A stretch of DNA of 62,416 nucleotides, counting the filler, from Aduncisulcus paluster (Eukaryota), in assembly GCA_024181965.1 (NCBI GenBank). It is 3 parts of 3 records of this genome, joined end to end, with 100 filler letters (N's around TTAATTAATTAA, not from the genome) between each part and the next. Parts side by side here need not be neighbours in the genome. Positions count along the whole stretch, not along the records: positions 1 to 22,818 come from BQXS01010830.1; positions 22,919 to 51,876 come from BQXS01010831.1; positions 51,977 to 62,416 come from BQXS01010835.1. The stretch is one strand, 5' to 3'. Of the stretch, positions 1 through 62,416 are shown in pieces (positions within the stretch are counted from its first letter, which is position 1; each line of letters starts with the position of its first letter). The notes beneath the pieces were generated by a model. It did no database searches and had not been told where the DNA came from. It saw only the letters and a list, made by a program, of their open reading frames with translations. A program made the position numbers and the translations under genes.

Positions 1-683
1 AGAGCAAATGCAAATATAAATGATAATCTTTACAAGATAACGGATGTATAAAGGGATCGGTGGATCACAAATATAACGGAGCTTGCGAGTCTTGCAACAA
101 AACACGACTTGTAACAGCCATTTTGTTCCAAGGCGGCAAGGAACAATGGTATGCCTGCTCATGTGGAATAAAAGAGGGTGAGCCGCATAATGGGGTGTTT
201 ATTGTTCATTTCGTGAGGGTGGTGTGCAAAGGGAAAGAGAACATCGGCAAGATTGTCCAAAAGTGTCCACAGCTAGCCAGAATGGGGTGGCATGGACAGA
301 CGGATATGCATGGAGACATGCCAAGCATGTATGCAAAACAGATGAAATGGGATAAAAGATCGTATTGCAAAATAGTGGTGTTGAAGGTGGGGAAATTTTT
401 GATCATCAAAACTCCAGTTTAGAAGGCCAGAAACAGGGGAGAGTTTATTTGAAAAGCTTGGGATGTCCGTACATCAAGTTTCAAATAGAGAGACGAAAGA
501 AGGATGAGGGAAAACGGGGGAGAAAAGAATGGAACTTAACTTCCACATTCACTTCCGGAGAAGACTGGAATTGCCCCAACTGAAGTCGATTTGAGGAGAT
601 GGCTTGGAATGATCATCTGGAGAGCCTTGGAAAGAGCTTTTTAAAGATATATCTCATGATGAAACTTAAACAAAATGATTCGC

Positions 684-3566
684 TTATTTTTTCAGGAATC
701 GATTCAAAAGTCTCTGAAATAATCCTTTTGCCTTTGATTTCTTCTTGGTAATCCCCAAATTGATGGGAATATCCATTCCGACTCCAATTCCGATTGTTGG
801 AGATGGAAACAGTTCAGATATTCCATTTAGTGGCATTTTGCTTGTTGATAATGGCTTAGATGGGGAGAAAAACGATTTAGGAGAGGCTTTTTCAATGTCA
901 AAGAAGGAAGCTGAGAAAGGAACAAAGGCTTTGACTGATATTGATAAATGATTATAGATATCCTCCCCTATTTCTTCCTTTTCCATTTTGTTTCTTCTCA
1001 ATTCTTCAATATTTTGGTCAATTATTTTTCTTTCCTTCCTTCTTTTTTCTTCACATGTTTTCCATGAATGGCTAAACTGAATATACGGTGAAATTCCACA
1101 AGTAGAATTAAATAAATATTGACTGAAACCAAGAACAGATCTCTTACTTTCATTGACGATATCATCAACATTGTTCTGATAGATACAATCAACTCCCAGA
1201 GAGAGAACTCGAGAAGAACTCATCTTATTGGGGGAAGAGGAAGAGGGATCATTTCTATTTTTAGCCTCTACTGTCCTATTTTTAGAATCTAAAGAAGAAT
1301 CATCATTAACACTGATATCTGGAGATTGGTGGAAATGGAAATTCATATGAGAGCCAACACCATAATGAACGCATCTATTTTTATATCGTGAGAAAGTTGA
1401 ATCTCCCTTTACAATCCAATCTACCACCATAGATTGTTTTTTTGTTCTAAATTTATGATGTAAAGCCGAGTTTATGGAGACAAATTCATTTTTGTATTCG
1501 ATTCTTGGATCATCTCTCGATGGAGGTGTTGTTCTTGCTCCGATAATAGTTCGCACTGAATATATACTTGGATTACTTGGATCTAAAAATAGAAAGGATT
1601 CTCGGTTTGTCCTTGTTATCTGAGTTGAGAAAGAGCAAGGAAATTCATATATCATTGGATCAGAGAAGGAAGACGATGGAAGGGACAGAATCCTGGGAGC
1701 TATTTGGCAAGTATTATTGGAATTATACGACTTATTGGAATTATTGTTAATACCCATTTTGTTGAATAAGGGTGAAGCTTTACGTTTTCCAAGACCAATG
1801 TTAAAGGAAAGGATCTGTGACAACCGGAAACTATCGTCTTGAACCGGTGCTTCCGGGAAAGGAAATTCACCAAGCTTTAAGGCTAATTCTAAAGGTTGGA
1901 ATGCAAAGGAGAATCCCAAATCACAGTTAAATCTTGGAATCTTTGCAATATTTTTGGTATTTGTATTTGTAATCATTTCATCTTGATGGATTTTATCGCT
2001 TGCAGTTGCAGTTGATGGAGAATGTAATTCGGATTGTTTGGATGAAGAATTTGTATTAGTACAAAACATAAATGGATATGGATGGAAAGAATAAGCTTTT
2101 GAAAAAGGAACCAAAATATCATTCTTTCCATGTTGAGACTTTGACATTCCTTTCATCCTATCTTTCTTCTTCCTTCCAAGGATACGAACACCATACTTCA
2201 GATGAGAAGAGGATTGAAACCTAAGTCCAAAGGGATATAATTGCTTGAATCGTAATTCTAACCCACGAAGACTATTATTTTGGCCTGGAGATGAACTTGT
2301 GGCGGATTGGAACAACTCGACTAATACTTCCAAGATTTCTTTCGCATCCATTTCTTTATGATGTCTCCTATCTCGAGAAGAGGAAGAAGAGGAAGAAGAG
2401 GAAGAAGTGGTATAAACATGAGTCGAAGGAGAAGAATCAGAGGGAGAAAACATAAAGGATTTGAAGAGACGAGAATGACGACCCCACATGGCAACAACAT
2501 CTCGAACACATCTAAAAATAGAAGATACATGATCTAAATTTAGTTTTTGAGAAGATGATAGTTTAAACATTGTGTTTCGAGTATGAAATGCAACGTTTGT
2601 CCCCATTTCAAGGTTGAGAGTGGATGAATGAAACCGATCAAAATGAGGCGGCTTTACAAGCCTGAAATACGAAGCCACATGATCTTTCATTCCCTTTAGT
2701 TGTTCCATTGTTGTTTTTTTGTCCTTCTTTGACCGTTTGTCCTGATGGAGCAAGGTACTAACGAACCGATCTCGATAATGCAATGGACGTTTTGCAAAAG
2801 AAGGATTAACAATTGGACAGAGAGTTCTTGAGAAATCAGCGAATGTATTGCGACAGTGAATGCATGTCTCAACGGAAACAGGATCGCCAGCATCGAAAGC
2901 ATACAAGAGATATGAGTGTTCTTTGGAGGAAGGACATGACGATATCAGTGTCTCACGAGGAATAAAATACTTCTCAGTGAAGGTATAAAAGGGACCATTC
3001 ATTATTCGGCGAGGTTTTCTGGATTGATGAGATAGATAAGAATGAGTAATAATTTTTTGGTCAAGGAAAACTCGTTGGGAGGGTGATGAAACATAAAATT
3101 GTGGTTTGGGATCTCCATAATAAGGGTGAAATCGATTTACAAAGCCACTCTCTCTTAATTTGGTTGAGAAATGATGTTTTGAACATCTTAAGAAAGTTTG
3201 ATCGCACTCACCACGTGCAGAATAATCGGAAAACATTGGTAAATGTGACATATTATGTAATATAGACTTTGTTTTTGATGGAATTTCTGAAATAATGTCG
3301 TCAATATTATCTTGGAAAGAAGAAGCTATACGTTCATGATTTGGAGCATTCTGTTGGGGAATATCTGATAATTTGGGTAATATTTGTTCGAATGGAAATT
3401 TATGTTCGAATGAAACTCTATATTTGTTGGAAAATTCTTTTTTTCGCTTTTTTGTTTTGGAAATGATTTTGTGAGAGATTAAATCAATAGATGGCTCAGT
3501 TAGCAATGTATCATCAAGTAAATCATTATGATAATCATGGAATGTATTACAAAAATAACTGTCCAT
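684..3566 (-). CDS. 960-aa protein, candidate highly divergent Omp85/Sam50-family outer-membrane beta-barrel
   Basis: Intact ATG..TAA ORF. The C-terminal half has alternating hydrophobic beta-strand segments. FLFLDPSNPSIYSVRTIIG resembles the Omp85 loop-6 FYLGG..SVRGF motif, and the last strands (STCGISPYIQF / LSISVKAFVPF / PTIGIGVGMDI) resemble the Sam50 terminal strands and beta-signal. The ORF is secure; the family is tentative. Confidence 0.45.
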   Translation of the reverse strand: MDSYFCNTFHDYHNDLLDDTLLTEPSIDLISHKIISKTKKRKKEFSNKYRVSFEHKFPFEQILPKLSDIPQQNAPNHERIASSFQDNIDDIISEIPSKTKSILHNMSHLPMFSDYSARGECDQTFLRCSKHHFSTKLRESGFVNRFHPYYGDPKPQFYVSSPSQRVFLDQKIITHSYLSHQSRKPRRIMNGPFYTFTEKYFIPRETLISSCPSSKEHSYLLYAFDAGDPVSVETCIHCRNTFADFSRTLCPIVNPSFAKRPLHYRDRFVSTLLHQDKRSKKDKKTTMEQLKGMKDHVASYFRLVKPPHFDRFHSSTLNLEMGTNVAFHTRNTMFKLSSSQKLNLDHVSSIFRCVRDVVAMWGRHSRLFKSFMFSPSDSSPSTHVYTTSSSSSSSSSSRDRRHHKEMDAKEILEVLVELFQSATSSSPGQNNSLRGLELRFKQLYPFGLRFQSSSHLKYGVRILGRKKKDRMKGMSKSQHGKNDILVPFSKAYSFHPYPFMFCTNTNSSSKQSELHSPSTATASDKIHQDEMITNTNTKNIAKIPRFNCDLGFSFAFQPLELALKLGEFPFPEAPVQDDSFRLSQILSFNIGLGKRKASPLFNKMGINNNSNKSYNSNNTCQIAPRILSLPSSSFSDPMIYEFPCSFSTQITRTNRESFLFLDPSNPSIYSVRTIIGARTTPPSRDDPRIEYKNEFVSINSALHHKFRTKKQSMVVDWIVKGDSTFSRYKNRCVHYGVGSHMNFHFHQSPDISVNDDSSLDSKNRTVEAKNRNDPSSSSPNKMSSSRVLSLGVDCIYQNNVDDIVNESKRSVLGFSQYLFNSTCGISPYIQFSHSWKTCEEKRRKERKIIDQNIEELRRNKMEKEEIGEDIYNHLSISVKAFVPFSASFFDIEKASPKSFFSPSKPLSTSKMPLNGISELFPSPTIGIGVGMDIPINLGITKKKSKAKGLFQRLLNRFLKK

Positions 3567-3919
3567 TCTTAATCATCGAAGAAAAGACGACAACTTGTTT
3601 CTATATGAAAATGATTATTAAATAAAGATATTAAGGAGTAGAATTGGCGTAAAAGTGGCTATAATTAAATAATTTGAATATAAAAAATAAATAAAATATC
3701 TTATCAACGAGTGACAATTTATTGAACTTGAATTGTTTCAAAGGTGGGAGATTACTTTAATAAGTACAAAGTAACCTTTCAACTTCCATGAAACAATATT
3801 ATTAACGATTATGATAAGAATATAATGGAGCAAGAGAATGATACTTTATATTTTCATCGAAAACAATCAATTTCTTTCTCATCTTCTTTATCATCTTGAA
3901 TATCTATATTTATATAAAC

Positions 3920-5635
3920 TTATTCCTCAAAGAATTCCTTATAGACACTTCCTCCAGGCAAGAACTCCCTCAAAACACATCTTTCGGGCACAAACTCGGC
4001 GGGAACAGAAGCAAAGTGATCGAGGGCAGAAATGAGCTCCCGGGCAGTTCCATATGTGGGATCAGTGACTGGAATGGCACGGAGGAGAGGAATGGCAAAG
4101 ACTTTCATGACACACATCTCATAATCCAGGGCAGTGTTGATGACGACTTGAGCCGAATCAATCTTGGAAAAGATGTGACGTTTCTCAGCACGCCTGACAT
4201 CAGGCCACATCTTGATGGTACCGCTGGCCGGAGTGCCTCTGAACAGTGCATCGCGACAGATTCTACGAATAAGACGTACATCCATGGGACTCATGATCCT
4301 ACGGTCAACCACAGTGAGAGGACACACAAAGAGCTTGATTTTCATGGCTGGGGGGATGTGAGAGGAACAACGGTCATCATGGGAGTTGATACCCTCAATA
4401 AAGATGACTCCTTTTGGAGGGAGTTTAAGCTTGAATCCCTTCTCATCCCTTTTCCCGGTTCTAAAGTTAAATATGGGAATCTCAACCTCTTCTCCGTCAA
4501 TAAGTTGCTTCATCTGGTGGTTGAGAAGCTCATGATCGAGGGCTTCGACGACCTCAAAGTTGTGGTTACCTTTCTCATCACGGGGGGACCTAGGATCATC
4601 GTGGTCGAGATAATAGTTATCAAGGGAGATGAGAACAGGCTTGAGACCGTAACTCTTCAGGAACACAGAGATCTTCTGGGCTGAAGTGGTTTTTCCGCTT
4701 GAACTGGGACCGGCAAGACAGATGAGACGCTTGTTGTGTTTGGCGACAGATTCGGCAGCGGCAGCATACTGTCTGTCATGCTTAGCCTCAGAAATGTGGA
4801 TGAACTCCTTCACCCTGTGTTCGTGGACAGCCTTGTTGAGGTAACCGACACCGAGAATGCCCATAGTCTTGCACCAGAGACGGTGTTCCTTGTATGTAGC
4901 AACAAGGTTAGGTCTGGGGGAGAAGTCCATGAGCTTGGTGGGATCAGAAGATCCGGGATACTGGACAGTGAACCCCAATTCGTTCTTCCGGCATTTGAAA
5001 ACATCCATGAGACCAAGAGTTGGGAGAACGGGACCTAACCATAATTGTCTGAAGTTGGTACCACATTTGGGGCAAAGACATTGAGAAAATGAGACGGTAG
5101 GGTTGTTGGTTTCAGCAATAATCTCAACAGAACGGGGCATCTTAGCTTTCTCCAAATAAGCAACAGCAGAGGAAAATGGCAAGTAAGAACGGGTAACAGG
5201 GAGATTAAGACCAACCAACATCTTCATGGCATCCTCAATCTTCTTAATATCATCCTCAGAGACGGAATCTTCACCATCAAAATAGAAAATGTGGGCACGA
5301 GACATAGTGTGAGACTGGATAAGAATTCGGTCTGGGAAAATGGAACGTGAAGCCATTTCAACCAAAAAGGCAAGGGAACGACGGTAAATGACAGCACCAA
5401 GGACAGAATCACCATAAATGGGATCTACATTACAATCATGTTGAATAGATTCCATGAGGGAAGTAACTTGGTTGTTTACAAAGGCTCCGTAAACAGGAAC
5501 AGGTTTGCCATCGACTTCCTTGGCGGGGAATTCCTTGGCGACAAAATCACTAAGTAGAGTTCCAACGGGAACTGTTACAGCCTTGTCAGAGGATATGTTA
5601 ACTTTAACGGTTGGAATAACTGCGGTTTCTTCCAT
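3920..5635 (-). CDS. Uridine/nucleoside kinase with N-terminal threonyl-tRNA-synthetase-like (TGS + editing-like) region, bacterial type
   Basis: P-loop AGPSSSGKTT, ISLDNYY, NFEVVEALD, IFIEGIN, RLIRRICRDALFRG, WPDVRRAEKRHIF and C-terminal LREFL are diagnostic of the uridine kinase family. The N-terminus (GAFVNNQVTSL, IYRRSLAFLVEMA) is ThrRS-N-like. Confidence 0.92.
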   Translation of the reverse strand: MEETAVIPTVKVNISSDKAVTVPVGTLLSDFVAKEFPAKEVDGKPVPVYGAFVNNQVTSLMESIQHDCNVDPIYGDSVLGAVIYRRSLAFLVEMASRSIFPDRILIQSHTMSRAHIFYFDGEDSVSEDDIKKIEDAMKMLVGLNLPVTRSYLPFSSAVAYLEKAKMPRSVEIIAETNNPTVSFSQCLCPKCGTNFRQLWLGPVLPTLGLMDVFKCRKNELGFTVQYPGSSDPTKLMDFSPRPNLVATYKEHRLWCKTMGILGVGYLNKAVHEHRVKEFIHISEAKHDRQYAAAAESVAKHNKRLICLAGPSSSGKTTSAQKISVFLKSYGLKPVLISLDNYYLDHDDPRSPRDEKGNHNFEVVEALDHELLNHQMKQLIDGEEVEIPIFNFRTGKRDEKGFKLKLPPKGVIFIEGINSHDDRCSSHIPPAMKIKLFVCPLTVVDRRIMSPMDVRLIRRICRDALFRGTPASGTIKMWPDVRRAEKRHIFSKIDSAQVVINTALDYEMCVMKVFAIPLLRAIPVTDPTYGTARELISALDHFASVPAEFVPERCVLREFLPGGSVYKEFFEE

Positions 5636-6310
5636 ATGAATGCAAGTTTTGCTTTCAAATTGGGCTTTGACTTTCTTGGTATTTTTTTGAGTGGATCAAT
5701 CTCGTTTACACTCGCCATTCAAACATTTATTTTAAATTTTTCTCTTTTTTTGAGTATGATTTGATGGAATTCTATTTATTCTTCTCTTATGAATTCATGT
5801 AAACAAAAGGTTTTTGACATTTTTGTATTTGGTCCATTATCGACTCTTCTATTGAAAAAAATCCAACAAAGATTTTTCACCCTGAAATTTAATATGATTT
5901 TATTTGGAATACCATTGCTGTTTCCTTATTTTAGAAGTTAAATACTGTTGTGAATACTCTGAGGAGTATAACACTTATGAATGGGCTTTAAGTTTTCCAG
6001 TTGTGTTTGGAGAGATATTTAAGGGGTTTTAAGGATAAATGATGCAATTTATGTAGGAATTGCAGATTCATTGCATAAAGAATAACTTCTGGCAAAGTCA
6101 TCTTTGTATTTTCTGATAATTCGAAGATGAAGTCTTTAACTTTTCTCTTGTTGTATCCTATTTATTTTAAATGTCATTTGAGCTTGTTCTACCATTTTGC
6201 AAGGACAATATATTATGGTCATGTTTATGATTGACAATGGATTTATGGGAAGGAGGTGATTTTTCAGACTCAAATTAAGTTCAATTCAATGGAATTCGCC
6301 AAGCAAATGA

Positions 6311-6620
6311 AATTTTCTATTTCATCCGAAAGAATCATTCTATTTTTAGAAATTCTATTTTTAGAATTGCAATTTTCTATTCGACGCTATGGGTTGATTA
6401 ATTGTTGATTTTACCCTAAATATTCAAAGAAAGGCTGAATTTTTTTCAATTGTGGATGATATTCCTTTTCTTTTAGATTCTGAACATCCATTCCAACTCC
6501 ACTCCGACAATATCATATATCAGCGTAAATGGATGCAAAACTAAAAAATGAATGAGAATATAACCATAAATACAAATTATTTGGTGGTCATTTCTATTTT
6601 TAGAATATCTATTTTTAGAA
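6311..6620. promoter_or_regulatory. Cluster of four TCTATTTTTAGA (MEF2/MADS-type) sites in two tandem pairs
   Basis: CTATTTTTAG cores at 6340, 6355, 6594 and 6609 (15 bp within pairs, 254 bp between pairs), plus partial AATTTTCTATT copies at 6311 and 6371, in a 1.5-kb intergenic region upstream of the uridine kinase gene. The repeats are seen directly; regulatory function is inferred. Confidence 0.5.
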
Positions 6621-7112
6621 ATGATGAATTGTAAATGACGAAGAAAAGGTTACAACACTCAGAATCGGGGTACTTCAATATATAATCACGTTACTGCAAT
6701 CCTGTTTACACTTTTCTTCCCAGCTTGATGCTTCTCTTTGCTTTCTGGTTGTCTTTCAATTTTTTCTTTCCTCAACTCCTTTTTCACTTAATGGTACAAC
6801 TAATTTCGTCTTGAAAAATGCAATTTGAATTCGAATCTTCCCGTCTATTATCAATATTGAATATTGAATAAATATTCAGGCTTTTTCACATAACACATTA
6901 ATAAACTGTCATAATGTGACGATGACCTCGAATATTTGAGCTCAATTCTTCTAAATTAAAAGAGACCACTCGTGCCAGAATCATTTGATCATAATGTATT
7001 TCGTAGATATCCTCCTCTTCCCAGACTTCATATCTTTAGAAGGGACTCCATTCTATTGTTCTTTCTTGAAACACTTGTTTCCAGAACAATATTTATATTA
7101 ATTTATTTTATT

Positions 7113-10100
7113 TTAGAGCATGAAAAAAGGAGATTGGATCAAATCATGGGCAGATGATCGATTTTGAGGATCAATATGAGTGCAATTGGAAATAATATCG
7201 GGAATTTCGGCAGGTACTCCATCATTAAATTGTGAGAATACAGTTTTGAGCAGTATTCCAAAAGCGTACATGTCACTAGCTGGTGTTGGAAAAGGCTTTG
7301 ATTTTTGTTTAATAGCTTCTTCCAATTCTGGTGCCATAAATTGAGGGGTCCCAACACACATTGTCGCCGAAAACACTCTACTCACCTTTTCACTCTCCTC
7401 GACTGCTCCCTCGAAATCACAGAGTAAACCTTGACCATGCTGATCAATGAGAACATTTTCAGGTTTTACATCGCAGTGAACAAGACCATGGTCATGAATG
7501 AAATCAAGTGCATGAAGCACACAAACCAACACTCTACGTATCTTTGTCAGGTTAGATGGGGAAAGATAAGAGTTCTTGCGTCTCTTGATGTGGCCATCTC
7601 CAGATGCAACTCGTGACCTTGAATGGGTTGCCATCTTCTTCGCCCACCGATTGAGATCACCGCGTTCATAGAATGGGAACACGAGAACTACACTCTCCGC
7701 CTCTTTCAAAGATCCTCTCGAATAAAAACCAACAGTTTCATGGACAGCATCACAGGAATTATCAATATCATCATCACCATCATCATCATTTTCCTCACTG
7801 ACAACATCACTCGAAGAATCGGAGGAAGAGGAATATTTAACTCCACCAGCTTCATTGTCTCTATTTTTAGCAGCTTGAGAAGAACCACCCGATGCATGTT
7901 CCTCATCTCGATCGAATCCTGAATCACCCTTTGAACCAGAGTCGAAGAAAGCAAATTTCAATGGAACGATAAACTTGCACTCATTTCCAACACGGGCAGC
8001 TAGAGTTGATCTCACAAGTCTCCTGTACGATGACCTTGAAGAGACAGCTTCCTTATAAACCTTGAGAACGACAGCCTCGCCCATCCACTTCCCTTGGAAT
8101 ATACATCCCCTGTTTAGGGCAGTATCAGACCCAGCCAGGGGATGTAAGTGCGAGAAAGAAGATAGAGAGAGATGTGGCATTAATGGAATCATACTAACGT
8201 GAGGAGAAGACACTCGACTACATTGATGTGATTGTAACATTCCAGCAATCCCACCTTTAATACTCCCAGTTCTATTATCGATTATGCTCATTGGCACGGC
8301 TGTAGAAGAAGAATCATTACCACTGGTAGTTCTGGATTGGGGAGCACTATCACCAGCATTGTCTCCATGTTCATGTCTCGTGTGATGGGAGGATGGTTGA
8401 GCATCTAAATCGACTCCAATGAAAATACGCTCCATCACAGCTGGAGGTACACGCATTCCTCGCCCAAGATGCCTTGCAACAGCAGTCTGAATATGCAATA
8501 TTTCCTTGTGTTTCAATTGGATATCCTTTCTTTTCTCATCCAATTCAGAATGGAGATTTTTAATATTCTGTTGCAAGACACGGATATTGGTAGTGGGAAC
8601 ACAATCCTCAGATTTAGATTTCGGATGAGATGCTTTCCACTTGCTTTCCATGCGTTTCTGCCACTCTATCTTCCTTTTGTTACTCATAATGTCATATTTA
8701 CACACATCTACTCTTGCGATGGCCTCTTGGATGGCTGTTTGGAGATGATCCAACTTTCCAATGCAATTCTCAGCCACTGAGGCATCGTCAATCCAGAGCT
8801 TTATGCGGTCAGAATGAACATAAAGAAGTCTATTGAAACGATTGAATGCTCTGTCTAGGTAAAATGATGATATCTGAACAAGTGAAATGGAATACAGGGT
8901 AAATAAACATAAAGATAGCGTCAGATATGGTAAATGAGATTCTAGCATGGAAATAGATTGAGAATCATCGCCTAAATGATCGAAATGAGAAGTATTAAAT
9001 AACTTGGATATTAACAGTGTTGAAGAACAATCATCAATTTCAGGCCCTGGGATAAGGGTTGGGTTTGATACCAATGGGGATATGCTACTGGGCATTAAAG
9101 AGGAGGATGTGGGCAACATAGACTTTCTTCTCACCATTGTGTTTCGAAGGTTAAAAATAACAGCCATTTTAGAGGATATTAAAGATATAACATCGCTATT
9201 CTTGTTGGTTAATTTCACACCCTCCCTGAATGTGGAATGAGAGAAAAATGACACAATCCAATGAATAAAAGATATGGTTTCATTTTCTTCAGCAATACAC
9301 TTATCAAGCACCTTCAATTGTTCAACAATACCCTGAATATCATCATCAATCGAACTTGAACTCTCCTCAGAATCCTCCTCCTCACTGCCATCAGAACCAA
9401 ATACACTCATATATTGACCATATGCATCCATATTGCCACCAAATGTAGGTGCATTATGTCCATTTGTTGGAACAGATGCAGCATCAGTGCTTGAATAAGC
9501 ACCACGATCTTTTCCACTTAGCATTCCTATAAGGCTTTCTTTAGCATGCCTTGTTTTCCGGCGTTGTTTCTTAAGCATCTCCAGGCTTTGATCAGACATA
9601 TATGATAGAAGAGAAGAACACATGTCAAACAAAACAGTCGCCAGAGACATATGGAATGAGTGAATATCGAATAGCGGTGAGAGATATGATGTATGTGTCA
9701 CAGAATGTGCGTGTTGATGATGATCGGTTGAAGCTGGAACAAACAAAGAAGATGCTGGTTGGTCTCTGTGAGTTTGAGGAGAAGAGTAGAAATTGGGATA
9801 GGAAATAATCTTTGTAAACGGTTTCACAAAGAAAGGAGATAGATCATCATCTTGAAATATTTCTTTTGAATGAATATACCTTGAATAATTATTCCCAGAA
9901 CTTTTATCCTTTCTTTCATATTTCGATGATTTACCAGTAGAATTCTTATTTGAAGAAGAATATTGAGATTTCTGCTCCCGTTTCCCATTCCTCTCTCCTC
10001 TTCCTTCACTCTTTCGTTTCTTTCTCATCATTACTTTCTGCTGCATTTTTGAGGAATAATAACTCTGACGATGCCGCTGCCCAATGTCATCAGGTCGAGG

Positions 10101-13100
10101 TGTTGAATTATTCTCCTCAGCATCAGCATCTGATGAAGGAAGAGAATCAGGGGAAACAGATCTCTCAGCTCTTACAACCGAATCGAAAGGAGAGGAGGAT
10201 GAAGAGGAAGAGGAAGAGGAAGAATCAGCAGAGGAGGAATATTCATCTCCATTATCCACGGTAGAATATATATCCGTAGTACAATCCCCAGTATCAATAT
10301 TGGAACCACCTGATGTTGGAGGGATCACGGAAGAACTAAACTGAACACGAGAGGGAACAATTAGGCGCGAGAATGATTCCGAAGTGATAGGTTTCTTAAC
10401 AGGTGAATCATTTTTCCATAGATTTGAGCAATCATACTCATATTCATACTCATACTCAGATATTAGCTCAAATGATGGCTCTTCCTCCTCTTCTTCTTCT
10501 TTCCCTTCCTCTTCCTCAATGACAGCACTCACGAGTTGTTTAGGAGCTTCAGACAGTGACAGTATCTGCTGAGCATTCTTGTTCCCTTTGGGTGCCTCAA
10601 TTCCCTTGTCATCCTTTGAGGCACCCAAAGAACCAGGCACCGTCAATGAAAGAGGAATAGACCCCGAGGATATAGTGTTCCTTGCAGACGGGGTGAGAAT
10701 ATAATCTACAGAAGTGTGTGACACAGTGGAAGAAATAGATGTTGATGAGAAACTATCGATGCTGTATCGATGTTTGTGATTCGACTCAAGGTCAATTCCT
10801 TGTTCGTTGGATGAGAACTTCTCAGAAGACATATAGGGGATGAATAAATGTTCATTACTCCCCTTATCTGTCTTTGGATGATAAGGTTGCCTTGAATACG
10901 AATCATCAGATTCTCTCGAAGGAGAATCAAGTTCATCATCCACTCCTCGGCAATGGATATCCGAATCAACGGAATTGGCATGGTCTTGGGTTGAGGATTC
11001 AAGTGGACATTGAGGAACTCTTGGTCGAGGAATAGACGGAGCCACACTGATGTCACGGGCAGTGGAATCGTAGCCTTCACTTCTGGCTGGAGCATCTTGG
11101 AGAGAAGAGGAGGTGGACGAAACCATGGGAGTTGTCAGAGTCGTGAATGGCTGCTGTTTGTGCTGCTGTTTGTGCTGCTGTTGGTGAGGAAGAATAAGAG
11201 AGGGTGTTAGCGGGTGTTTATCTAAAAATAGACCTTGAGAAGATATAAATTCCGATACAGGAAGGAATATTTCTCCATCTCTGGCTGTATCATCCTTCTG
11301 GTTATGCTCTTTTTCATCTATTTCTCTCTCCTTTTCGGATGGCAATGACAAAGGTTGAACAAATACGGCAATATCTTTTGTTTGCTGTTCTGGTTGTTCT
11401 TGTTTCTCATCTTTTCTGTCTTGTTCTATTAATAGTCCAGATATATCAGCATCTGATGGATCCTCTTGGCAATACTCAGTGTCGTCAGCAGCATGGTCAC
11501 TAATTGTAGAAGAAAGATGTCTATTTTTAGATTCATACTGAGAAACAATGGACAAAGACACTGCTCTATCAGATGAATGCTGAGTGGTTGCTTGTTCTTG
11601 AACTTTTCCTTTTCCCTTAAGCTTTTCAGTAGTTTCGTCATTCTTTTTACGAGCTACTTGCACACGTTTTCCTTTCCTTATTTTAGTTCGGTACAACTTT
11701 TGACTCATCTGTTGGCTATATTTAGCACACCGATGTATCTCATTTTGCATATCCTTAACCAGTGTCATATTTTGAGTTGGATCCAAAAGTCTGAACAACA
11801 TTCTTTTAATAATTTCAACAATCAATATATCATCATTTCTATTTCTATTTATAGATATAATATTCTCATTCCCTTTTTCCATTGATGCTTTACATGTACT
11901 ATATGAATGTTTCTTGGTCGAATCTATGTCTTGTTCGAGGTGATTCTGTGAATCTGAAGGAAGTTGAACAGAAGCAACAAATGAAATAAACTGATCAATT
12001 AACAATCGTATCCCAGTGTTTCCACTCTGACCAGTGTTTCCACTCTGACCATTCTGCTTGAGACATGCTGAGGAATGCTGCTCATCACATTTGTGGAACA
12101 CGTGAAGATGCAATTTGGATGGATGTTTAACAGCTGATTCTTTGAATGTATTCGTCTTACCTTCATCGATACTGGAGTAAATAGGATGTTCATGCGTGCA
12201 TTGAGAATGAGAAGAGCCAATCCCTTCTATTTCAATCTCCGCCTCTCTTTCTTTCTTTTCCTTTTCTTCTTCCTCTTTCTCTTTCTCTTCTTCTATCTCT
12301 TTTCCTTTCTTTCCTGGCGTCTCTGTCTTGGAAATCTTCAATTTTTCTTTATGAGTTTTTTTCTTTCCAACAATAATTTGATCTTCATTTTCAGTCTCTG
12401 ACTTTTTCGAATCTATTTTTAGAACCTTCTCAGAACCATTCTTCTTCTTCTTCTTCTTTTCATCAGTTGATGTGCTTTGAGGGGTTGAAGAAGTAGATGT
12501 CGAAGAAGAAGATGTCGAAGAGTGACTAGAATAATATATCATCTCTTTAAATTCCGGCATTCTTTCCCGTTTCCTGGCATGATCCTTCCAAATATGGAGT
12601 ATTGCATCATAAAGAGCAAAAATACCTTTTCCACCTTCACTCAAATCAGTGATATTATGATATCTAACTTGAGAATCTTCAAAAAGACTACCCATCCTCT
12701 CTTTCTCAGTTTTAATTCGTTCTAAATTTAGATCAACAGTTTTAGAATGTTGTAGATTTTCAGAACAAGCAGAAATGGACATGTATTGTTTGTAAAACAA
12801 GTGTGGCGATGATAAACATAACAAACTCCTCGAAAATAGCATAAAATCCCCAGAAAGACAAGAGGATGAAGAAGAAAAAGAAAAAGACGAAGATGAAGAA
12901 GAGGGAGAGGAAGAGGAAGATGAAGGGGAAGCATGAGGGTGTAATTTAAATAATTTACATTTAACATTAAGTTGAGTGTTTTTCAATTTGGAATATTCAC
13001 TCAGTTTAAAAGAATAATCCCTAAATAAACAGAATAAAGGAGAAGATGAGAGGAAAGAGGAAAGGGACGTGGAGATTCGTGGAAATGGAATTGATATTCC

Positions 13101-14216
13101 CCTTTTAACACTGCAATTAAGCACTCTGGTGAGTTGGATATTCATTCTCTTTACATTTTTCTCCTTTGAATCAAACAGAAACGGGACATGAGGTCTTTTC
13201 GACAGTGAAGATTGCATCCTAATTCGTTCCATTTGCACTGACAATATACATAAATATTGGAACATTTCGGAAGATATTCCATCGTGGGTCTCATGAGCAT
13301 GCTCAATATCTCTCTCATGCTGTAATTTTAAGGCACCCACCTCACCTTGTAATTGACTGTTCTCTTCTTTCAGGCGAGATAGCTGTTTTTTGAGGAAAGA
13401 TGAGTGAACTTCAAGATGAACAAGGTCCCTCTTCAAATCGTTCAGTTGGATACTCAGAAGAGATGACTCAGATGGAGAATTGAAGGAAGAAACGACGGGA
13501 GGAGGGCAGGTGTCATCAGAATGGTTGGATTGAGGCCCGGGAGGAGACAGAGGAGGAGGTGTGAAGGAAGCAACAGTTGAAGAAGTTATTGGATCTCGAT
13601 GTGGTTTATGATTGAATAATTCGTGGATATTTATAGATTTCGTCGATGAAGAGGAGCTCATCGGTGCCACACCGGATGTGGATGAGGATGAATGCTGTTT
13701 GCCATCACGTCCAGCATGCTTTTGAGGATGGGTGAGTAAATGACCAGTTACAGCAATTTGGAAGACACAAGCATAGTCTCTACCATCATACGTGTGATCC
13801 TTTTGTTTCAATATGATGCGTCTAACTCCCTGAATCCCACAAACAAGTTCGTACCAGCCTTGGTGCATGATAAATCTATACTCGACCGTATTAATAGGTC
13901 CATGGCTGTTGAGGAAAGTGACAGAGAGAGCAGTCGGACATTGGCCACCAGAGAAATAAAGCCATATACTCTCTACAAAAAGGGGAGAAGGGTATTTTGG
14001 AAAAGATACAGACAATGCAGTCCACGAACACCCATAATCGAGACTCTTATCAAACAAATTTCGATTCCAAGATCGTGAATATTTAATAGTGTCTCCCAAT
14101 TGCCGGCTTTTAAGTGAACCTTTAAAATTATCGCTCGAAAGTTTGATCCTGGAAGGTGGTCCATCTTTGAGAAGTGACACACCTCGGATATTCGAAATAC
14201 CAACTATAATAAACAA
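7113..14216 (-). CDS. Large (~2370 aa) Ser/Thr-type protein kinase: N-terminal jelly-roll (APC10/DOC-like) domain, coiled coils, low-complexity middle, C-terminal kinase domain; 5' end uncertain
   Basis: Kinase motifs VVLKVY, VHCDVKPENVL, CDFEG, GTPQFMAPE, SDMYAFG. The ORF-track start is a TTG next to a TACTAAC...TTATAG acceptor-like site (minus strand, ~14204-14236), so an upstream exon is likely. Confidence 0.85.
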   Translation of the reverse strand: MFIIVGISNIRGVSLLKDGPPSRIKLSSDNFKGSLKSRQLGDTIKYSRSWNRNLFDKSLDYGCSWTALSVSFPKYPSPLFVESIWLYFSGGQCPTALSVTFLNSHGPINTVEYRFIMHQGWYELVCGIQGVRRIILKQKDHTYDGRDYACVFQIAVTGHLLTHPQKHAGRDGKQHSSSSTSGVAPMSSSSSTKSINIHELFNHKPHRDPITSSTVASFTPPPLSPPGPQSNHSDDTCPPPVVSSFNSPSESSLLSIQLNDLKRDLVHLEVHSSFLKKQLSRLKEENSQLQGEVGALKLQHERDIEHAHETHDGISSEMFQYLCILSVQMERIRMQSSLSKRPHVPFLFDSKEKNVKRMNIQLTRVLNCSVKRGISIPFPRISTSLSSFLSSSPLFCLFRDYSFKLSEYSKLKNTQLNVKCKLFKLHPHASPSSSSSSPSSSSSSFSFSSSSSCLSGDFMLFSRSLLCLSSPHLFYKQYMSISACSENLQHSKTVDLNLERIKTEKERMGSLFEDSQVRYHNITDLSEGGKGIFALYDAILHIWKDHARKRERMPEFKEMIYYSSHSSTSSSSTSTSSTPQSTSTDEKKKKKKNGSEKVLKIDSKKSETENEDQIIVGKKKTHKEKLKISKTETPGKKGKEIEEEKEKEEEEKEKKEREAEIEIEGIGSSHSQCTHEHPIYSSIDEGKTNTFKESAVKHPSKLHLHVFHKCDEQHSSACLKQNGQSGNTGQSGNTGIRLLIDQFISFVASVQLPSDSQNHLEQDIDSTKKHSYSTCKASMEKGNENIISINRNRNDDILIVEIIKRMLFRLLDPTQNMTLVKDMQNEIHRCAKYSQQMSQKLYRTKIRKGKRVQVARKKNDETTEKLKGKGKVQEQATTQHSSDRAVSLSIVSQYESKNRHLSSTISDHAADDTEYCQEDPSDADISGLLIEQDRKDEKQEQPEQQTKDIAVFVQPLSLPSEKEREIDEKEHNQKDDTARDGEIFLPVSEFISSQGLFLDKHPLTPSLILPHQQQHKQQHKQQPFTTLTTPMVSSTSSSLQDAPARSEGYDSTARDISVAPSIPRPRVPQCPLESSTQDHANSVDSDIHCRGVDDELDSPSRESDDSYSRQPYHPKTDKGSNEHLFIPYMSSEKFSSNEQGIDLESNHKHRYSIDSFSSTSISSTVSHTSVDYILTPSARNTISSGSIPLSLTVPGSLGASKDDKGIEAPKGNKNAQQILSLSEAPKQLVSAVIEEEEGKEEEEEEEPSFELISEYEYEYEYDCSNLWKNDSPVKKPITSESFSRLIVPSRVQFSSSVIPPTSGGSNIDTGDCTTDIYSTVDNGDEYSSSADSSSSSSSSSSSPFDSVVRAERSVSPDSLPSSDADAEENNSTPRPDDIGQRHRQSYYSSKMQQKVMMRKKRKSEGRGERNGKREQKSQYSSSNKNSTGKSSKYERKDKSSGNNYSRYIHSKEIFQDDDLSPFFVKPFTKIISYPNFYSSPQTHRDQPASSLFVPASTDHHQHAHSVTHTSYLSPLFDIHSFHMSLATVLFDMCSSLLSYMSDQSLEMLKKQRRKTRHAKESLIGMLSGKDRGAYSSTDAASVPTNGHNAPTFGGNMDAYGQYMSVFGSDGSEEEDSEESSSSIDDDIQGIVEQLKVLDKCIAEENETISFIHWIVSFFSHSTFREGVKLTNKNSDVISLISSKMAVIFNLRNTMVRRKSMLPTSSSLMPSSISPLVSNPTLIPGPEIDDCSSTLLISKLFNTSHFDHLGDDSQSISMLESHLPYLTLSLCLFTLYSISLVQISSFYLDRAFNRFNRLLYVHSDRIKLWIDDASVAENCIGKLDHLQTAIQEAIARVDVCKYDIMSNKRKIEWQKRMESKWKASHPKSKSEDCVPTTNIRVLQQNIKNLHSELDEKRKDIQLKHKEILHIQTAVARHLGRGMRVPPAVMERIFIGVDLDAQPSSHHTRHEHGDNAGDSAPQSRTTSGNDSSSTAVPMSIIDNRTGSIKGGIAGMLQSHQCSRVSSPHVSMIPLMPHLSLSSFSHLHPLAGSDTALNRGCIFQGKWMGEAVVLKVYKEAVSSRSSYRRLVRSTLAARVGNECKFIVPLKFAFFDSGSKGDSGFDRDEEHASGGSSQAAKNRDNEAGGVKYSSSSDSSSDVVSEENDDDGDDDIDNSCDAVHETVGFYSRGSLKEAESVVLVFPFYERGDLNRWAKKMATHSRSRVASGDGHIKRRKNSYLSPSNLTKIRRVLVCVLHALDFIHDHGLVHCDVKPENVLIDQHGQGLLCDFEGAVEESEKVSRVFSATMCVGTPQFMAPELEEAIKQKSKPFPTPASDMYAFGILLKTVFSQFNDGVPAEIPDIISNCTHIDPQNRSSAHDLIQSPFFML
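12013..12050. repeat. 18-bp tandem duplication in the kinase CDS (GQSGNT x2)
   Basis: ccagtgtttccactctga at 12013-12030 and 12031-12048. Confidence 0.9.
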
Positions 14217-15040
14217 ATAATAAATATTAGTTAGTATTTTGGATAAATACCAAAAAAGAATACTTATTTCTCTGCTATATTTCGATAATCTCGAAGAAGC
14301 AAGAAAAAAGAAGACCTACAATAATTATCATCTATACATACTATGAGTCATATTATTTTATATTGATTAGGACTTTAGTACAGCGATATGATTGCACACC
14401 AGTCAAGAAAAAGTACAAACGAAAACTAAATCAGGAATTAATACTTAATAACACTATTAAAAGGTAATAATAAAATAAACATTGTAATTAAAATATACTT
14501 TTATTAATATTTTTGTTAGAACCACTTCAGATAGCTTTCGAACAAAACAAATTTGTATGAAGTATCAATCAATATATCCCCCATATTTTGATTCAAATTA
14601 ATGATCGAGAGATCATCAAAATGCAGAGATGTTTTGTTCTATTGGATAGATTAATCCATAAATTCGTATAAATGGCTGATAATATTGAAATAACGAAACA
14701 ACCTAAAAAAATAATTATCATCCAAATTTTAGCATAATCTATCAATTAAATGTTGTATTTAGAATAAAAAAGAATGCTATCGAAAGCATTTCTCTACTCT
14801 TTCAAATCAATAAAAATCAGATTAACTCCATTTCAGCTCTCAAACTCAGAACCATTCTTTTTTTATCTGCGATATAAAGCTTTATACTATCAAACAATAC
14901 GAGAGAAAAGAAACGATAATATTTCCGTCGAACCGCCAGGAGATAAGAGAGAAAAGAAAACTACTATCTTCGTGGACTAAAGTCCAAATACAAAAACCAA
15001 TTCCAACAAATTAAATATATATGTGTGTGTATCTATTGTA

Positions 15041-15481
15041 CTACGATAGATCACTCACAGGGATTGAATGAATTCGATAACCATTGATTTGAGCTCTACA
15101 AGCTTTGTTATGAGCAGCAACAGCTTTTTCTTTGGATGAATATTTTAACATAACAGCATAAAATGCAGTTCCCGGAAGTAATACCAATCTTTCGGGCGTT
15201 TGAAAGGTAATATCCTCCAATATTTCAGAAACTGTTCCAATGGAAATAAACTTGGGGAAAGGAAATATAACGAGCGTCCGAGCTTCAATTCCAACTAAAG
15301 AGGTAAGCTGAGGTTGGATCATTAATTTGATTTGACTTCCATACTGGAAGAAAGCAGACCCGTAATCAGCTGCGTAATACTGTTTCCTGTCAATTGAAAT
15401 TGAATCAAGATCACGAACTAATTTCAATATTCCACCATGAAAATTGTGTCTCGGAACAATTTCCTCATCATCTTCAGACAT
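15041..15481 (-). CDS. 146-aa protein with probable RRM-like fold
   Basis: ATG..TAG ORF. The pattern RTLVIFPFP...AVMLKYSSKEKAVAAH...INGYRIHSIP fits an RRM beta-alpha-beta-beta-alpha-beta fold. Confidence 0.6.
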   Translation of the reverse strand: MSEDDEEIVPRHNFHGGILKLVRDLDSISIDRKQYYAADYGSAFFQYGSQIKLMIQPQLTSLVGIEARTLVIFPFPKFISIGTVSEILEDITFQTPERLVLLPGTAFYAVMLKYSSKEKAVAAHNKACRAQINGYRIHSIPVSDLS

Positions 15482-15704
15482 GCAAGATGATATTGCCGAG
15501 AAAAACGAAGCTTAGATTTCCTGACTGTCATATTTGGAAATTTTGGTATTTGAATATAGTAAAACACCTAAAATACAATATATAACAACATAACATATTA
15601 TCAAATCCTTCAATAATATAGATCTGCTTCTCCAATGAATCAGCACAGTTTTTGCCGCAAAGATAAAGAAAGTACATTACCACTACAGGTTAATATAATA
15701 TAAT

Positions 15705-17037
15705 ATGGAAAATCCAGCTGATAAAATAGTGTCTATGATAACATCTCCTTATCAATATACTCCCAATCCTTTCCGTTCCGAAGATAGTGAAGAATCTTCA
15801 GAAAACTGGGATACATCTCCTAAAAATCCAGCCCAACACAAATCAACTCACGATTCTGATCTTTATCATCCTCCTAAATCAGTTCATCCTCCAGTAGACT
15901 CAGCTTTCCATTCTATACAAGTTTTAGGCAATGTATCAACGCTTCACGATGATGAACTCATAGAAAAAAGCAAAGAACATGTCACAACAGGGCATATTGA
16001 CCCCTCTTTATTCTCTCAAATACTTAATCGTTGGATTCGCGATCGTGAGTCCCTTGCCTTTTTGAGAAGGAGTGAGTCGAGACATATTGAGGAAGAAAAA
16101 AAGAGAAAAGACTCTGAGCGCCTTGCTAAGATTGAAAGAGATATGCTCGATGCAGAGGAAGAGGAGATGAGAACCAAGCGTAAGCAAGAAAAAGATGCTG
16201 AATTTGATAAGTATATCCGTGAATCTAAAATGATATCAAAGCTGCAAGAAGAGCTTTCAACACTTCGAAGCAAGCATGCCCTCGTAGATATCCAGTTAAA
16301 GAGTGCCCGTCGTAACGAAGCTAACCTAACCAAGGAAAAAGATAAACTCCGTGAATTAGTTGCTGATTTGCGTGATAAACTCTCTGATTCCACTCGTAAG
16401 ATCTCTGAGATGTCCCTGGAGTTCTCCAAAATTAGTGGCGACAAAGAGAGAATTGCAGCCAGGAGTGACATGATTGAGNNNNNNNNNNNNNNNNNNNNAA
16501 GAGGAGATGAGAACCAAGCGTAAGAAAGAAAAAGATGCTGAATTTGATAAGTATATCCGTGAATCTAAAATGATATCAAAGCTGCAAGAAGAGCTTTCAA
16601 CACTTCGAAGCAAGCATGCCCTCGTAGATATCCAGTTAAAGAGTGCCCGTCGTAACGAAGCTAACCTAACCAAGGAAAAAGATAAACTCCGTGAATTAGT
16701 TGCTGATTTGCGTGATAAACTCTCTGATTCCACTCGTAAGATCTCTGAGATGTCCCTGGAGTTCTCCAAAATTAGTGGCGACAAAGAGAGAATTGCAGCC
16801 AGGAGTGACATGATTGAGCATAAAATGATTGAGAAAGATTCCATGCACAGGAAGACCCTAGAGCGTCTTTCAGGGATTATTAGTGATGAAAGGGATGAGA
16901 TATTCCAACTTCATGAGCTAATTTCAACATTAGAGGACACAAACAGAGAATTGCAAATACATATCGAACAAAAGGAGCGAGAAGTTGCTGAAACCAAGAA
17001 ACTCATGAAAATTCAACAAGGAAGCATCGATTGGTGA
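15705..17037 (+). CDS. Coiled-coil protein, ~330 aa after removing a 340-bp gap-associated duplication
   Basis: ORFs 15705-16523 and 16474-17037 share duplicated sequence (16159-16478 = 16499-16818) around the N gap at 16479-16498. Collapsing gives 993 nt = 331 codons in one frame, with E/K/R-rich heptads. Confidence 0.8.
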
Positions 17038-17631
17038 TACATATCTCTATGCCGTTTGAAAATTATTTTATTTTTATAATTACTCAAATAATCTCGATTA
17101 TTCTTTGATTATTGTTTTAATTCTTACTTAGAATTTAGAGTTTTTATAGTGTTCCAATAACCTCATTTTCCCTAATTTTCTGAGATATCTGGTTAATAAG
17201 ATATAATTTCCACATATGACATATTGTGATTCTTTCTTGTATTGTTTTTTAGATCTAACCAGACCGTCTGGTGACATCTCATTTTTTTTTCTTCCTCATA
17301 TCTCTTGAGACCATATATATTTCTTTTGTATATGATAATTATGTGATAAAACACTTGACCATCATAGATTTGTATAGTAAAATGTCGGTTTTCATTCCAT
17401 GAAAGTCCTCAAGAGTGTTCAATGTATCATTTAAATTCAGATGTTACGCTTCCATTAAAGAAAGAAAAGGCCTTCTACATTGTTAATTATTTATATATTA
17501 GGCCATTCATCGGCCATTTTAGATCTTGATTGATCAATACGAGAGTGTCAGAAATTGCTCTATAAAGATGTAGTTTTTCCTTCTCGATTAGAGGAAACAT
17601 TGAAGTATCAAAACAATAATTTCATATAATA

Positions 17632-19038
17632 ATGATCATTAATTATGAATTAAATCAGAAAATCCTCCAAAAATCATATATTAATCTTTGGAAGGAAGTC
17701 GAAGCTGAAACTGGTATTCCCATAAAGAAGTTACGGTTAAATATTAATAGTCAACCTGAAGGCCCAAAAAAGTTTATAAATCTTCCAAATCCACTTGTTC
17801 TTCCATCAATGGTCAATGTCTTAGATGTTTTTGAGTATCTGAAGTTGTATCAGCTTTTGGATTGTGTTCGTCAACAAAATCTTTCTGATGTGCTTATCCG
17901 TGAGAGATCTGTTAAATCTATGGAAATTCAATGCAAGAACTTAGGTCCTCAAGTAGGATTCCGTTTTACATACGTTCTTGAATATCTAGGTCCAGTGTTA
18001 TTACCAATCTTTCTCATATGGAGTGTTTTGAAGCCAGCACCACAACCATATGGCATATTTGGTCGAGTATGGAGATTTTTGAAGACGATTATCTATGACC
18101 CTCTGATATCCGATGATATTGATTGGCCACAATTTGTTTTGTTTTCAAATGTATTCACCCCAAGTCCAAAATGCATTGTTTTATTCCTTTGTTGGGAGTT
18201 ACATTTTATTCGAAGAACTCTCGAATCAGCTTTCCTTCACTCGTTCAGCAGACCTTCCATGCCAAGGAAACGTGCCCTAACTAACATTATATATTATTGG
18301 GGCATGACTCTTTTTGTGTGGATCCAACTTCTTTCAGGATTGTCATATTCTTCCATGATCTTCCCAATGAATAATTCCCCTGTTGGAAGGTGTGTATTCC
18401 TGTGCGTGTTTATTATTGCCGAATTAGGTAATTCATGGTGCCATTGGCACATGAAATCCGTCAGAGTTAGGGCAGGTGAACAAGCTGAGAAGAAAGCAGA
18501 AGAACTCAGAAAGACTCATGGTGAAGACGCCTTCCAAATGGATATTCAGGAAGATATTGCTGAACCTTCTACTCCTGATATAAATAGTAGCTCATGTGAT
18601 ACGAACAACTATTGTTCTAGGCCTGGTGTCACGAATGAAATGGTACGTATTCTATCACACGTTCCACCTCACTCCTTCTTGTATCAATTCAGCGTGACTC
18701 CTAATTATGGCCTAGAAATTCTTGTCTGGATAGCTTTTGCAATTTACTCCGGTTATGAAGCGCTCTTCATTTTCATGATTGCCGGAGCTTTCCAGATGTG
18801 GGCCTGGTCAATCCAGAGAAAAATCAGACTTATTAGATCAACACGTGGTCATGAACGCCTTACTTTTAAGAACAGAGGAACTTTATTGCCGACTTTCAAT
18901 CGGAATAACTGGAAATTGGGTGTGGGATTGATATCCATTTCTCTCGGTATTATATTATTGTGTATCTTTTTTACCATCAAATTTGTAAATCAAGAAACTG
19001 ATTTCGAAATTGTTGATGAATTGATTTATATGTTTTAG
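17632..19038 (+). CDS. TECR: Very-long-chain enoyl-CoA reductase (TECR/Tsc13, steroid 5-alpha-reductase family)
   Basis: KNLGPQVGFRFTYVLEYLGP, HFIRRTLESAFLHSFS..SMP, NIIYYWG, ELGNSWCH, PNYGLEILVWIAF and QMWAWS motifs; multiple TM segments. Confidence 0.9.
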   Translation: MIINYELNQKILQKSYINLWKEVEAETGIPIKKLRLNINSQPEGPKKFINLPNPLVLPSMVNVLDVFEYLKLYQLLDCVRQQNLSDVLIRERSVKSMEIQCKNLGPQVGFRFTYVLEYLGPVLLPIFLIWSVLKPAPQPYGIFGRVWRFLKTIIYDPLISDDIDWPQFVLFSNVFTPSPKCIVLFLCWELHFIRRTLESAFLHSFSRPSMPRKRALTNIIYYWGMTLFVWIQLLSGLSYSSMIFPMNNSPVGRCVFLCVFIIAELGNSWCHWHMKSVRVRAGEQAEKKAEELRKTHGEDAFQMDIQEDIAEPSTPDINSSSCDTNNYCSRPGVTNEMVRILSHVPPHSFLYQFSVTPNYGLEILVWIAFAIYSGYEALFIFMIAGAFQMWAWSIQRKIRLIRSTRGHERLTFKNRGTLLPTFNRNNWKLGVGLISISLGIILLCIFFTIKFVNQETDFEIVDELIYMF

Positions 19039-19510
19039 CTAAAAATCATATATACTCAATAACCAGGCAGCTGAAAAGAATTTCAAAAATGTTCTACAGT
19101 ATTTAACATATAACAAGTAAGAAATTTCTTTCAATAGTAATTTCTGCTTTTTTAAAATTCTCCTTTGAGCGATATTATTATTCGATGGATTATGATTGAT
19201 TCATGTTGTTAATTTCAAAATAATTACATCAATTATGTTTAAAATTGAGAGTAAACTATATTGTCGAAGATAAAATATGAATAATATTTTAGATAAAGTG
19301 GATATTGAACAGAAAAGTTATCTCTTGAGAGACGAGAGAAAATACGGTAAAGATAGGATGATAATAAAATTAATTCAATATTTTTATTATTTTATCATGT
19401 TAACTTAATGTTGCTTTATTTTTTCCTGATGATATAAAAATAGAATTCGAGAAAGAATCGATTTTCAATTCAAAACTGCTCTTCTCTCTGTCTGTCCCTT
19501 GCTCGATATT

Positions 19511-20087
19511 ATGAAGACAACTAGAGTACAAAGACCACGTAGATGTCCCTACAACACCCGTAGAAACAGGATCAGAGTGTATGTTTTCCATCTATTTCCG
19601 ATGATTTGTATTTAGTTTCTGTTCCGTGTCCCTTATTGATCTATTTGGTAATTTAAACAATATTCTTTTCATTTTTTTTATTTAATATTTTTTTAGGACC
19701 AAGACTGATGGTGGCCGTCTCTCCGTTGTTTACCGCAAGAAGACCAGGTCCCTTCCCAAGTGTATGGACACCGGTAAGGTTCTTCACGGTATGAAGGCTG
19801 TTTCTCCCGCTGAGAGAGCTTCTCTTCCTCGTCGTGAAAAGACAGTTTCTCGTTGTTACGGTGGCTGCCTTTCCCACGCTGCTGTCCGTACCAGGATTTT
19901 GCGTGCTTTGCTCGTTGAGGAAACTCGTTACGTCAAGAAGGTATGTATTTCTTTGTAGTAATTTTTATTCGTTTATTTTAGTATTGTTTATATTTTCCTT
20001 TTTTCTTTATTATTTTAGTTCCAAGAAGAGCACATGAGACAACAGAAGAAGAATGCTAAATTAGCCAAGAAGACTGGTAAGAAGTAA
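19511..20087 (+). CDS. RPL34: 60S ribosomal protein L34e, 3 exons (19511-19578, 19697-19940, 20019-20087), 126 aa
   Basis: Spliced translation MKTTRVQRPRRCPYNTRRNRIRVTKTDGGRLSVVYRKK...KTVSRCYGGCLSHAAVRTRILRALLVEE. Introns 19579-19696 and 19941-20018 are both GTATGT..TAG and restore the frame. Confidence 0.95.
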
Positions 20088-20279
20088 ATATTCATACAGT
20101 ATTTTTTAGCTGATTAATAAATTTTATTTTAATTTTGATTATGATGACATTCAATGCAATCATCAATTTTCTCAAGTTTCTCAGTGGAAAAACAAAAATA
20201 GCAAAATTTAAAATATCCTTTATTTGCTTAAATTAGCTTGAAGTCAAGACTTTATTTTTTGCCAAATTAATATATTCAA

Positions 20280-20921
20280 ATGGTTCACGAATTTAAAGTT
20301 GTTTTAGTCGGTGATGGTATGACTGGAAAGACGACCTTCGTCAAACGTCACGTTAGTGGAGAGTTTGAGAAGCGTTATTTAGCCACATTAGGAGTTGAAG
20401 TTAGAAACTTAAAGTTTTACACCAGTGCTGGTGAGATTCATTTTAATGTTTGGGATACTGCCGGTCAAGAGAAATACGGAGGACTTCGTGACGGTTATTA
20501 CATTGGTGCTAATGCTGGAATTATCTTCTTTGATGTCACATCTCGTCTTACATACATCAACATTGAAAATTGGTACCGTGATTTGTACCGTATCTGTGAA
20601 GACATCCCTATGGTTGTCGTAGGAAACAAAATTGATAGCAAAGACCGCCGTGTTCGTGCTGCTCAAGTTCGTATTCCCCACCAAAAGAACCTTCCATACT
20701 ACGAGATATCCGCTAAATCCAATTATCACATTGATCTCCCATTCTTGTGCATTGCCCAAAAATTACTCCGTGACAGCACCCTTCACTGGACCAAACAGCC
20801 CGATTACATCCCCGCCGATATCGTTGTTGATCACGGACACCTTCGTGCCCAACAGGAAGAGCTTGAAAAGCTCGGTCAATCCATGGCTCTCCCTGGAGGA
20901 GAAGAGGACGACTGGGCTTAA
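20280..20921 (+). CDS. RAN: GTP-binding nuclear protein Ran
   Basis: FKVVLVGDGMTGKTTFVKRH, YLATLGVEV, WDTAGQEKYGGLRDGYY, GNKID, EISAKSNY and acidic tail EEDDWA. Confidence 0.97.
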   Translation: MVHEFKVVLVGDGMTGKTTFVKRHVSGEFEKRYLATLGVEVRNLKFYTSAGEIHFNVWDTAGQEKYGGLRDGYYIGANAGIIFFDVTSRLTYINIENWYRDLYRICEDIPMVVVGNKIDSKDRRVRAAQVRIPHQKNLPYYEISAKSNYHIDLPFLCIAQKLLRDSTLHWTKQPDYIPADIVVDHGHLRAQQEELEKLGQSMALPGGEEDDWA

Positions 20922-21244
20922 TCATTCTGAAGCAAAAGTCAATCAAAGGAAATATGAAATATAACAATAGGTAATGTTTAAATAATAAAACAATTTTTTT
21001 TTTTGCTATGTCTGTTCGCTGGAATTATATTTATATGTGCTAGGAAAGGTTTGAGTCTATTCCCAATTTTATGTACGCCCTAAATGGGAAAATAAAGGCT
21101 TATTGTTTGTCTTTATTGGACGATTAAGGAGGTATATCATTTTCAGGCGATTTTAAACCCATTTCATAAATATAATTCCAAAAACCATAAGCAAATTCTC
21201 ATGTAAATCTTAAATATAACCCTCAAACGATTTTTACAATCTCT

Positions 21245-21301
21245 GGTCAGCAGTGACGAAATTGTCTCGTTCCGAGGTGGTTCGGATTGCGTGATTGATG
21301 T
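21245..21301 (+). ncRNA. Candidate short box C/D snoRNA (tentative)
   Basis: GC-richer island in AT-rich intergenic DNA. C-like GTGACGA (21253), D'-like CCGA preceded by GTCTCGTT (antisense to the conserved SSU rRNA GAACGAGAC segment), hairpin TCCGA-N6-TCGGA, and a non-canonical D box (TTGA). Confidence 0.25.
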
Positions 21302-21439
21302 ATAATATCTCTATTACACAGTAAAATAATTAATTCAATACCCGTATATTACAAAATAATAAGAATAAGATGTAATTGAAATTATAAGAATGAGAATGGG
21401 CTTTTTTTTCGAATACCTGTGTTAATTTCATATTAGGAA

Positions 21440-22818
21440 ATGAGTGAATCGGAATTATCCTTAAATTTGCTCGTTTCTAACAAAAGTAAGCAGGTTACTG
21501 TACAGAGAGATAAATGGATAGAAGGTGAAGAGCCTGACAAGCTTAGCGTGGCTCATGACCAGCCTCATTTGCAAGAATTCGAAAAGTTTTATTCAAATAA
21601 TTATCACGAAACACGCGTATCATATTCTTATTCATCATTTACCGGCCCTGAGATAATTTCTCGGATTTATAAGGCCTCTCAAGATCAACAACAAATAGAA
21701 TTACAATATACCGCCTCAAAAGCAGGCATTCAACAATTTCCCATCTCTTCATTTGGACATTCCTTTGAAATGTCAATGCGAAGACCTTTCACATCTATAG
21801 GCCAGGTTTCTCCTCGAGGTTCCTATGTGCTGCCAGAAAAATCAATATCTATGAAAAAATCCCGGGATAAACCCCAAAAACATAAACAAAATAACTTTGA
21901 ACATCAACCCCTTAGTTCGGTCTTTTCCGATGACATCATTCCTTCTCAGAATCTTGAAGTGGTTGATGTAACTCGAGCAAACATTCTTTCCTCATCGAGT
22001 CCCCTTGACGTTCATCCAGATAACTACGGACTTCTGGACATGCTTCCCCTTTCATCCTTATTCATTCCAATGTGGTTTGACAAGAAGAAATCTGTTGAAT
22101 TATTTTGCGATAGACCGAGGATCAGACAACAATTACGTCCGAGAAGAGCTGTCAGAATCGCTATATGTGTGGAAGATGTATTTTTAGGGCTATCATACTC
22201 CAAGGAGAGTTATTGTGACCAGAAAATAGCCAGCATGTATGGAAGTGCCACGGCCGCTGCTGTATCTGGTGGATCGTCGCCCTTTGACAATCTTTCTTCA
22301 GCCATTAATCCAATGTCAGAGTTCCACGAACCGCTTCTCCTCTCGTTATCTCTCTGGCGCAGTGATGGAGGTGGATGCAAGATATCTGAGACCTTCTGTG
22401 TGAAGATTGACGATAAGCTAACTCCCCCTTATCCAACTTGTGTGTTTTCTATCACTGAACCCACTGGGAAAGAAATGATTGTTCTTCGTGTTGGGAGAAT
22501 ATGTGATGGGGAGAACGAGAAAGCGGCTGAAGTGTACCACAAATACAGGAAAGAAGGAGAGTATGAATCATATAAACAAATGTGTGAGACCAGTAGCGTT
22601 GTTCGTGAAAGAATAGGGGAATACATATTCTCAGATTTTCTATTTTCGGCAAAGCCTCTCTTCTCCTTTGATTCTGGTTCCAAATCCTTCCTGCTCGTTG
22701 ACAACGGGACCAAAGAAGCCGTTCACCGTGGTGATGGCACTGAGAAGGATATCATGTGTCTCTTATGCCCCCTCTACAGAGGGAAAGGAATGCCTATCCA
22801 TGACACCACTATCTTGAA
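21440..22818 (+). CDS. DOCK-C/D (zizimin-related) Rho-GEF, N-terminal part, truncated at contig end
   Basis: EPLLLSLSLW...KISETFCVKID, CVFSITEPTGKEMIVLRVGRICDG, RIGEY..FLFSAKPLF and PLYR resemble the conserved pre-DHR1 region of DOCK6-11. The ORF runs into the spacer. Confidence 0.7.
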
Positions 22819-22918
22819 NNNNNNNNNNNNNNNNNNNNNNNNNNNNNNNNNNNNNNNNNNNNTTAATTAATTAANNNNNNNNNNNNNNNNNNNNNNNNNN
22901 NNNNNNNNNNNNNNNNNN
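22819..22918. other. Artificial contig-joining spacer (N44-TTAATTAATTAA-N44)
   Basis: Six-frame stop linker at 22863-22874 flanked by Ns; flanking sequences are not known to be adjacent in the genome. Confidence 0.97.
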
Positions 22919-23020
22919 GAGAAATTTATTATCTCGCACCCGGAATTAATATATCGAATTGCTGAGCAAGGTTCGAAATATAAAATTAAAAGAAAACCTG
23001 GTAGGAAAAGGAAAGGATAG
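22919..23020 (+). CDS. 3' fragment of an unknown gene (EKFIISHPELIYRIAEQGSKYKIKRKPGRKRKG*)
   Basis: Open frame from the contig start to TAG at 23018-23020, basic NLS-like tail, followed by AT-rich UTR-like sequence. Confidence 0.4.
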   Translation, partial: EKFIISHPELIYRIAEQGSKYKIKRKPGRKRKG

Positions 23021-23333
23021 TCTGATTAATGGGAAAAAAACAATCATCATAATACGAGAATTATAAAAAGAAAGAAGGTAGTGTTAGTATGATGGTATTA
23101 CAATGTTGTTTATTTATTATTGACAGAAACTATTATTATTATTTATTATTTTGAAGTTATCATCTTATTATATTAAAGGATTAAGAATGTTTTATTTTTT
23201 GGTTCCGGTTTGGTTTCAAATCCAAAAACTGGGAATTTATATTTTATTTCAAAATAGTAAATTTGCTCCAAGCATAAATTCTGTAGAACAGCTAACATAT
23301 TATTATTCAAAGAATAACCCATTGTTCAATAAT

Positions 23334-23598
23334 TTAACTTTTAGCATGATCCATCAGCCATTTCAAAACAAATTCAATGTTTTTCCCCTTCAATGCGGAA
23401 ATACAATAATATCCAATTGTTCTGTATTTGTTAATGCGTACAAGAGATTCGTGATCTGCAACTTCCTTTAATTTATCAACTGAATTAATTGAATCGGGAA
23501 GATCATTCTTATTGGCCATCTAATCCTACGATAACCAACTCAAGCTCTTTCTTGAAAATAACACTTAAATATGAATGGAATCTATTCAATAGTCTAGT
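23334..23598 (-). pseudogene. ARL8: Arl8-like small GTPase remnant with internal deletion from G1 to G4
   Basis: One frame reads TRLLNRFHSYLSVIFKKELELVIVGLDG then stop (Arl8 N-terminus up to the start of the P-loop). An overlapping shifted frame at ~23519 reads MANKNDLP...YYCISALKGKNIEFVLKWLMDHAKS* (G4, G5 and Arl8-like C-terminus). The middle of the GTPase domain is absent and the N-terminal frame has no usable ATG. Confidence 0.75.
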
Positions 23599-23664
23599 CT
23601 ATTGAGTCATTTCAAATTGTAGAATCATACTATTGGTCTCATACTAATTTCGTCGTATGATCGT

Positions 23665-26600
23665 CTATTTTGGGAATTCTTCCATTCCTGTTCTAAAAAT
23701 ATTTTCAAGAGATATTGCCAAAGAGTGAAGACGACGAGGAATAACATCATCCTTACCCTCATTTTCAGAAGCTAACCACCGAGTAAATGTTTCAATTTTT
23801 GGAGTAACAGCCCCAATACACGTTAATTTTGGATTCAATACAAATGCTTCACGATGCAACTTTGCATTTTCCAATCCCTGTGAAATCTCAGCAAAAGATA
23901 TCAATTTTCTAATTCCATCAGATCCAGTTGGTTTCTCTTTTTCTTCTTCTTCCTTTTCAATGACGAATTCTTCTTTATCGTGGATCTTCTTCCTCTTCTT
24001 CTTCTTGACCGTTGCATCTTCAAGTTGTTCAAATAATTTATCTTTAATCCCTGTTATAATCTTCACAGAATGTGTCAACTTCTCAATATTTGTATTCACA
24101 CGAATACTGGTGCTGAACTCACTCGTGAGAGAATATGACAAGGAGAAAGAAGGAAGAGGAGGGAATTTAAGCTGCTCAAGAGCTTCTCTCTGCTCTGCAA
24201 TGGGTAGAGATTTGATTGGAATAATCTGTGAATAGATCTTTTTGATGGATTGTGCATCTTCTTGAGGAGAATAGAGTGAGAAGGACTCAAATTGAGCTCT
24301 TGTGCGCGGAATTGGAGCGATTATAGTCTTTGAAGCACCAATAAACCGTTGAGAAAAAGTCGATTTCAAATCTTTGTATGGTGAAACATCTTTGGATTCC
24401 TCGATTTTCCGCCCTTTTTCTCCTGTTGAAAACTTCGGACATACTCGAAGCAAAGTTTTCCTTGCCTTTTGCCATAAAGCTTGGTTTTTTGCATTGTCCC
24501 GATCGTTAACATCGAGTAAATCAAAACTATTGAATGAAATTTCCATGTGTCTCATCGAAGTCAGAGAATCGCTGGAAATCATCTCCGAAGCGATTGATGC
24601 CGTGGAACTTTCTTTGCATGCAGCAAGCAAACATTCACGTTTGAGTTCTTTGTGGTGTTGAGCATCAAGTTCTTTGAGTTCCAACTTGATTTCTTTCTCA
24701 ATTTCAGCATGTTTTAACTCAAGCTGATGTTTTTCCTCTTCAGAAGCGAATAGTGCAGGTTTGGGAATGATTCCAAGGAACATACTTGATTTATGGCCCA
24801 ATGATTTCAACTCCCTTTCCTTCTTCCTCTTCTTCTCTTCCCACATTCGATTTAACTGCTCCTTCCGAGTCTGGCATCCTTTGTATGCAGCAAGAGAAGG
24901 ATTCAGGGGAGCTAATTCCACGCTTGAATGTTCAAAAAACGATGGAATTTCACTCCCAGATCTAAATATCTTTGTAGGATTGAACCAAAACGCCACAATG
25001 AGACGAGAAGCTTGGATTCTTAGCCAATCATGAGAGATTGTGTCATATATGTCAATGGCCAGTTTCTGAATGGCAATGGAATTGGATCCAGCAACACCCA
25101 AAATGTGTTGAATGACACTTTTTTCAAGGATTGAAGCAACAGTTTGATCAAGATTGCGATCTTTTCTCATCATATCCTCAAGAACAGAGAATATCTGCGC
25201 AGAGCTTAGGTTTGAGGGGAAAGAATCATCTGGCACTCCAGAATGACGTTCAATCAGCCTCCAAGCATTCCAAGGAACATTCTTAGCTTTCTTTTTAATA
25301 GGGGAATCTTTCATTTCTGTTGAATCATGAGCTTTGCGGGAATATCCGATCGATGTGGTTGAAACCATATCCTTTGCAAGTGCCTGAGCCCGACGATCAA
25401 TGACTTTTCTAACCCTTTCGTAATCACGTTTGAAAGCTTCAACACTCTTTTTCTGCAACTCCATGAAAAACTCAACAATTTTATCACCCATCATGAAATT
25501 CAGTTCATCCATGAAAAGACAGGACTTAAAGAACCTATCTTCTTTATCCTTGGCCCTTTCTGTCTTTCCAAGAGAAGCGTTCATATTTTTCATGAGAAAC
25601 TCAAGCTGTGGAGAAGATTGATGGAGCATGAGATTGAAGAAATCAATGGATGAATTGAGAACCCATGCCGAATAGGGATAAGCGGATTTGAGTGCTTGCA
25701 ACGAAAGATTACGAAGATCGGCAATGACAGAGTGAATACCGGATTCAGACGTTCGAATCGAGAGAGCACCAAGATTGAGAGAGGCGTATGACACATCAAA
25801 AGAAGAAAGAGAATGGATTGTGTTTGTATTATGATTAAGTTCACCCAAATCGTTATCTTCTTTTTCTTCATCGCTTCCATTGTTTTCTTTGTTCTTCTTT
25901 GCAAACCGATTTTCCTTCTCTTCATGTTCTATCGCTCGCATAAGTTGTTGTTCATAACATAGATCCTCAAACTTGGAATTTCCTTCATAATTGATCGAGG
26001 CAAAACACTCCGAATCATCTTCAGGATGCCCAAGACGAGCTGTTAGAGTATGTTTTTGATTGGCTTCAACATCAAGATCGAATCTTTCTTTATCAGTTGG
26101 TTTTTCTTTCAACAAATCTTCGAAATTGTAACTATTTGGTCCGAAAATGATGAAAGGTGAACCGATCCAAATTGTTTCATAGGTATCAGGAAGTTTGACT
26201 GATGCTGATATAGCTCCAAGATTAAACGTGACATGCCACAGACCCTTCATAATACTTGAAAGAGCAAGGAATTTATAAGGAGTCGAACGAGCCCTACCAC
26301 CTTGCGATGAAGCAAGACTCAAAGAAGATTCTTCCTCTTCCTCAATCAATCCAACACCAAGATCTTTCGTTTCCAGAGGTGTGGAAGGACTGGAATTAAC
26401 AGAACCTCTAATATTGGATTTCAACCGATTCCACTCACCAACCCACATTTCATAGAGGAACATCGCATCTCTAATTTTGGACAAATCAGTGTGAGTATAC
26501 AAAAATTCAATTCTAAGAATAGTTGAACTTGAGGTATATTGAGGAGATTTCCACATGCTTTGAGAAACTTTGTAAGGATTTTTGTCAAAGTCTTGGTCAC

Positions 26601-29600
26601 TTTCAGACCGATCTTTCTGATGGAATCCAGACGCTGCACTGATTATTCGATTGTTTCTCAACATAATATAGAACATTGGACTATCTGATTCAGTATTCTT
26701 AAGAACGATAAACATCTTACCTATCACGCATATGAGGGAAGCAATAGGCTTACCATCCTTCTTGCCACGAGAATAACTAATATTGAGCTCCTCACTTTCA
26801 AATGATAGACACACGCCCTCAGTCTCTGTTTCTCTTCTGAACCTGTCAACTCCAGACTGATCATCAGAAGAAATGGAGAGTTTCAGATCATTCAGTGAGA
26901 TTTGACCATTAATTTCGCATTCTCGATCATCGAGATCCCGAATATAGTATTCTTTCTGCTTCTTTAGTTCTTTCTTCTTCTTTTCACGATCAGGATCAAA
27001 CACATTCATTGTTTGAGCCAGAGTTCGTGTGCTATTCCTGAAATCATTATTGTTAGAAACAGATATTTTAGAACTGAAATCATCCAATGAGGTGGAAGAA
27101 CTCTCACGATTCCATGAAGAAATCCCAACAATCTCATCCAAAATATTAATATTATGCTCCCAGATATTGACTTCTTCAAAGCACTCCCGAATGAGATAAA
27201 TGACACGATCTTTAACAAGTACATGCCAATCTCCAATCTCAACAACATAATGAAGCTTCAGTTTCTTTGGAACACTATTGGCCATAAGACAAGCGTGGGC
27301 ATGGGTCTCAGCACTCCTATCAGGACACTGTTCACACACCTTATTATACACAGCTATTCGTCCTCTTCTGTCTCCCGACGTAGTCATAATAGCCTTGAAA
27401 TGAACACCGGGCATAACAATTCCTAAATAAGCTTGATCATTGAAGGCAAAGGAACCAGAACTATCAGGTTTGAAGAGGGGATATCCATAGAAATGAGACG
27501 GCGCAATAAATACTTGGATTGAAATGTCCATGATTGGAATAATTGGAGGAGTTTTACGGATAGAAGAAGGAGATGAAGTCCGTTCCACTGGGCTGAAGGG
27601 GCTTCCAAGGTTTTCCTGGTGCTGTTTCTCTTGTTTTTTATCCACACTTGCCTTCTCAGAAGTTGAATGATTGGCATTCCTTGTGATTCTCCCAATCTCC
27701 TCTTCCCAGGCTCTTTTAGTTGCCATCAATGGATGCATAATACTGGCACTAAAGTTTACAAGAATGTCAAATACCTCCATTTTAAAGAATACGCGATGTT
27801 TACGAGGTTCAAAAGGTGAAGGGAACATGGGAGCGAAAGGAGCTTCTTCAAGGCTTGAGGATGAGAAACTTGAAGAAATCGTTCGAGTGATGGCGGGAAT
27901 AATCTTTGATTTTGAGGGTTTATGTCTAATGCATGCCACGCTGGTTGAAGATGGAACGGATGAAAGGGTTACGCTTCTATCAGAATCGAATGCACGAAGA
28001 ATACGAGTCGAAGGAACCTTGGTCATTGAAGGATTCCGATCAATATCGGCAGAAGTGGAGGTGGAGGGTTTCTTGGGAACTCTTTGTAAACCCTCTCCTC
28101 TTTTTACCCTTGCATCATTGGCACCTACAGTCTGTGAAGGATGCGATGGATCATTGAATGCTTCGTTATTCCTATTTTCCCATCTCAACAACGCGGCTTT
28201 CATCTCTTCTTCCTCGGCACACAATGTAATCTCAATCTCTCCAATTTCTATCTTATCTTCTTGAATGTGGCTTGACTTATAAGCAGGTCCAAAAGCAGAG
28301 AAACTAAGCATGCTCTCTGGGTGCCAGACATTGCGACTCTTCACAGATGTAGGATGTCCATCAATATGTGCTTGGTTAAGGGGGAATTTGGCTGATATTA
28401 AATCCATGTTTTGCAGTGAGACTGAGAGAGAGAAGGACAAGAAAGCACTTGTCGGAGTAGAAGTCGGTTTCTTTTCATCAAGATATGGATCTACTTTCCC
28501 AGACACATTCCTGCACTTGGCTTGCAAGAAATGACCAACAAGCACAAGTTTCTCAAGAGATGCAACGAATCTAAATGGGGAATCGGTGAGAATAGAAGCA
28601 TTTATATTGTTCACAGTCACCCGATATTTGATTCTCATCAACATGATGGCATAACGATTCATCTTTCTCTTTCTTTTCTTTGCGAGTTTTTCTTTCTTCT
28701 GATAATCAAGCTTTGCCTGCAGTTTCTGAATCTTCATTCCAAATCTCCCTTCTTTCAAGTTATTGACCAGTTGATTGGCGGCAGAAGAGTATTCATTGAA
28801 CAATTCTTTAGAGTATAGCAACAAGGATTGAATACAACTAAGAGCACGCGGATGGATGGCACCTTTGATATCGAAAACCTCAGCGTTTATGGTAAAAGTC
28901 TCTTCTTCGGCTTTATCTTTGGGATCACACGCCATATTAGTCCCTGATTCATTCCTTTGGCTTGAAGAAGGTGAGCCAGAAGAAGAAACAGAGGAGAGGG
29001 ATGGAGAAGACGTGATAATCTGATCTTTCTTGATCTCAGAAGGAATTGAACTCTTTCGTTTAGGGAATGAATCGTTCATATTGATACTAAAACCAGCAAA
29101 TAATACACAACCAGGTCTGTCACTTGCTTCCCCATTGTGTCGAAGCACGAAACCAGGTAAATGAGTGAAATATTCATCACCCACTTGGAATATTTCAGCT
29201 CTGGCACCTGTTCTTACTGTTCTATTGAAGAAACTACCAGGTCCTGGCCCTTGTTGAGATGCCTGATCTGCCTCAAATTCGTTTTCTGGAATATCTTCAT
29301 GCATCAATGGAGATATACTGATGTCCTTGATGTTAAGTTTCCCATCAATCACGTGTTCTCCGTTAGAATTAGACTTGCTTGATGACTCTTGTAGTTTCTT
29401 AATATCTTCATCTGAACTACCCTCGCTCATCTCGTTGAGCTCCTCTGCATCCTTTGAGGCAGATATACTCGTGGGAATGGGTAAGAATACTCCAGTGGCA
29501 ACTCCTTCAATGGACATATCGAAGAAAGAGTCTTTCCAGACGATTCCTCTTTTGTTTGGAATATCCTCATATGAAAGAGATCCTTGTTCTTTGGGTCTTG

Positions 29601-32600
29601 GCATCGATCCATCGCTTGAAAGTGTTTGCTGACTTGTGGACCATTCTGGATGCGATGAAGGGAGACCAGGGGAGCCAGAGATGCGATATTTTCTTGACGG
29701 GGGAAGGATTATCGTAGACACAATCGATCCTGTACAGAAAATCAAATCTGCTTGGTCAGTACAAATCTCGAGTGAAAATCCTTTGAAATTAAGGTTAAAT
29801 TTAAGAGTATTCTTTCTTCTTCTCTTTCTCGTGCGTTTCTTATGTGTAATTTTTCTGTGAGTTTTCAAAGAATTTCTCTTGTTCTTAATGGATTTCAACG
29901 ATGGAGCCAACACAGTGGCAGAGCGAGGTGGAAGAGAACTCCTCCGTGCCTTAAATGTTGTCTCACGATCTTTTTTACGCACAACAAGAGCATGATCGCT
30001 CACTCCAAACCTCAGAGCAGGCTTTGGTGCAACGACATGCTGAGGTGGTTCTTGATCTTGGCTGTCTGCACTGTAGAAAGGTTCATCTATCTTAATTTCA
30101 GGAATTGACATGGAGGATGATCTGTGGATATCAGAACCATCGATAGGCATAGCATCAACTGTCGTGATTCTGTTTGTACACGAAGAAAATGAATCATCAT
30201 CATTTCCATTCGATTCTTCGGGAACAATGTCAGTACTTGGCGACTTTCCATTGGTTTCAACTTCTTCTTCTTCTTCTTCTTCACCATTTATCAACTCTTC
30301 CTCTTCTTCTTCCTCTTCTTCTTCCTCCTCTTCAGACAATCCAGTTTCATCAGCGACACCACTGGTTCCAGAATCTCTTTCTTCCTTTTGTTTTTCAGAT
30401 TTGATGGAACCTTTCTCTGCTTCTTCCTCTTCTTTCTCCTCCTCTTCCTCATTCTCAAGCGTGGCAGTAACAGCATCTGCAACGTACGACAAACCATTGA
30501 ATAATTGTTGGAGCACTCTGACAACACTGAACAAGGAATCTTGTTCAAGGACATTGTGTTTAGACTCGATTTCGAGTTTACATTCAATGGATTTTCCTAC
30601 ATCAGAAATGGANNNNNNNNNNNNNNNNNNNNCCTCCTCTTCCTCATTCTCAAGCGTGGCAGTAACAGCATCTGCAACGTACGACAAACCATTGAATAAT
30701 TGTTGGAGCACTCTGACAACACTGAACAAGGAATCTTGTTCAAGGACATTGTGTTTAGACTCGATTTCGAGTTTACATTCAATGGATTTTCCTACATCAG
30801 AAATGGAACGATTCTTCTTTTTAGCTTTGTTCAGAATCATGATCGTGAATACAAGACTCGGGAGATCAAATTTACCCTCATTTTCTTTTCCAATGAGGAG
30901 ATATGAGACAATATTGAACTGAATCCCACCTAATCTCGTTGCCAAGTAAGTTTCACCAGATAGAGTTGAAGCAGAAAGGAAGAAGTAAGGAATTGAGAAG
31001 GATACATTCCCTTGAGCCATGTTTATCTCGATAGACATCCCTTTTCTGACTCTGGCAGTGATATCGATGGCGTATGGGACATCTATCAAACTCATAGTGT
31101 CCATAATAAAATCATCAATCATGGGATTTGAACTAGATATAGTAACTCCAGTCGTGCTCGAAGGACCTGTTTGTGAAGAGAATCCACACGTCGTTGTCTC
31201 AGTTTCCTCAGTAATTTCAGATATATCCACATCATGAGGTGAAGCATGGGCAGAAAGGATCCTAGGAGATTGTTTCCCAATTCCATTATCCTTGAGAAGC
31301 TTCATCATTTTATCCATTTCTGACTTCCACACTTCCATAAAACTCAGAGCATCCTCGAAATGCACTTCCCGACTTCCGACATAACAATTCAAGCCTTTGA
31401 TATCAATGTGAACAGCAATTTTCTTGCCAGTCCCCTGAATCTGGCTGCGTTGACCAACTTGTTGAGCATACGAGACTTGTAAACATGTTGTTTCAAGGTT
31501 GACTTTTCCAACGGGATTCAAGAAAATTCCTTTTGATTCCTGTTCAAGTTGAGCACGTTTCTTAGCCGAAATAGAGTTGAGATATTCATAGTCCGCAGTC
31601 ACTCCAGATCTCTTGTTTTCCTGATATCTGTGTAAGGATGATCGTTTCGAGCGTTCAAGTTGCTTTATAGCTTCTCTTCTGACCTTGGACTGTGTGTTCT
31701 TCGAGAGGACAAACTCAAGCGCTGATTCAGATATGATAAATGAGAAGGCCATCACATCGATCGTGTATGGATTTAACGTGGGAATATCACCATCAGGTAG
31801 AAGATATTCTTCATCTTCATCCTCATCTTCCTCCACGTCATCCACAACGGGTGCGGCACTCAGAACTTTATCAAACACACGGGGAGTGTAAGAAGCCATG
31901 ATTCCCATCTTCCCAAGTGAATAAACAAGACTGCTATTGCTTGGACTCGAAGGACATTCTTCATGAAGAGTGATATTGGCTTCATTAACACACAAAGAGA
32001 TGGCAATCAGAGTTTCCGAGAAAGGAGCAGTTGATTCAGATTCAGCAATATTGTCATATGCAGAAGCTTGTGTTTGAATTGAAGGTTGACTGATCTGAGA
32101 TGGATTTGTGGGCTCAATAAATTCCTCAGAGGGCTGAATGATTCCAATTGTCGTGGAACTATCTTTTCTAAGCACTTTCATCACAGATGTAGTTCCAACA
32201 TGATTTGGCATACTTCTCTCCTTTTCTGTCGTTTCTTCAGGATCATGGTCATGTTTCACAATTCCCAAACTACTGTTATGTCTCCGATGCGTTATTTCTC
32301 TGGCAGGAACGAAACTGACACTCTCTTGCGAGTGACTCGTCATAGAGTTTAATCCATCACGAGTTGAGATATCTGCACTATGTTGTTGCATCGATAAAAG
32401 AGCCTTCTTTCTCTTTTGAATATCAGCACGACGATTGGCAAGTTGAACAAAACTTCCACACACTGCAGCAATTGTACATAATCCTTGGGGTTGGATAGAA
32501 GCCTTTAGTGATAATTCCACAGCTAAACTGATAGAATACCCACCATTAGGAAGAGATTCATGGGTCTTGAAACTGGCCTTNNNNNNNNNNNNNNNNNNNN

Positions 32601-35600
32601 CTCCGATGCGTTATTTCTCTGGCAGGAACGAAACTGACACTCTCTTGCGAGTGACTCGTCATAGAGTTTAATCCATCACGAGTTGAGATATCTGCACTAT
32701 GTTGTTGCATCGATAAAAGAGCCTTCTTTCTCTTTTGAATATCAGCACGACGATTGGCAAGTTGAACAAAACTTCCACACACTGCAGCAATTGTACATAA
32801 TCCTTGGGGTTGGATAGAAGCCTTTAGTGATAATTCCACAGATAAACTGATAGAATACCCACCATTAGGAAGAGATTCATGGGTCTTGAAACTGGCCTTG
32901 GAAAACCTGAATTGTTGCGCCATTTCTGTGTTTGAATCTGTAGAATTTGAAGAAGAACCAGGAATAATTCGAATTGTATTGCTCATAGAAGGCATATCTG
33001 TTGTCTTTAGAGTGGGTTTCTTGGCTTCTTCAGCAGGATTCTCTTGCAAAGCCATGATTTGTTTTTCTGGGAGACTAATGCTACTAATGTCCTTATTCGA
33101 TAGAATGTTCTCAGTGACTCCTTCAATTCCGATAGAATGAGCAGAAATGTGGATTCTTTCCTCAAATTCTTCATATATATGAATTGATATATCACCAATT
33201 TTTGCGCCAATAAATACAGGGCCAGTCTTTGTCAACGTTTCTAGCAGAGATGAAGACATAGATAAGAGAGCAGTTGTGTCCAGAGCATTTGCTGTGGAAT
33301 GAGAATTAGCTGAATGTTCCGATTGAGTATCATAATGAGAACCACTTTCTCTTGGAAGAGTAGAGGGATCCCATCTTACATCTTTCTTTGGAGGAGAGCT
33401 CAGCCCAGTATCAACTGAAGCAGAAGGACCTGTCTTTGGAGCACGGTCTTTGGTTGATGAGATGGATTCTTCCATTTTTCTTCCCTTGAGCTGTTCTTTC
33501 AAAACTTCCCTGCGTCTGTCAAACGCCAGATATCCATCTTCTCGATCCCTGCACTCTTCCTCAAGTGCAATTCCACCAATCCTGAGTTCCTTCTCGACTT
33601 GTTGAATCGCAAGGATCATCTGATGGAAGAGATTGCCCCGTCCACAGACAGATTTGTTGGAGAGACTCATATGATTAACAGAGGCTCCGCTGATAATTGG
33701 AGTATCAGAACCCTCGTTGGCAGCAATTCGGCGAGATGCACGTTTGTCAAGCAGACGGGTGCTGATTCTGTGGATACCACGAGAAGCTCTGGCATGTTTC
33801 CGAATACGCATATTTTTCCTCCACATTTCAACAATTCCAATGACGACAGCCAGATGGAACAACTCAACGACTCGTTCTGAGAGCTTCAAGCTCTCTTCTT
33901 CATACATCTTCTGCTTTGTTTCCGCTCTCTCAGATGGAGTCATAATACTTGATTGACTTTCACCCTGAGCTATATGAGACATACTCATCGTTGGAGCCTT
34001 CAGAGCAGAAGTATGCGATTCACACGTTTCAGACTTGCTTTGCTCACTGCCTTGATGTTGTTGTTCAGAAGAGACGGCCACAGGTTGTTCATCAGGGAAC
34101 GATATCCATTCGGACACAATTCGCTNNNNNNNNNNNNNNNNNNNNTCAGATGGAGTCATAATACTTGATTGACTTTCACCCTGAGCTATATGAGACATAC
34201 TCATCGTTGGAGCCTTCAGAGCAGAAGTATGCGATTCACACGTTTCAGACTTGCTTTGCTCACTGCCTTGATGTTGTTGTTCAGAAGAGACGGCCACAGG
34301 TTGTTCATCAGGGAACGATATCCATTCGGACACAATTCGCTTAAGTTCTCGTTTCAACCCAAATCTTTTCTTAGCAACAGAAAACACAGTATTCACACGG
34401 TCTAGGACTTCTTGCTCTAGATAAGGGTACAAATGCAGTAGCAAAGGAAGGTGGGAATTTGAAGAAGCATGGAATTTGATGGATGAGAGAGAAAAGAATA
34501 AGAGATTGGGCTGAGTAAGTGATGTCTTGAAAGAGGCGATCAATGGAGAAAAAGAGAAGAAACAAGCACAAGAGTTAAGTTCATTGGGATGTAAAAATCC
34601 AGCCAAAGGAGGATAGAGCGAGATAAGAAGGTTGGGAGGTAAAGAGAATGAATCAATACAATTGAAATCATCATTGCCACCAACAGAGGTCGATCCTTCA
34701 CTCATCAAGCCATCAATACCTGCCATTCGCGGGGCATTCACATTGTTATTCTTGCCGTTATCATTGAGATGTTGCATACCAACATATGCCTTATTCAGAG
34801 CACTTCTTTTACGTTCCCACTTGTCAAATCGATGAACACTTCCACATCCAAACATTCCAAGAAAAGCTTTCTTCATGCGCACCCGGAGTTGATTCCCAGA
34901 CTCTCCACCTTCACTAAAGACTCCAATGCCATGCATTCCAATGATACATCTACACTCAGGGGCGAGAGAAAGAGGAGTGAGAAGGGAAACACGGGCGGAT
35001 GACACGTGGATGGACAAGTTCTTTCCGATCTTCTCTGGAACAGCCTTTCCTTTTCCAAGTTTTTCAGCATCTGTTGCGATAGAGGTGAGATGTTGAGCAG
35101 GTGAGAAAGAGAGCGGACAAGCAACACTGATACCAAACGAGGCAACTGGTGGAATGGCACATGGAAGGAGAGATAGCTCCACACCATTCATGGATAGATA
35201 TATTTTCTCATGTGTGAATTTCGAAATATCCAAGTTAATTGTACTGGCTTTAAGAAGTGAGAAAGGGGATGCAACAGATAAAATCGAAGCAACACGCTCA
35301 TTTTGACACTTTCTCAGCTCATCGAGGAGATGTTTGGAAGGCAATGGAGGGAAAGGAACGTTGAACAAATCATTTTCATAGTCAAATGCACCCTGTGATT
35401 CAATTTGAAGAGGGTGAGAGACTGAAGGAGTAGTATCGATTGTTGAAGGTAACCCAAGTCTTTGCCTACGTTCAGCCATAGGACTACCTCGGTAATTGAA
35501 ACTATCAGATTCGTCCTCATCGACAAGCTCACCTTTCAATATTGACCGAGTTGAAGGTGGGACAATAATCCATTTCTCATCTTCATCGTTCATATCAATT

Positions 35601-38600
35601 CCACCACAGACATCTCCACGGACAGAATTGGCAAGATCCATCAGAAGTTTGGCAAGAGAGTTGTTGATTTTAGTAATATTAGAATGCTGATCTGGGCCTG
35701 AAGAAGGGAATTGAGGAGGAAGTCTTGGATCAGAAGAAACTGCACCCGGAATTGGCGATAGTAATTCAACATCAAGACCTCTTCTTGCGATTGCCTTGGC
35801 AAATAGAATATCGGTTTTGTTCCAGGTCTTAACCTTTTCAAGAATCTTTTCAACTTTCTCTCTTCGTTTTCGTTCCCTCCCAATATTGTAGAATTGTCTC
35901 GTCGGATGGAGAAGGAAGAAAGGAGAAGCCTGGAGAGTGTTCAACTCCCAAGGACCAGTGTACATGTCCCACAAGGAAATTGGCTCAATATCAGAAACAT
36001 TCAGATGTTTACCAGACGAATGTTGAGAATTAATTTGGAGAGAGGAAGAAAGAATCGTATCTGGGCCATAATTCTGGAAAGATGAAGAAAATTCACATGA
36101 ATCGAGAGTAAACTCCTCTTCATCATCCAAGACTTCAACTTCATCTCTTCGGGATTTATCTCCTTTTTTCTCATCGAATTTTGTCATATCGATGTGAGAA
36201 TCACTCATGTAAGAATCAAGATATCCACCAAGAGCTCCATCAAGAATCTGAGGAGTTGGAATGGGAAGATGGAGAGGTCTTTCACTTCCAAGGCAACTAC
36301 AAACACCCTTGGAGGCTGTTTTGTACAGGTTCGATACTCCTTCCTCTTCATGGGTCAAGGAAGGAGGTTTGCGAATGGAAGAAGAGTAGTCATATTCATC
36401 CTTGTTGTTAGTATTACCTGCGAGATGAGATTTGAGGGAATGGGCCTTGAGTTCATCCTTACATAGTTGCTCACTCCTTGAAATATTCAAAGAAGGACGA
36501 TTCTCCATTCCTGGGATCTTTTGAGAAGACATCTGAGATCCGGAATAACGAAGAAGAACACGTCTGGCCACAGAAAAAGGATTATCAGGGGGTAAATCAA
36601 CCAATGAACTTGCGAATGGATTCTTAAATATCAGTGAATAAGGAAGCCGTTTGTTCTTTCGATCGTGAAACCTCAAGAATCCTCTTTGGTATTGTTTATA
36701 CAAAGGACATAAGTTATCATGTCTTTCCGAGAAACCGATTTGAACACTTCCAGACGATCTTAATATCACACGACCCTTGGAAGTATTTGTTCGACAACGT
36801 GTATGTTCTTGCTTTTCGTTTTGAGCAGTGTTAGCGAATATATGGTTGGATTGAGTTGAAAGGGGAGGTAAAGAAACATCTACAGGGGCCGATGACCATG
36901 AAGAAGACAACACTGAGGAGAGAGGAGGAAGAGGGTGTGTAGCAAATATGATATCAATAGGAATAGACGGAGTTGTGGATTTCTTCATGAATGTATCACT
37001 GATATCTGCAAAAGAAGTCGAGTTTCTTCCATCGTATGATGTTCGAAGATGCTCGGTTTCCTTTTTAGCAGTATCAAACATCTGATTCATCATATTGTAC
37101 CTCCGAACAAGAATTTCTTGTGCGACATCTCGTTCCTTAAGAGCATCCCTCTCACGTAAATTCACGATCCATGATGGAATCTTGATCTCAATCTTTCCAT
37201 TCTCACCATCTTCGCATACATTATCCACAACGATACCCACACCAGCAGGGAGAAGTGCACGGGCTTCGTAAAATACTTCATCCATGTCCGAATATCTCAC
37301 CATTGATGACATTTGAGCCGATGATTGTGGCCCATGTGTTGAATTACTTTCGCTCAAAGTACCAGATCCACCCATCAAAAGTCCACACGTGGCCAGAGCA
37401 GTCACATCAATCCGACCAATTCTCAAAGATAAGGTAAGAAGAGCTGGATTTGGAATAGTTCCATCAAGAATGGAAGCAAGAGTATGGAAAGATATATGAC
37501 TAGCAGCTGGCAAGTCTAGTTCCTTGGCTTTGATGAAGACACGGAGGAAAGGAGGCAAAGAAGGTGAGAAATCATCATCACCCAGAGGGTTTGGAACAGA
37601 AGTCTTATCGACATGGGTTGAAGATGTGAATCTCACCGATTTCCTGGCTCCATTAGGCTCAGAATTGGATTTCTTCCTGCGTGTACTATCTTCAGGAATA
37701 TCTTTCTCTGGTTCCTTATCCTCTCTCCTTTCTCCCTCCGAATGTTGTTTCAACCATTCATAATCTTGTCTCATAATCTCCATTAAAAGACGTGCCGAGT
37801 GTTGATAATTAAGTGTTGCATACGTATTTCTTGCATTCTTTGGAGGTTTTGGAATGGAAGGAATCTCTACTTTGGAAGCAGTTAGAGCTGATGTAAACGG
37901 ACGACGATCAAACTTACCTGACGTGTCAAATATCCCAGAACCTCCAAAATTAGATAATGATGAAGAAGCGAGATCAGCATTCCCTTGTTGGAACAATTGA
38001 GACCGTGAACGTGCCGATTCCAGCAGATTTTCCCCTTCGCTTGAGTTTTGTCTCGTTTCATTATCCTTATCCACTCTAAGAGGTTTATCGACGTACTCAT
38101 CAAAGACAGTACTTGAGAGCATCATGCTATCGGCCTTATCATCCACTTCCTCCGATGTTTCCTCCCCAAGATCTACCATATCAAGCATGTTGCGCTCTTG
38201 ATTGATTTCTTTTCTTCTCTGATTCAGGATAGAGGCAAGAGATGTCGGGAAAGAGCTTTGATTCAGGCTAAACACTGATCGGGCAAGACGGATTGCCTGC
38301 CACATCCTTGGATTGACTTCCTTGGCTTTCTTGGACTGAGTATCGACTTTCTTTCCTTTCTTTTTGTCCTCTTCAGTTTCCTTAACACTTTGGCTTGTGG
38401 AAAATCTGCTTTTTCGGCCAATTTTCAACTTTTTGGAGGAGGTTTGAGTATCATAGGACGATCTACGGTCTTGTTTAGATGTTGGAGATGCATCATCAAT
38501 TTTTGTACGATGAGAGAATGCCGGAATAGAGATAGAGTGAGAGAATCCACCGCCACCCTGAGATAATATCTTTTCAAGCTGCTCCCTTGCTTTCGATTCG

Positions 38601-41600
38601 AATGTAACTTTGGACTTCTTGTCTTCTTCATCTCCTGTTTCTTCCTCTTGTTCTTCTTCCTCTTCCTCCTCGCTCGCATCATTGATATTAAATGCCAGTA
38701 TTTCCTCGGATATTTCTGACGTTTGAGTCTTGAACACATCTCCACGCATGAATTCGTTTATAATATTCCCAATTCCGTCCAAAAGGTTTGTAAAATGAGC
38801 ATAAGGAAATGTTCCTGTAATATCACCGATATCAACAGATGTTGTATTGTTGTAAGTGGTTGAAGTAGTAAATTGAGGAACAAATGGATCTCGAACAAGG
38901 TTTGAACATAAATGATTATGAACTTTGATACCACCGATACGGACAGTGGAATCATCACTTGTCAGATATGGGAATCCCAAGCACTTGTGAGAGAGCATTA
39001 CGGGAGAAGACTCATCCAAGTTTGAAGGGAAGGCAAAGGATTTGTTCATTGATGGGGAATCTGTGAGAGATGGAGAGGCAAAGTCAGGATGTAACCTGAA
39101 GGGAAGAGCAGAAGGAATTGGACTTGGATGTGATTTCTTGTTATCTTTCGAGCCACGAAGTATTGAGAAAGTATTATCGTGGAAAGATTCTGTCTGTCGC
39201 CAAGTCCATGTCTTTGTAGATTCTCCAATATCCCCACATCCCTTGGGACCCTCTCCAGCAAAATAGTGAGGAAACTGCACAGAAGCAGAGCCTACGTTAA
39301 TCTGAGTATCCGAGCTACTATCAGCTCCCCGCATTGTTATGGATGCATCTTCAATGAAAGCAACATAAGAATAGTCTGATGCTTCAACAATTGGGACTCG
39401 GACAGAGGCATTACTGAGTGAGACATTGAGGGAAAATAAGAACACGGATGGAGGGGCTGCGGGCAAGGGATATAAAAGAGCTTCGCTCGGAGGAGCATCT
39501 CTCTCAATCTCCCAGTTGCCTGATGAAGGAGTTGATCGGTTTGATCTTGATCTAGATTTTGGAGATTCGATTTTTGAGGATGAGCTCGACCCCATTTCAA
39601 TGCTTTTCCAGATCTTTTCAAGGAGTTTTAGCCGTATCTTCTCAGCTTCTCTCACACACACGTCAACTCCCATCCAAACTTCACTTCTGGGGAGAACACC
39701 AACTTCTCTTGCTCTCTTCCATTCAAGCATCTCATTGTTGATTCCACCAGAATCTTTGAGGCGAGTAGGACTAACACACAATGCTGCTTGACCGAACAGA
39801 TGGTCCACAAGCCGCATGAGGTGACGTAAACACATTCCTTTGATAGCGACTCCAGCATCAGCGATATCAACGGACATTGACAGGCCATCAACAGGAACAG
39901 AAATACCTTTGTCCTTCGAGGTGGAAGTGTAAGTCCCTGTAATCGTGATAAGATGAGAGGATAGGAATTGAGTGTATGAACACTCTTTGAACAATGGTGT
40001 CGGATGAGGTTGGAAGGGAGAGACTCCTGAAATAAGACTCTTGGAGTGCTGAGATAACATTGATGCAGGGATGGGTATTTCTGCCTCAGTCATATGCTCG
40101 TTAGATGGTGAGAATGCGTTTGGATGGATATCCAACGTGTCCTTACCTTTTCCGGCANNNNNNNNNNNNNNNNNNNNCCTTCGAGGTGGAAGTGTAAGTC
40201 CCTGTAATCGTGATAAGATGAGAGGATAGGAATTGAGTGTATGAACACTCTTTGAACAATGGTGTCGGATGAGGTTGGAAGGGAGAGACTCCTGAAATAA
40301 GACTCTTGGAGTGCTGAGATAACATTGATGCAGGGATGGGTATTTCTGCCTCAGTCATATGCTCGTTAGATGGTGAGAATGCGTTTGGATGGATATCCAA
40401 CGTGTCCTTACCTTTTCCGGCATAGTATGGTCGATGTTCCTTCCGTTTTTGCATTCTCTTGTATCGTTGTTCCCTTTCAACATTCGTAGGATTACGAAAA
40501 CTATCAAGAGATTCGGGTGGAGTAATTATGCCAATTTCTGCATCAACCATTGATATTTCGAAAGGGAATATATTCTTTTGAGGTTGATATTCACGGATAG
40601 GAATAGTATAATCACCATACATCTCAGTTCCACTTATCAAAGTAAGGTAGTTCCCATTGGGTTCATGCACAAAATCGGTTGATGGCATCACCTCAATAAC
40701 ATTCTGAGGATTTGTTGGAACGGCTATTCTAAATCCGTCCTTCATCACAAACCGAATTGGCATTATCACGGGGAAAAACTTGGACAGATCTATTCTCTCT
40801 TTCTTCTCATCATCTTCAACACCATGGACACTCTCTGAAGAAGCTCCTATGTCGTGAAGGGCAGGATCTGGAGATAGTTCGTTGTTTGGAGAAAAGGCCT
40901 CATGAGGGTTGTCGATCCCAGACCCGGAACTCTGTGTCTTCCTTGCCTTCTGCCGTCTATCCCAAGCCTGTCTCTTCTCTTCGACGGGATCAGCTATCTC
41001 TGCGTTGCCCCAGAAGATACCGGCAGCTGTAAGTGTCTGAATATAATCACCGGTGAGGACAGCAACAGTGTTTTCCATCGATAAGGTTGTTTCCCAGTGC
41101 TGAAGAGGATTGATGATAGAAACGAAAGGTTTTTTCATTCGGTAATCGACAATAACTCGACTCGATGAAAGGAAAGGAGTCTGAGTCAGAGAGGATGAGA
41201 TGGACATCCCTCTAAAATCGCACGCGGTGACCAACATACTTTCGTCAGATGTTACAGGCTTGTTAGGTTGACGATATGTGATGTGGGAATCAGGATCAAC
41301 GCTAATGATTAAACTCTGAATGGGATATAGACGGCTTGTAGCATCTTGAGGGAGCATTCCAGGTTTTGGAGGAGTGATTCCATCCTTTTTGAATTTAGGA
41401 CGTTTCCTGTGACGATTATACACAGAATCCCTGAAGTAATCCTCAACGAATCCTTCCTCAACAGCTTGAATGGAAGGATAATTTAGTGTGATATCTCCTC
41501 CTGAAAGGAAGTTCATGGAAATAAACATAGCATTTGGTTCTTGCATCAATCTGTTGTTTCGAGGTTGGGCAGGAGAGGCTGGTTCATTATCTGTTGGGAA

Positions 41601-43964
41601 AAAGAAGTTGGTAACTTCGGATCTTCTCCTATCATACCAAGGACCATATGTGAACTCCCAAGAACCAATGAAATCAACATCTATNNNNNNNNNNNNNNNN
41701 NNNNGTTTTGGAGGAGTGATTCCATCCTTTTTGAATTTAGGACGTTTCCTGTGACGATTATACACAGAATCCCTGAAGTAATCCTCAACGAATCCTTCCT
41801 CAACAGCTTGAATGGAAGGATAATTTAGTGTGATATCTCCTCCTGAAAGGAAGTTCATGGAAATAAACATAGCATTTGGTTCTTGCATCAATCTGTTGTT
41901 TCGAGGTTGGGCAGGAGAGGCTGGTTCATTATCTGTTGGGAAAAAGAAGTTGGTAACTTCGGATCTTCTCCTATCATACCAAGGACCATATGTGAACTCC
42001 CAAGAACCAATGAAATCAACATCTATTCGATTCTCGGCGGTTGAATCGTCGACTTCTTGCACGGTTGCAGACGGATAACCAAGAGTGGGAGACACTACGG
42101 AAGATGGTTGGTAATCAGATCTATAGTTTTTGTACACAGAGGACTCGACATCGTGTTTTGGAGGTGATTGATCGTGCTCATTTGTGGGCAATGAAGAAAC
42201 CACAGCACTTTGAGGCACAGAAACACGATGGAACTCAGCATGGGCAGTGTGCAGAGAAAGAGGATATTTGTTCTGTTTTGCAGGTGTAATAGTTGGTTTC
42301 TGACTCATGAGAAAAGATTTTCCATAGGGGTAGGCACTCCCAACACAATTATTTGCATGTTCGTCAAGTGCAGTGTCGATATGCTGCTTCTCAATTTCAT
42401 CAATGATTTTACCCTGGAGATCCATGATATCCCTCTCTTCATCATCTATCACAGTCACTTCTTCTTCAACCATGTCGACAAATCCAACACTTTTCCTGCC
42501 AAAATGATGGGATTCAGTCAAATCTCTGCCATGAGCAACTGATGATCCGTGCGTACTCTGGCCGTGGCTTTGGTGATCAGTTGATAAAGTGAGTTCAGAT
42601 TTCAATTTACGTGAACGCACCGTCTGGACTCGAGGATTAGGAATGACTTGGTCTTGTTTCATCCGAACACGCAGAACTGGTGCTTTCATAATATAAACTG
42701 GGTTATAATGGAGAGAATAGTCTCGATCATGAATCACCCTATCCATGTTTTCCCTCGCTTTCTGACGGGTTTGTTCGGAATATGAAAGTTTCTTCTCAGA
42801 ATTTTGAGAAGAACCTGGAGTCTTATTGCTCTTGGTTGTGTCTATAATTGGAATGGAAGAAGAGGAAGAGATCGACTCTGAAGTCTTTGGAGGATCTTGG
42901 AAGGCAGATTCAAGAGCTTTAACGGTAGCGGTAGTGTCAACGTCAAGAAACTCAGGTGAAATTCGGTTATTGGTCATTGAAATGTCTCTTCCAAGAGCGG
43001 GGATATCGTGAGAAGAACGTTTGACACCCTTAGGTTGGGAATCTGTAATATGTGGTTGGTATAGAACTTCAAATGACTGTTTCTTATCTTTCGGATCACT
43101 TTTCAAAAGTTTGCTGGAAATATCAAGTTTTTCATGCATTTTCATTTCAATCTTGGTATCACGGCTATCACGGGACTTATTAAATGATATATAGAGTTCA
43201 TTCTTAGATTTTTGTGGATTAGTTTCGACAAAACCGACATTAAAACCTTTAAATACAATATCATTGATCGAACAATCCCGATTTGAGAACTTCGAAGTCC
43301 TTGTCGTGGAGTACCCAGCAGCAAAATCGAAATGAATGAAACCAAGCGATGATTCAACTTGGGAACCGCATAAAATAGTTGCATTATGAATTGTAAAATT
43401 GATTGAAGGAGATATACGATAGATAAATGGAGTTTCTTTAACAGCCACCTCATCTTTTTTCTTATCCTTTTCTTTAGCAGTCGATTCACTTTCTTCTGTT
43501 TCATCTTTCTTACCACTATTGAACAAACGAAGGTATGTTGCATGATTATTGAGGACATCAAGCTTTAATCCCAACACGGTAACTTTTATGATGGAAGATA
43601 GAGGAAACTTGAAAGAATTGTCAATAATATCTTTAACTGATTTTGCTTCATCTTTATCAATCGATTTCCAAAGATCTAATTGTAAAATAATAAATGAACA
43701 ATTCGCTACAAGGTCATAATTTACAAAAGTCACCCCAGCTAAGGTGAGGGTTCCAGTCAGAAGAGACAATCGCATATTCTTAACCTGTATAGCTTGTGAT
43801 TCGCCAAATACTGCTACATTCAAGATCAGTACAACCAATTTGGAAAATAATTTAGGAATTAGATATGACAAAGTAAATAAGATGGCGAGAAGTAAAATGA
43901 CTACAGCAAGATTAGTAATTAATAACCACCAATCCACTGGTTCATTTACACTATCTGTTGCCAT
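23665..43964 (-). CDS. BLTP1: Giant bridge-like lipid transfer protein BLTP1/KIAA1109/Tweek/Csf1 family, one intronless ORF of ~6320 aa after removing five gap-associated duplications
   Basis: N-terminal TM anchor. RLSLLTGTLTLAGVTFV...VTVLGLKLDVLNNHATYLRL and FTYGPWYDRRRSEVTNFFFPTD match the family's N-terminal and YGPWADRQR..FFFP signatures; C-terminus LNPKLTCIGAVTP...VIPRRLH. Duplication offsets 195+319+216+265+342=1337; 20300-1337=18963 nt=6321 codons, in frame from ATG 43964. Confidence 0.9.
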
Positions 43965-44258
43965 TAGTATAACGACAAAACGGGGACTTCGAGGTAAAAT
44001 CCGTGGGCAAAATAGAATAAAAATAAAAAATGACAAATAATGATAATTTTAGAAAATAATTAAGTGGATATATTTTCAAATGTGTATTGTATTGTATGGC
44101 TCGCCTATAGATTTTTTGGATTTGATTTGGCAGCTCTGCACGAAATATAAGTATGATTCGTTTTTTCTTTTGCATTTATTTTCCTTTGAAGTGAATATTT
44201 TATATTTATCCCCTCTTTTTTGCTCCTTTCAGTGATTTTATCCTCTTCAATCCCGAAG

Positions 44259-46406
44259 ATGGTCATTAGCTTGCTATATGACCGCTTATTTTTTCCGTTA
44301 TTCTGCATAATTACTTTTTTTGTATTCAATATATATGAAAATAATGTTTTATCATTCAAAATGATTTTATATTTCCTTCTACTCCTATTATTACGATTTA
44401 AGCTTGGAATTCAGAAATTGAGCCCACCTAATCCAGATATATCTTCTTCTAAACACATTTGCAACATCGAATTCCCATCATCTCGGGACTCTCATAAGAC
44501 CTCGACTATTCAAGATGATAATCCATTTCTATCATCTTGTTTATCCTTATTATTACCTCATTTTTTGACAAATAAGTCTTTACATCAACTTGTAATCAGA
44601 AGTGAATCCTTTATAAATGATTTTATTGGTAAGAATGCTAAGAAAGTACCTCTCGATCCGATTCACTTTCTTTCAGCTAATGTGAAGGATTTTAAAATAG
44701 ATTTCCATGATGTATCTTTCTCAGATTGTGAAAATGGGGATTATAAAGCATTTTTTAAAACATCAATATGTGGAGACATTTCTCTTGTTATTCAGTCTAA
44801 ATTCTTCATAAATAAGCCATGGGATCGGTTTTTATCTCTTCCATTTGTGGTGTCGTTCTCATTAAAATCGATTTCTTTTGATTGTTCACTTCAGGTGGGA
44901 CATTCATGCGAGAAACGGACACTCTCCGGTTATTCAAAATCATCAAAGGTAAAAGATCCATCTTTATGGGTGGCTTTGTCAAATATTCGAACAGATTTCT
45001 CCCTATCCGTTGCGCTTGTCGGGAAAGAATCCACAAAGCCGATGATCCATGATGCTGGTATCGTCGAAAAGATTCTCAAACAGTTATTTTTAGATATATG
45101 TGCAACCATCGATGGTAAAAACCTTGTGTGTATTCCTCTTTCCTTCTTTGATGATACAGATGTGCAGTCTCAAGGCTTTTCTGGAACAAAATCACATCCC
45201 GTCGACAAACCACCAAAAACTTCAACGACTCCCGACGACCAGTTTCATGCCATCTTGAAATTATTATGGGAAGATTTTGTGCGTGAACGGTGGTCTTCAC
45301 AACCAGAAATAATTTATCCCTCAATTGTTGATACAACTGTTTATTCCAATCCTGCAGAAACTTCTGGTCTATGCTCATCCCCAAAACATACAATAGAATC
45401 AAAGAGAGTAGTTTCTCACCATGGTACCCAAAATAGATCTCCTGTGGCTTGGGAGTGGGATGATGATGAGTCATTGAATGAGCGAGAAAGAGAAAGAATC
45501 CAAGGTATTGACCATAGTGATGTCCATGAATTTAAATCCGTGTCTGGATATGTTACACCATCGTACATCACTATTAAGACAAAGAATCCTCTCGATGCTG
45601 ACATACTCGAAAAGAAGTTATCTGAGATGCCCCGAAAGCATCACTATCAGCACTCTCCTCAATATAATACAGGGAATACCAGTGTGAATAAGACCAGTTC
45701 TTCTCCGTCCTCTTCTTCCTCCTACGTGTCTCCAACATCTTCCGGCATTGTTGATGAGTCTATGTCTACTTTTAGGACTGGAATGGCATCTCCACCGTCA
45801 TTGTCTGATTCCGTCGTGCATCCAGTGAAGAAAGCATCCCCAAAATCCACTAGTTTCTCACCTACATCTAAAAATAGAAGAGATGCCATCGTTACTTCAT
45901 CTGATTTGATGGGTAAACAACGATCCACAAAATCTGCAACAAAAGTCCAAGAGTCTGCAGACCAACCAAAAGTTTCTTCAAAAATTTTAGCCCACAAGAT
46001 GGTTTCCACTGATTCAGGCGATAAAAACAAGATCGACTCGCCCTCTTCTTCCACTTCCCTCGATTCTGATTGTTTTGTGTCACCGCCCGTTGTGGTTCCA
46101 ACTGAGAAAGGAAGGAGGAAGAATGAGGCATCTGGGATATTTGGTAGACTTAAGTTCAAAGGAAAACGAGGGACAATTGGGACGAAAGGAGATAGGAAAG
46201 CCAAGATCAAAACTGTTGATGATTCTTCCTCCTCTTCTTCGTCTCTTTTCCATACACAGTCACAGTTTTTATCAACACATCATTCAGGGTTTGACCATGA
46301 ATTGCATATTTCTCATGAACCCGAATTGGAACGAAGGTTCAATGTAAAGAAAGATACAAGTCTCTCGGGAATGTTTATTCAAGACTTTGGGTATGGAGAT
46401 GTGTAA
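44259..46406 (+). CDS. Mmm1-like SMP/TULIP lipid-transfer protein with N-terminal TM anchor and long disordered Ser-rich tail
   Basis: INDFIGKNAKKVPLDPIHF, GDISLVIQSKFFINKPWDRFLSLPFVVSFSL and FSLSVALVG...IHDAGIVEKILKQ...VCIPL align by eye with the yeast Mmm1 SMP domain (LNDFIGRKS..LDTIKI; LTLGVETKLLLNYP...LPINLVV; IKSLIGSRSKLENIPKI). Possible in-frame 81-nt intron 44322-44402 (GTATTC..AAG). Confidence 0.7.
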   Translation: MVISLLYDRLFFPLFCIITFFVFNIYENNVLSFKMILYFLLLLLLRFKLGIQKLSPPNPDISSSKHICNIEFPSSRDSHKTSTIQDDNPFLSSCLSLLLPHFLTNKSLHQLVIRSESFINDFIGKNAKKVPLDPIHFLSANVKDFKIDFHDVSFSDCENGDYKAFFKTSICGDISLVIQSKFFINKPWDRFLSLPFVVSFSLKSISFDCSLQVGHSCEKRTLSGYSKSSKVKDPSLWVALSNIRTDFSLSVALVGKESTKPMIHDAGIVEKILKQLFLDICATIDGKNLVCIPLSFFDDTDVQSQGFSGTKSHPVDKPPKTSTTPDDQFHAILKLLWEDFVRERWSSQPEIIYPSIVDTTVYSNPAETSGLCSSPKHTIESKRVVSHHGTQNRSPVAWEWDDDESLNERERERIQGIDHSDVHEFKSVSGYVTPSYITIKTKNPLDADILEKKLSEMPRKHHYQHSPQYNTGNTSVNKTSSSPSSSSSYVSPTSSGIVDESMSTFRTGMASPPSLSDSVVHPVKKASPKSTSFSPTSKNRRDAIVTSSDLMGKQRSTKSATKVQESADQPKVSSKILAHKMVSTDSGDKNKIDSPSSSTSLDSDCFVSPPVVVPTEKGRRKNEASGIFGRLKFKGKRGTIGTKGDRKAKIKTVDDSSSSSSSLFHTQSQFLSTHHSGFDHELHISHEPELERRFNVKKDTSLSGMFIQDFGYGDV

Positions 46407-46693
46407 GGATCATCTAAATCACGCTTTATTATTTATCTAAATAGAGAAATAATGTCGAATAGTATTCTTATTCATCAAATACCAGAACCCAGCAATATCA
46501 TTATCAATATAAGGATTCAGCTTTGACTTATTGACTCAGACTTTGACAAAATTCCAGAGTTGAATCATCTGATCTTGGTTTCCACAAAGTTTATGCCATA
46601 AACTTTATGGTATAAAGCAATAAAGATTCTCACAAGTAGATATTATATTATATTCCTTTAATTTCTTATTTCCTGATCTCTTGAATTTTTTAT

Positions 46694-48396
46694 CTAATAT
46701 TTCCATAATTTGACAATCTTATCCCTTCCTCCACTAACGACTCCAGATCCATCGGGGGACCAATCAAGAGCAAACACTTCATCTGCGTGTCCAGGGAGAT
46801 CTGTCTTGAGTTTCTTTGCCGCTAGATCCCACAGTTTGACAGTACTGTCCTTGGAACAAGACACGAGATACCTACTGTCACTGCTCCAAGCAACTTTGTA
46901 TACAGGACCTACATGTCCTCTGAACGAACATACAAAGCGTCCTGTCTGACCGTTCCAAATCTTCACGTGGTGATCAAAGGAGGCTGAGGCAACATAGAGT
47001 CCATTGGGAGAGAATAGCACATGATTAACAGGTTGTTGGTGGCCAGTCATCCTGGCAGTGGGCTTTTTGAGGCGTTTAGTTGCAGATGGACGCCATAAGA
47101 ACAAAGTAAAGTCATCAGAACACGACACAAACACTTCTGTCCCACCACAGGCCTTAATACACTCATCATAGGCTTTCTTGGCAATTGACTGTAACTCAAG
47201 CAGTATGGCATTCTCGGCTGCGTAAAACTCATCCGTTGCTGCCGATATAGTCTTTTGTGGTTTGGCTTCTTCATCTTTTTTCACAGATTCTTCCTTCAAT
47301 GATATTTCTTTTTCTCCGAGAGATTTGTCAAGTGAAGACACTCTAGCAGTAGTTTGACGTTCAATATCACGAATTCTCCTTTGGCGAAGACGGTCCAGTT
47401 TATCGATATGTTCCCCCCATTGCCTCTTCTCACCGGGAACATAAGGACCGCACCGTAAGACATGTTCAGAACACAGGGTGATCGAGTTGACCCAATGGCC
47501 ATGACCCTTGAGGGAAGCAAGCATTGTAACAGATCCTGAGGATGTAAGGCGTGTTGTATCCCATAATTTAATGGTTCTATCCTGAGATCCTGTATATACC
47601 ACACCATTTCCACCCCATTTCACGCATGTGATGGATGCAGTGTGCCCTCCTAGGGTAGCAACACGAACTCCAGTATCAACGTTCCATATGATGGCAGTTC
47701 CATCCTTACTGCATGTGACACATCGTGTACAACGAGGGTTGAGATGGAATGGTTCCCAAGCAATTCCAGTAATAAACTTCTTATGTCCTGTGAGTTTACG
47801 AAGAGTAAGGCGGCTGCCTGTATCCCAAATGAATACTTCACTATTGACAGCTCCTGTGGCTAGCCTTCGACAATCCGGTGAGAAAGAGGCTAACTGAACC
47901 CAATTTGTGTGGCCTTTTAATATATGTTTCGTCATATTTGTATTCAAATCCCATAAACGCACTGTAAAGTCACCAGAAGCACTCGCAAGAAGTTTTCCAT
48001 TGGCAGAAAATTCGCTATGTAAAATGCTTCCAGTGTGTCCAGGCATATCAGCTCCACATCGAGTAACAGGCCGAACTCTAAATATCGCTTGAGCTTGGAA
48101 ACGTATGGTAATGTTATCTTCTGTTGTTAGTTTCTTCTCTTCAGCTGTATCTTTTAATTGATTGACTATCTCAACATCATCGATAAAGAAGGAATATGGT
48201 AAAGGATCTTCCTAAAAACACTTTAAATGAATGAAAATTCAACAAAAAAGGTGAAAAATAGGACGGAAGAACATACATTTTCGAGTAAATGATTGATTAG
48301 AGTTGTTAGTTGATCGGGAGTTGTACTGACCGGACAATCAATTTCATCTCCTATTATTTCTCCATCAATCGACTTAAACTGGACAATATAGGACAT
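46694..48396 (-). CDS. NLE1: Notchless/Rsa4 ribosome assembly WD40 protein, 2 exons (48396-48277, 48211-46694), 545 aa
   Basis: N-terminal NLE ubiquitin-like domain (IVQFKSIDGE...QLTTLINHLLENEDPLPYSFFID), WD repeats, AWEPFH, GHGHWVN, RMTGHQQPVN and DLPGHADEVFALDWSPDG. The 65-nt GTATGT..TAG intron 48276-48212 is phase 0. Confidence 0.95.
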
Positions 48397-48584
48397 AGTG
48401 GGCCTTAAAGCGAAGGAAAATGAAGAAAGCGAAGGATTTCTTCGGGTAGAAATTTCAATGCAATATTAATAGTAAAAATCACAATTAAACTCATAATAAA
48501 GGAGAATTTTTGAACTTATAATAGCTTTATAGTTGTTTATAAAACTAAAAATGAATTTGGCGCTTTTTCTGCGGGATTGGTCCC

Positions 48585-51239
48585 ATGAAACCTCAAAGAA
48601 ATTTATCAGTTAATATAAAAAATAACAAAAAGTCTATCTTTTCTTCCCCGGTAGATTTTTCCAAACCTACAAGGCGCGCCATTATTGAACAGCAAAAAAA
48701 AGAGAGGCAAGTCTCAATTGATCGAGGAAAAGATTTATTAGAAAGAATTTTGAAAGCAGAAGGTACGACAGCAGAACAATTATATCAAATAGCCAGTGAA
48801 ACACAAGAACCTGAAAAACAAGATAAAAAAAGGGTCAATCCAGTTTCATATATTATTCCTCCGGAAGAAAATCAAGATCTATCCACTTCACAATTCATTA
48901 AGAGGGCTGAATGCTGTCGAGATGTGTTTGATTCCGTATATCCTGGATCAGCAACTGAAAGGAGAGATGAAGTTCTTGATAGAATAGCAAAAACAAGTGA
49001 TATTCAAGTATTAGAAGATATTGATAAGGATTTATTTTCCTCTCCGAAGAAAGACAAACCACCTCCCAAACAACAAATAACAATATCTGAAGAACCTTCA
49101 AAGACCAAACCACCTCCTAAGGCCGTTCCAAAGGCTAAATCAAAATCGGTGCCCCCTCTTCTCTCTTTGGCGATTATTCCTTCAACTGTCATGTATTATC
49201 GACCATCATCCTCCCTCTCTGAGTCTTCAGGTGGACCCTCAATGGATGAAATATCTGTGAAGCTTCGTATTCGAGTTCGATCATGTTCCCCGATTGAGAT
49301 TGAAGGAAAAGGTTTAGAATCTGACAAGAATGTTGTCAGGGTCCATTTCCCCCGAACCCACATTGTATTCAACCTTCCTCCTGCGATATCCTGGGCCCTT
49401 GTCCAACCTGAATTGTCTGAGGAAGAGCTTGACAAGTACCCCAGTGCATGCATTGAAGTGTGGGAGAAGAAAGCTCCGGGTGCAACTACTGTCCCAACTA
49501 AGTCTGAATCGCAGACCATGATCACTGCCGGTACTGTAGATGTTTCTCCGTTCATCTTTTGTGGTGTTGCTGTTGCTCCTCTTCCGAGCCACCATTCAAG
49601 GTATTGGTCGTCGTGCATTATGAGCGGGAACTGTGCCGTGATGGATAGACCCTTATGTTTGACCCATCCAGATTATCTTGCCTCCCCAATGATGCAAGAA
49701 CGTTCCCTTCTGTCGTTTATTGCTGTTAAAGTGATTGTCGGTGGAACGAGAGCCGTGCGAAAGTATGTAGCCGATATTGATGAAATGAAACGGCGTGAAA
49801 CACTAGCCGAGATGAGAGAAAAAGATCAGTCTGCTCCATTAGATCAGCAAATGCGTAGAATCACCATCAGTCGCATTGAAAGGAGAAGAAGAGAGGTTGA
49901 TCTTGAAGAAGAGAGGGAGAGAGAAATGGAGCGAGTTCGTCGTGAGAAAGACAGAAAGAGACTTCTTGAGGAACGCGAAGAAAGAGAGAGAAGAGCAAAG
50001 GAAGAGGAATCCTTGCGCTTGCACCAAACAATCTTTGTATCTAGACTTTCTAATAAGGACGTTGGGCATGATAAACCTCCACTCGATCCCCGGCGTGGTG
50101 TGTTTTCTTCCTCGTGTCATATGCGTGCCTCTCAGGAGCCCGATGATCTGGATATTGATGAGGGAAAAGATGGGCATGACGACATAAGTCAATGTTCAGC
50201 CAGAGATCTTCATCGAAAGGAGATACCCAGTACTCAGAGACATCCAAAAGTCCTTCGTTCTCAGCGTAATATGTCTTCTATTCTCTCCTCTTTCTCCCTT
50301 TCAATATCTATTGTGGAATGCATCCGTACTGAGGCCATCATGGATGAAAAGATACGGGTCAAAGCCAGACTTTCCGAGTTGTCTGAAAGTTCGCTTGATA
50401 TTGGTTGTATTGGAGATTGTGTTGGGGATTCCTTGACGGTTGACGCTGAAGGATCATGCGAGGTTGGACTTAATCATATATTTGCTCTCCCTTTCCTTCC
50501 CTCACTCCTCAGTCGTTCATCTGAACCTATGCGAAAATCCATGTCTTCTTCTCTGTCCGATCGTGAATCAATCCGTTTTCTACTTTCTCACATTGGTCTC
50601 GAACTAAATTTAGAAAAACAAGATGCCTCATATGTTCGGAAACAAGGCATAGAATCCTGGAGAGAAGATGATTATATGGCATATTCCAACATTGGTCAAT
50701 GTGTTATTCCATTATTTTCATTGACCGTTCTGCCTGAACTTAATGGTTGGTACAATTGGGACAAAGGTGGACAAGTGAATGTAAAGCTTCATATTACCCC
50801 TTCTCTTGGAATATCTAATTGTGGCATGGGATCAGTCTTTTCACCGCCGACTCTCTCTTCAACTTTACTGTCAACGTTGGGATCATCGTACAACTGCAAT
50901 CCATCATCTGCTGAGAATATAAATGCCACAGCTCCATCTTTGGTAGTATCTAAGCATTTAGAATCGGCACAAATGTCAGCTCCAGCTTCAAGGGAAATTG
51001 ATATTTGTGCCGATGAACCCATTGAAGAGAAAGAGAGAGAGGAGCAAGAAGAAGAAGCGAAAATTGAAGCGAAGGCTAGAATATTAACACAGCGTCTTAA
51101 AGATCTTCACAAATTCTCTATCGAACGTGTTTTTCAACAACATGTTCCTGAACTCGAACAAATCAAACGAAAAGCTGGCTTGTTACATGATCCTGAAGAA
51201 TATAACGAAGATTCAAAATCCTCAGATTCATTTTTTTAG
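48585..51239 (+). CDS. 884-aa C2-domain/coiled-coil protein, C2CD3-like (centriole/basal body) candidate
   Basis: Two C2-like blocks (ACIEVWEK...FCGVAVAPL; IGQCVIPLFSL...LNGWYNW...GQVNVKLHITP, resembling the last C2CD3 C2 domain) separated by an ER-rich coil. Confidence 0.55.
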   Translation: MKPQRNLSVNIKNNKKSIFSSPVDFSKPTRRAIIEQQKKERQVSIDRGKDLLERILKAEGTTAEQLYQIASETQEPEKQDKKRVNPVSYIIPPEENQDLSTSQFIKRAECCRDVFDSVYPGSATERRDEVLDRIAKTSDIQVLEDIDKDLFSSPKKDKPPPKQQITISEEPSKTKPPPKAVPKAKSKSVPPLLSLAIIPSTVMYYRPSSSLSESSGGPSMDEISVKLRIRVRSCSPIEIEGKGLESDKNVVRVHFPRTHIVFNLPPAISWALVQPELSEEELDKYPSACIEVWEKKAPGATTVPTKSESQTMITAGTVDVSPFIFCGVAVAPLPSHHSRYWSSCIMSGNCAVMDRPLCLTHPDYLASPMMQERSLLSFIAVKVIVGGTRAVRKYVADIDEMKRRETLAEMREKDQSAPLDQQMRRITISRIERRRREVDLEEEREREMERVRREKDRKRLLEEREERERRAKEEESLRLHQTIFVSRLSNKDVGHDKPPLDPRRGVFSSSCHMRASQEPDDLDIDEGKDGHDDISQCSARDLHRKEIPSTQRHPKVLRSQRNMSSILSSFSLSISIVECIRTEAIMDEKIRVKARLSELSESSLDIGCIGDCVGDSLTVDAEGSCEVGLNHIFALPFLPSLLSRSSEPMRKSMSSSLSDRESIRFLLSHIGLELNLEKQDASYVRKQGIESWREDDYMAYSNIGQCVIPLFSLTVLPELNGWYNWDKGGQVNVKLHITPSLGISNCGMGSVFSPPTLSSTLLSTLGSSYNCNPSSAENINATAPSLVVSKHLESAQMSAPASREIDICADEPIEEKEREEQEEEAKIEAKARILTQRLKDLHKFSIERVFQQHVPELEQIKRKAGLLHDPEEYNEDSKSSDSFF

Positions 51240-51258
51240 AAGACCAATGATATTTTGA

Positions 51259-51846
51259 GTATTTTCGATTTCAAGGAATATTCCACGTGCTAGAGAAAAC
51301 ACTTTGTCACCAGCCAGATCAACTCCTCTCATACACAAGAGTGTCCCGGGTTCAATCCGCGATGGAACCGTTATTTCTTCGTATAATTCGGGATATTTGC
51401 TGGGCATTCTGAGCATTAATCCTGATTGCATTTCCTGTGGTGACATTATGAGTGAGCGGACATTGTCGAAGATATGTATGGAAATTATGGGCAATTCACT
51501 GCGTTATGGTCTTCGTGTGTTTGAAATACCGGCTTGTTTTGTTCTGACGATCAACGAATGGATGGATTGTCTCCCGAGTGGGTTTTCTGCTCAGCAAAAG
51601 GGGAAAGACCTTCCAAAGACCTGTTTGTTGGAAGGTGAAATAGCTTTGACAACGTCTAAAAATATCACAAAACTATATTCTGACGAACTATCGGCCCTTC
51701 AAGAGATCAAAGAAAGTGCTAGCATTGGTGCTGAGAGTCCCATGTGGGGAGGTCGTCAAATCTCCTCCATTCAAGTCGATGGAACTCAATTCCTTTTTAC
51801 TGTAGCCTCCGACTCAATGGACATAGAAGGTGAAGGGATCGAATAA
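51259..51846 (+). CDS. Hypothetical protein (open frame of 196 codons, start unclear)
   Basis: Open from 51259 to TAA at 51844-51846. The first in-frame ATG is at 51448; an upstream in-frame ATG at 51247 is blocked by TGA at 51256. No recognisable motif. Confidence 0.4.
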   Translation, partial: VFSISRNIPRARENTLSPARSTPLIHKSVPGSIRDGTVISSYNSGYLLGILSINPDCISCGDIMSERTLSKICMEIMGNSLRYGLRVFEIPACFVLTINEWMDCLPSGFSAQQKGKDLPKTCLLEGEIALTTSKNITKLYSDELSALQEIKESASIGAESPMWGGRQISSIQVDGTQFLFTVASDSMDIEGEGIE

Positions 51847-51876
51847 AGTATATTTGGGTCTCAGAGGATCAGATAT

Positions 51877-51976
51877 NNNNNNNNNNNNNNNNNNNNNNNN
51901 NNNNNNNNNNNNNNNNNNNNTTAATTAATTAANNNNNNNNNNNNNNNNNNNNNNNNNNNNNNNNNNNNNNNNNNNN
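51877..51976. other. Artificial contig-joining spacer (N44-TTAATTAATTAA-N44)
   Basis: Linker at 51921-51932. Confidence 0.97.
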
Positions 51977-52007
51977 ACATCATCATTTGTCAACAAAACA
52001 GTCAACA

Positions 52008-53552
52008 ATGCAATTGAAAGCATTTGTTTTGATTATTTGTCTTCTCATGTCCGCTAGTTCCGTGCTCGCTGTCACCAAAGAACATCGTAATCTTATTGAA
52101 CTTTCTTCCAGACCATTCTTCTACAAACTCTCTCAACAATACGGATACGATATTAATTTCTCCAATTGTCCAACTGAGGTCTGGAAACACTATCAATCTT
52201 ATGGTATTACTGATATTTATTTCCTTGGTGTTTGGGAACTTGGAGAATATGGCCTTGAACACGACCGTACAGATCCTGGAGACATTTCTTCCTACGAAGA
52301 ATGGCTTCCAGATTACACCGAAGATGATATCATCGGCTCTCCTTTCGCCGTTGTATCTTATTACACCTTAAATCCCGTTCTTGGTACTCTCGACGATTTG
52401 GCCAGTATTCGTTCCTATCTTAACAGTATCGGTATTCGTGTGTGGCTTGACTTCGTTCCCAACCATAGTGCTGTCGATTCCGTTGATATGGACAATGACC
52501 GTGAATATTTCGTTACTCTTCCCGATGGATGGACATTAGACCCAACTTATTGGCTTGATTGTGGTGTAGCCTATGGTAGGGATAAATACGGTTCTATTTG
52601 GACTGACACTGCTCAATACAACTATTGGAACCCCGATCTTGTCAATCACCGTATCGAAGAACTTAAATTCATCGCTCAGTATGCTGATGGATTCAGATGT
52701 GACATGGCTATGCTCATTTTGAATGATGTTATTGCCGATATCTGGGGAGACACAATGTCTGCGAATGGATACTCTCGCCCATCCTCTGAGTTCTGGGATA
52801 CGGCCATTTCCGCCGTGAAATCCGTCTATCCCAACATTGAGTTCATGGCTGAGCAATACTGGAATGAGGATTATGCCCTCCATGACCTTGGTTTTGATTA
52901 TTGTTACGACAAAGAAGGTCTCCACGATGTTCTTGCCAATGGGGATCTCGATGATATCCGTTCATATATCTGGGGCAGAGACCAAGACCTCTACTGGGGA
53001 ACTCACTTCATTGAGAACCACGACGAGGATCCTGCTGTCGATGTTTTCGGTTCTGTTACCCGTGCAGATGCCGCTGGTTTTGTTACATTCTTGTTGCCTG
53101 GAATGAAGTTCCATTTCGAGGGTCAATGGGAAGGACTATCCGAGAAGCTCCTTGTCCAGCTCAGACGTAGAGAGGAGGAGCCTAATTCTGACGAAGCCAT
53201 GAACTTTTATTACACTCGTTTGTTGCCCATCTTGAGAGATTATGAATACCTCTATTCTGGCGATTTCACTCCTGTTTCCGTCAGTGGTACCGACTCTTGG
53301 AGATTGCTTGCCTGGAGGTTTGATGGACCTGGTGAGAGTATTTTGGTTGTTGTGAACTACAGTGACACTTATGGCGATGGAAATATTATCATTGACAATG
53401 CTGCCAGTGATGATAGCGGCAATGTTCAGTTGGATGAAGTCGTCATGGGAGATGTTTATTCAAGGAGTGTATCAGATCTTGAGAGTTCTGGATTGTGGGT
53501 TGGAATTGATGCTTGGTGGGCTCAAGTATTCGTATATGATAACACTGAATGA
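52008..53552 (+). CDS. Secreted alpha-amylase-family glycoside hydrolase (GH13)
   Basis: Signal peptide MQLKAFVLIICLLMSASSVLA. Conserved regions WLDFVPNH, DGFRCDMA (nucleophile Asp), FMAEQYW (acid/base Glu) and FIENHDE. Confidence 0.93.
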   Translation: MQLKAFVLIICLLMSASSVLAVTKEHRNLIELSSRPFFYKLSQQYGYDINFSNCPTEVWKHYQSYGITDIYFLGVWELGEYGLEHDRTDPGDISSYEEWLPDYTEDDIIGSPFAVVSYYTLNPVLGTLDDLASIRSYLNSIGIRVWLDFVPNHSAVDSVDMDNDREYFVTLPDGWTLDPTYWLDCGVAYGRDKYGSIWTDTAQYNYWNPDLVNHRIEELKFIAQYADGFRCDMAMLILNDVIADIWGDTMSANGYSRPSSEFWDTAISAVKSVYPNIEFMAEQYWNEDYALHDLGFDYCYDKEGLHDVLANGDLDDIRSYIWGRDQDLYWGTHFIENHDEDPAVDVFGSVTRADAAGFVTFLLPGMKFHFEGQWEGLSEKLLVQLRRREEEPNSDEAMNFYYTRLLPILRDYEYLYSGDFTPVSVSGTDSWRLLAWRFDGPGESILVVVNYSDTYGDGNIIIDNAASDDSGNVQLDEVVMGDVYSRSVSDLESSGLWVGIDAWWAQVFVYDNTE

Positions 53553-54365
53553 AAATTGTTCATGAATGGATCTTTCTCCATCGTTATTGTTTGAATATTA
53601 CGAATCGCAAATTCTTTTTTACAATTTTAAACTAGATATAAATTTTTGTTTTTCTTGAAACAAATGATTCTTATTTTTCATTTCAATTCTTTCGGCTTGA
53701 ATGAACATTATTCGATCTAACCTGGATGAAAATTTCGATATTTTCCAAGTTATCTAACGTCGTTCAGTGACTAATAGTTTCAAGTTTATGTTCATCTTCC
53801 ACTCAAATATAATAATAAATTTTACTTGTCAAATTATCTTCTTTATATCCTAAATAGAAATTTCAAATTAAAAGTAGAGAGAACCGATTATTGGTATGAT
53901 GGAGCGAATTGCAGAAAAGTTGTCAATTTGCCGGCGAAATAGAAAATCTATTTTGTTTGTATCGCATTTACATGAAATAATAATTATATAAGATTTGAAA
54001 TCAAAACTATTTCAGATATAATATCATAAATGTCTTCCCAACCTTTTTTATTCGTTCTAAATATATGGCAATCAAAAAAATGTTGATCAGTGCCACTGGC
54101 GGCCAGTATAGTGATCACATCCACAAAAGAGGAATGAGATCTTTATCATATCTCGTGACACAATTCCGAGCTTAATCCGAAGTTTTATTCACAATAATGG
54201 ATCTAAATTTAGATAAAGAGTTGTCTCGAACATAATGAAACTTTTTTTTTTTTTTTTTTAAGCACTTTCCAATCACAGAACTCAAGAAATCTTGATTCAA
54301 GATTGATAATAATTAAGATGATGATAATAAAAACATTTTAAGGTCAAATTCAACTTACGATATTT

Positions 54366-55658
54366 CTATTTTGGGAAATCGTCTTGGTACGTTGTAGCAG
54401 AGTGGAATTCTCTTGTCCCCAGCATAATGTGACTCCGACGAATATCATCTTGGGCTTCCTTGGCAATAGGGTTAACATCGAGATCAAATTTCTTAAAAGT
54501 GTCGGTATAACTCGTCCGACAAGCCACTTTGTCTGTTCCCATCGTAATGTGACTTCTACGCAGATCATCAGCAGCCTCTTTGGCCATGGGATTCGAATCA
54601 GCGGGCTTGCCTTGGAAACTGAGGTGGGTTTCACTCTTCCAGGTCATGGGATCGCCTGAATTCACAGCAAATGAGGACATACGTGTGCGATCTTTCTCTC
54701 TGGCTGATGGAGGCAAGACATGGCGAACGTGTTCGGCAATAATTTGTTCCCTATCAACTCCATAACACTCTCCAGTCACAGATTTGGGATCAACTTTCAT
54801 GTGACCAAGGACAATGGAACTGCTCCTCAAGTTTGAAGCCGATTCACTCTCTCCTTTCCCAGGGACGAGCTTAGTATCGAGTTGACGAGAGAAGAAACTC
54901 TGACCATACGTGGTGGACATTGTCCGATCTCCAACCTTGAGATCATTGGGACTTTCGACGTGGGCGTGAGGTTTGAACGATGTGGCTCTAATCTTATCCA
55001 TGTCAATATCAGATGTTGGAGCAATCTTGACCTTCTGACGAGGGATGCGTGTGGGGACACCATCAATCTCTTTGATAACCTCTTCATATTCACCACCTCG
55101 ACCAAATTGATCAGCATAAAGCGTATCCCAATGGCCTTTATCTCCGCCCATTGTGATGTGACTGCGACGAATCTCAGTAGGATCGAACTCATCTCCGCCA
55201 GGAATACCTCCAGCACAAGGAACACGGCGAGTTTTAGAAATATCTTCATCTTTCATACCTTTTCCTTGGGTCATACCATAGCAAGTACTCTCGCGACCAA
55301 GAACAGGAACACGATCAGCCAAGACAATGGAAGATTGACGAATCTGGCCAGGAAGAAGACCAATTGTTCCAGCACATGGAGTTTTTGCAGATTTTTCGAG
55401 AAGTTCCTTCTCTTTTTCAGCAAAAGTTGACTTATAGATAGAACATCCCATTGGTTGATGACTAGTATCTGCTGCTAAATTAATTGATGACTGTCTTAAT
55501 ATTTGTGGATCTGTACTATCCATGGCTGCTTTGCCAGAGAATCCTGGGTGAGAATAATGGGAAAATGACCGTTTGAACTGGTCTTTTTCATCTTCAGTCA
55601 ATTGATCACTGTCAGCAGCAAGTATAATACTTGTTCCGCGAATAATTTGTTCTGACAT
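54366..55658 (-). CDS. 430-aa repeat protein, probable axonemal microtubule-inner protein (SAXO/TEX45-like)
   Basis: Eight repeats of [IL]R.S[SH][IF].[LM]G-type (LRQSSINLA, IRQSSIVLA, IRRSHITMG, IRATSFKPH, LRSSSIVLG, TRMSSFAVN, LRRSHITMG, IRRSHIMLG), most followed by a [ST]T[YF]-like Mn-type motif. Confidence 0.6.
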   Translation of the reverse strand: MSEQIIRGTSIILAADSDQLTEDEKDQFKRSFSHYSHPGFSGKAAMDSTDPQILRQSSINLAADTSHQPMGCSIYKSTFAEKEKELLEKSAKTPCAGTIGLLPGQIRQSSIVLADRVPVLGRESTCYGMTQGKGMKDEDISKTRRVPCAGGIPGGDEFDPTEIRRSHITMGGDKGHWDTLYADQFGRGGEYEEVIKEIDGVPTRIPRQKVKIAPTSDIDMDKIRATSFKPHAHVESPNDLKVGDRTMSTTYGQSFFSRQLDTKLVPGKGESESASNLRSSSIVLGHMKVDPKSVTGECYGVDREQIIAEHVRHVLPPSAREKDRTRMSSFAVNSGDPMTWKSETHLSFQGKPADSNPMAKEAADDLRRSHITMGTDKVACRTSYTDTFKKFDLDVNPIAKEAQDDIRRSHIMLGTREFHSATTYQDDFPK

Positions 55659-56229
55659 AACAAAATATACTTATAAATTTTAAATGAGGTTACGTGTTGT
55701 GGACAAACGCACTGCCAAAAAAAATTGGATCAAAAACAACGAATATCACAATAACATGAAATATTTCCTGGGTACTTTTGTTCATTTATTTCAGATTAAA
55801 GATTTTTCGATTTGTTTGACGATTTCTATCTGTGTTGGAATCACTCAAAATCCAGCCGAAAATAGTTTTGGAATATTTTTCCCATTTCCTTTTTTTCTTG
55901 CCATAAAATGGAGAGTGTATTTATATACTCTTCATTATCATAGTCCTTGATGACAATGTCGCCCCAATGGCTAGTTCTTCGATGACCATTCGACTATAAC
56001 TGACGGGCTTTGAATATCTTATAATTTAAGGTTACTTCTTCTTTATTTAGAGAGTGTATAATGCTTATATTCGCTAAGGGATTATCATTTACAATATTTT
56101 TATTCATTCATTTTATCTATTTTGTTTATTTCGTATGATAAAATTGTGATCAAGGGCATTCAAGGCTCGCTATCAAGATCTATATTATTCAAAAATAAGT
56201 GATTGGGGACATTCAACTGAGATAGAAAT

Positions 56230-56807
56230 TTACTTTTTCTTGGTTTTCTTGCGTTTTTTTGAGCTTTTCTTGCTTGAATGCTTCTTTTTTTCAGGCTTTC
56301 CCACATTTCCCATTCCCTTATCAGGTCTTCGTCTTTCCTTTTCTTTCATTTTAAAATCTTTGACATTAACGACATGACTTTTTAAATCAATGTCTTCAAC
56401 TAAAATACTTACTTTTTTACCTCTGTGATCAATCTTCTTCCCTTGATCTTCAATAACACTTTCTTTCTTAGCCGGTGTTTCCTGTCCAACTGGTACAATT
56501 CCTACTCCTAAATAGGATGCTAGATGTGCGGGAATATGAACACGTTGCTTCGCCAATTTCTTCTCCTTTAATTTCTCTTGACGTATTTCTAATTTGTTTT
56601 TCTTTTCAAGATTTTCCTGAAGCTCTTTGGCTTTTTGTCTTCTCAAATCTTTTCTTTTCTTAAATCCTGTGATAAACTCACTTGAAGTTGAAATAGTCGT
56701 ATAATACGAAATAAAGAAAATACAACATTAAATATCCACAATAAATATAAAACATACAGCCTTGAGCTCTCATCATAGATGATATTTCCCTTTTTATCTT
56801 TTCCCAT
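56230..56807 (-). CDS. RRP17: Rrp17/NOL12 (Nop25) nucleolar protein, 2 exons (56807-56758, 56680-56230), 166 aa
   Basis: The spliced N-terminus IIYDESSRLEFITGFKKRKDLRRQKA matches the family motif FD...R.EYLTGFHKRK..RR. 77-nt GTATGT..AAG intron 56757-56681; lysine-rich tail. Confidence 0.88.
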
Positions 56808-57022
56808 TGCAAAATCGTTGATTTCAGATAATTGATACGTAAATCCTTATGATATCTTATAATATATCATTAAGCAGAGGTTATTTCATCAAAAATATTA
56901 TTTAAAATTATTTTAATTGTTATACACTCTTATTCTCGATGATTTCCCATGTTTTCAGAACCTATTAGTTTTTCTTCTGAATCTTTGAATTATAAAAATT
57001 TAATTTTCAATATTATATCTAT

Positions 57023-59704
57023 ATGGAAGAAGATATTCGTGGAACAACGGGTATTTGTCATATAAAGTCTCAATTTCGTGTTCAATTTGAAGATCCTTTA
57101 TCTGTTAAGTCAGATGAAAAAACCTTTACTCAGAATCTCCCCATAAAAAAACAAGCTATTGGGGATGATGCTGCGATACCAATTGAATCAATTCATTTTG
57201 AAAGAGAACATGCAGCTCCAACAGTGTTTGGTGGTCCTATACCTTCATTTTTATTGCCCAAAGATAGACAAAAAGGGATTAGGCGAGGAAAAGAAAGAGG
57301 AAATGCCCTTGCAAAGCTCCCTCCAGCCTTGTGTTTTGCAACCATGCGAGGAGAGAAATGTACAAAAACTAATTGTCGGTGTGATCACGATCGTGAGAAA
57401 TATATTCGCGAAAAGGGTGAATTACTCCATGACACAACCATAGATCCCCTTTGTCCAGATTCAGCTCCTCTATCTTCTCTTCTTATTCCCGAATCTACCC
57501 CTTTGCCATGTCCCTTTTACAGCAAACTCAATGCCTGTCCATATGATTGTATGTGCATGTGTAATCACTCAAATACTCAAGATAAGATTCATAATGGACA
57601 AGAAAAGGATGAAACAAAGGAAGAAGAAGTGACTATAAGAGTTCCATCATCAGAACTCATAACTGATACTGATACTAAAGGGGATATTATAGCTGATTCC
57701 GAGAGCAGTCCAGCTAGTCTTAAACTTCTCGGGCAACCGGCCCAGGCTCTTTCCTTGCTTGGTTACTCAAATACGACTCCATCAGATATTGGTCATATAC
57801 GATCAACTTGCGATGCCGTTCGCAAGATACAGAAGTCTGATATCGAATCGTCTAGTTTGGATGACGATAAGGGGCTTATTAGATATTTCTATACTCCTTC
57901 TCAGTGGAAACCAGAAGAACTCACTCCAGATGCTCTGAGAGGTATTATTTCTACTCCTGTCGACAAAAAGGAGACAAAAGAAGAAGAAAAGGAAGATGAG
58001 AAAGAAGATGAGAAAGAAGATGAGAAAGGAGAGAAGGACTTAAGACCTCATGATGTGTCTGTGACCTCACCGACCTCTGATCCATCTTCCATCCCTACAC
58101 CGCTTATTGGACATCTCCCTACTCGAGTGAGTCAGCATCACTCGGCTATCCCAGTATGGCCTATTGATAGTAATACTGATTGTGATGAGGATTCCAATTG
58201 TTCAATTATCTCGATGGCTGATAAGTTATCTCTAGCTCCAATGGCTACAGTGGGTAATGTTCCTTTCAGAGTCTTATGTACACGGCTTGGATGTGACGTT
58301 ACTTGCACTGAAATGGTTCTTACAGATTCGATAGCAGAGGGGAAAAGAGGGGAGTTCAATCTTTTAAGAAGACACCCCGAGGAAAAAGAATGGGGAGTAC
58401 AACTTTGTGGTGGTCATCCTAGTTCTATTTATAGAACAACACGTCTATTATTAGAACACACATTGAGTGACAGTCCCCCCGACTTCATTTCTCTCAATGC
58501 TTGTTGTCCCATCGATACAATAGCTGGTGGTGGAGCATCCAGAGGAAGAGGACGGCGAGGAAAAGGAAGGAAGAAGTCAGGTGGTGGATGTAGTGGTGGT
58601 GCTATGCTCTCTTGTGATTATAACAATGATCCTAAGCGTATTATTCGATGCTGTGAAAGCCTCTGTGATGCTATATATGACCATCAATATGACTATCCAT
58701 TAAGGTGCTCTTCTTCCTCTTCATCTTCTTCTTCTCGGAAACCCATACATGTTAATGTAAAGATTAGGACAGGACCAAAGGCTATTCAAAGACATGCACA
58801 TGATATCATGATTCCAGCACTGATTCGGTGTGGGGTGAACAGTGTGAGTATTCATGGAAGAACATGGCAACAGAGGTACAGTAAGCTCTCAGACTGGGAA
58901 TATATGGCCGATTGTGCTAAAAATAGCTACATTGTTCAAGGTAACATGATATCCTCCTCATCTCCATCTTCATCTTTAGGAATTGTACCACCATTCCGTC
59001 GCTTTGAAACTGTTGTCAATGGAGACATTCTTTCCATCTGGGATGTCCGAGAAGGTCTCCAAAGGATCAAGCAGAGGGTGTGGGGAGGAAAACAAGGAAC
59101 GGGTCGGGGTGGTGACTTCATGTCATGGAGTGATGGAGTTCCACTCACTCAGTCAGAGATTGACTGGTTGAAGAAAGAGCGTCTTGAGTGTGCGTCTCTC
59201 TCCAACCCGATGATGCTTGATTCATTGCTTCACCCTCATTCATCTTCTGATGATTCTCATCCTCTTCCCTCTTCTCTGGGTGTCATGATTGGCAGAGGAG
59301 CCCTTGTAAAACCTTGGATATTCTCTGAGCTGAAACGGAATAGAGGAAAGGAGGTTCCTTATCTTTGGGATATAAGCGCCACGGAAAGGTTCAAGATGAT
59401 AAATGATTTCTGTAAACTCGGCTTAGAATGCTGGGGGAGTGATAGGAAAGGGGTGGAAACAACTCGACGGTTCTTGCTTGAATGGTGGTCGTTTGGATGC
59501 CGGTATGTGCCGGTTGGTGTCGTTGAAAGTCTTCCACAACGCCTTAATCAACGTCCTGATTCCTACATTGGTCGAAATGAACTTGAAACACTTCTGGGGA
59601 GTTATAAGGTGTCCGATTGGATAAAAATATCTGAACGAACAATACTAGGCAGGGCCCATGAAGGGTTTAATTTTGTTCCAAAACATAAATCAGCGTCGTG
59701 GTAA
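57023..59704 (+). CDS. DUS3: tRNA-dihydrouridine(47) synthase Dus3
   Basis: Two CCCH-like zinc fingers, LAPMATVGNVPFR, VQLCG, NACCPID (catalytic Cys), IHGRTWQQRYSKLSDWEY, NGDILS, VMIGRGALVKPWIFSE and C-terminal FVPKHKSASW. Confidence 0.95.
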   Translation: MEEDIRGTTGICHIKSQFRVQFEDPLSVKSDEKTFTQNLPIKKQAIGDDAAIPIESIHFEREHAAPTVFGGPIPSFLLPKDRQKGIRRGKERGNALAKLPPALCFATMRGEKCTKTNCRCDHDREKYIREKGELLHDTTIDPLCPDSAPLSSLLIPESTPLPCPFYSKLNACPYDCMCMCNHSNTQDKIHNGQEKDETKEEEVTIRVPSSELITDTDTKGDIIADSESSPASLKLLGQPAQALSLLGYSNTTPSDIGHIRSTCDAVRKIQKSDIESSSLDDDKGLIRYFYTPSQWKPEELTPDALRGIISTPVDKKETKEEEKEDEKEDEKEDEKGEKDLRPHDVSVTSPTSDPSSIPTPLIGHLPTRVSQHHSAIPVWPIDSNTDCDEDSNCSIISMADKLSLAPMATVGNVPFRVLCTRLGCDVTCTEMVLTDSIAEGKRGEFNLLRRHPEEKEWGVQLCGGHPSSIYRTTRLLLEHTLSDSPPDFISLNACCPIDTIAGGGASRGRGRRGKGRKKSGGGCSGGAMLSCDYNNDPKRIIRCCESLCDAIYDHQYDYPLRCSSSSSSSSSRKPIHVNVKIRTGPKAIQRHAHDIMIPALIRCGVNSVSIHGRTWQQRYSKLSDWEYMADCAKNSYIVQGNMISSSSPSSSLGIVPPFRRFETVVNGDILSIWDVREGLQRIKQRVWGGKQGTGRGGDFMSWSDGVPLTQSEIDWLKKERLECASLSNPMMLDSLLHPHSSSDDSHPLPSSLGVMIGRGALVKPWIFSELKRNRGKEVPYLWDISATERFKMINDFCKLGLECWGSDRKGVETTRRFLLEWWSFGCRYVPVGVVESLPQRLNQRPDSYIGRNELETLLGSYKVSDWIKISERTILGRAHEGFNFVPKHKSASW

Positions 59705-60001
59705 TAGGATTATTTTTGTGACTCATTTGTGGGAAATTCCTGTATTTATGGGGGGATCTGAACTCAATCATTGAGTTTTGAACATATGAATATTACAAAT
59801 TATACATGTTGTTATTTTTCATTCATTATTCTCGGATCGATTTCATTTTTCCTGTCTGACAAGGCCATTTTAGAATTAGATAATAATATATTATAAATCC
59901 GATATTTCTATCAATAAAATATTTTTTATTCGGTCTTAAAAGTCTCTCGGGTGCGTTAATAATCATCTCAGCAGGAATTTCATTTTTTCTTGAGAGGTTG
60001 A

Positions 60002-60427
60002 ATGCATTCTTTTTATTTTTATGATTTTTTGAAGTGTAAGGATCGAGGAAACAAAAGATCTTCTGATATATTTGGGACTGTTGAAGTGCCTCGGATAGGG
60101 CAAGAAAAGACTCCCATGATCTCGTCAACAATGGAAAGAAGGTCAAGTTTGAGTTCAGATTCGGTGATAGAATCGTCCATTTCATACTCTGATTCTATTT
60201 CATTGTGTAAGCCGGTTGTTGAAGATGCAGCATCTCTCCAATCAAAATTATCCACCGAATCAGAAACCATCACTGATCCTTTTACTACCCCCCTCGATAA
60301 AGAATATGAGAAATGTCGCCAAAGAGCTCAGGAAGCCCATTCCCAGCTTCATAAAGTTCAGGAATATAGAAATCAAGTTCTAGCTTATCTACAAGATGGC
60401 TTTCCGTCTTATTCTGACGATTTTTAA
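60002..60427 (+). CDS. Small hypothetical protein with C-terminal helix/coil; start uncertain (60002 or 60116, or spliced)
   Basis: Coding-like composition from ~60040 to TAA at 60427. The first ~35 nt are T-rich and look like an intron 3' end. Confidence 0.5.
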   Translation: MHSFYFYDFLKCKDRGNKRSSDIFGTVEVPRIGQEKTPMISSTMERRSSLSSDSVIESSISYSDSISLCKPVVEDAASLQSKLSTESETITDPFTTPLDKEYEKCRQRAQEAHSQLHKVQEYRNQVLAYLQDGFPSYSDDF

Positions 60428-61358
60428 GATTTATTTTGACGAATTGACTTATAACTATCTATATTTTGAAACACATTATTTTTGTACCTTCTCTTTGTTC
60501 TTATTATTTCCATTATTTTTAAATTTTCACAATATCGCAAAATGATATATATATCTTCAAACAATTTTTAACTTTTTTCTTCTTAAATTTCGCATATATT
60601 TATCTATCCGAACTTATTCGTACTGAATGCCTTGTTTTTACGAGCTTATGCAGAGAGTGAATTCATACAATCCTGTAAGAGTTTATATTTTCAAGTTTTA
60701 TATTTATATATATGAATCAATGTTGTACTCTTTCTTATTTATTTATTTTTCAACATTCTTGTATTTTTTGAATAAATCAAACGACTATGGTATTGTGACA
60801 TCCAAGAAATTTTATTGATTTTTTGACAGAATTTCGATAAATTTTTGGTACTTTCGCATTTTATCAATAATAAGATAACATAATATATTTAATATTTTGC
60901 CTCCATTTTCTTTTCACTATTTTAAAATAACTCTATCCGAAACATCCATCTCCAAATAATGAAATCAAGATCTAATAATATTTTTCAGGGATATTGCGAG
61001 TATTTAACAATGCCAAAAAGAAAAATAGTCAAGAAATTCAAGGATCCATCAATAACTTGGTATAAGATGATGAAATCAATGCCCACTGAAGTAATTAGAT
61101 TACCTTCCGAGGGATCTAAATGAATTTCCATGCATCATTTATACTGTTTTTTAAATCTATTACATTATTACTTCTTTTATCAGTGTTAATCACCCCTTTC
61201 CAGCTTCTCAGCCTATTAGTCAACTCTGTGACAATTCCACAATAAAAAAATCACAACGGGAATGTTTTATTTTTTGGTTTGTCATTAATCTTTGAATTTA
61301 TTTGCTTTACTCTCCTGTAGAAAAAATAGGAAGAAATTATTCTTCTTTGAGATATACT

Positions 61359-62416
61359 ATGGCCGATGGATTCACTGAAAGAGCATTTGATGTTTTTTTT
61401 CCGTCGGATATTGACATAAAAGACCCACCTAATACATCTAATGTATGTTTTTTCTTTAAGTTTCTGATTTTATTTAATATCAATGATAGGGTACTTATCT
61501 TCCGAATTATGGCACAATCTTGAATAATTAAAATGTTTATTGACATTTTTGTTTCATTTATTTCCTGATTATTTCTTTCTTCATCTGTATCAAATCTGGG
61601 TAAATCATTAGCCTTCTATTCCAGTACCATCTTCGCGTCCCAGGGCTGAATCTTTTTCATACTCAACTCAGCCTAGCAGTGACGGATATCAAAAAATGTC
61701 TCTTATCCCTGGTTCAATGCAACCGACATTAGATCCATTTGATGAGTCTGATTGGAAACGTCGATGGACTTCTGATGCATCAGAAGCTCAGCAGAAAACT
61801 TTTCCGCCGTTTACCCATTCGCGATCCCCGTCCCAAACCCGTAGTCGCGAACATAGTCTTTCACAAGAGGTTCCACCCTTATCTGCGTCACATAGTACAA
61901 CTTCTGGCGGTTCCCCATATCATTCCTCCTCTACCCCTTCCCTCTATCCCGACCAAGGGCAACATAATCCGCTTCCCACCCTTTCATCGCCCAGTGGGAA
62001 GCAAACTGGATCTTCACGCCCATCTCTGACCATGTCTTCTTCTGACAGTGGTTTTCCCGCCGTTCAAATCCCACAAGGATCCTCTGGATCGACAGGATCC
62101 CAATCACAACAACAAATGATGCCTCGTTACACCCTGTCGCCTTCTCCCTCTTCTTCGCCCTTTACCGATACTCCTTTCTTCCCTTCTCCAGCCAGTTCTG
62201 CTCATGGTACCTTTTCATCTGTCGGTAGTCCATTCCATAGTCAGCCCACACTCACCCCTTCTTATGGTGGATCCGCATATCCTTCCCTCATGCATCGGCA
62301 CTCTATCAGTGGTGTCAACTCTGACATTGTCCGTGGAAGTGCTGCAATGCGTGGTACAAGTGGCGATGGTAATCTTCCTTCAATCACTCTGCCTGTCCCG
62401 CAGCGTCATTCATATC
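61359..62416 (+). CDS. 5' part of a Ser/Pro-rich protein, exons 61359-61442 and 61612 to beyond window end
   Basis: MADGFTERAFDVFFPSDIDIKDPPNTSN | GTATGT...TAG (61443-61611, phase 0) | PSIPVPSSRPRAESF..., open to the window end. Confidence 0.75.

Follow-up and report, generated by a model that had tools for sequence, protein, structure and literature searches.

The window analysed in this study is a stretch of 62,416 nt of Aduncisulcus paluster DNA, which consists of three joined contigs (1-22818, 22919-51876 and 51977-62416) separated by linkers of the form N44-TTAATTAATTAA-N44. All motif counts given below refer to this three-contig window. The genes touched by the motif are an ORF at 684-3566 and a kinase ORF at 7113-14216, both on the minus strand, two ORFs on the plus strand of the second contig (44220-46406 and 48585-51239), and a Dus3-like gene at 57023-59704 on the plus strand of the third contig. 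Domains were searched for in 17 large and 103 small ORFs, and the codon test was performed with a set of 13 ORFs. Sequencing support was provided by DNA contigs (run X1) and by the contigs of a second run (X2), which looks like RNA because two GT..AG-type joints present in it are both missing from the DNA run. Contigs of both kinds are blind to transcript starts, ends and strand.

Coding and non-coding DNA of the window contains 23 sites of the interrupted palindrome CTA-W4-TAG, 14 of which are the exact 10-mer CTAAAAATAG/CTATTTTTAG. In the initial annotation of this DNA, 13 exact copies had been listed, ten of them as the full 12-mer TCTAAAAATAGA, together with seven variants of the type CTA-W4-TAG. 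All of these were found again at their positions and in the form described, and a 14th exact copy at 58917 and two more variants at 11426 and 11716 were detected. The sites are as follows:

1255..1264, minus strand: exact CTAAAAATAG (12-mer GCTAAAAATAGA) in ORF 684-3566(-), peptide AKNR; 21 bp pair with 1276
1276..1285, minus strand: exact CTAAAAATAG (TCTAAAAATAGG) in ORF 684-3566(-), peptide SKNR
1583..1592, plus strand: exact, full 12-mer, antisense to ORF 684-3566(-), peptide LFLD
2512..2521, plus strand: exact, full 12-mer, antisense to ORF 684-3566(-), peptide SIFR; 22 bp pair with 2534
2534..2543, no strand assigned: variant CTAAATTTAG with palindromic AATT centre in ORF 684-3566(-); TGAGAA 4 nt beyond
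6340..6349, minus strand: exact, full 12-mer, non-coding; tandem pair A at 15 bp, unit 2
6355..6364, minus strand: exact, full 12-mer, non-coding; unit 1 of pair A; long X1 DNA contigs stop at 6365
6594..6603, minus strand: exact, full 12-mer, non-coding; tandem pair B at 15 bp, unit 2; start of DNA and RNA contigs at 6592
6609..6618, minus strand: exact, full 12-mer, non-coding; unit 1 of pair B
7861..7870, minus strand: exact (GCTAAAAATAGA) in kinase ORF 7113-14216(-), peptide AKNR, N-terminal to the matched kinase lobe and outside the aligned part
11222..11231, plus strand: exact, full 12-mer, antisense in kinase ORF 7113-14216(-), peptide LFLD; opens the five-site cluster 11222-11854
11426..11435, no strand assigned: variant CTATTAATAG in kinase ORF 7113-14216(-)
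11521..11530, minus strand: exact, full 12-mer, sense in kinase ORF 7113-14216(-), peptide SKNR
11716..11725, minus strand: variant CTAAATATAG in kinase ORF 7113-14216(-)
11845..11854, minus strand: variant CTATAAATAG (TCTATAAATAGA) in kinase ORF 7113-14216(-)
12413..12422, minus strand: exact, full 12-mer, in kinase ORF 7113-14216(-), peptide LKID
12722..12731, no strand assigned: variant TCTAAATTTAGA in kinase ORF 7113-14216(-)
45868..45877, plus strand: exact, full 12-mer, second contig, in ORF 44220-46406(+), peptide SKNR
50604..50613, no strand assigned: variant CTAAATTTAG in ORF 48585-51239(+)
54203..54212, no strand assigned: variant TCTAAATTTAGA, non-coding, flanked on both sides by the 3' end of a convergent ORF
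58425..58434, minus strand: variant TCTATTTATAGA in Dus3-like gene 57023-59704(+), codons S468-R471, gap-free columns; 20 bp pair with 58445
58445..58454, minus strand: variant TCTATTATTAGA in Dus3-like gene 57023-59704(+), codons L475-E478, gap-free columns
58917..58926, plus strand: exact (GCTAAAAATAGC) in Dus3-like gene 57023-59704(+), codons A632-S635, gap-free columns

The 14 copies of CTAAAAATAG compare with a mean of 0.20 and a maximum of 2 in 100 dinucleotide shuffles, and for the 23 CTA-W4-TAG sites 1.12 were expected (maximum 5). Markov models of orders 0 to 6 predicted between 0.09 and 1.65 copies of the exact 10-mer. The initial annotation had named three backgrounds under which the excess might disappear, and within the window it persisted under each of them. 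With the fifth-order Markov model, 0.44 copies were expected instead of 14. Ten of the 14 exact copies are located in ORFs, and when the synonymous codons of the 13 ORFs were shuffled, 0.72 copies were obtained on average and 4 at most, with none of the 500 shuffles reaching 10; for the degenerate CTA-W4-TAG, 18 sites were observed against a mean of 1.83, and again none of the 500 shuffles reached the observed number. Among the 64 words of the type X3-W4-rc(X3), CTA..TAG ranked first (23 observed, 0.81 expected), followed by ATA..TAT with 14 against 6.6 expected. With arms of four bases, TCTA..TAGA occurred 15 times (0.14 expected), far above the next word with 4 (0.95 expected). Chance or a composition artefact was ruled out by the Markov models, the codon shuffle and the comparison of palindrome classes. 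The MEF2-type word is enriched beyond every control applied, inside genes too.

The profile of the word is sharp. The spacer is fixed at four bases, with 23 sites in comparison to 0 to 3 for spacers of 0-3 and 5-9, and the outer bases are C..G, any other pair giving at most 14 sites; TTA or TAA arms showed no excess in the window. Only A and T occur in the centre (AAAA in 14 sites, AATT in four, and one of four further A/T combinations in the other five). Centres without a TpA step account for 18 of the 23 sites (AAAA plus AATT), and five sites are perfect palindromes with AATT or TTAA centres. The 14 exact copies are flanked by T (11) or G (3) on one side and by A (12), G (1) or C (1) on the other. 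Neighbours with one mismatch in the arms were present at chance level (6 observed, 4.3 expected), whereas those with an A/T-to-A/T exchange in the centre were enriched (4 observed, 0.43 expected). The motif is not a decaying repeat family. This specificity looks like the read-out by a protein. As had been described initially for the coding sequences, both strands and different reading frames are used, namely all four stop-free frames. The view that the word is a signal at the DNA level and not a protein motif is supported by these frames and strands, by the codon shuffle, and by the gap-free columns in the alignment of the Dus3-like protein.

The complementary arms (UCUA/UAGA) would also allow a small hairpin with a loop of 4 nt at the RNA or single-strand level, and the A-rich strand is the sense strand in seven of the ten exact copies in ORFs. 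A hairpin is nevertheless hardly credible as an explanation, with a single unit folding at only -1.1 kcal/mol (z = -1.15), both orientations occurring within single genes, and arms that neither extend nor co-vary.

The Dus3-like gene is the only conserved gene carrying the motif, and the comparison of insertion versus substitution rests on its three sites, the other 20 being located in orphan or non-coding DNA. The homologue search with ORF 684-3566 matched only the ORF itself, the search with kinase residues 450-1050 matched nothing, and the alignment of the kinase domain stopped short of the site at 7861. All three Dus3-like sites are located in gap-free columns when compared to two solved structures, to P0002 and to 149 or 130 representative homologues; hence, they were made by substitution and not by insertion. 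Rare residues were not in excess at the motif codons (4 of 13, compared with 58 of 182 in the rest of this divergent protein), so the comparison gave no sign that the protein has been bent to the motif.

The origin by substitution bears on the alternative that a mobile element or a repair process produced the sites as by-products, either as 6-bp excision footprints (four terminal bases together with a duplicated TA) from a Tc1/IS630-like element hopping locally at CTAG, or as small templated insertions. Footprint chemistry of this kind is known from Minos, and IS630 uses CTAG as its target. Like such Tc1/mariner (Minos) footprints and IS630 targets, the sites consist of TA, four bases and TA within C..G, the copies in ORFs preserve the frame, and local clustering is strong. 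Furthermore, the centre always has four bases and in most cases reads AAAA/TTTT or the hybrid AATT, decayed copies are few, CTAG is the most under-represented tetranucleotide (observed/expected 0.65), and most copies are found in orphan, weakly constrained coding DNA. Nevertheless, we consider this origin distinctly doubtful. The Dus3-like sites are not insertions, and the arms always have the same sequence, unlike those of variable palindromes. The five close pairs described below do not follow from a footprint model, which would need pre-existing pairs of CTAG, a rare tetranucleotide with 44 occurrences in the window. Neither a donor element with inverted ends bounded by CTA..TAG in the window nor a transposase domain in its 17 large and 103 small ORFs was detected, and no indels between the DNA contigs and the window were seen over 1-20000. 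If a mobile element has left these sites behind, local transposition would recently have occurred in a burst.

The best reading of the sequence, to which we give about an even chance, is an array of candidate binding sites for a MEF2-type MADS dimer. TCTA-W4-TAGA would then be the recognition site of a symmetric (dimeric) sequence-specific DNA-binding protein, the likeliest being a MEF2-type MADS-box factor. The sites would arise and persist through point substitution in coding and non-coding DNA alike, and the arrays, once occupied by the dimer, would serve to mark the locus or to regulate it at the level of the DNA, which might mean transcriptional regulation or architectural marking. Yeast Rlm1 uses the sequence CTA(T/A)4TAG. 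To our knowledge, almost nothing is known about the control of transcription in metamonads outside Giardia and Trichomonas, and with a perfect and strongly enriched MEF2-type site, a factor and its DNA word can be tested directly as a pair.

The MEF2 consensus is YTAW4TAR, and CTAAAAATAG is reported as the 10-mer with the highest affinity in SELEX with MEF2B, where the longest A-tract is best and an A/T centre without a TpA step is preferred (PMC7470950); a MEF2D consensus is listed as TCTAAAAATAGA (PMC5449588). With regard to these two entries, the proposed identity of the word with the MEF2-type consensus proved to be an exact match. All 23 sites fit YTAW4TAR, as the search was constructed to find such sites; the 10-mer of highest affinity accounts for 14 of them, and the centres, with A/T only and mostly without a TpA step, are MEF2-like. 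Thus, the word shares with the MEF2 site described there the 10-mer and the 12-mer, the two-fold symmetric arms, the A/T centre of 4 bp, the preference for A-tracts and the T/G..A/C flanks. In contrast to MEF2, which accepts Y..R, the outer pair C..G is obligatory here; the sites in Aduncisulcus are mostly located within ORFs instead of promoters and include tandem pairs at 15 bp, and their cognate protein is putative. Among the Fornicata, supplementary table 1 of a survey of MADS genes gives one MEF2-type gene for Spironucleus salmonicida and two additional ones, from an HMM search, for Kipferlia bialata (PMC10484287). In the same survey, which was made without Aduncisulcus, the number of MADS genes is 0 for Giardia, Trichomonas and Tritrichomonas (PMC10484287). 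No match to SRF-TF (PF00319) was obtained in the 17 large and 103 small ORFs of the window.

The position of the sites relative to the genes does not correspond to regulatory DNA as expected for MEF2-type sites. In the 120 nt preceding each of the 17 putative gene starts examined, none of the 23 sites was found, and 18 are located inside ORFs. For the four sites between the kinase and the PRK-like ORFs, the distance to the nearest start codon is about 700 to 980 bp. This gene-body placement counts against a regulatory role of the MEF2 type, because binding sites are not expected there in a compact protist genome. If the intragenic sites are functional, a MADS-type factor would be used beyond the control of promoters, and selection on DNA words would override codon choice in a eukaryote.

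In Giardia, AT-rich initiators drive cryptic, possibly bidirectional transcription, and the motif might similarly be a TATA-like core promoter or initiator of cryptic, possibly bidirectional, intragenic transcription. The L34e gene, whose coverage is very high, is preceded by the sequence TATAAAAATAGA, which differs from the motif by one mismatch and is located 76 to 87 nt upstream of the start codon. This function is very improbable, since the motif is missing within 120 nt of all 17 gene starts, and the strict C..G pair and the two-fold symmetry do not fit recognition of the TBP type. The 3' end of a spliceosomal intron (branch point plus AG) was also considered and rejected, as no joint occurs at any motif site; the junctions 19578>19697 and 14203>14342, seen only in the RNA-like run, bound GTATGT...TAG introns without the motif.

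The distribution of the sites over the three contigs is very uneven (17, 2 and 4 sites), and the BLTP1-like gene of about 20 kb contains no site. According to the initial annotation, the exact copies cluster in the first 12.5 kb. The concentration on one contig was substantiated, with 12 of the 14 exact copies on the first contig of 22.8 kb (P = 2.4e-4), whereas the position within the window partly reflects how the contigs were joined.

Hyper-abundant genomic words are known from bacteria, for example HIP1 of the cyanobacteria and the uptake sequences DUS and USS. The word of Aduncisulcus resembles them as a short sequence far above expectation on both strands, which is written into coding DNA via codon choice. 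It differs from them by its occurrence in a eukaryote, by its patchy density and by its mostly imperfect palindromes, and since true palindromes are in the minority (AAAA centre in 14 of 23), the analogy to HIP1 is weak. In a bolder form of the proposal, an optimal MEF2-type (or other dimeric) site would have been written by substitution into coding as well as non-coding DNA as a genome-organising word, for example as a signal for origins, boundaries or chromatin loading, instead of serving as a promoter element. We regard this as unlikely; if true, it would represent a eukaryotic counterpart of HIP1 and the uptake sequences in a free-living relative of Giardia.

Some sites stand alone, others form close pairs with distances of 15 to 22 bp, and others again belong to clusters of two to five sites. 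The pairs described initially (15, 15, 20 and 21 bp) are real, and a fifth at 22 bp was found; five pairs within 22 bp compare with a mean of 0.18 in the null model (0 of 20000). In the DNA run, the bin 6004-6670, which includes the tandem pairs A and B, showed a value of 48294 in comparison to about 1270-1300 alongside, these values being the depth per contig among the contigs listed and not a copy number. The contigs are interrupted at 6365 and 6592, and the DNA run as well as the RNA-like run contains loose ends whose flanks are unrelated. Depth and contig breaks suggest that these tandem pairs recur elsewhere.

Such recurring 15 bp pairs would also be compatible with a different symmetric DNA-binding protein or with a non-regulatory role of the DNA (replication-origin mark, chromatin boundary or nucleosome-organising signal), the identity to the MEF2 site being convergent. 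The same statistics and the same specificity apply to this explanation as to a MEF2-type dimer, and sites in gene bodies instead of gene starts are more in keeping with an architectural mark than with a promoter element. In addition, a metagenome scan for the tandem pair yielded nine loci, six of which (L001, L003, L004, L005, L007 and L009) are one phage locus, where the same 15-bp tandem word forms presumptive origin iterons; such arrays can therefore serve replication proteins. On the other hand, the match to the MEF2 optimum over 12 bases, flanks included, would become a coincidence, and this explanation lacks a candidate protein. Altogether, we consider it possible, if somewhat improbable.

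The phage iterons share with the Aduncisulcus sites the 12-mer, the tandem units of 15 bp and the location inside an unbroken ORF (L004, 2684-3415). They differ in belonging to a bacterial virus, each genome of which has a single array that lies within the virus's own replication-initiator-like gene, and the identity of the two sequences is taken to be coincidental. None of the nine loci is informative on the Aduncisulcus genome. L002 is a 15-bp array of 10 units, and L006 and L008 look like DNA of other eukaryotes.

The exact 10-mer CTAAAAATAG/CTATTTTTAG was found 14 times in the window (0.20 copies expected from dinucleotide shuffles) and the degenerate word CTA-W4-TAG 23 times (1.12 expected). 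All 13 exact copies listed in the initial annotation are present, and a 14th was detected at 58917. The full 12-mer TCTAAAAATAGA (n = 10) is the most frequent non-low-complexity 12-mer of the window. Markov backgrounds of orders 0-6, trained on the window alone, gave 0.09-1.65 expected copies of the 10-mer (order 5, 0.44). Thirteen ORFs contain 10 exact and 18 degenerate sites; synonymous-codon shuffling within the ORFs yielded means of 0.72 and 1.83, respectively, and the observed numbers were reached in none of 500 shuffles. Among the 64 words X3-W4-rc(X3), CTA..TAG ranked first (23 observed vs 0.81 expected; second word 14 vs 6.6), and with arms of four bases TCTA..TAGA showed 15 copies vs 0.14 expected (next word 4 vs 0.95). 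Thus, within this one window, the proposed enrichment persists against fifth-order Markov and codon-aware backgrounds, and the motif outnumbers comparable interrupted palindromes. No other tetranucleotide is as depleted relative to its trinucleotides as CTAG (44 copies vs 67.3 expected, ratio 0.65). CTA is rarely used for leucine (56 of 736 codons), with eight of these 56 falling in motif sites.

The spacer is exactly four bases long, with 23 sites vs 0-3 sites at spacers of 0-3 and 5-9 bases, and the centre always consists of A/T (AAAA 14, AATT 4, TAAA 2, TTAA 1, AATA 1, ATAA 1). Among the 14 exact copies, C is preceded by T (11) or G (3), and G is followed by A (12), G (1) or C (1). One-mismatch neighbours with a changed arm occur at chance level (6 observed vs 4.3 expected), and those with an A/T-to-A/T change in the centre are enriched (4 vs 0.43). 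The motif family is sharp, and its profile is not that of copies in decay. Extension of the arms into longer or variable palindromes was not found.

Two N44-TTAATTAATTAA-N44 linkers (22819-22918 and 51877-51976) join three assembly contigs (1-22818, 22919-51876 and 51977-62416), so that distances across them are physically meaningless. In the database, the protein of the first ORF is encoded on a 22818-base contig. The crowding in the first 12.5 kb described previously holds insofar as the first contig contains 12 of the 14 exact copies (P = 2.4e-4) and 17 of the 23 sites; it does not hold as a trend along one continuous molecule, because the window is a joint of three contigs. The close pairs are real: five were found, spaced 15, 15, 20, 21 and 22 bp (null mean 0.18; 0 of 20000).

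Sub-clusters of the motif on the first contig
1255-1592, sub-cluster of sites
2512-2543, sub-cluster of sites
6340-6618, sub-cluster of sites, with the two 15-bp-spaced tandem pairs (6340/6355 and 6594/6609)
11222-11854, sub-cluster of sites

The hexamer TTCTCA lies 2-18 nt outside eight sites (2534, 7861, 11222, 11426, 11521, 12722, 45868 and 50604) in mirror-symmetric orientation (8 observed vs 0.98 expected; 0 of 5000). Since it was spotted first and tested afterwards, this is only suggestive; TTCTCA could belong to a binding partner or be there by chance.

Contigs of a DNA run (X1) and of an RNA-like run (X2) of the same sample were placed on positions 1-20000. Long single-copy DNA contigs end at 6365 and resume at 6592, on the inward-facing borders of the tandem pairs. 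Among the matches listed, the bin containing these pairs reached a depth of 48294 vs about 1270-1300 in its neighbours, and loose ends with unrelated flanks were found in both runs at 6337/6338, 6367/6368, 6624 and 6633. Breaks, depth and loose ends of this kind would be expected from a tandem pair with further copies at other loci, part of which are transcribed. The two 29-mers holding the pairs are 93% identical. Joints 6366/6367>6590, omitting the 222-223 bp between the pairs, occur in contigs of both runs and could represent either a spacer-less allele, in which four motif units follow one another, or alignment of one 29-mer to the other.

As had been proposed, the word is not a protein motif: it exceeds the codon-shuffled background, and its copies within ORFs use both strands and all four stop-free frames. 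An RNA hairpin is extremely improbable as its function; the folding energy of a single unit is only -1.1 kcal/mol. The word was also rejected as an intron end, as the two joints specific to the RNA-like run delimit GTATGT...TAG introns of ordinary type (119 and 138 nt) without the motif. The shorter one (19578-19696, GT..AG) lies in the very highly covered gene of ribosomal protein L34e (19433-19955, start codon 19520); 15 contigs of the RNA-like run back it, and alternative acceptors play a minor part. The longer one (14204-14341, minus strand, GTATGT...TACTAAC...TAG) interrupts the giant kinase gene at its 5' end: a first exon of 10 nt, lying before the long ORF, carries the true start codon. 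As a general promoter element the word was likewise rejected, because no site was found in the 120 nt preceding any of 17 gene starts. A one-mismatch word (TATAAAAATAGA / TATAAAAATAGAATT) lies 76-87 nt upstream of the L34e start codon. A role as TATA-like cryptic promoter is considered very unlikely.

Comparison of the two motif-rich ORFs with homologues was without result, both being orphans. The Dus3-like gene of the third contig (57023-59704, plus strand) contains sites at 58425, 58445 and 58917 and was aligned with two solved Dus structures, one Dus3 homologue and, in two halves, 149 and 130 representative homologues. Each of the three falls in gap-free columns; the one insertion nearby (residues 481-484) comes after the second site. 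Base substitution therefore produced these three sites, which counts against any model of a pasted-in word. An origin as by-product of transposons or repair, weakened by this result and by the close pairs, is unlikely. Rare residues at the motif codons (4/13 vs 58/182 elsewhere) are not unusually frequent for this divergent protein, so that the protein alignment gives no independent sign of selection.

The assignment as a MEF2-type consensus was borne out, as the word equals the MEF2 optimum: parts of one study give YTAW4TAR as family consensus, CTAAAAATAG as the 10-mer of highest affinity and the longest central A-tract as the preferred one (PMC7470950), and the MEF2D table entry of another is TCTAAAAATAGA (PMC5449588). 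With about even confidence, the word is regarded as a site recognised by a protein, for which a dimer of the MEF2-type MADS class is the most likely candidate. Being symmetric, such a dimer would read both the CTA/TAG arms and the narrow minor groove of the A-tract, and pairs and clusters would increase occupancy. Since the placement inside gene bodies is ill-suited to ordinary promoter control, the sites might be intragenic regulatory modules of the locus, or the factor might have an architectural role. Supplementary Table 1 of PMC10484287, a survey that does not cover Aduncisulcus, lists MEF2-type MADS genes for two fornicates, Spironucleus salmonicida (1) and Kipferlia bialata (+2, by HMM search), and zero for Giardia, Trichomonas and Tritrichomonas; a MEF2-type factor in Aduncisulcus is thus plausible but unproven. 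No MADS gene was found within the window. Recognition by a different factor, or a non-regulatory DNA-level function, is possible but somewhat unlikely. The same 12-mer occurs as 15-bp tandem units in a replication-initiator-like ORF of a phage (metagenome locus L004, 2684-3415) and of the homologous loci L001, L003, L005, L007 and L009; this array looks like origin iterons inside an initiator gene.

The site type is already known. Among the matches listed from literature on Aduncisulcus (titles and beginnings of abstracts), on MADS proteins of metamonads (Giardia, Trichomonas) and on the motif strings, the word was undescribed in any metamonad. New in a metamonad are the strong enrichment, the substitution-made embedding in ORFs and the 15-bp tandem pairs, observed on three contigs.

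The window is eukaryotic and intron-poor, with genes for Rab, a protein kinase, WD40/Notchless, BLTP1-like, Dus, uridine-kinase-like and ribosomal L34e proteins; the published Aduncisulcus draft has an N50 of 4.6 kb and a GC content of 39.1% (PMC9933649). Three very long ORFs at 23665-44036 on the minus strand (2951, 2525 and 1297 aa), separated by short stretches holding 20-N gaps, are probably a single BLTP1-like giant gene, and this region contains zero motif sites. Six more 20-N runs in the window look like scaffold gaps. At 16185-16526, contigs of both runs jump over 340 bases surrounding a 20-N gap, with 255 bases that can be placed on either side of the joint; the stretch is probably a duplication made by the draft assembly. 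At 1-667, DNA depth is roughly 3.5-fold that of single-copy sequence and two bases differ (335 A>G, 395 A>T), pointing to probable multi-copy sequence at this contig end.
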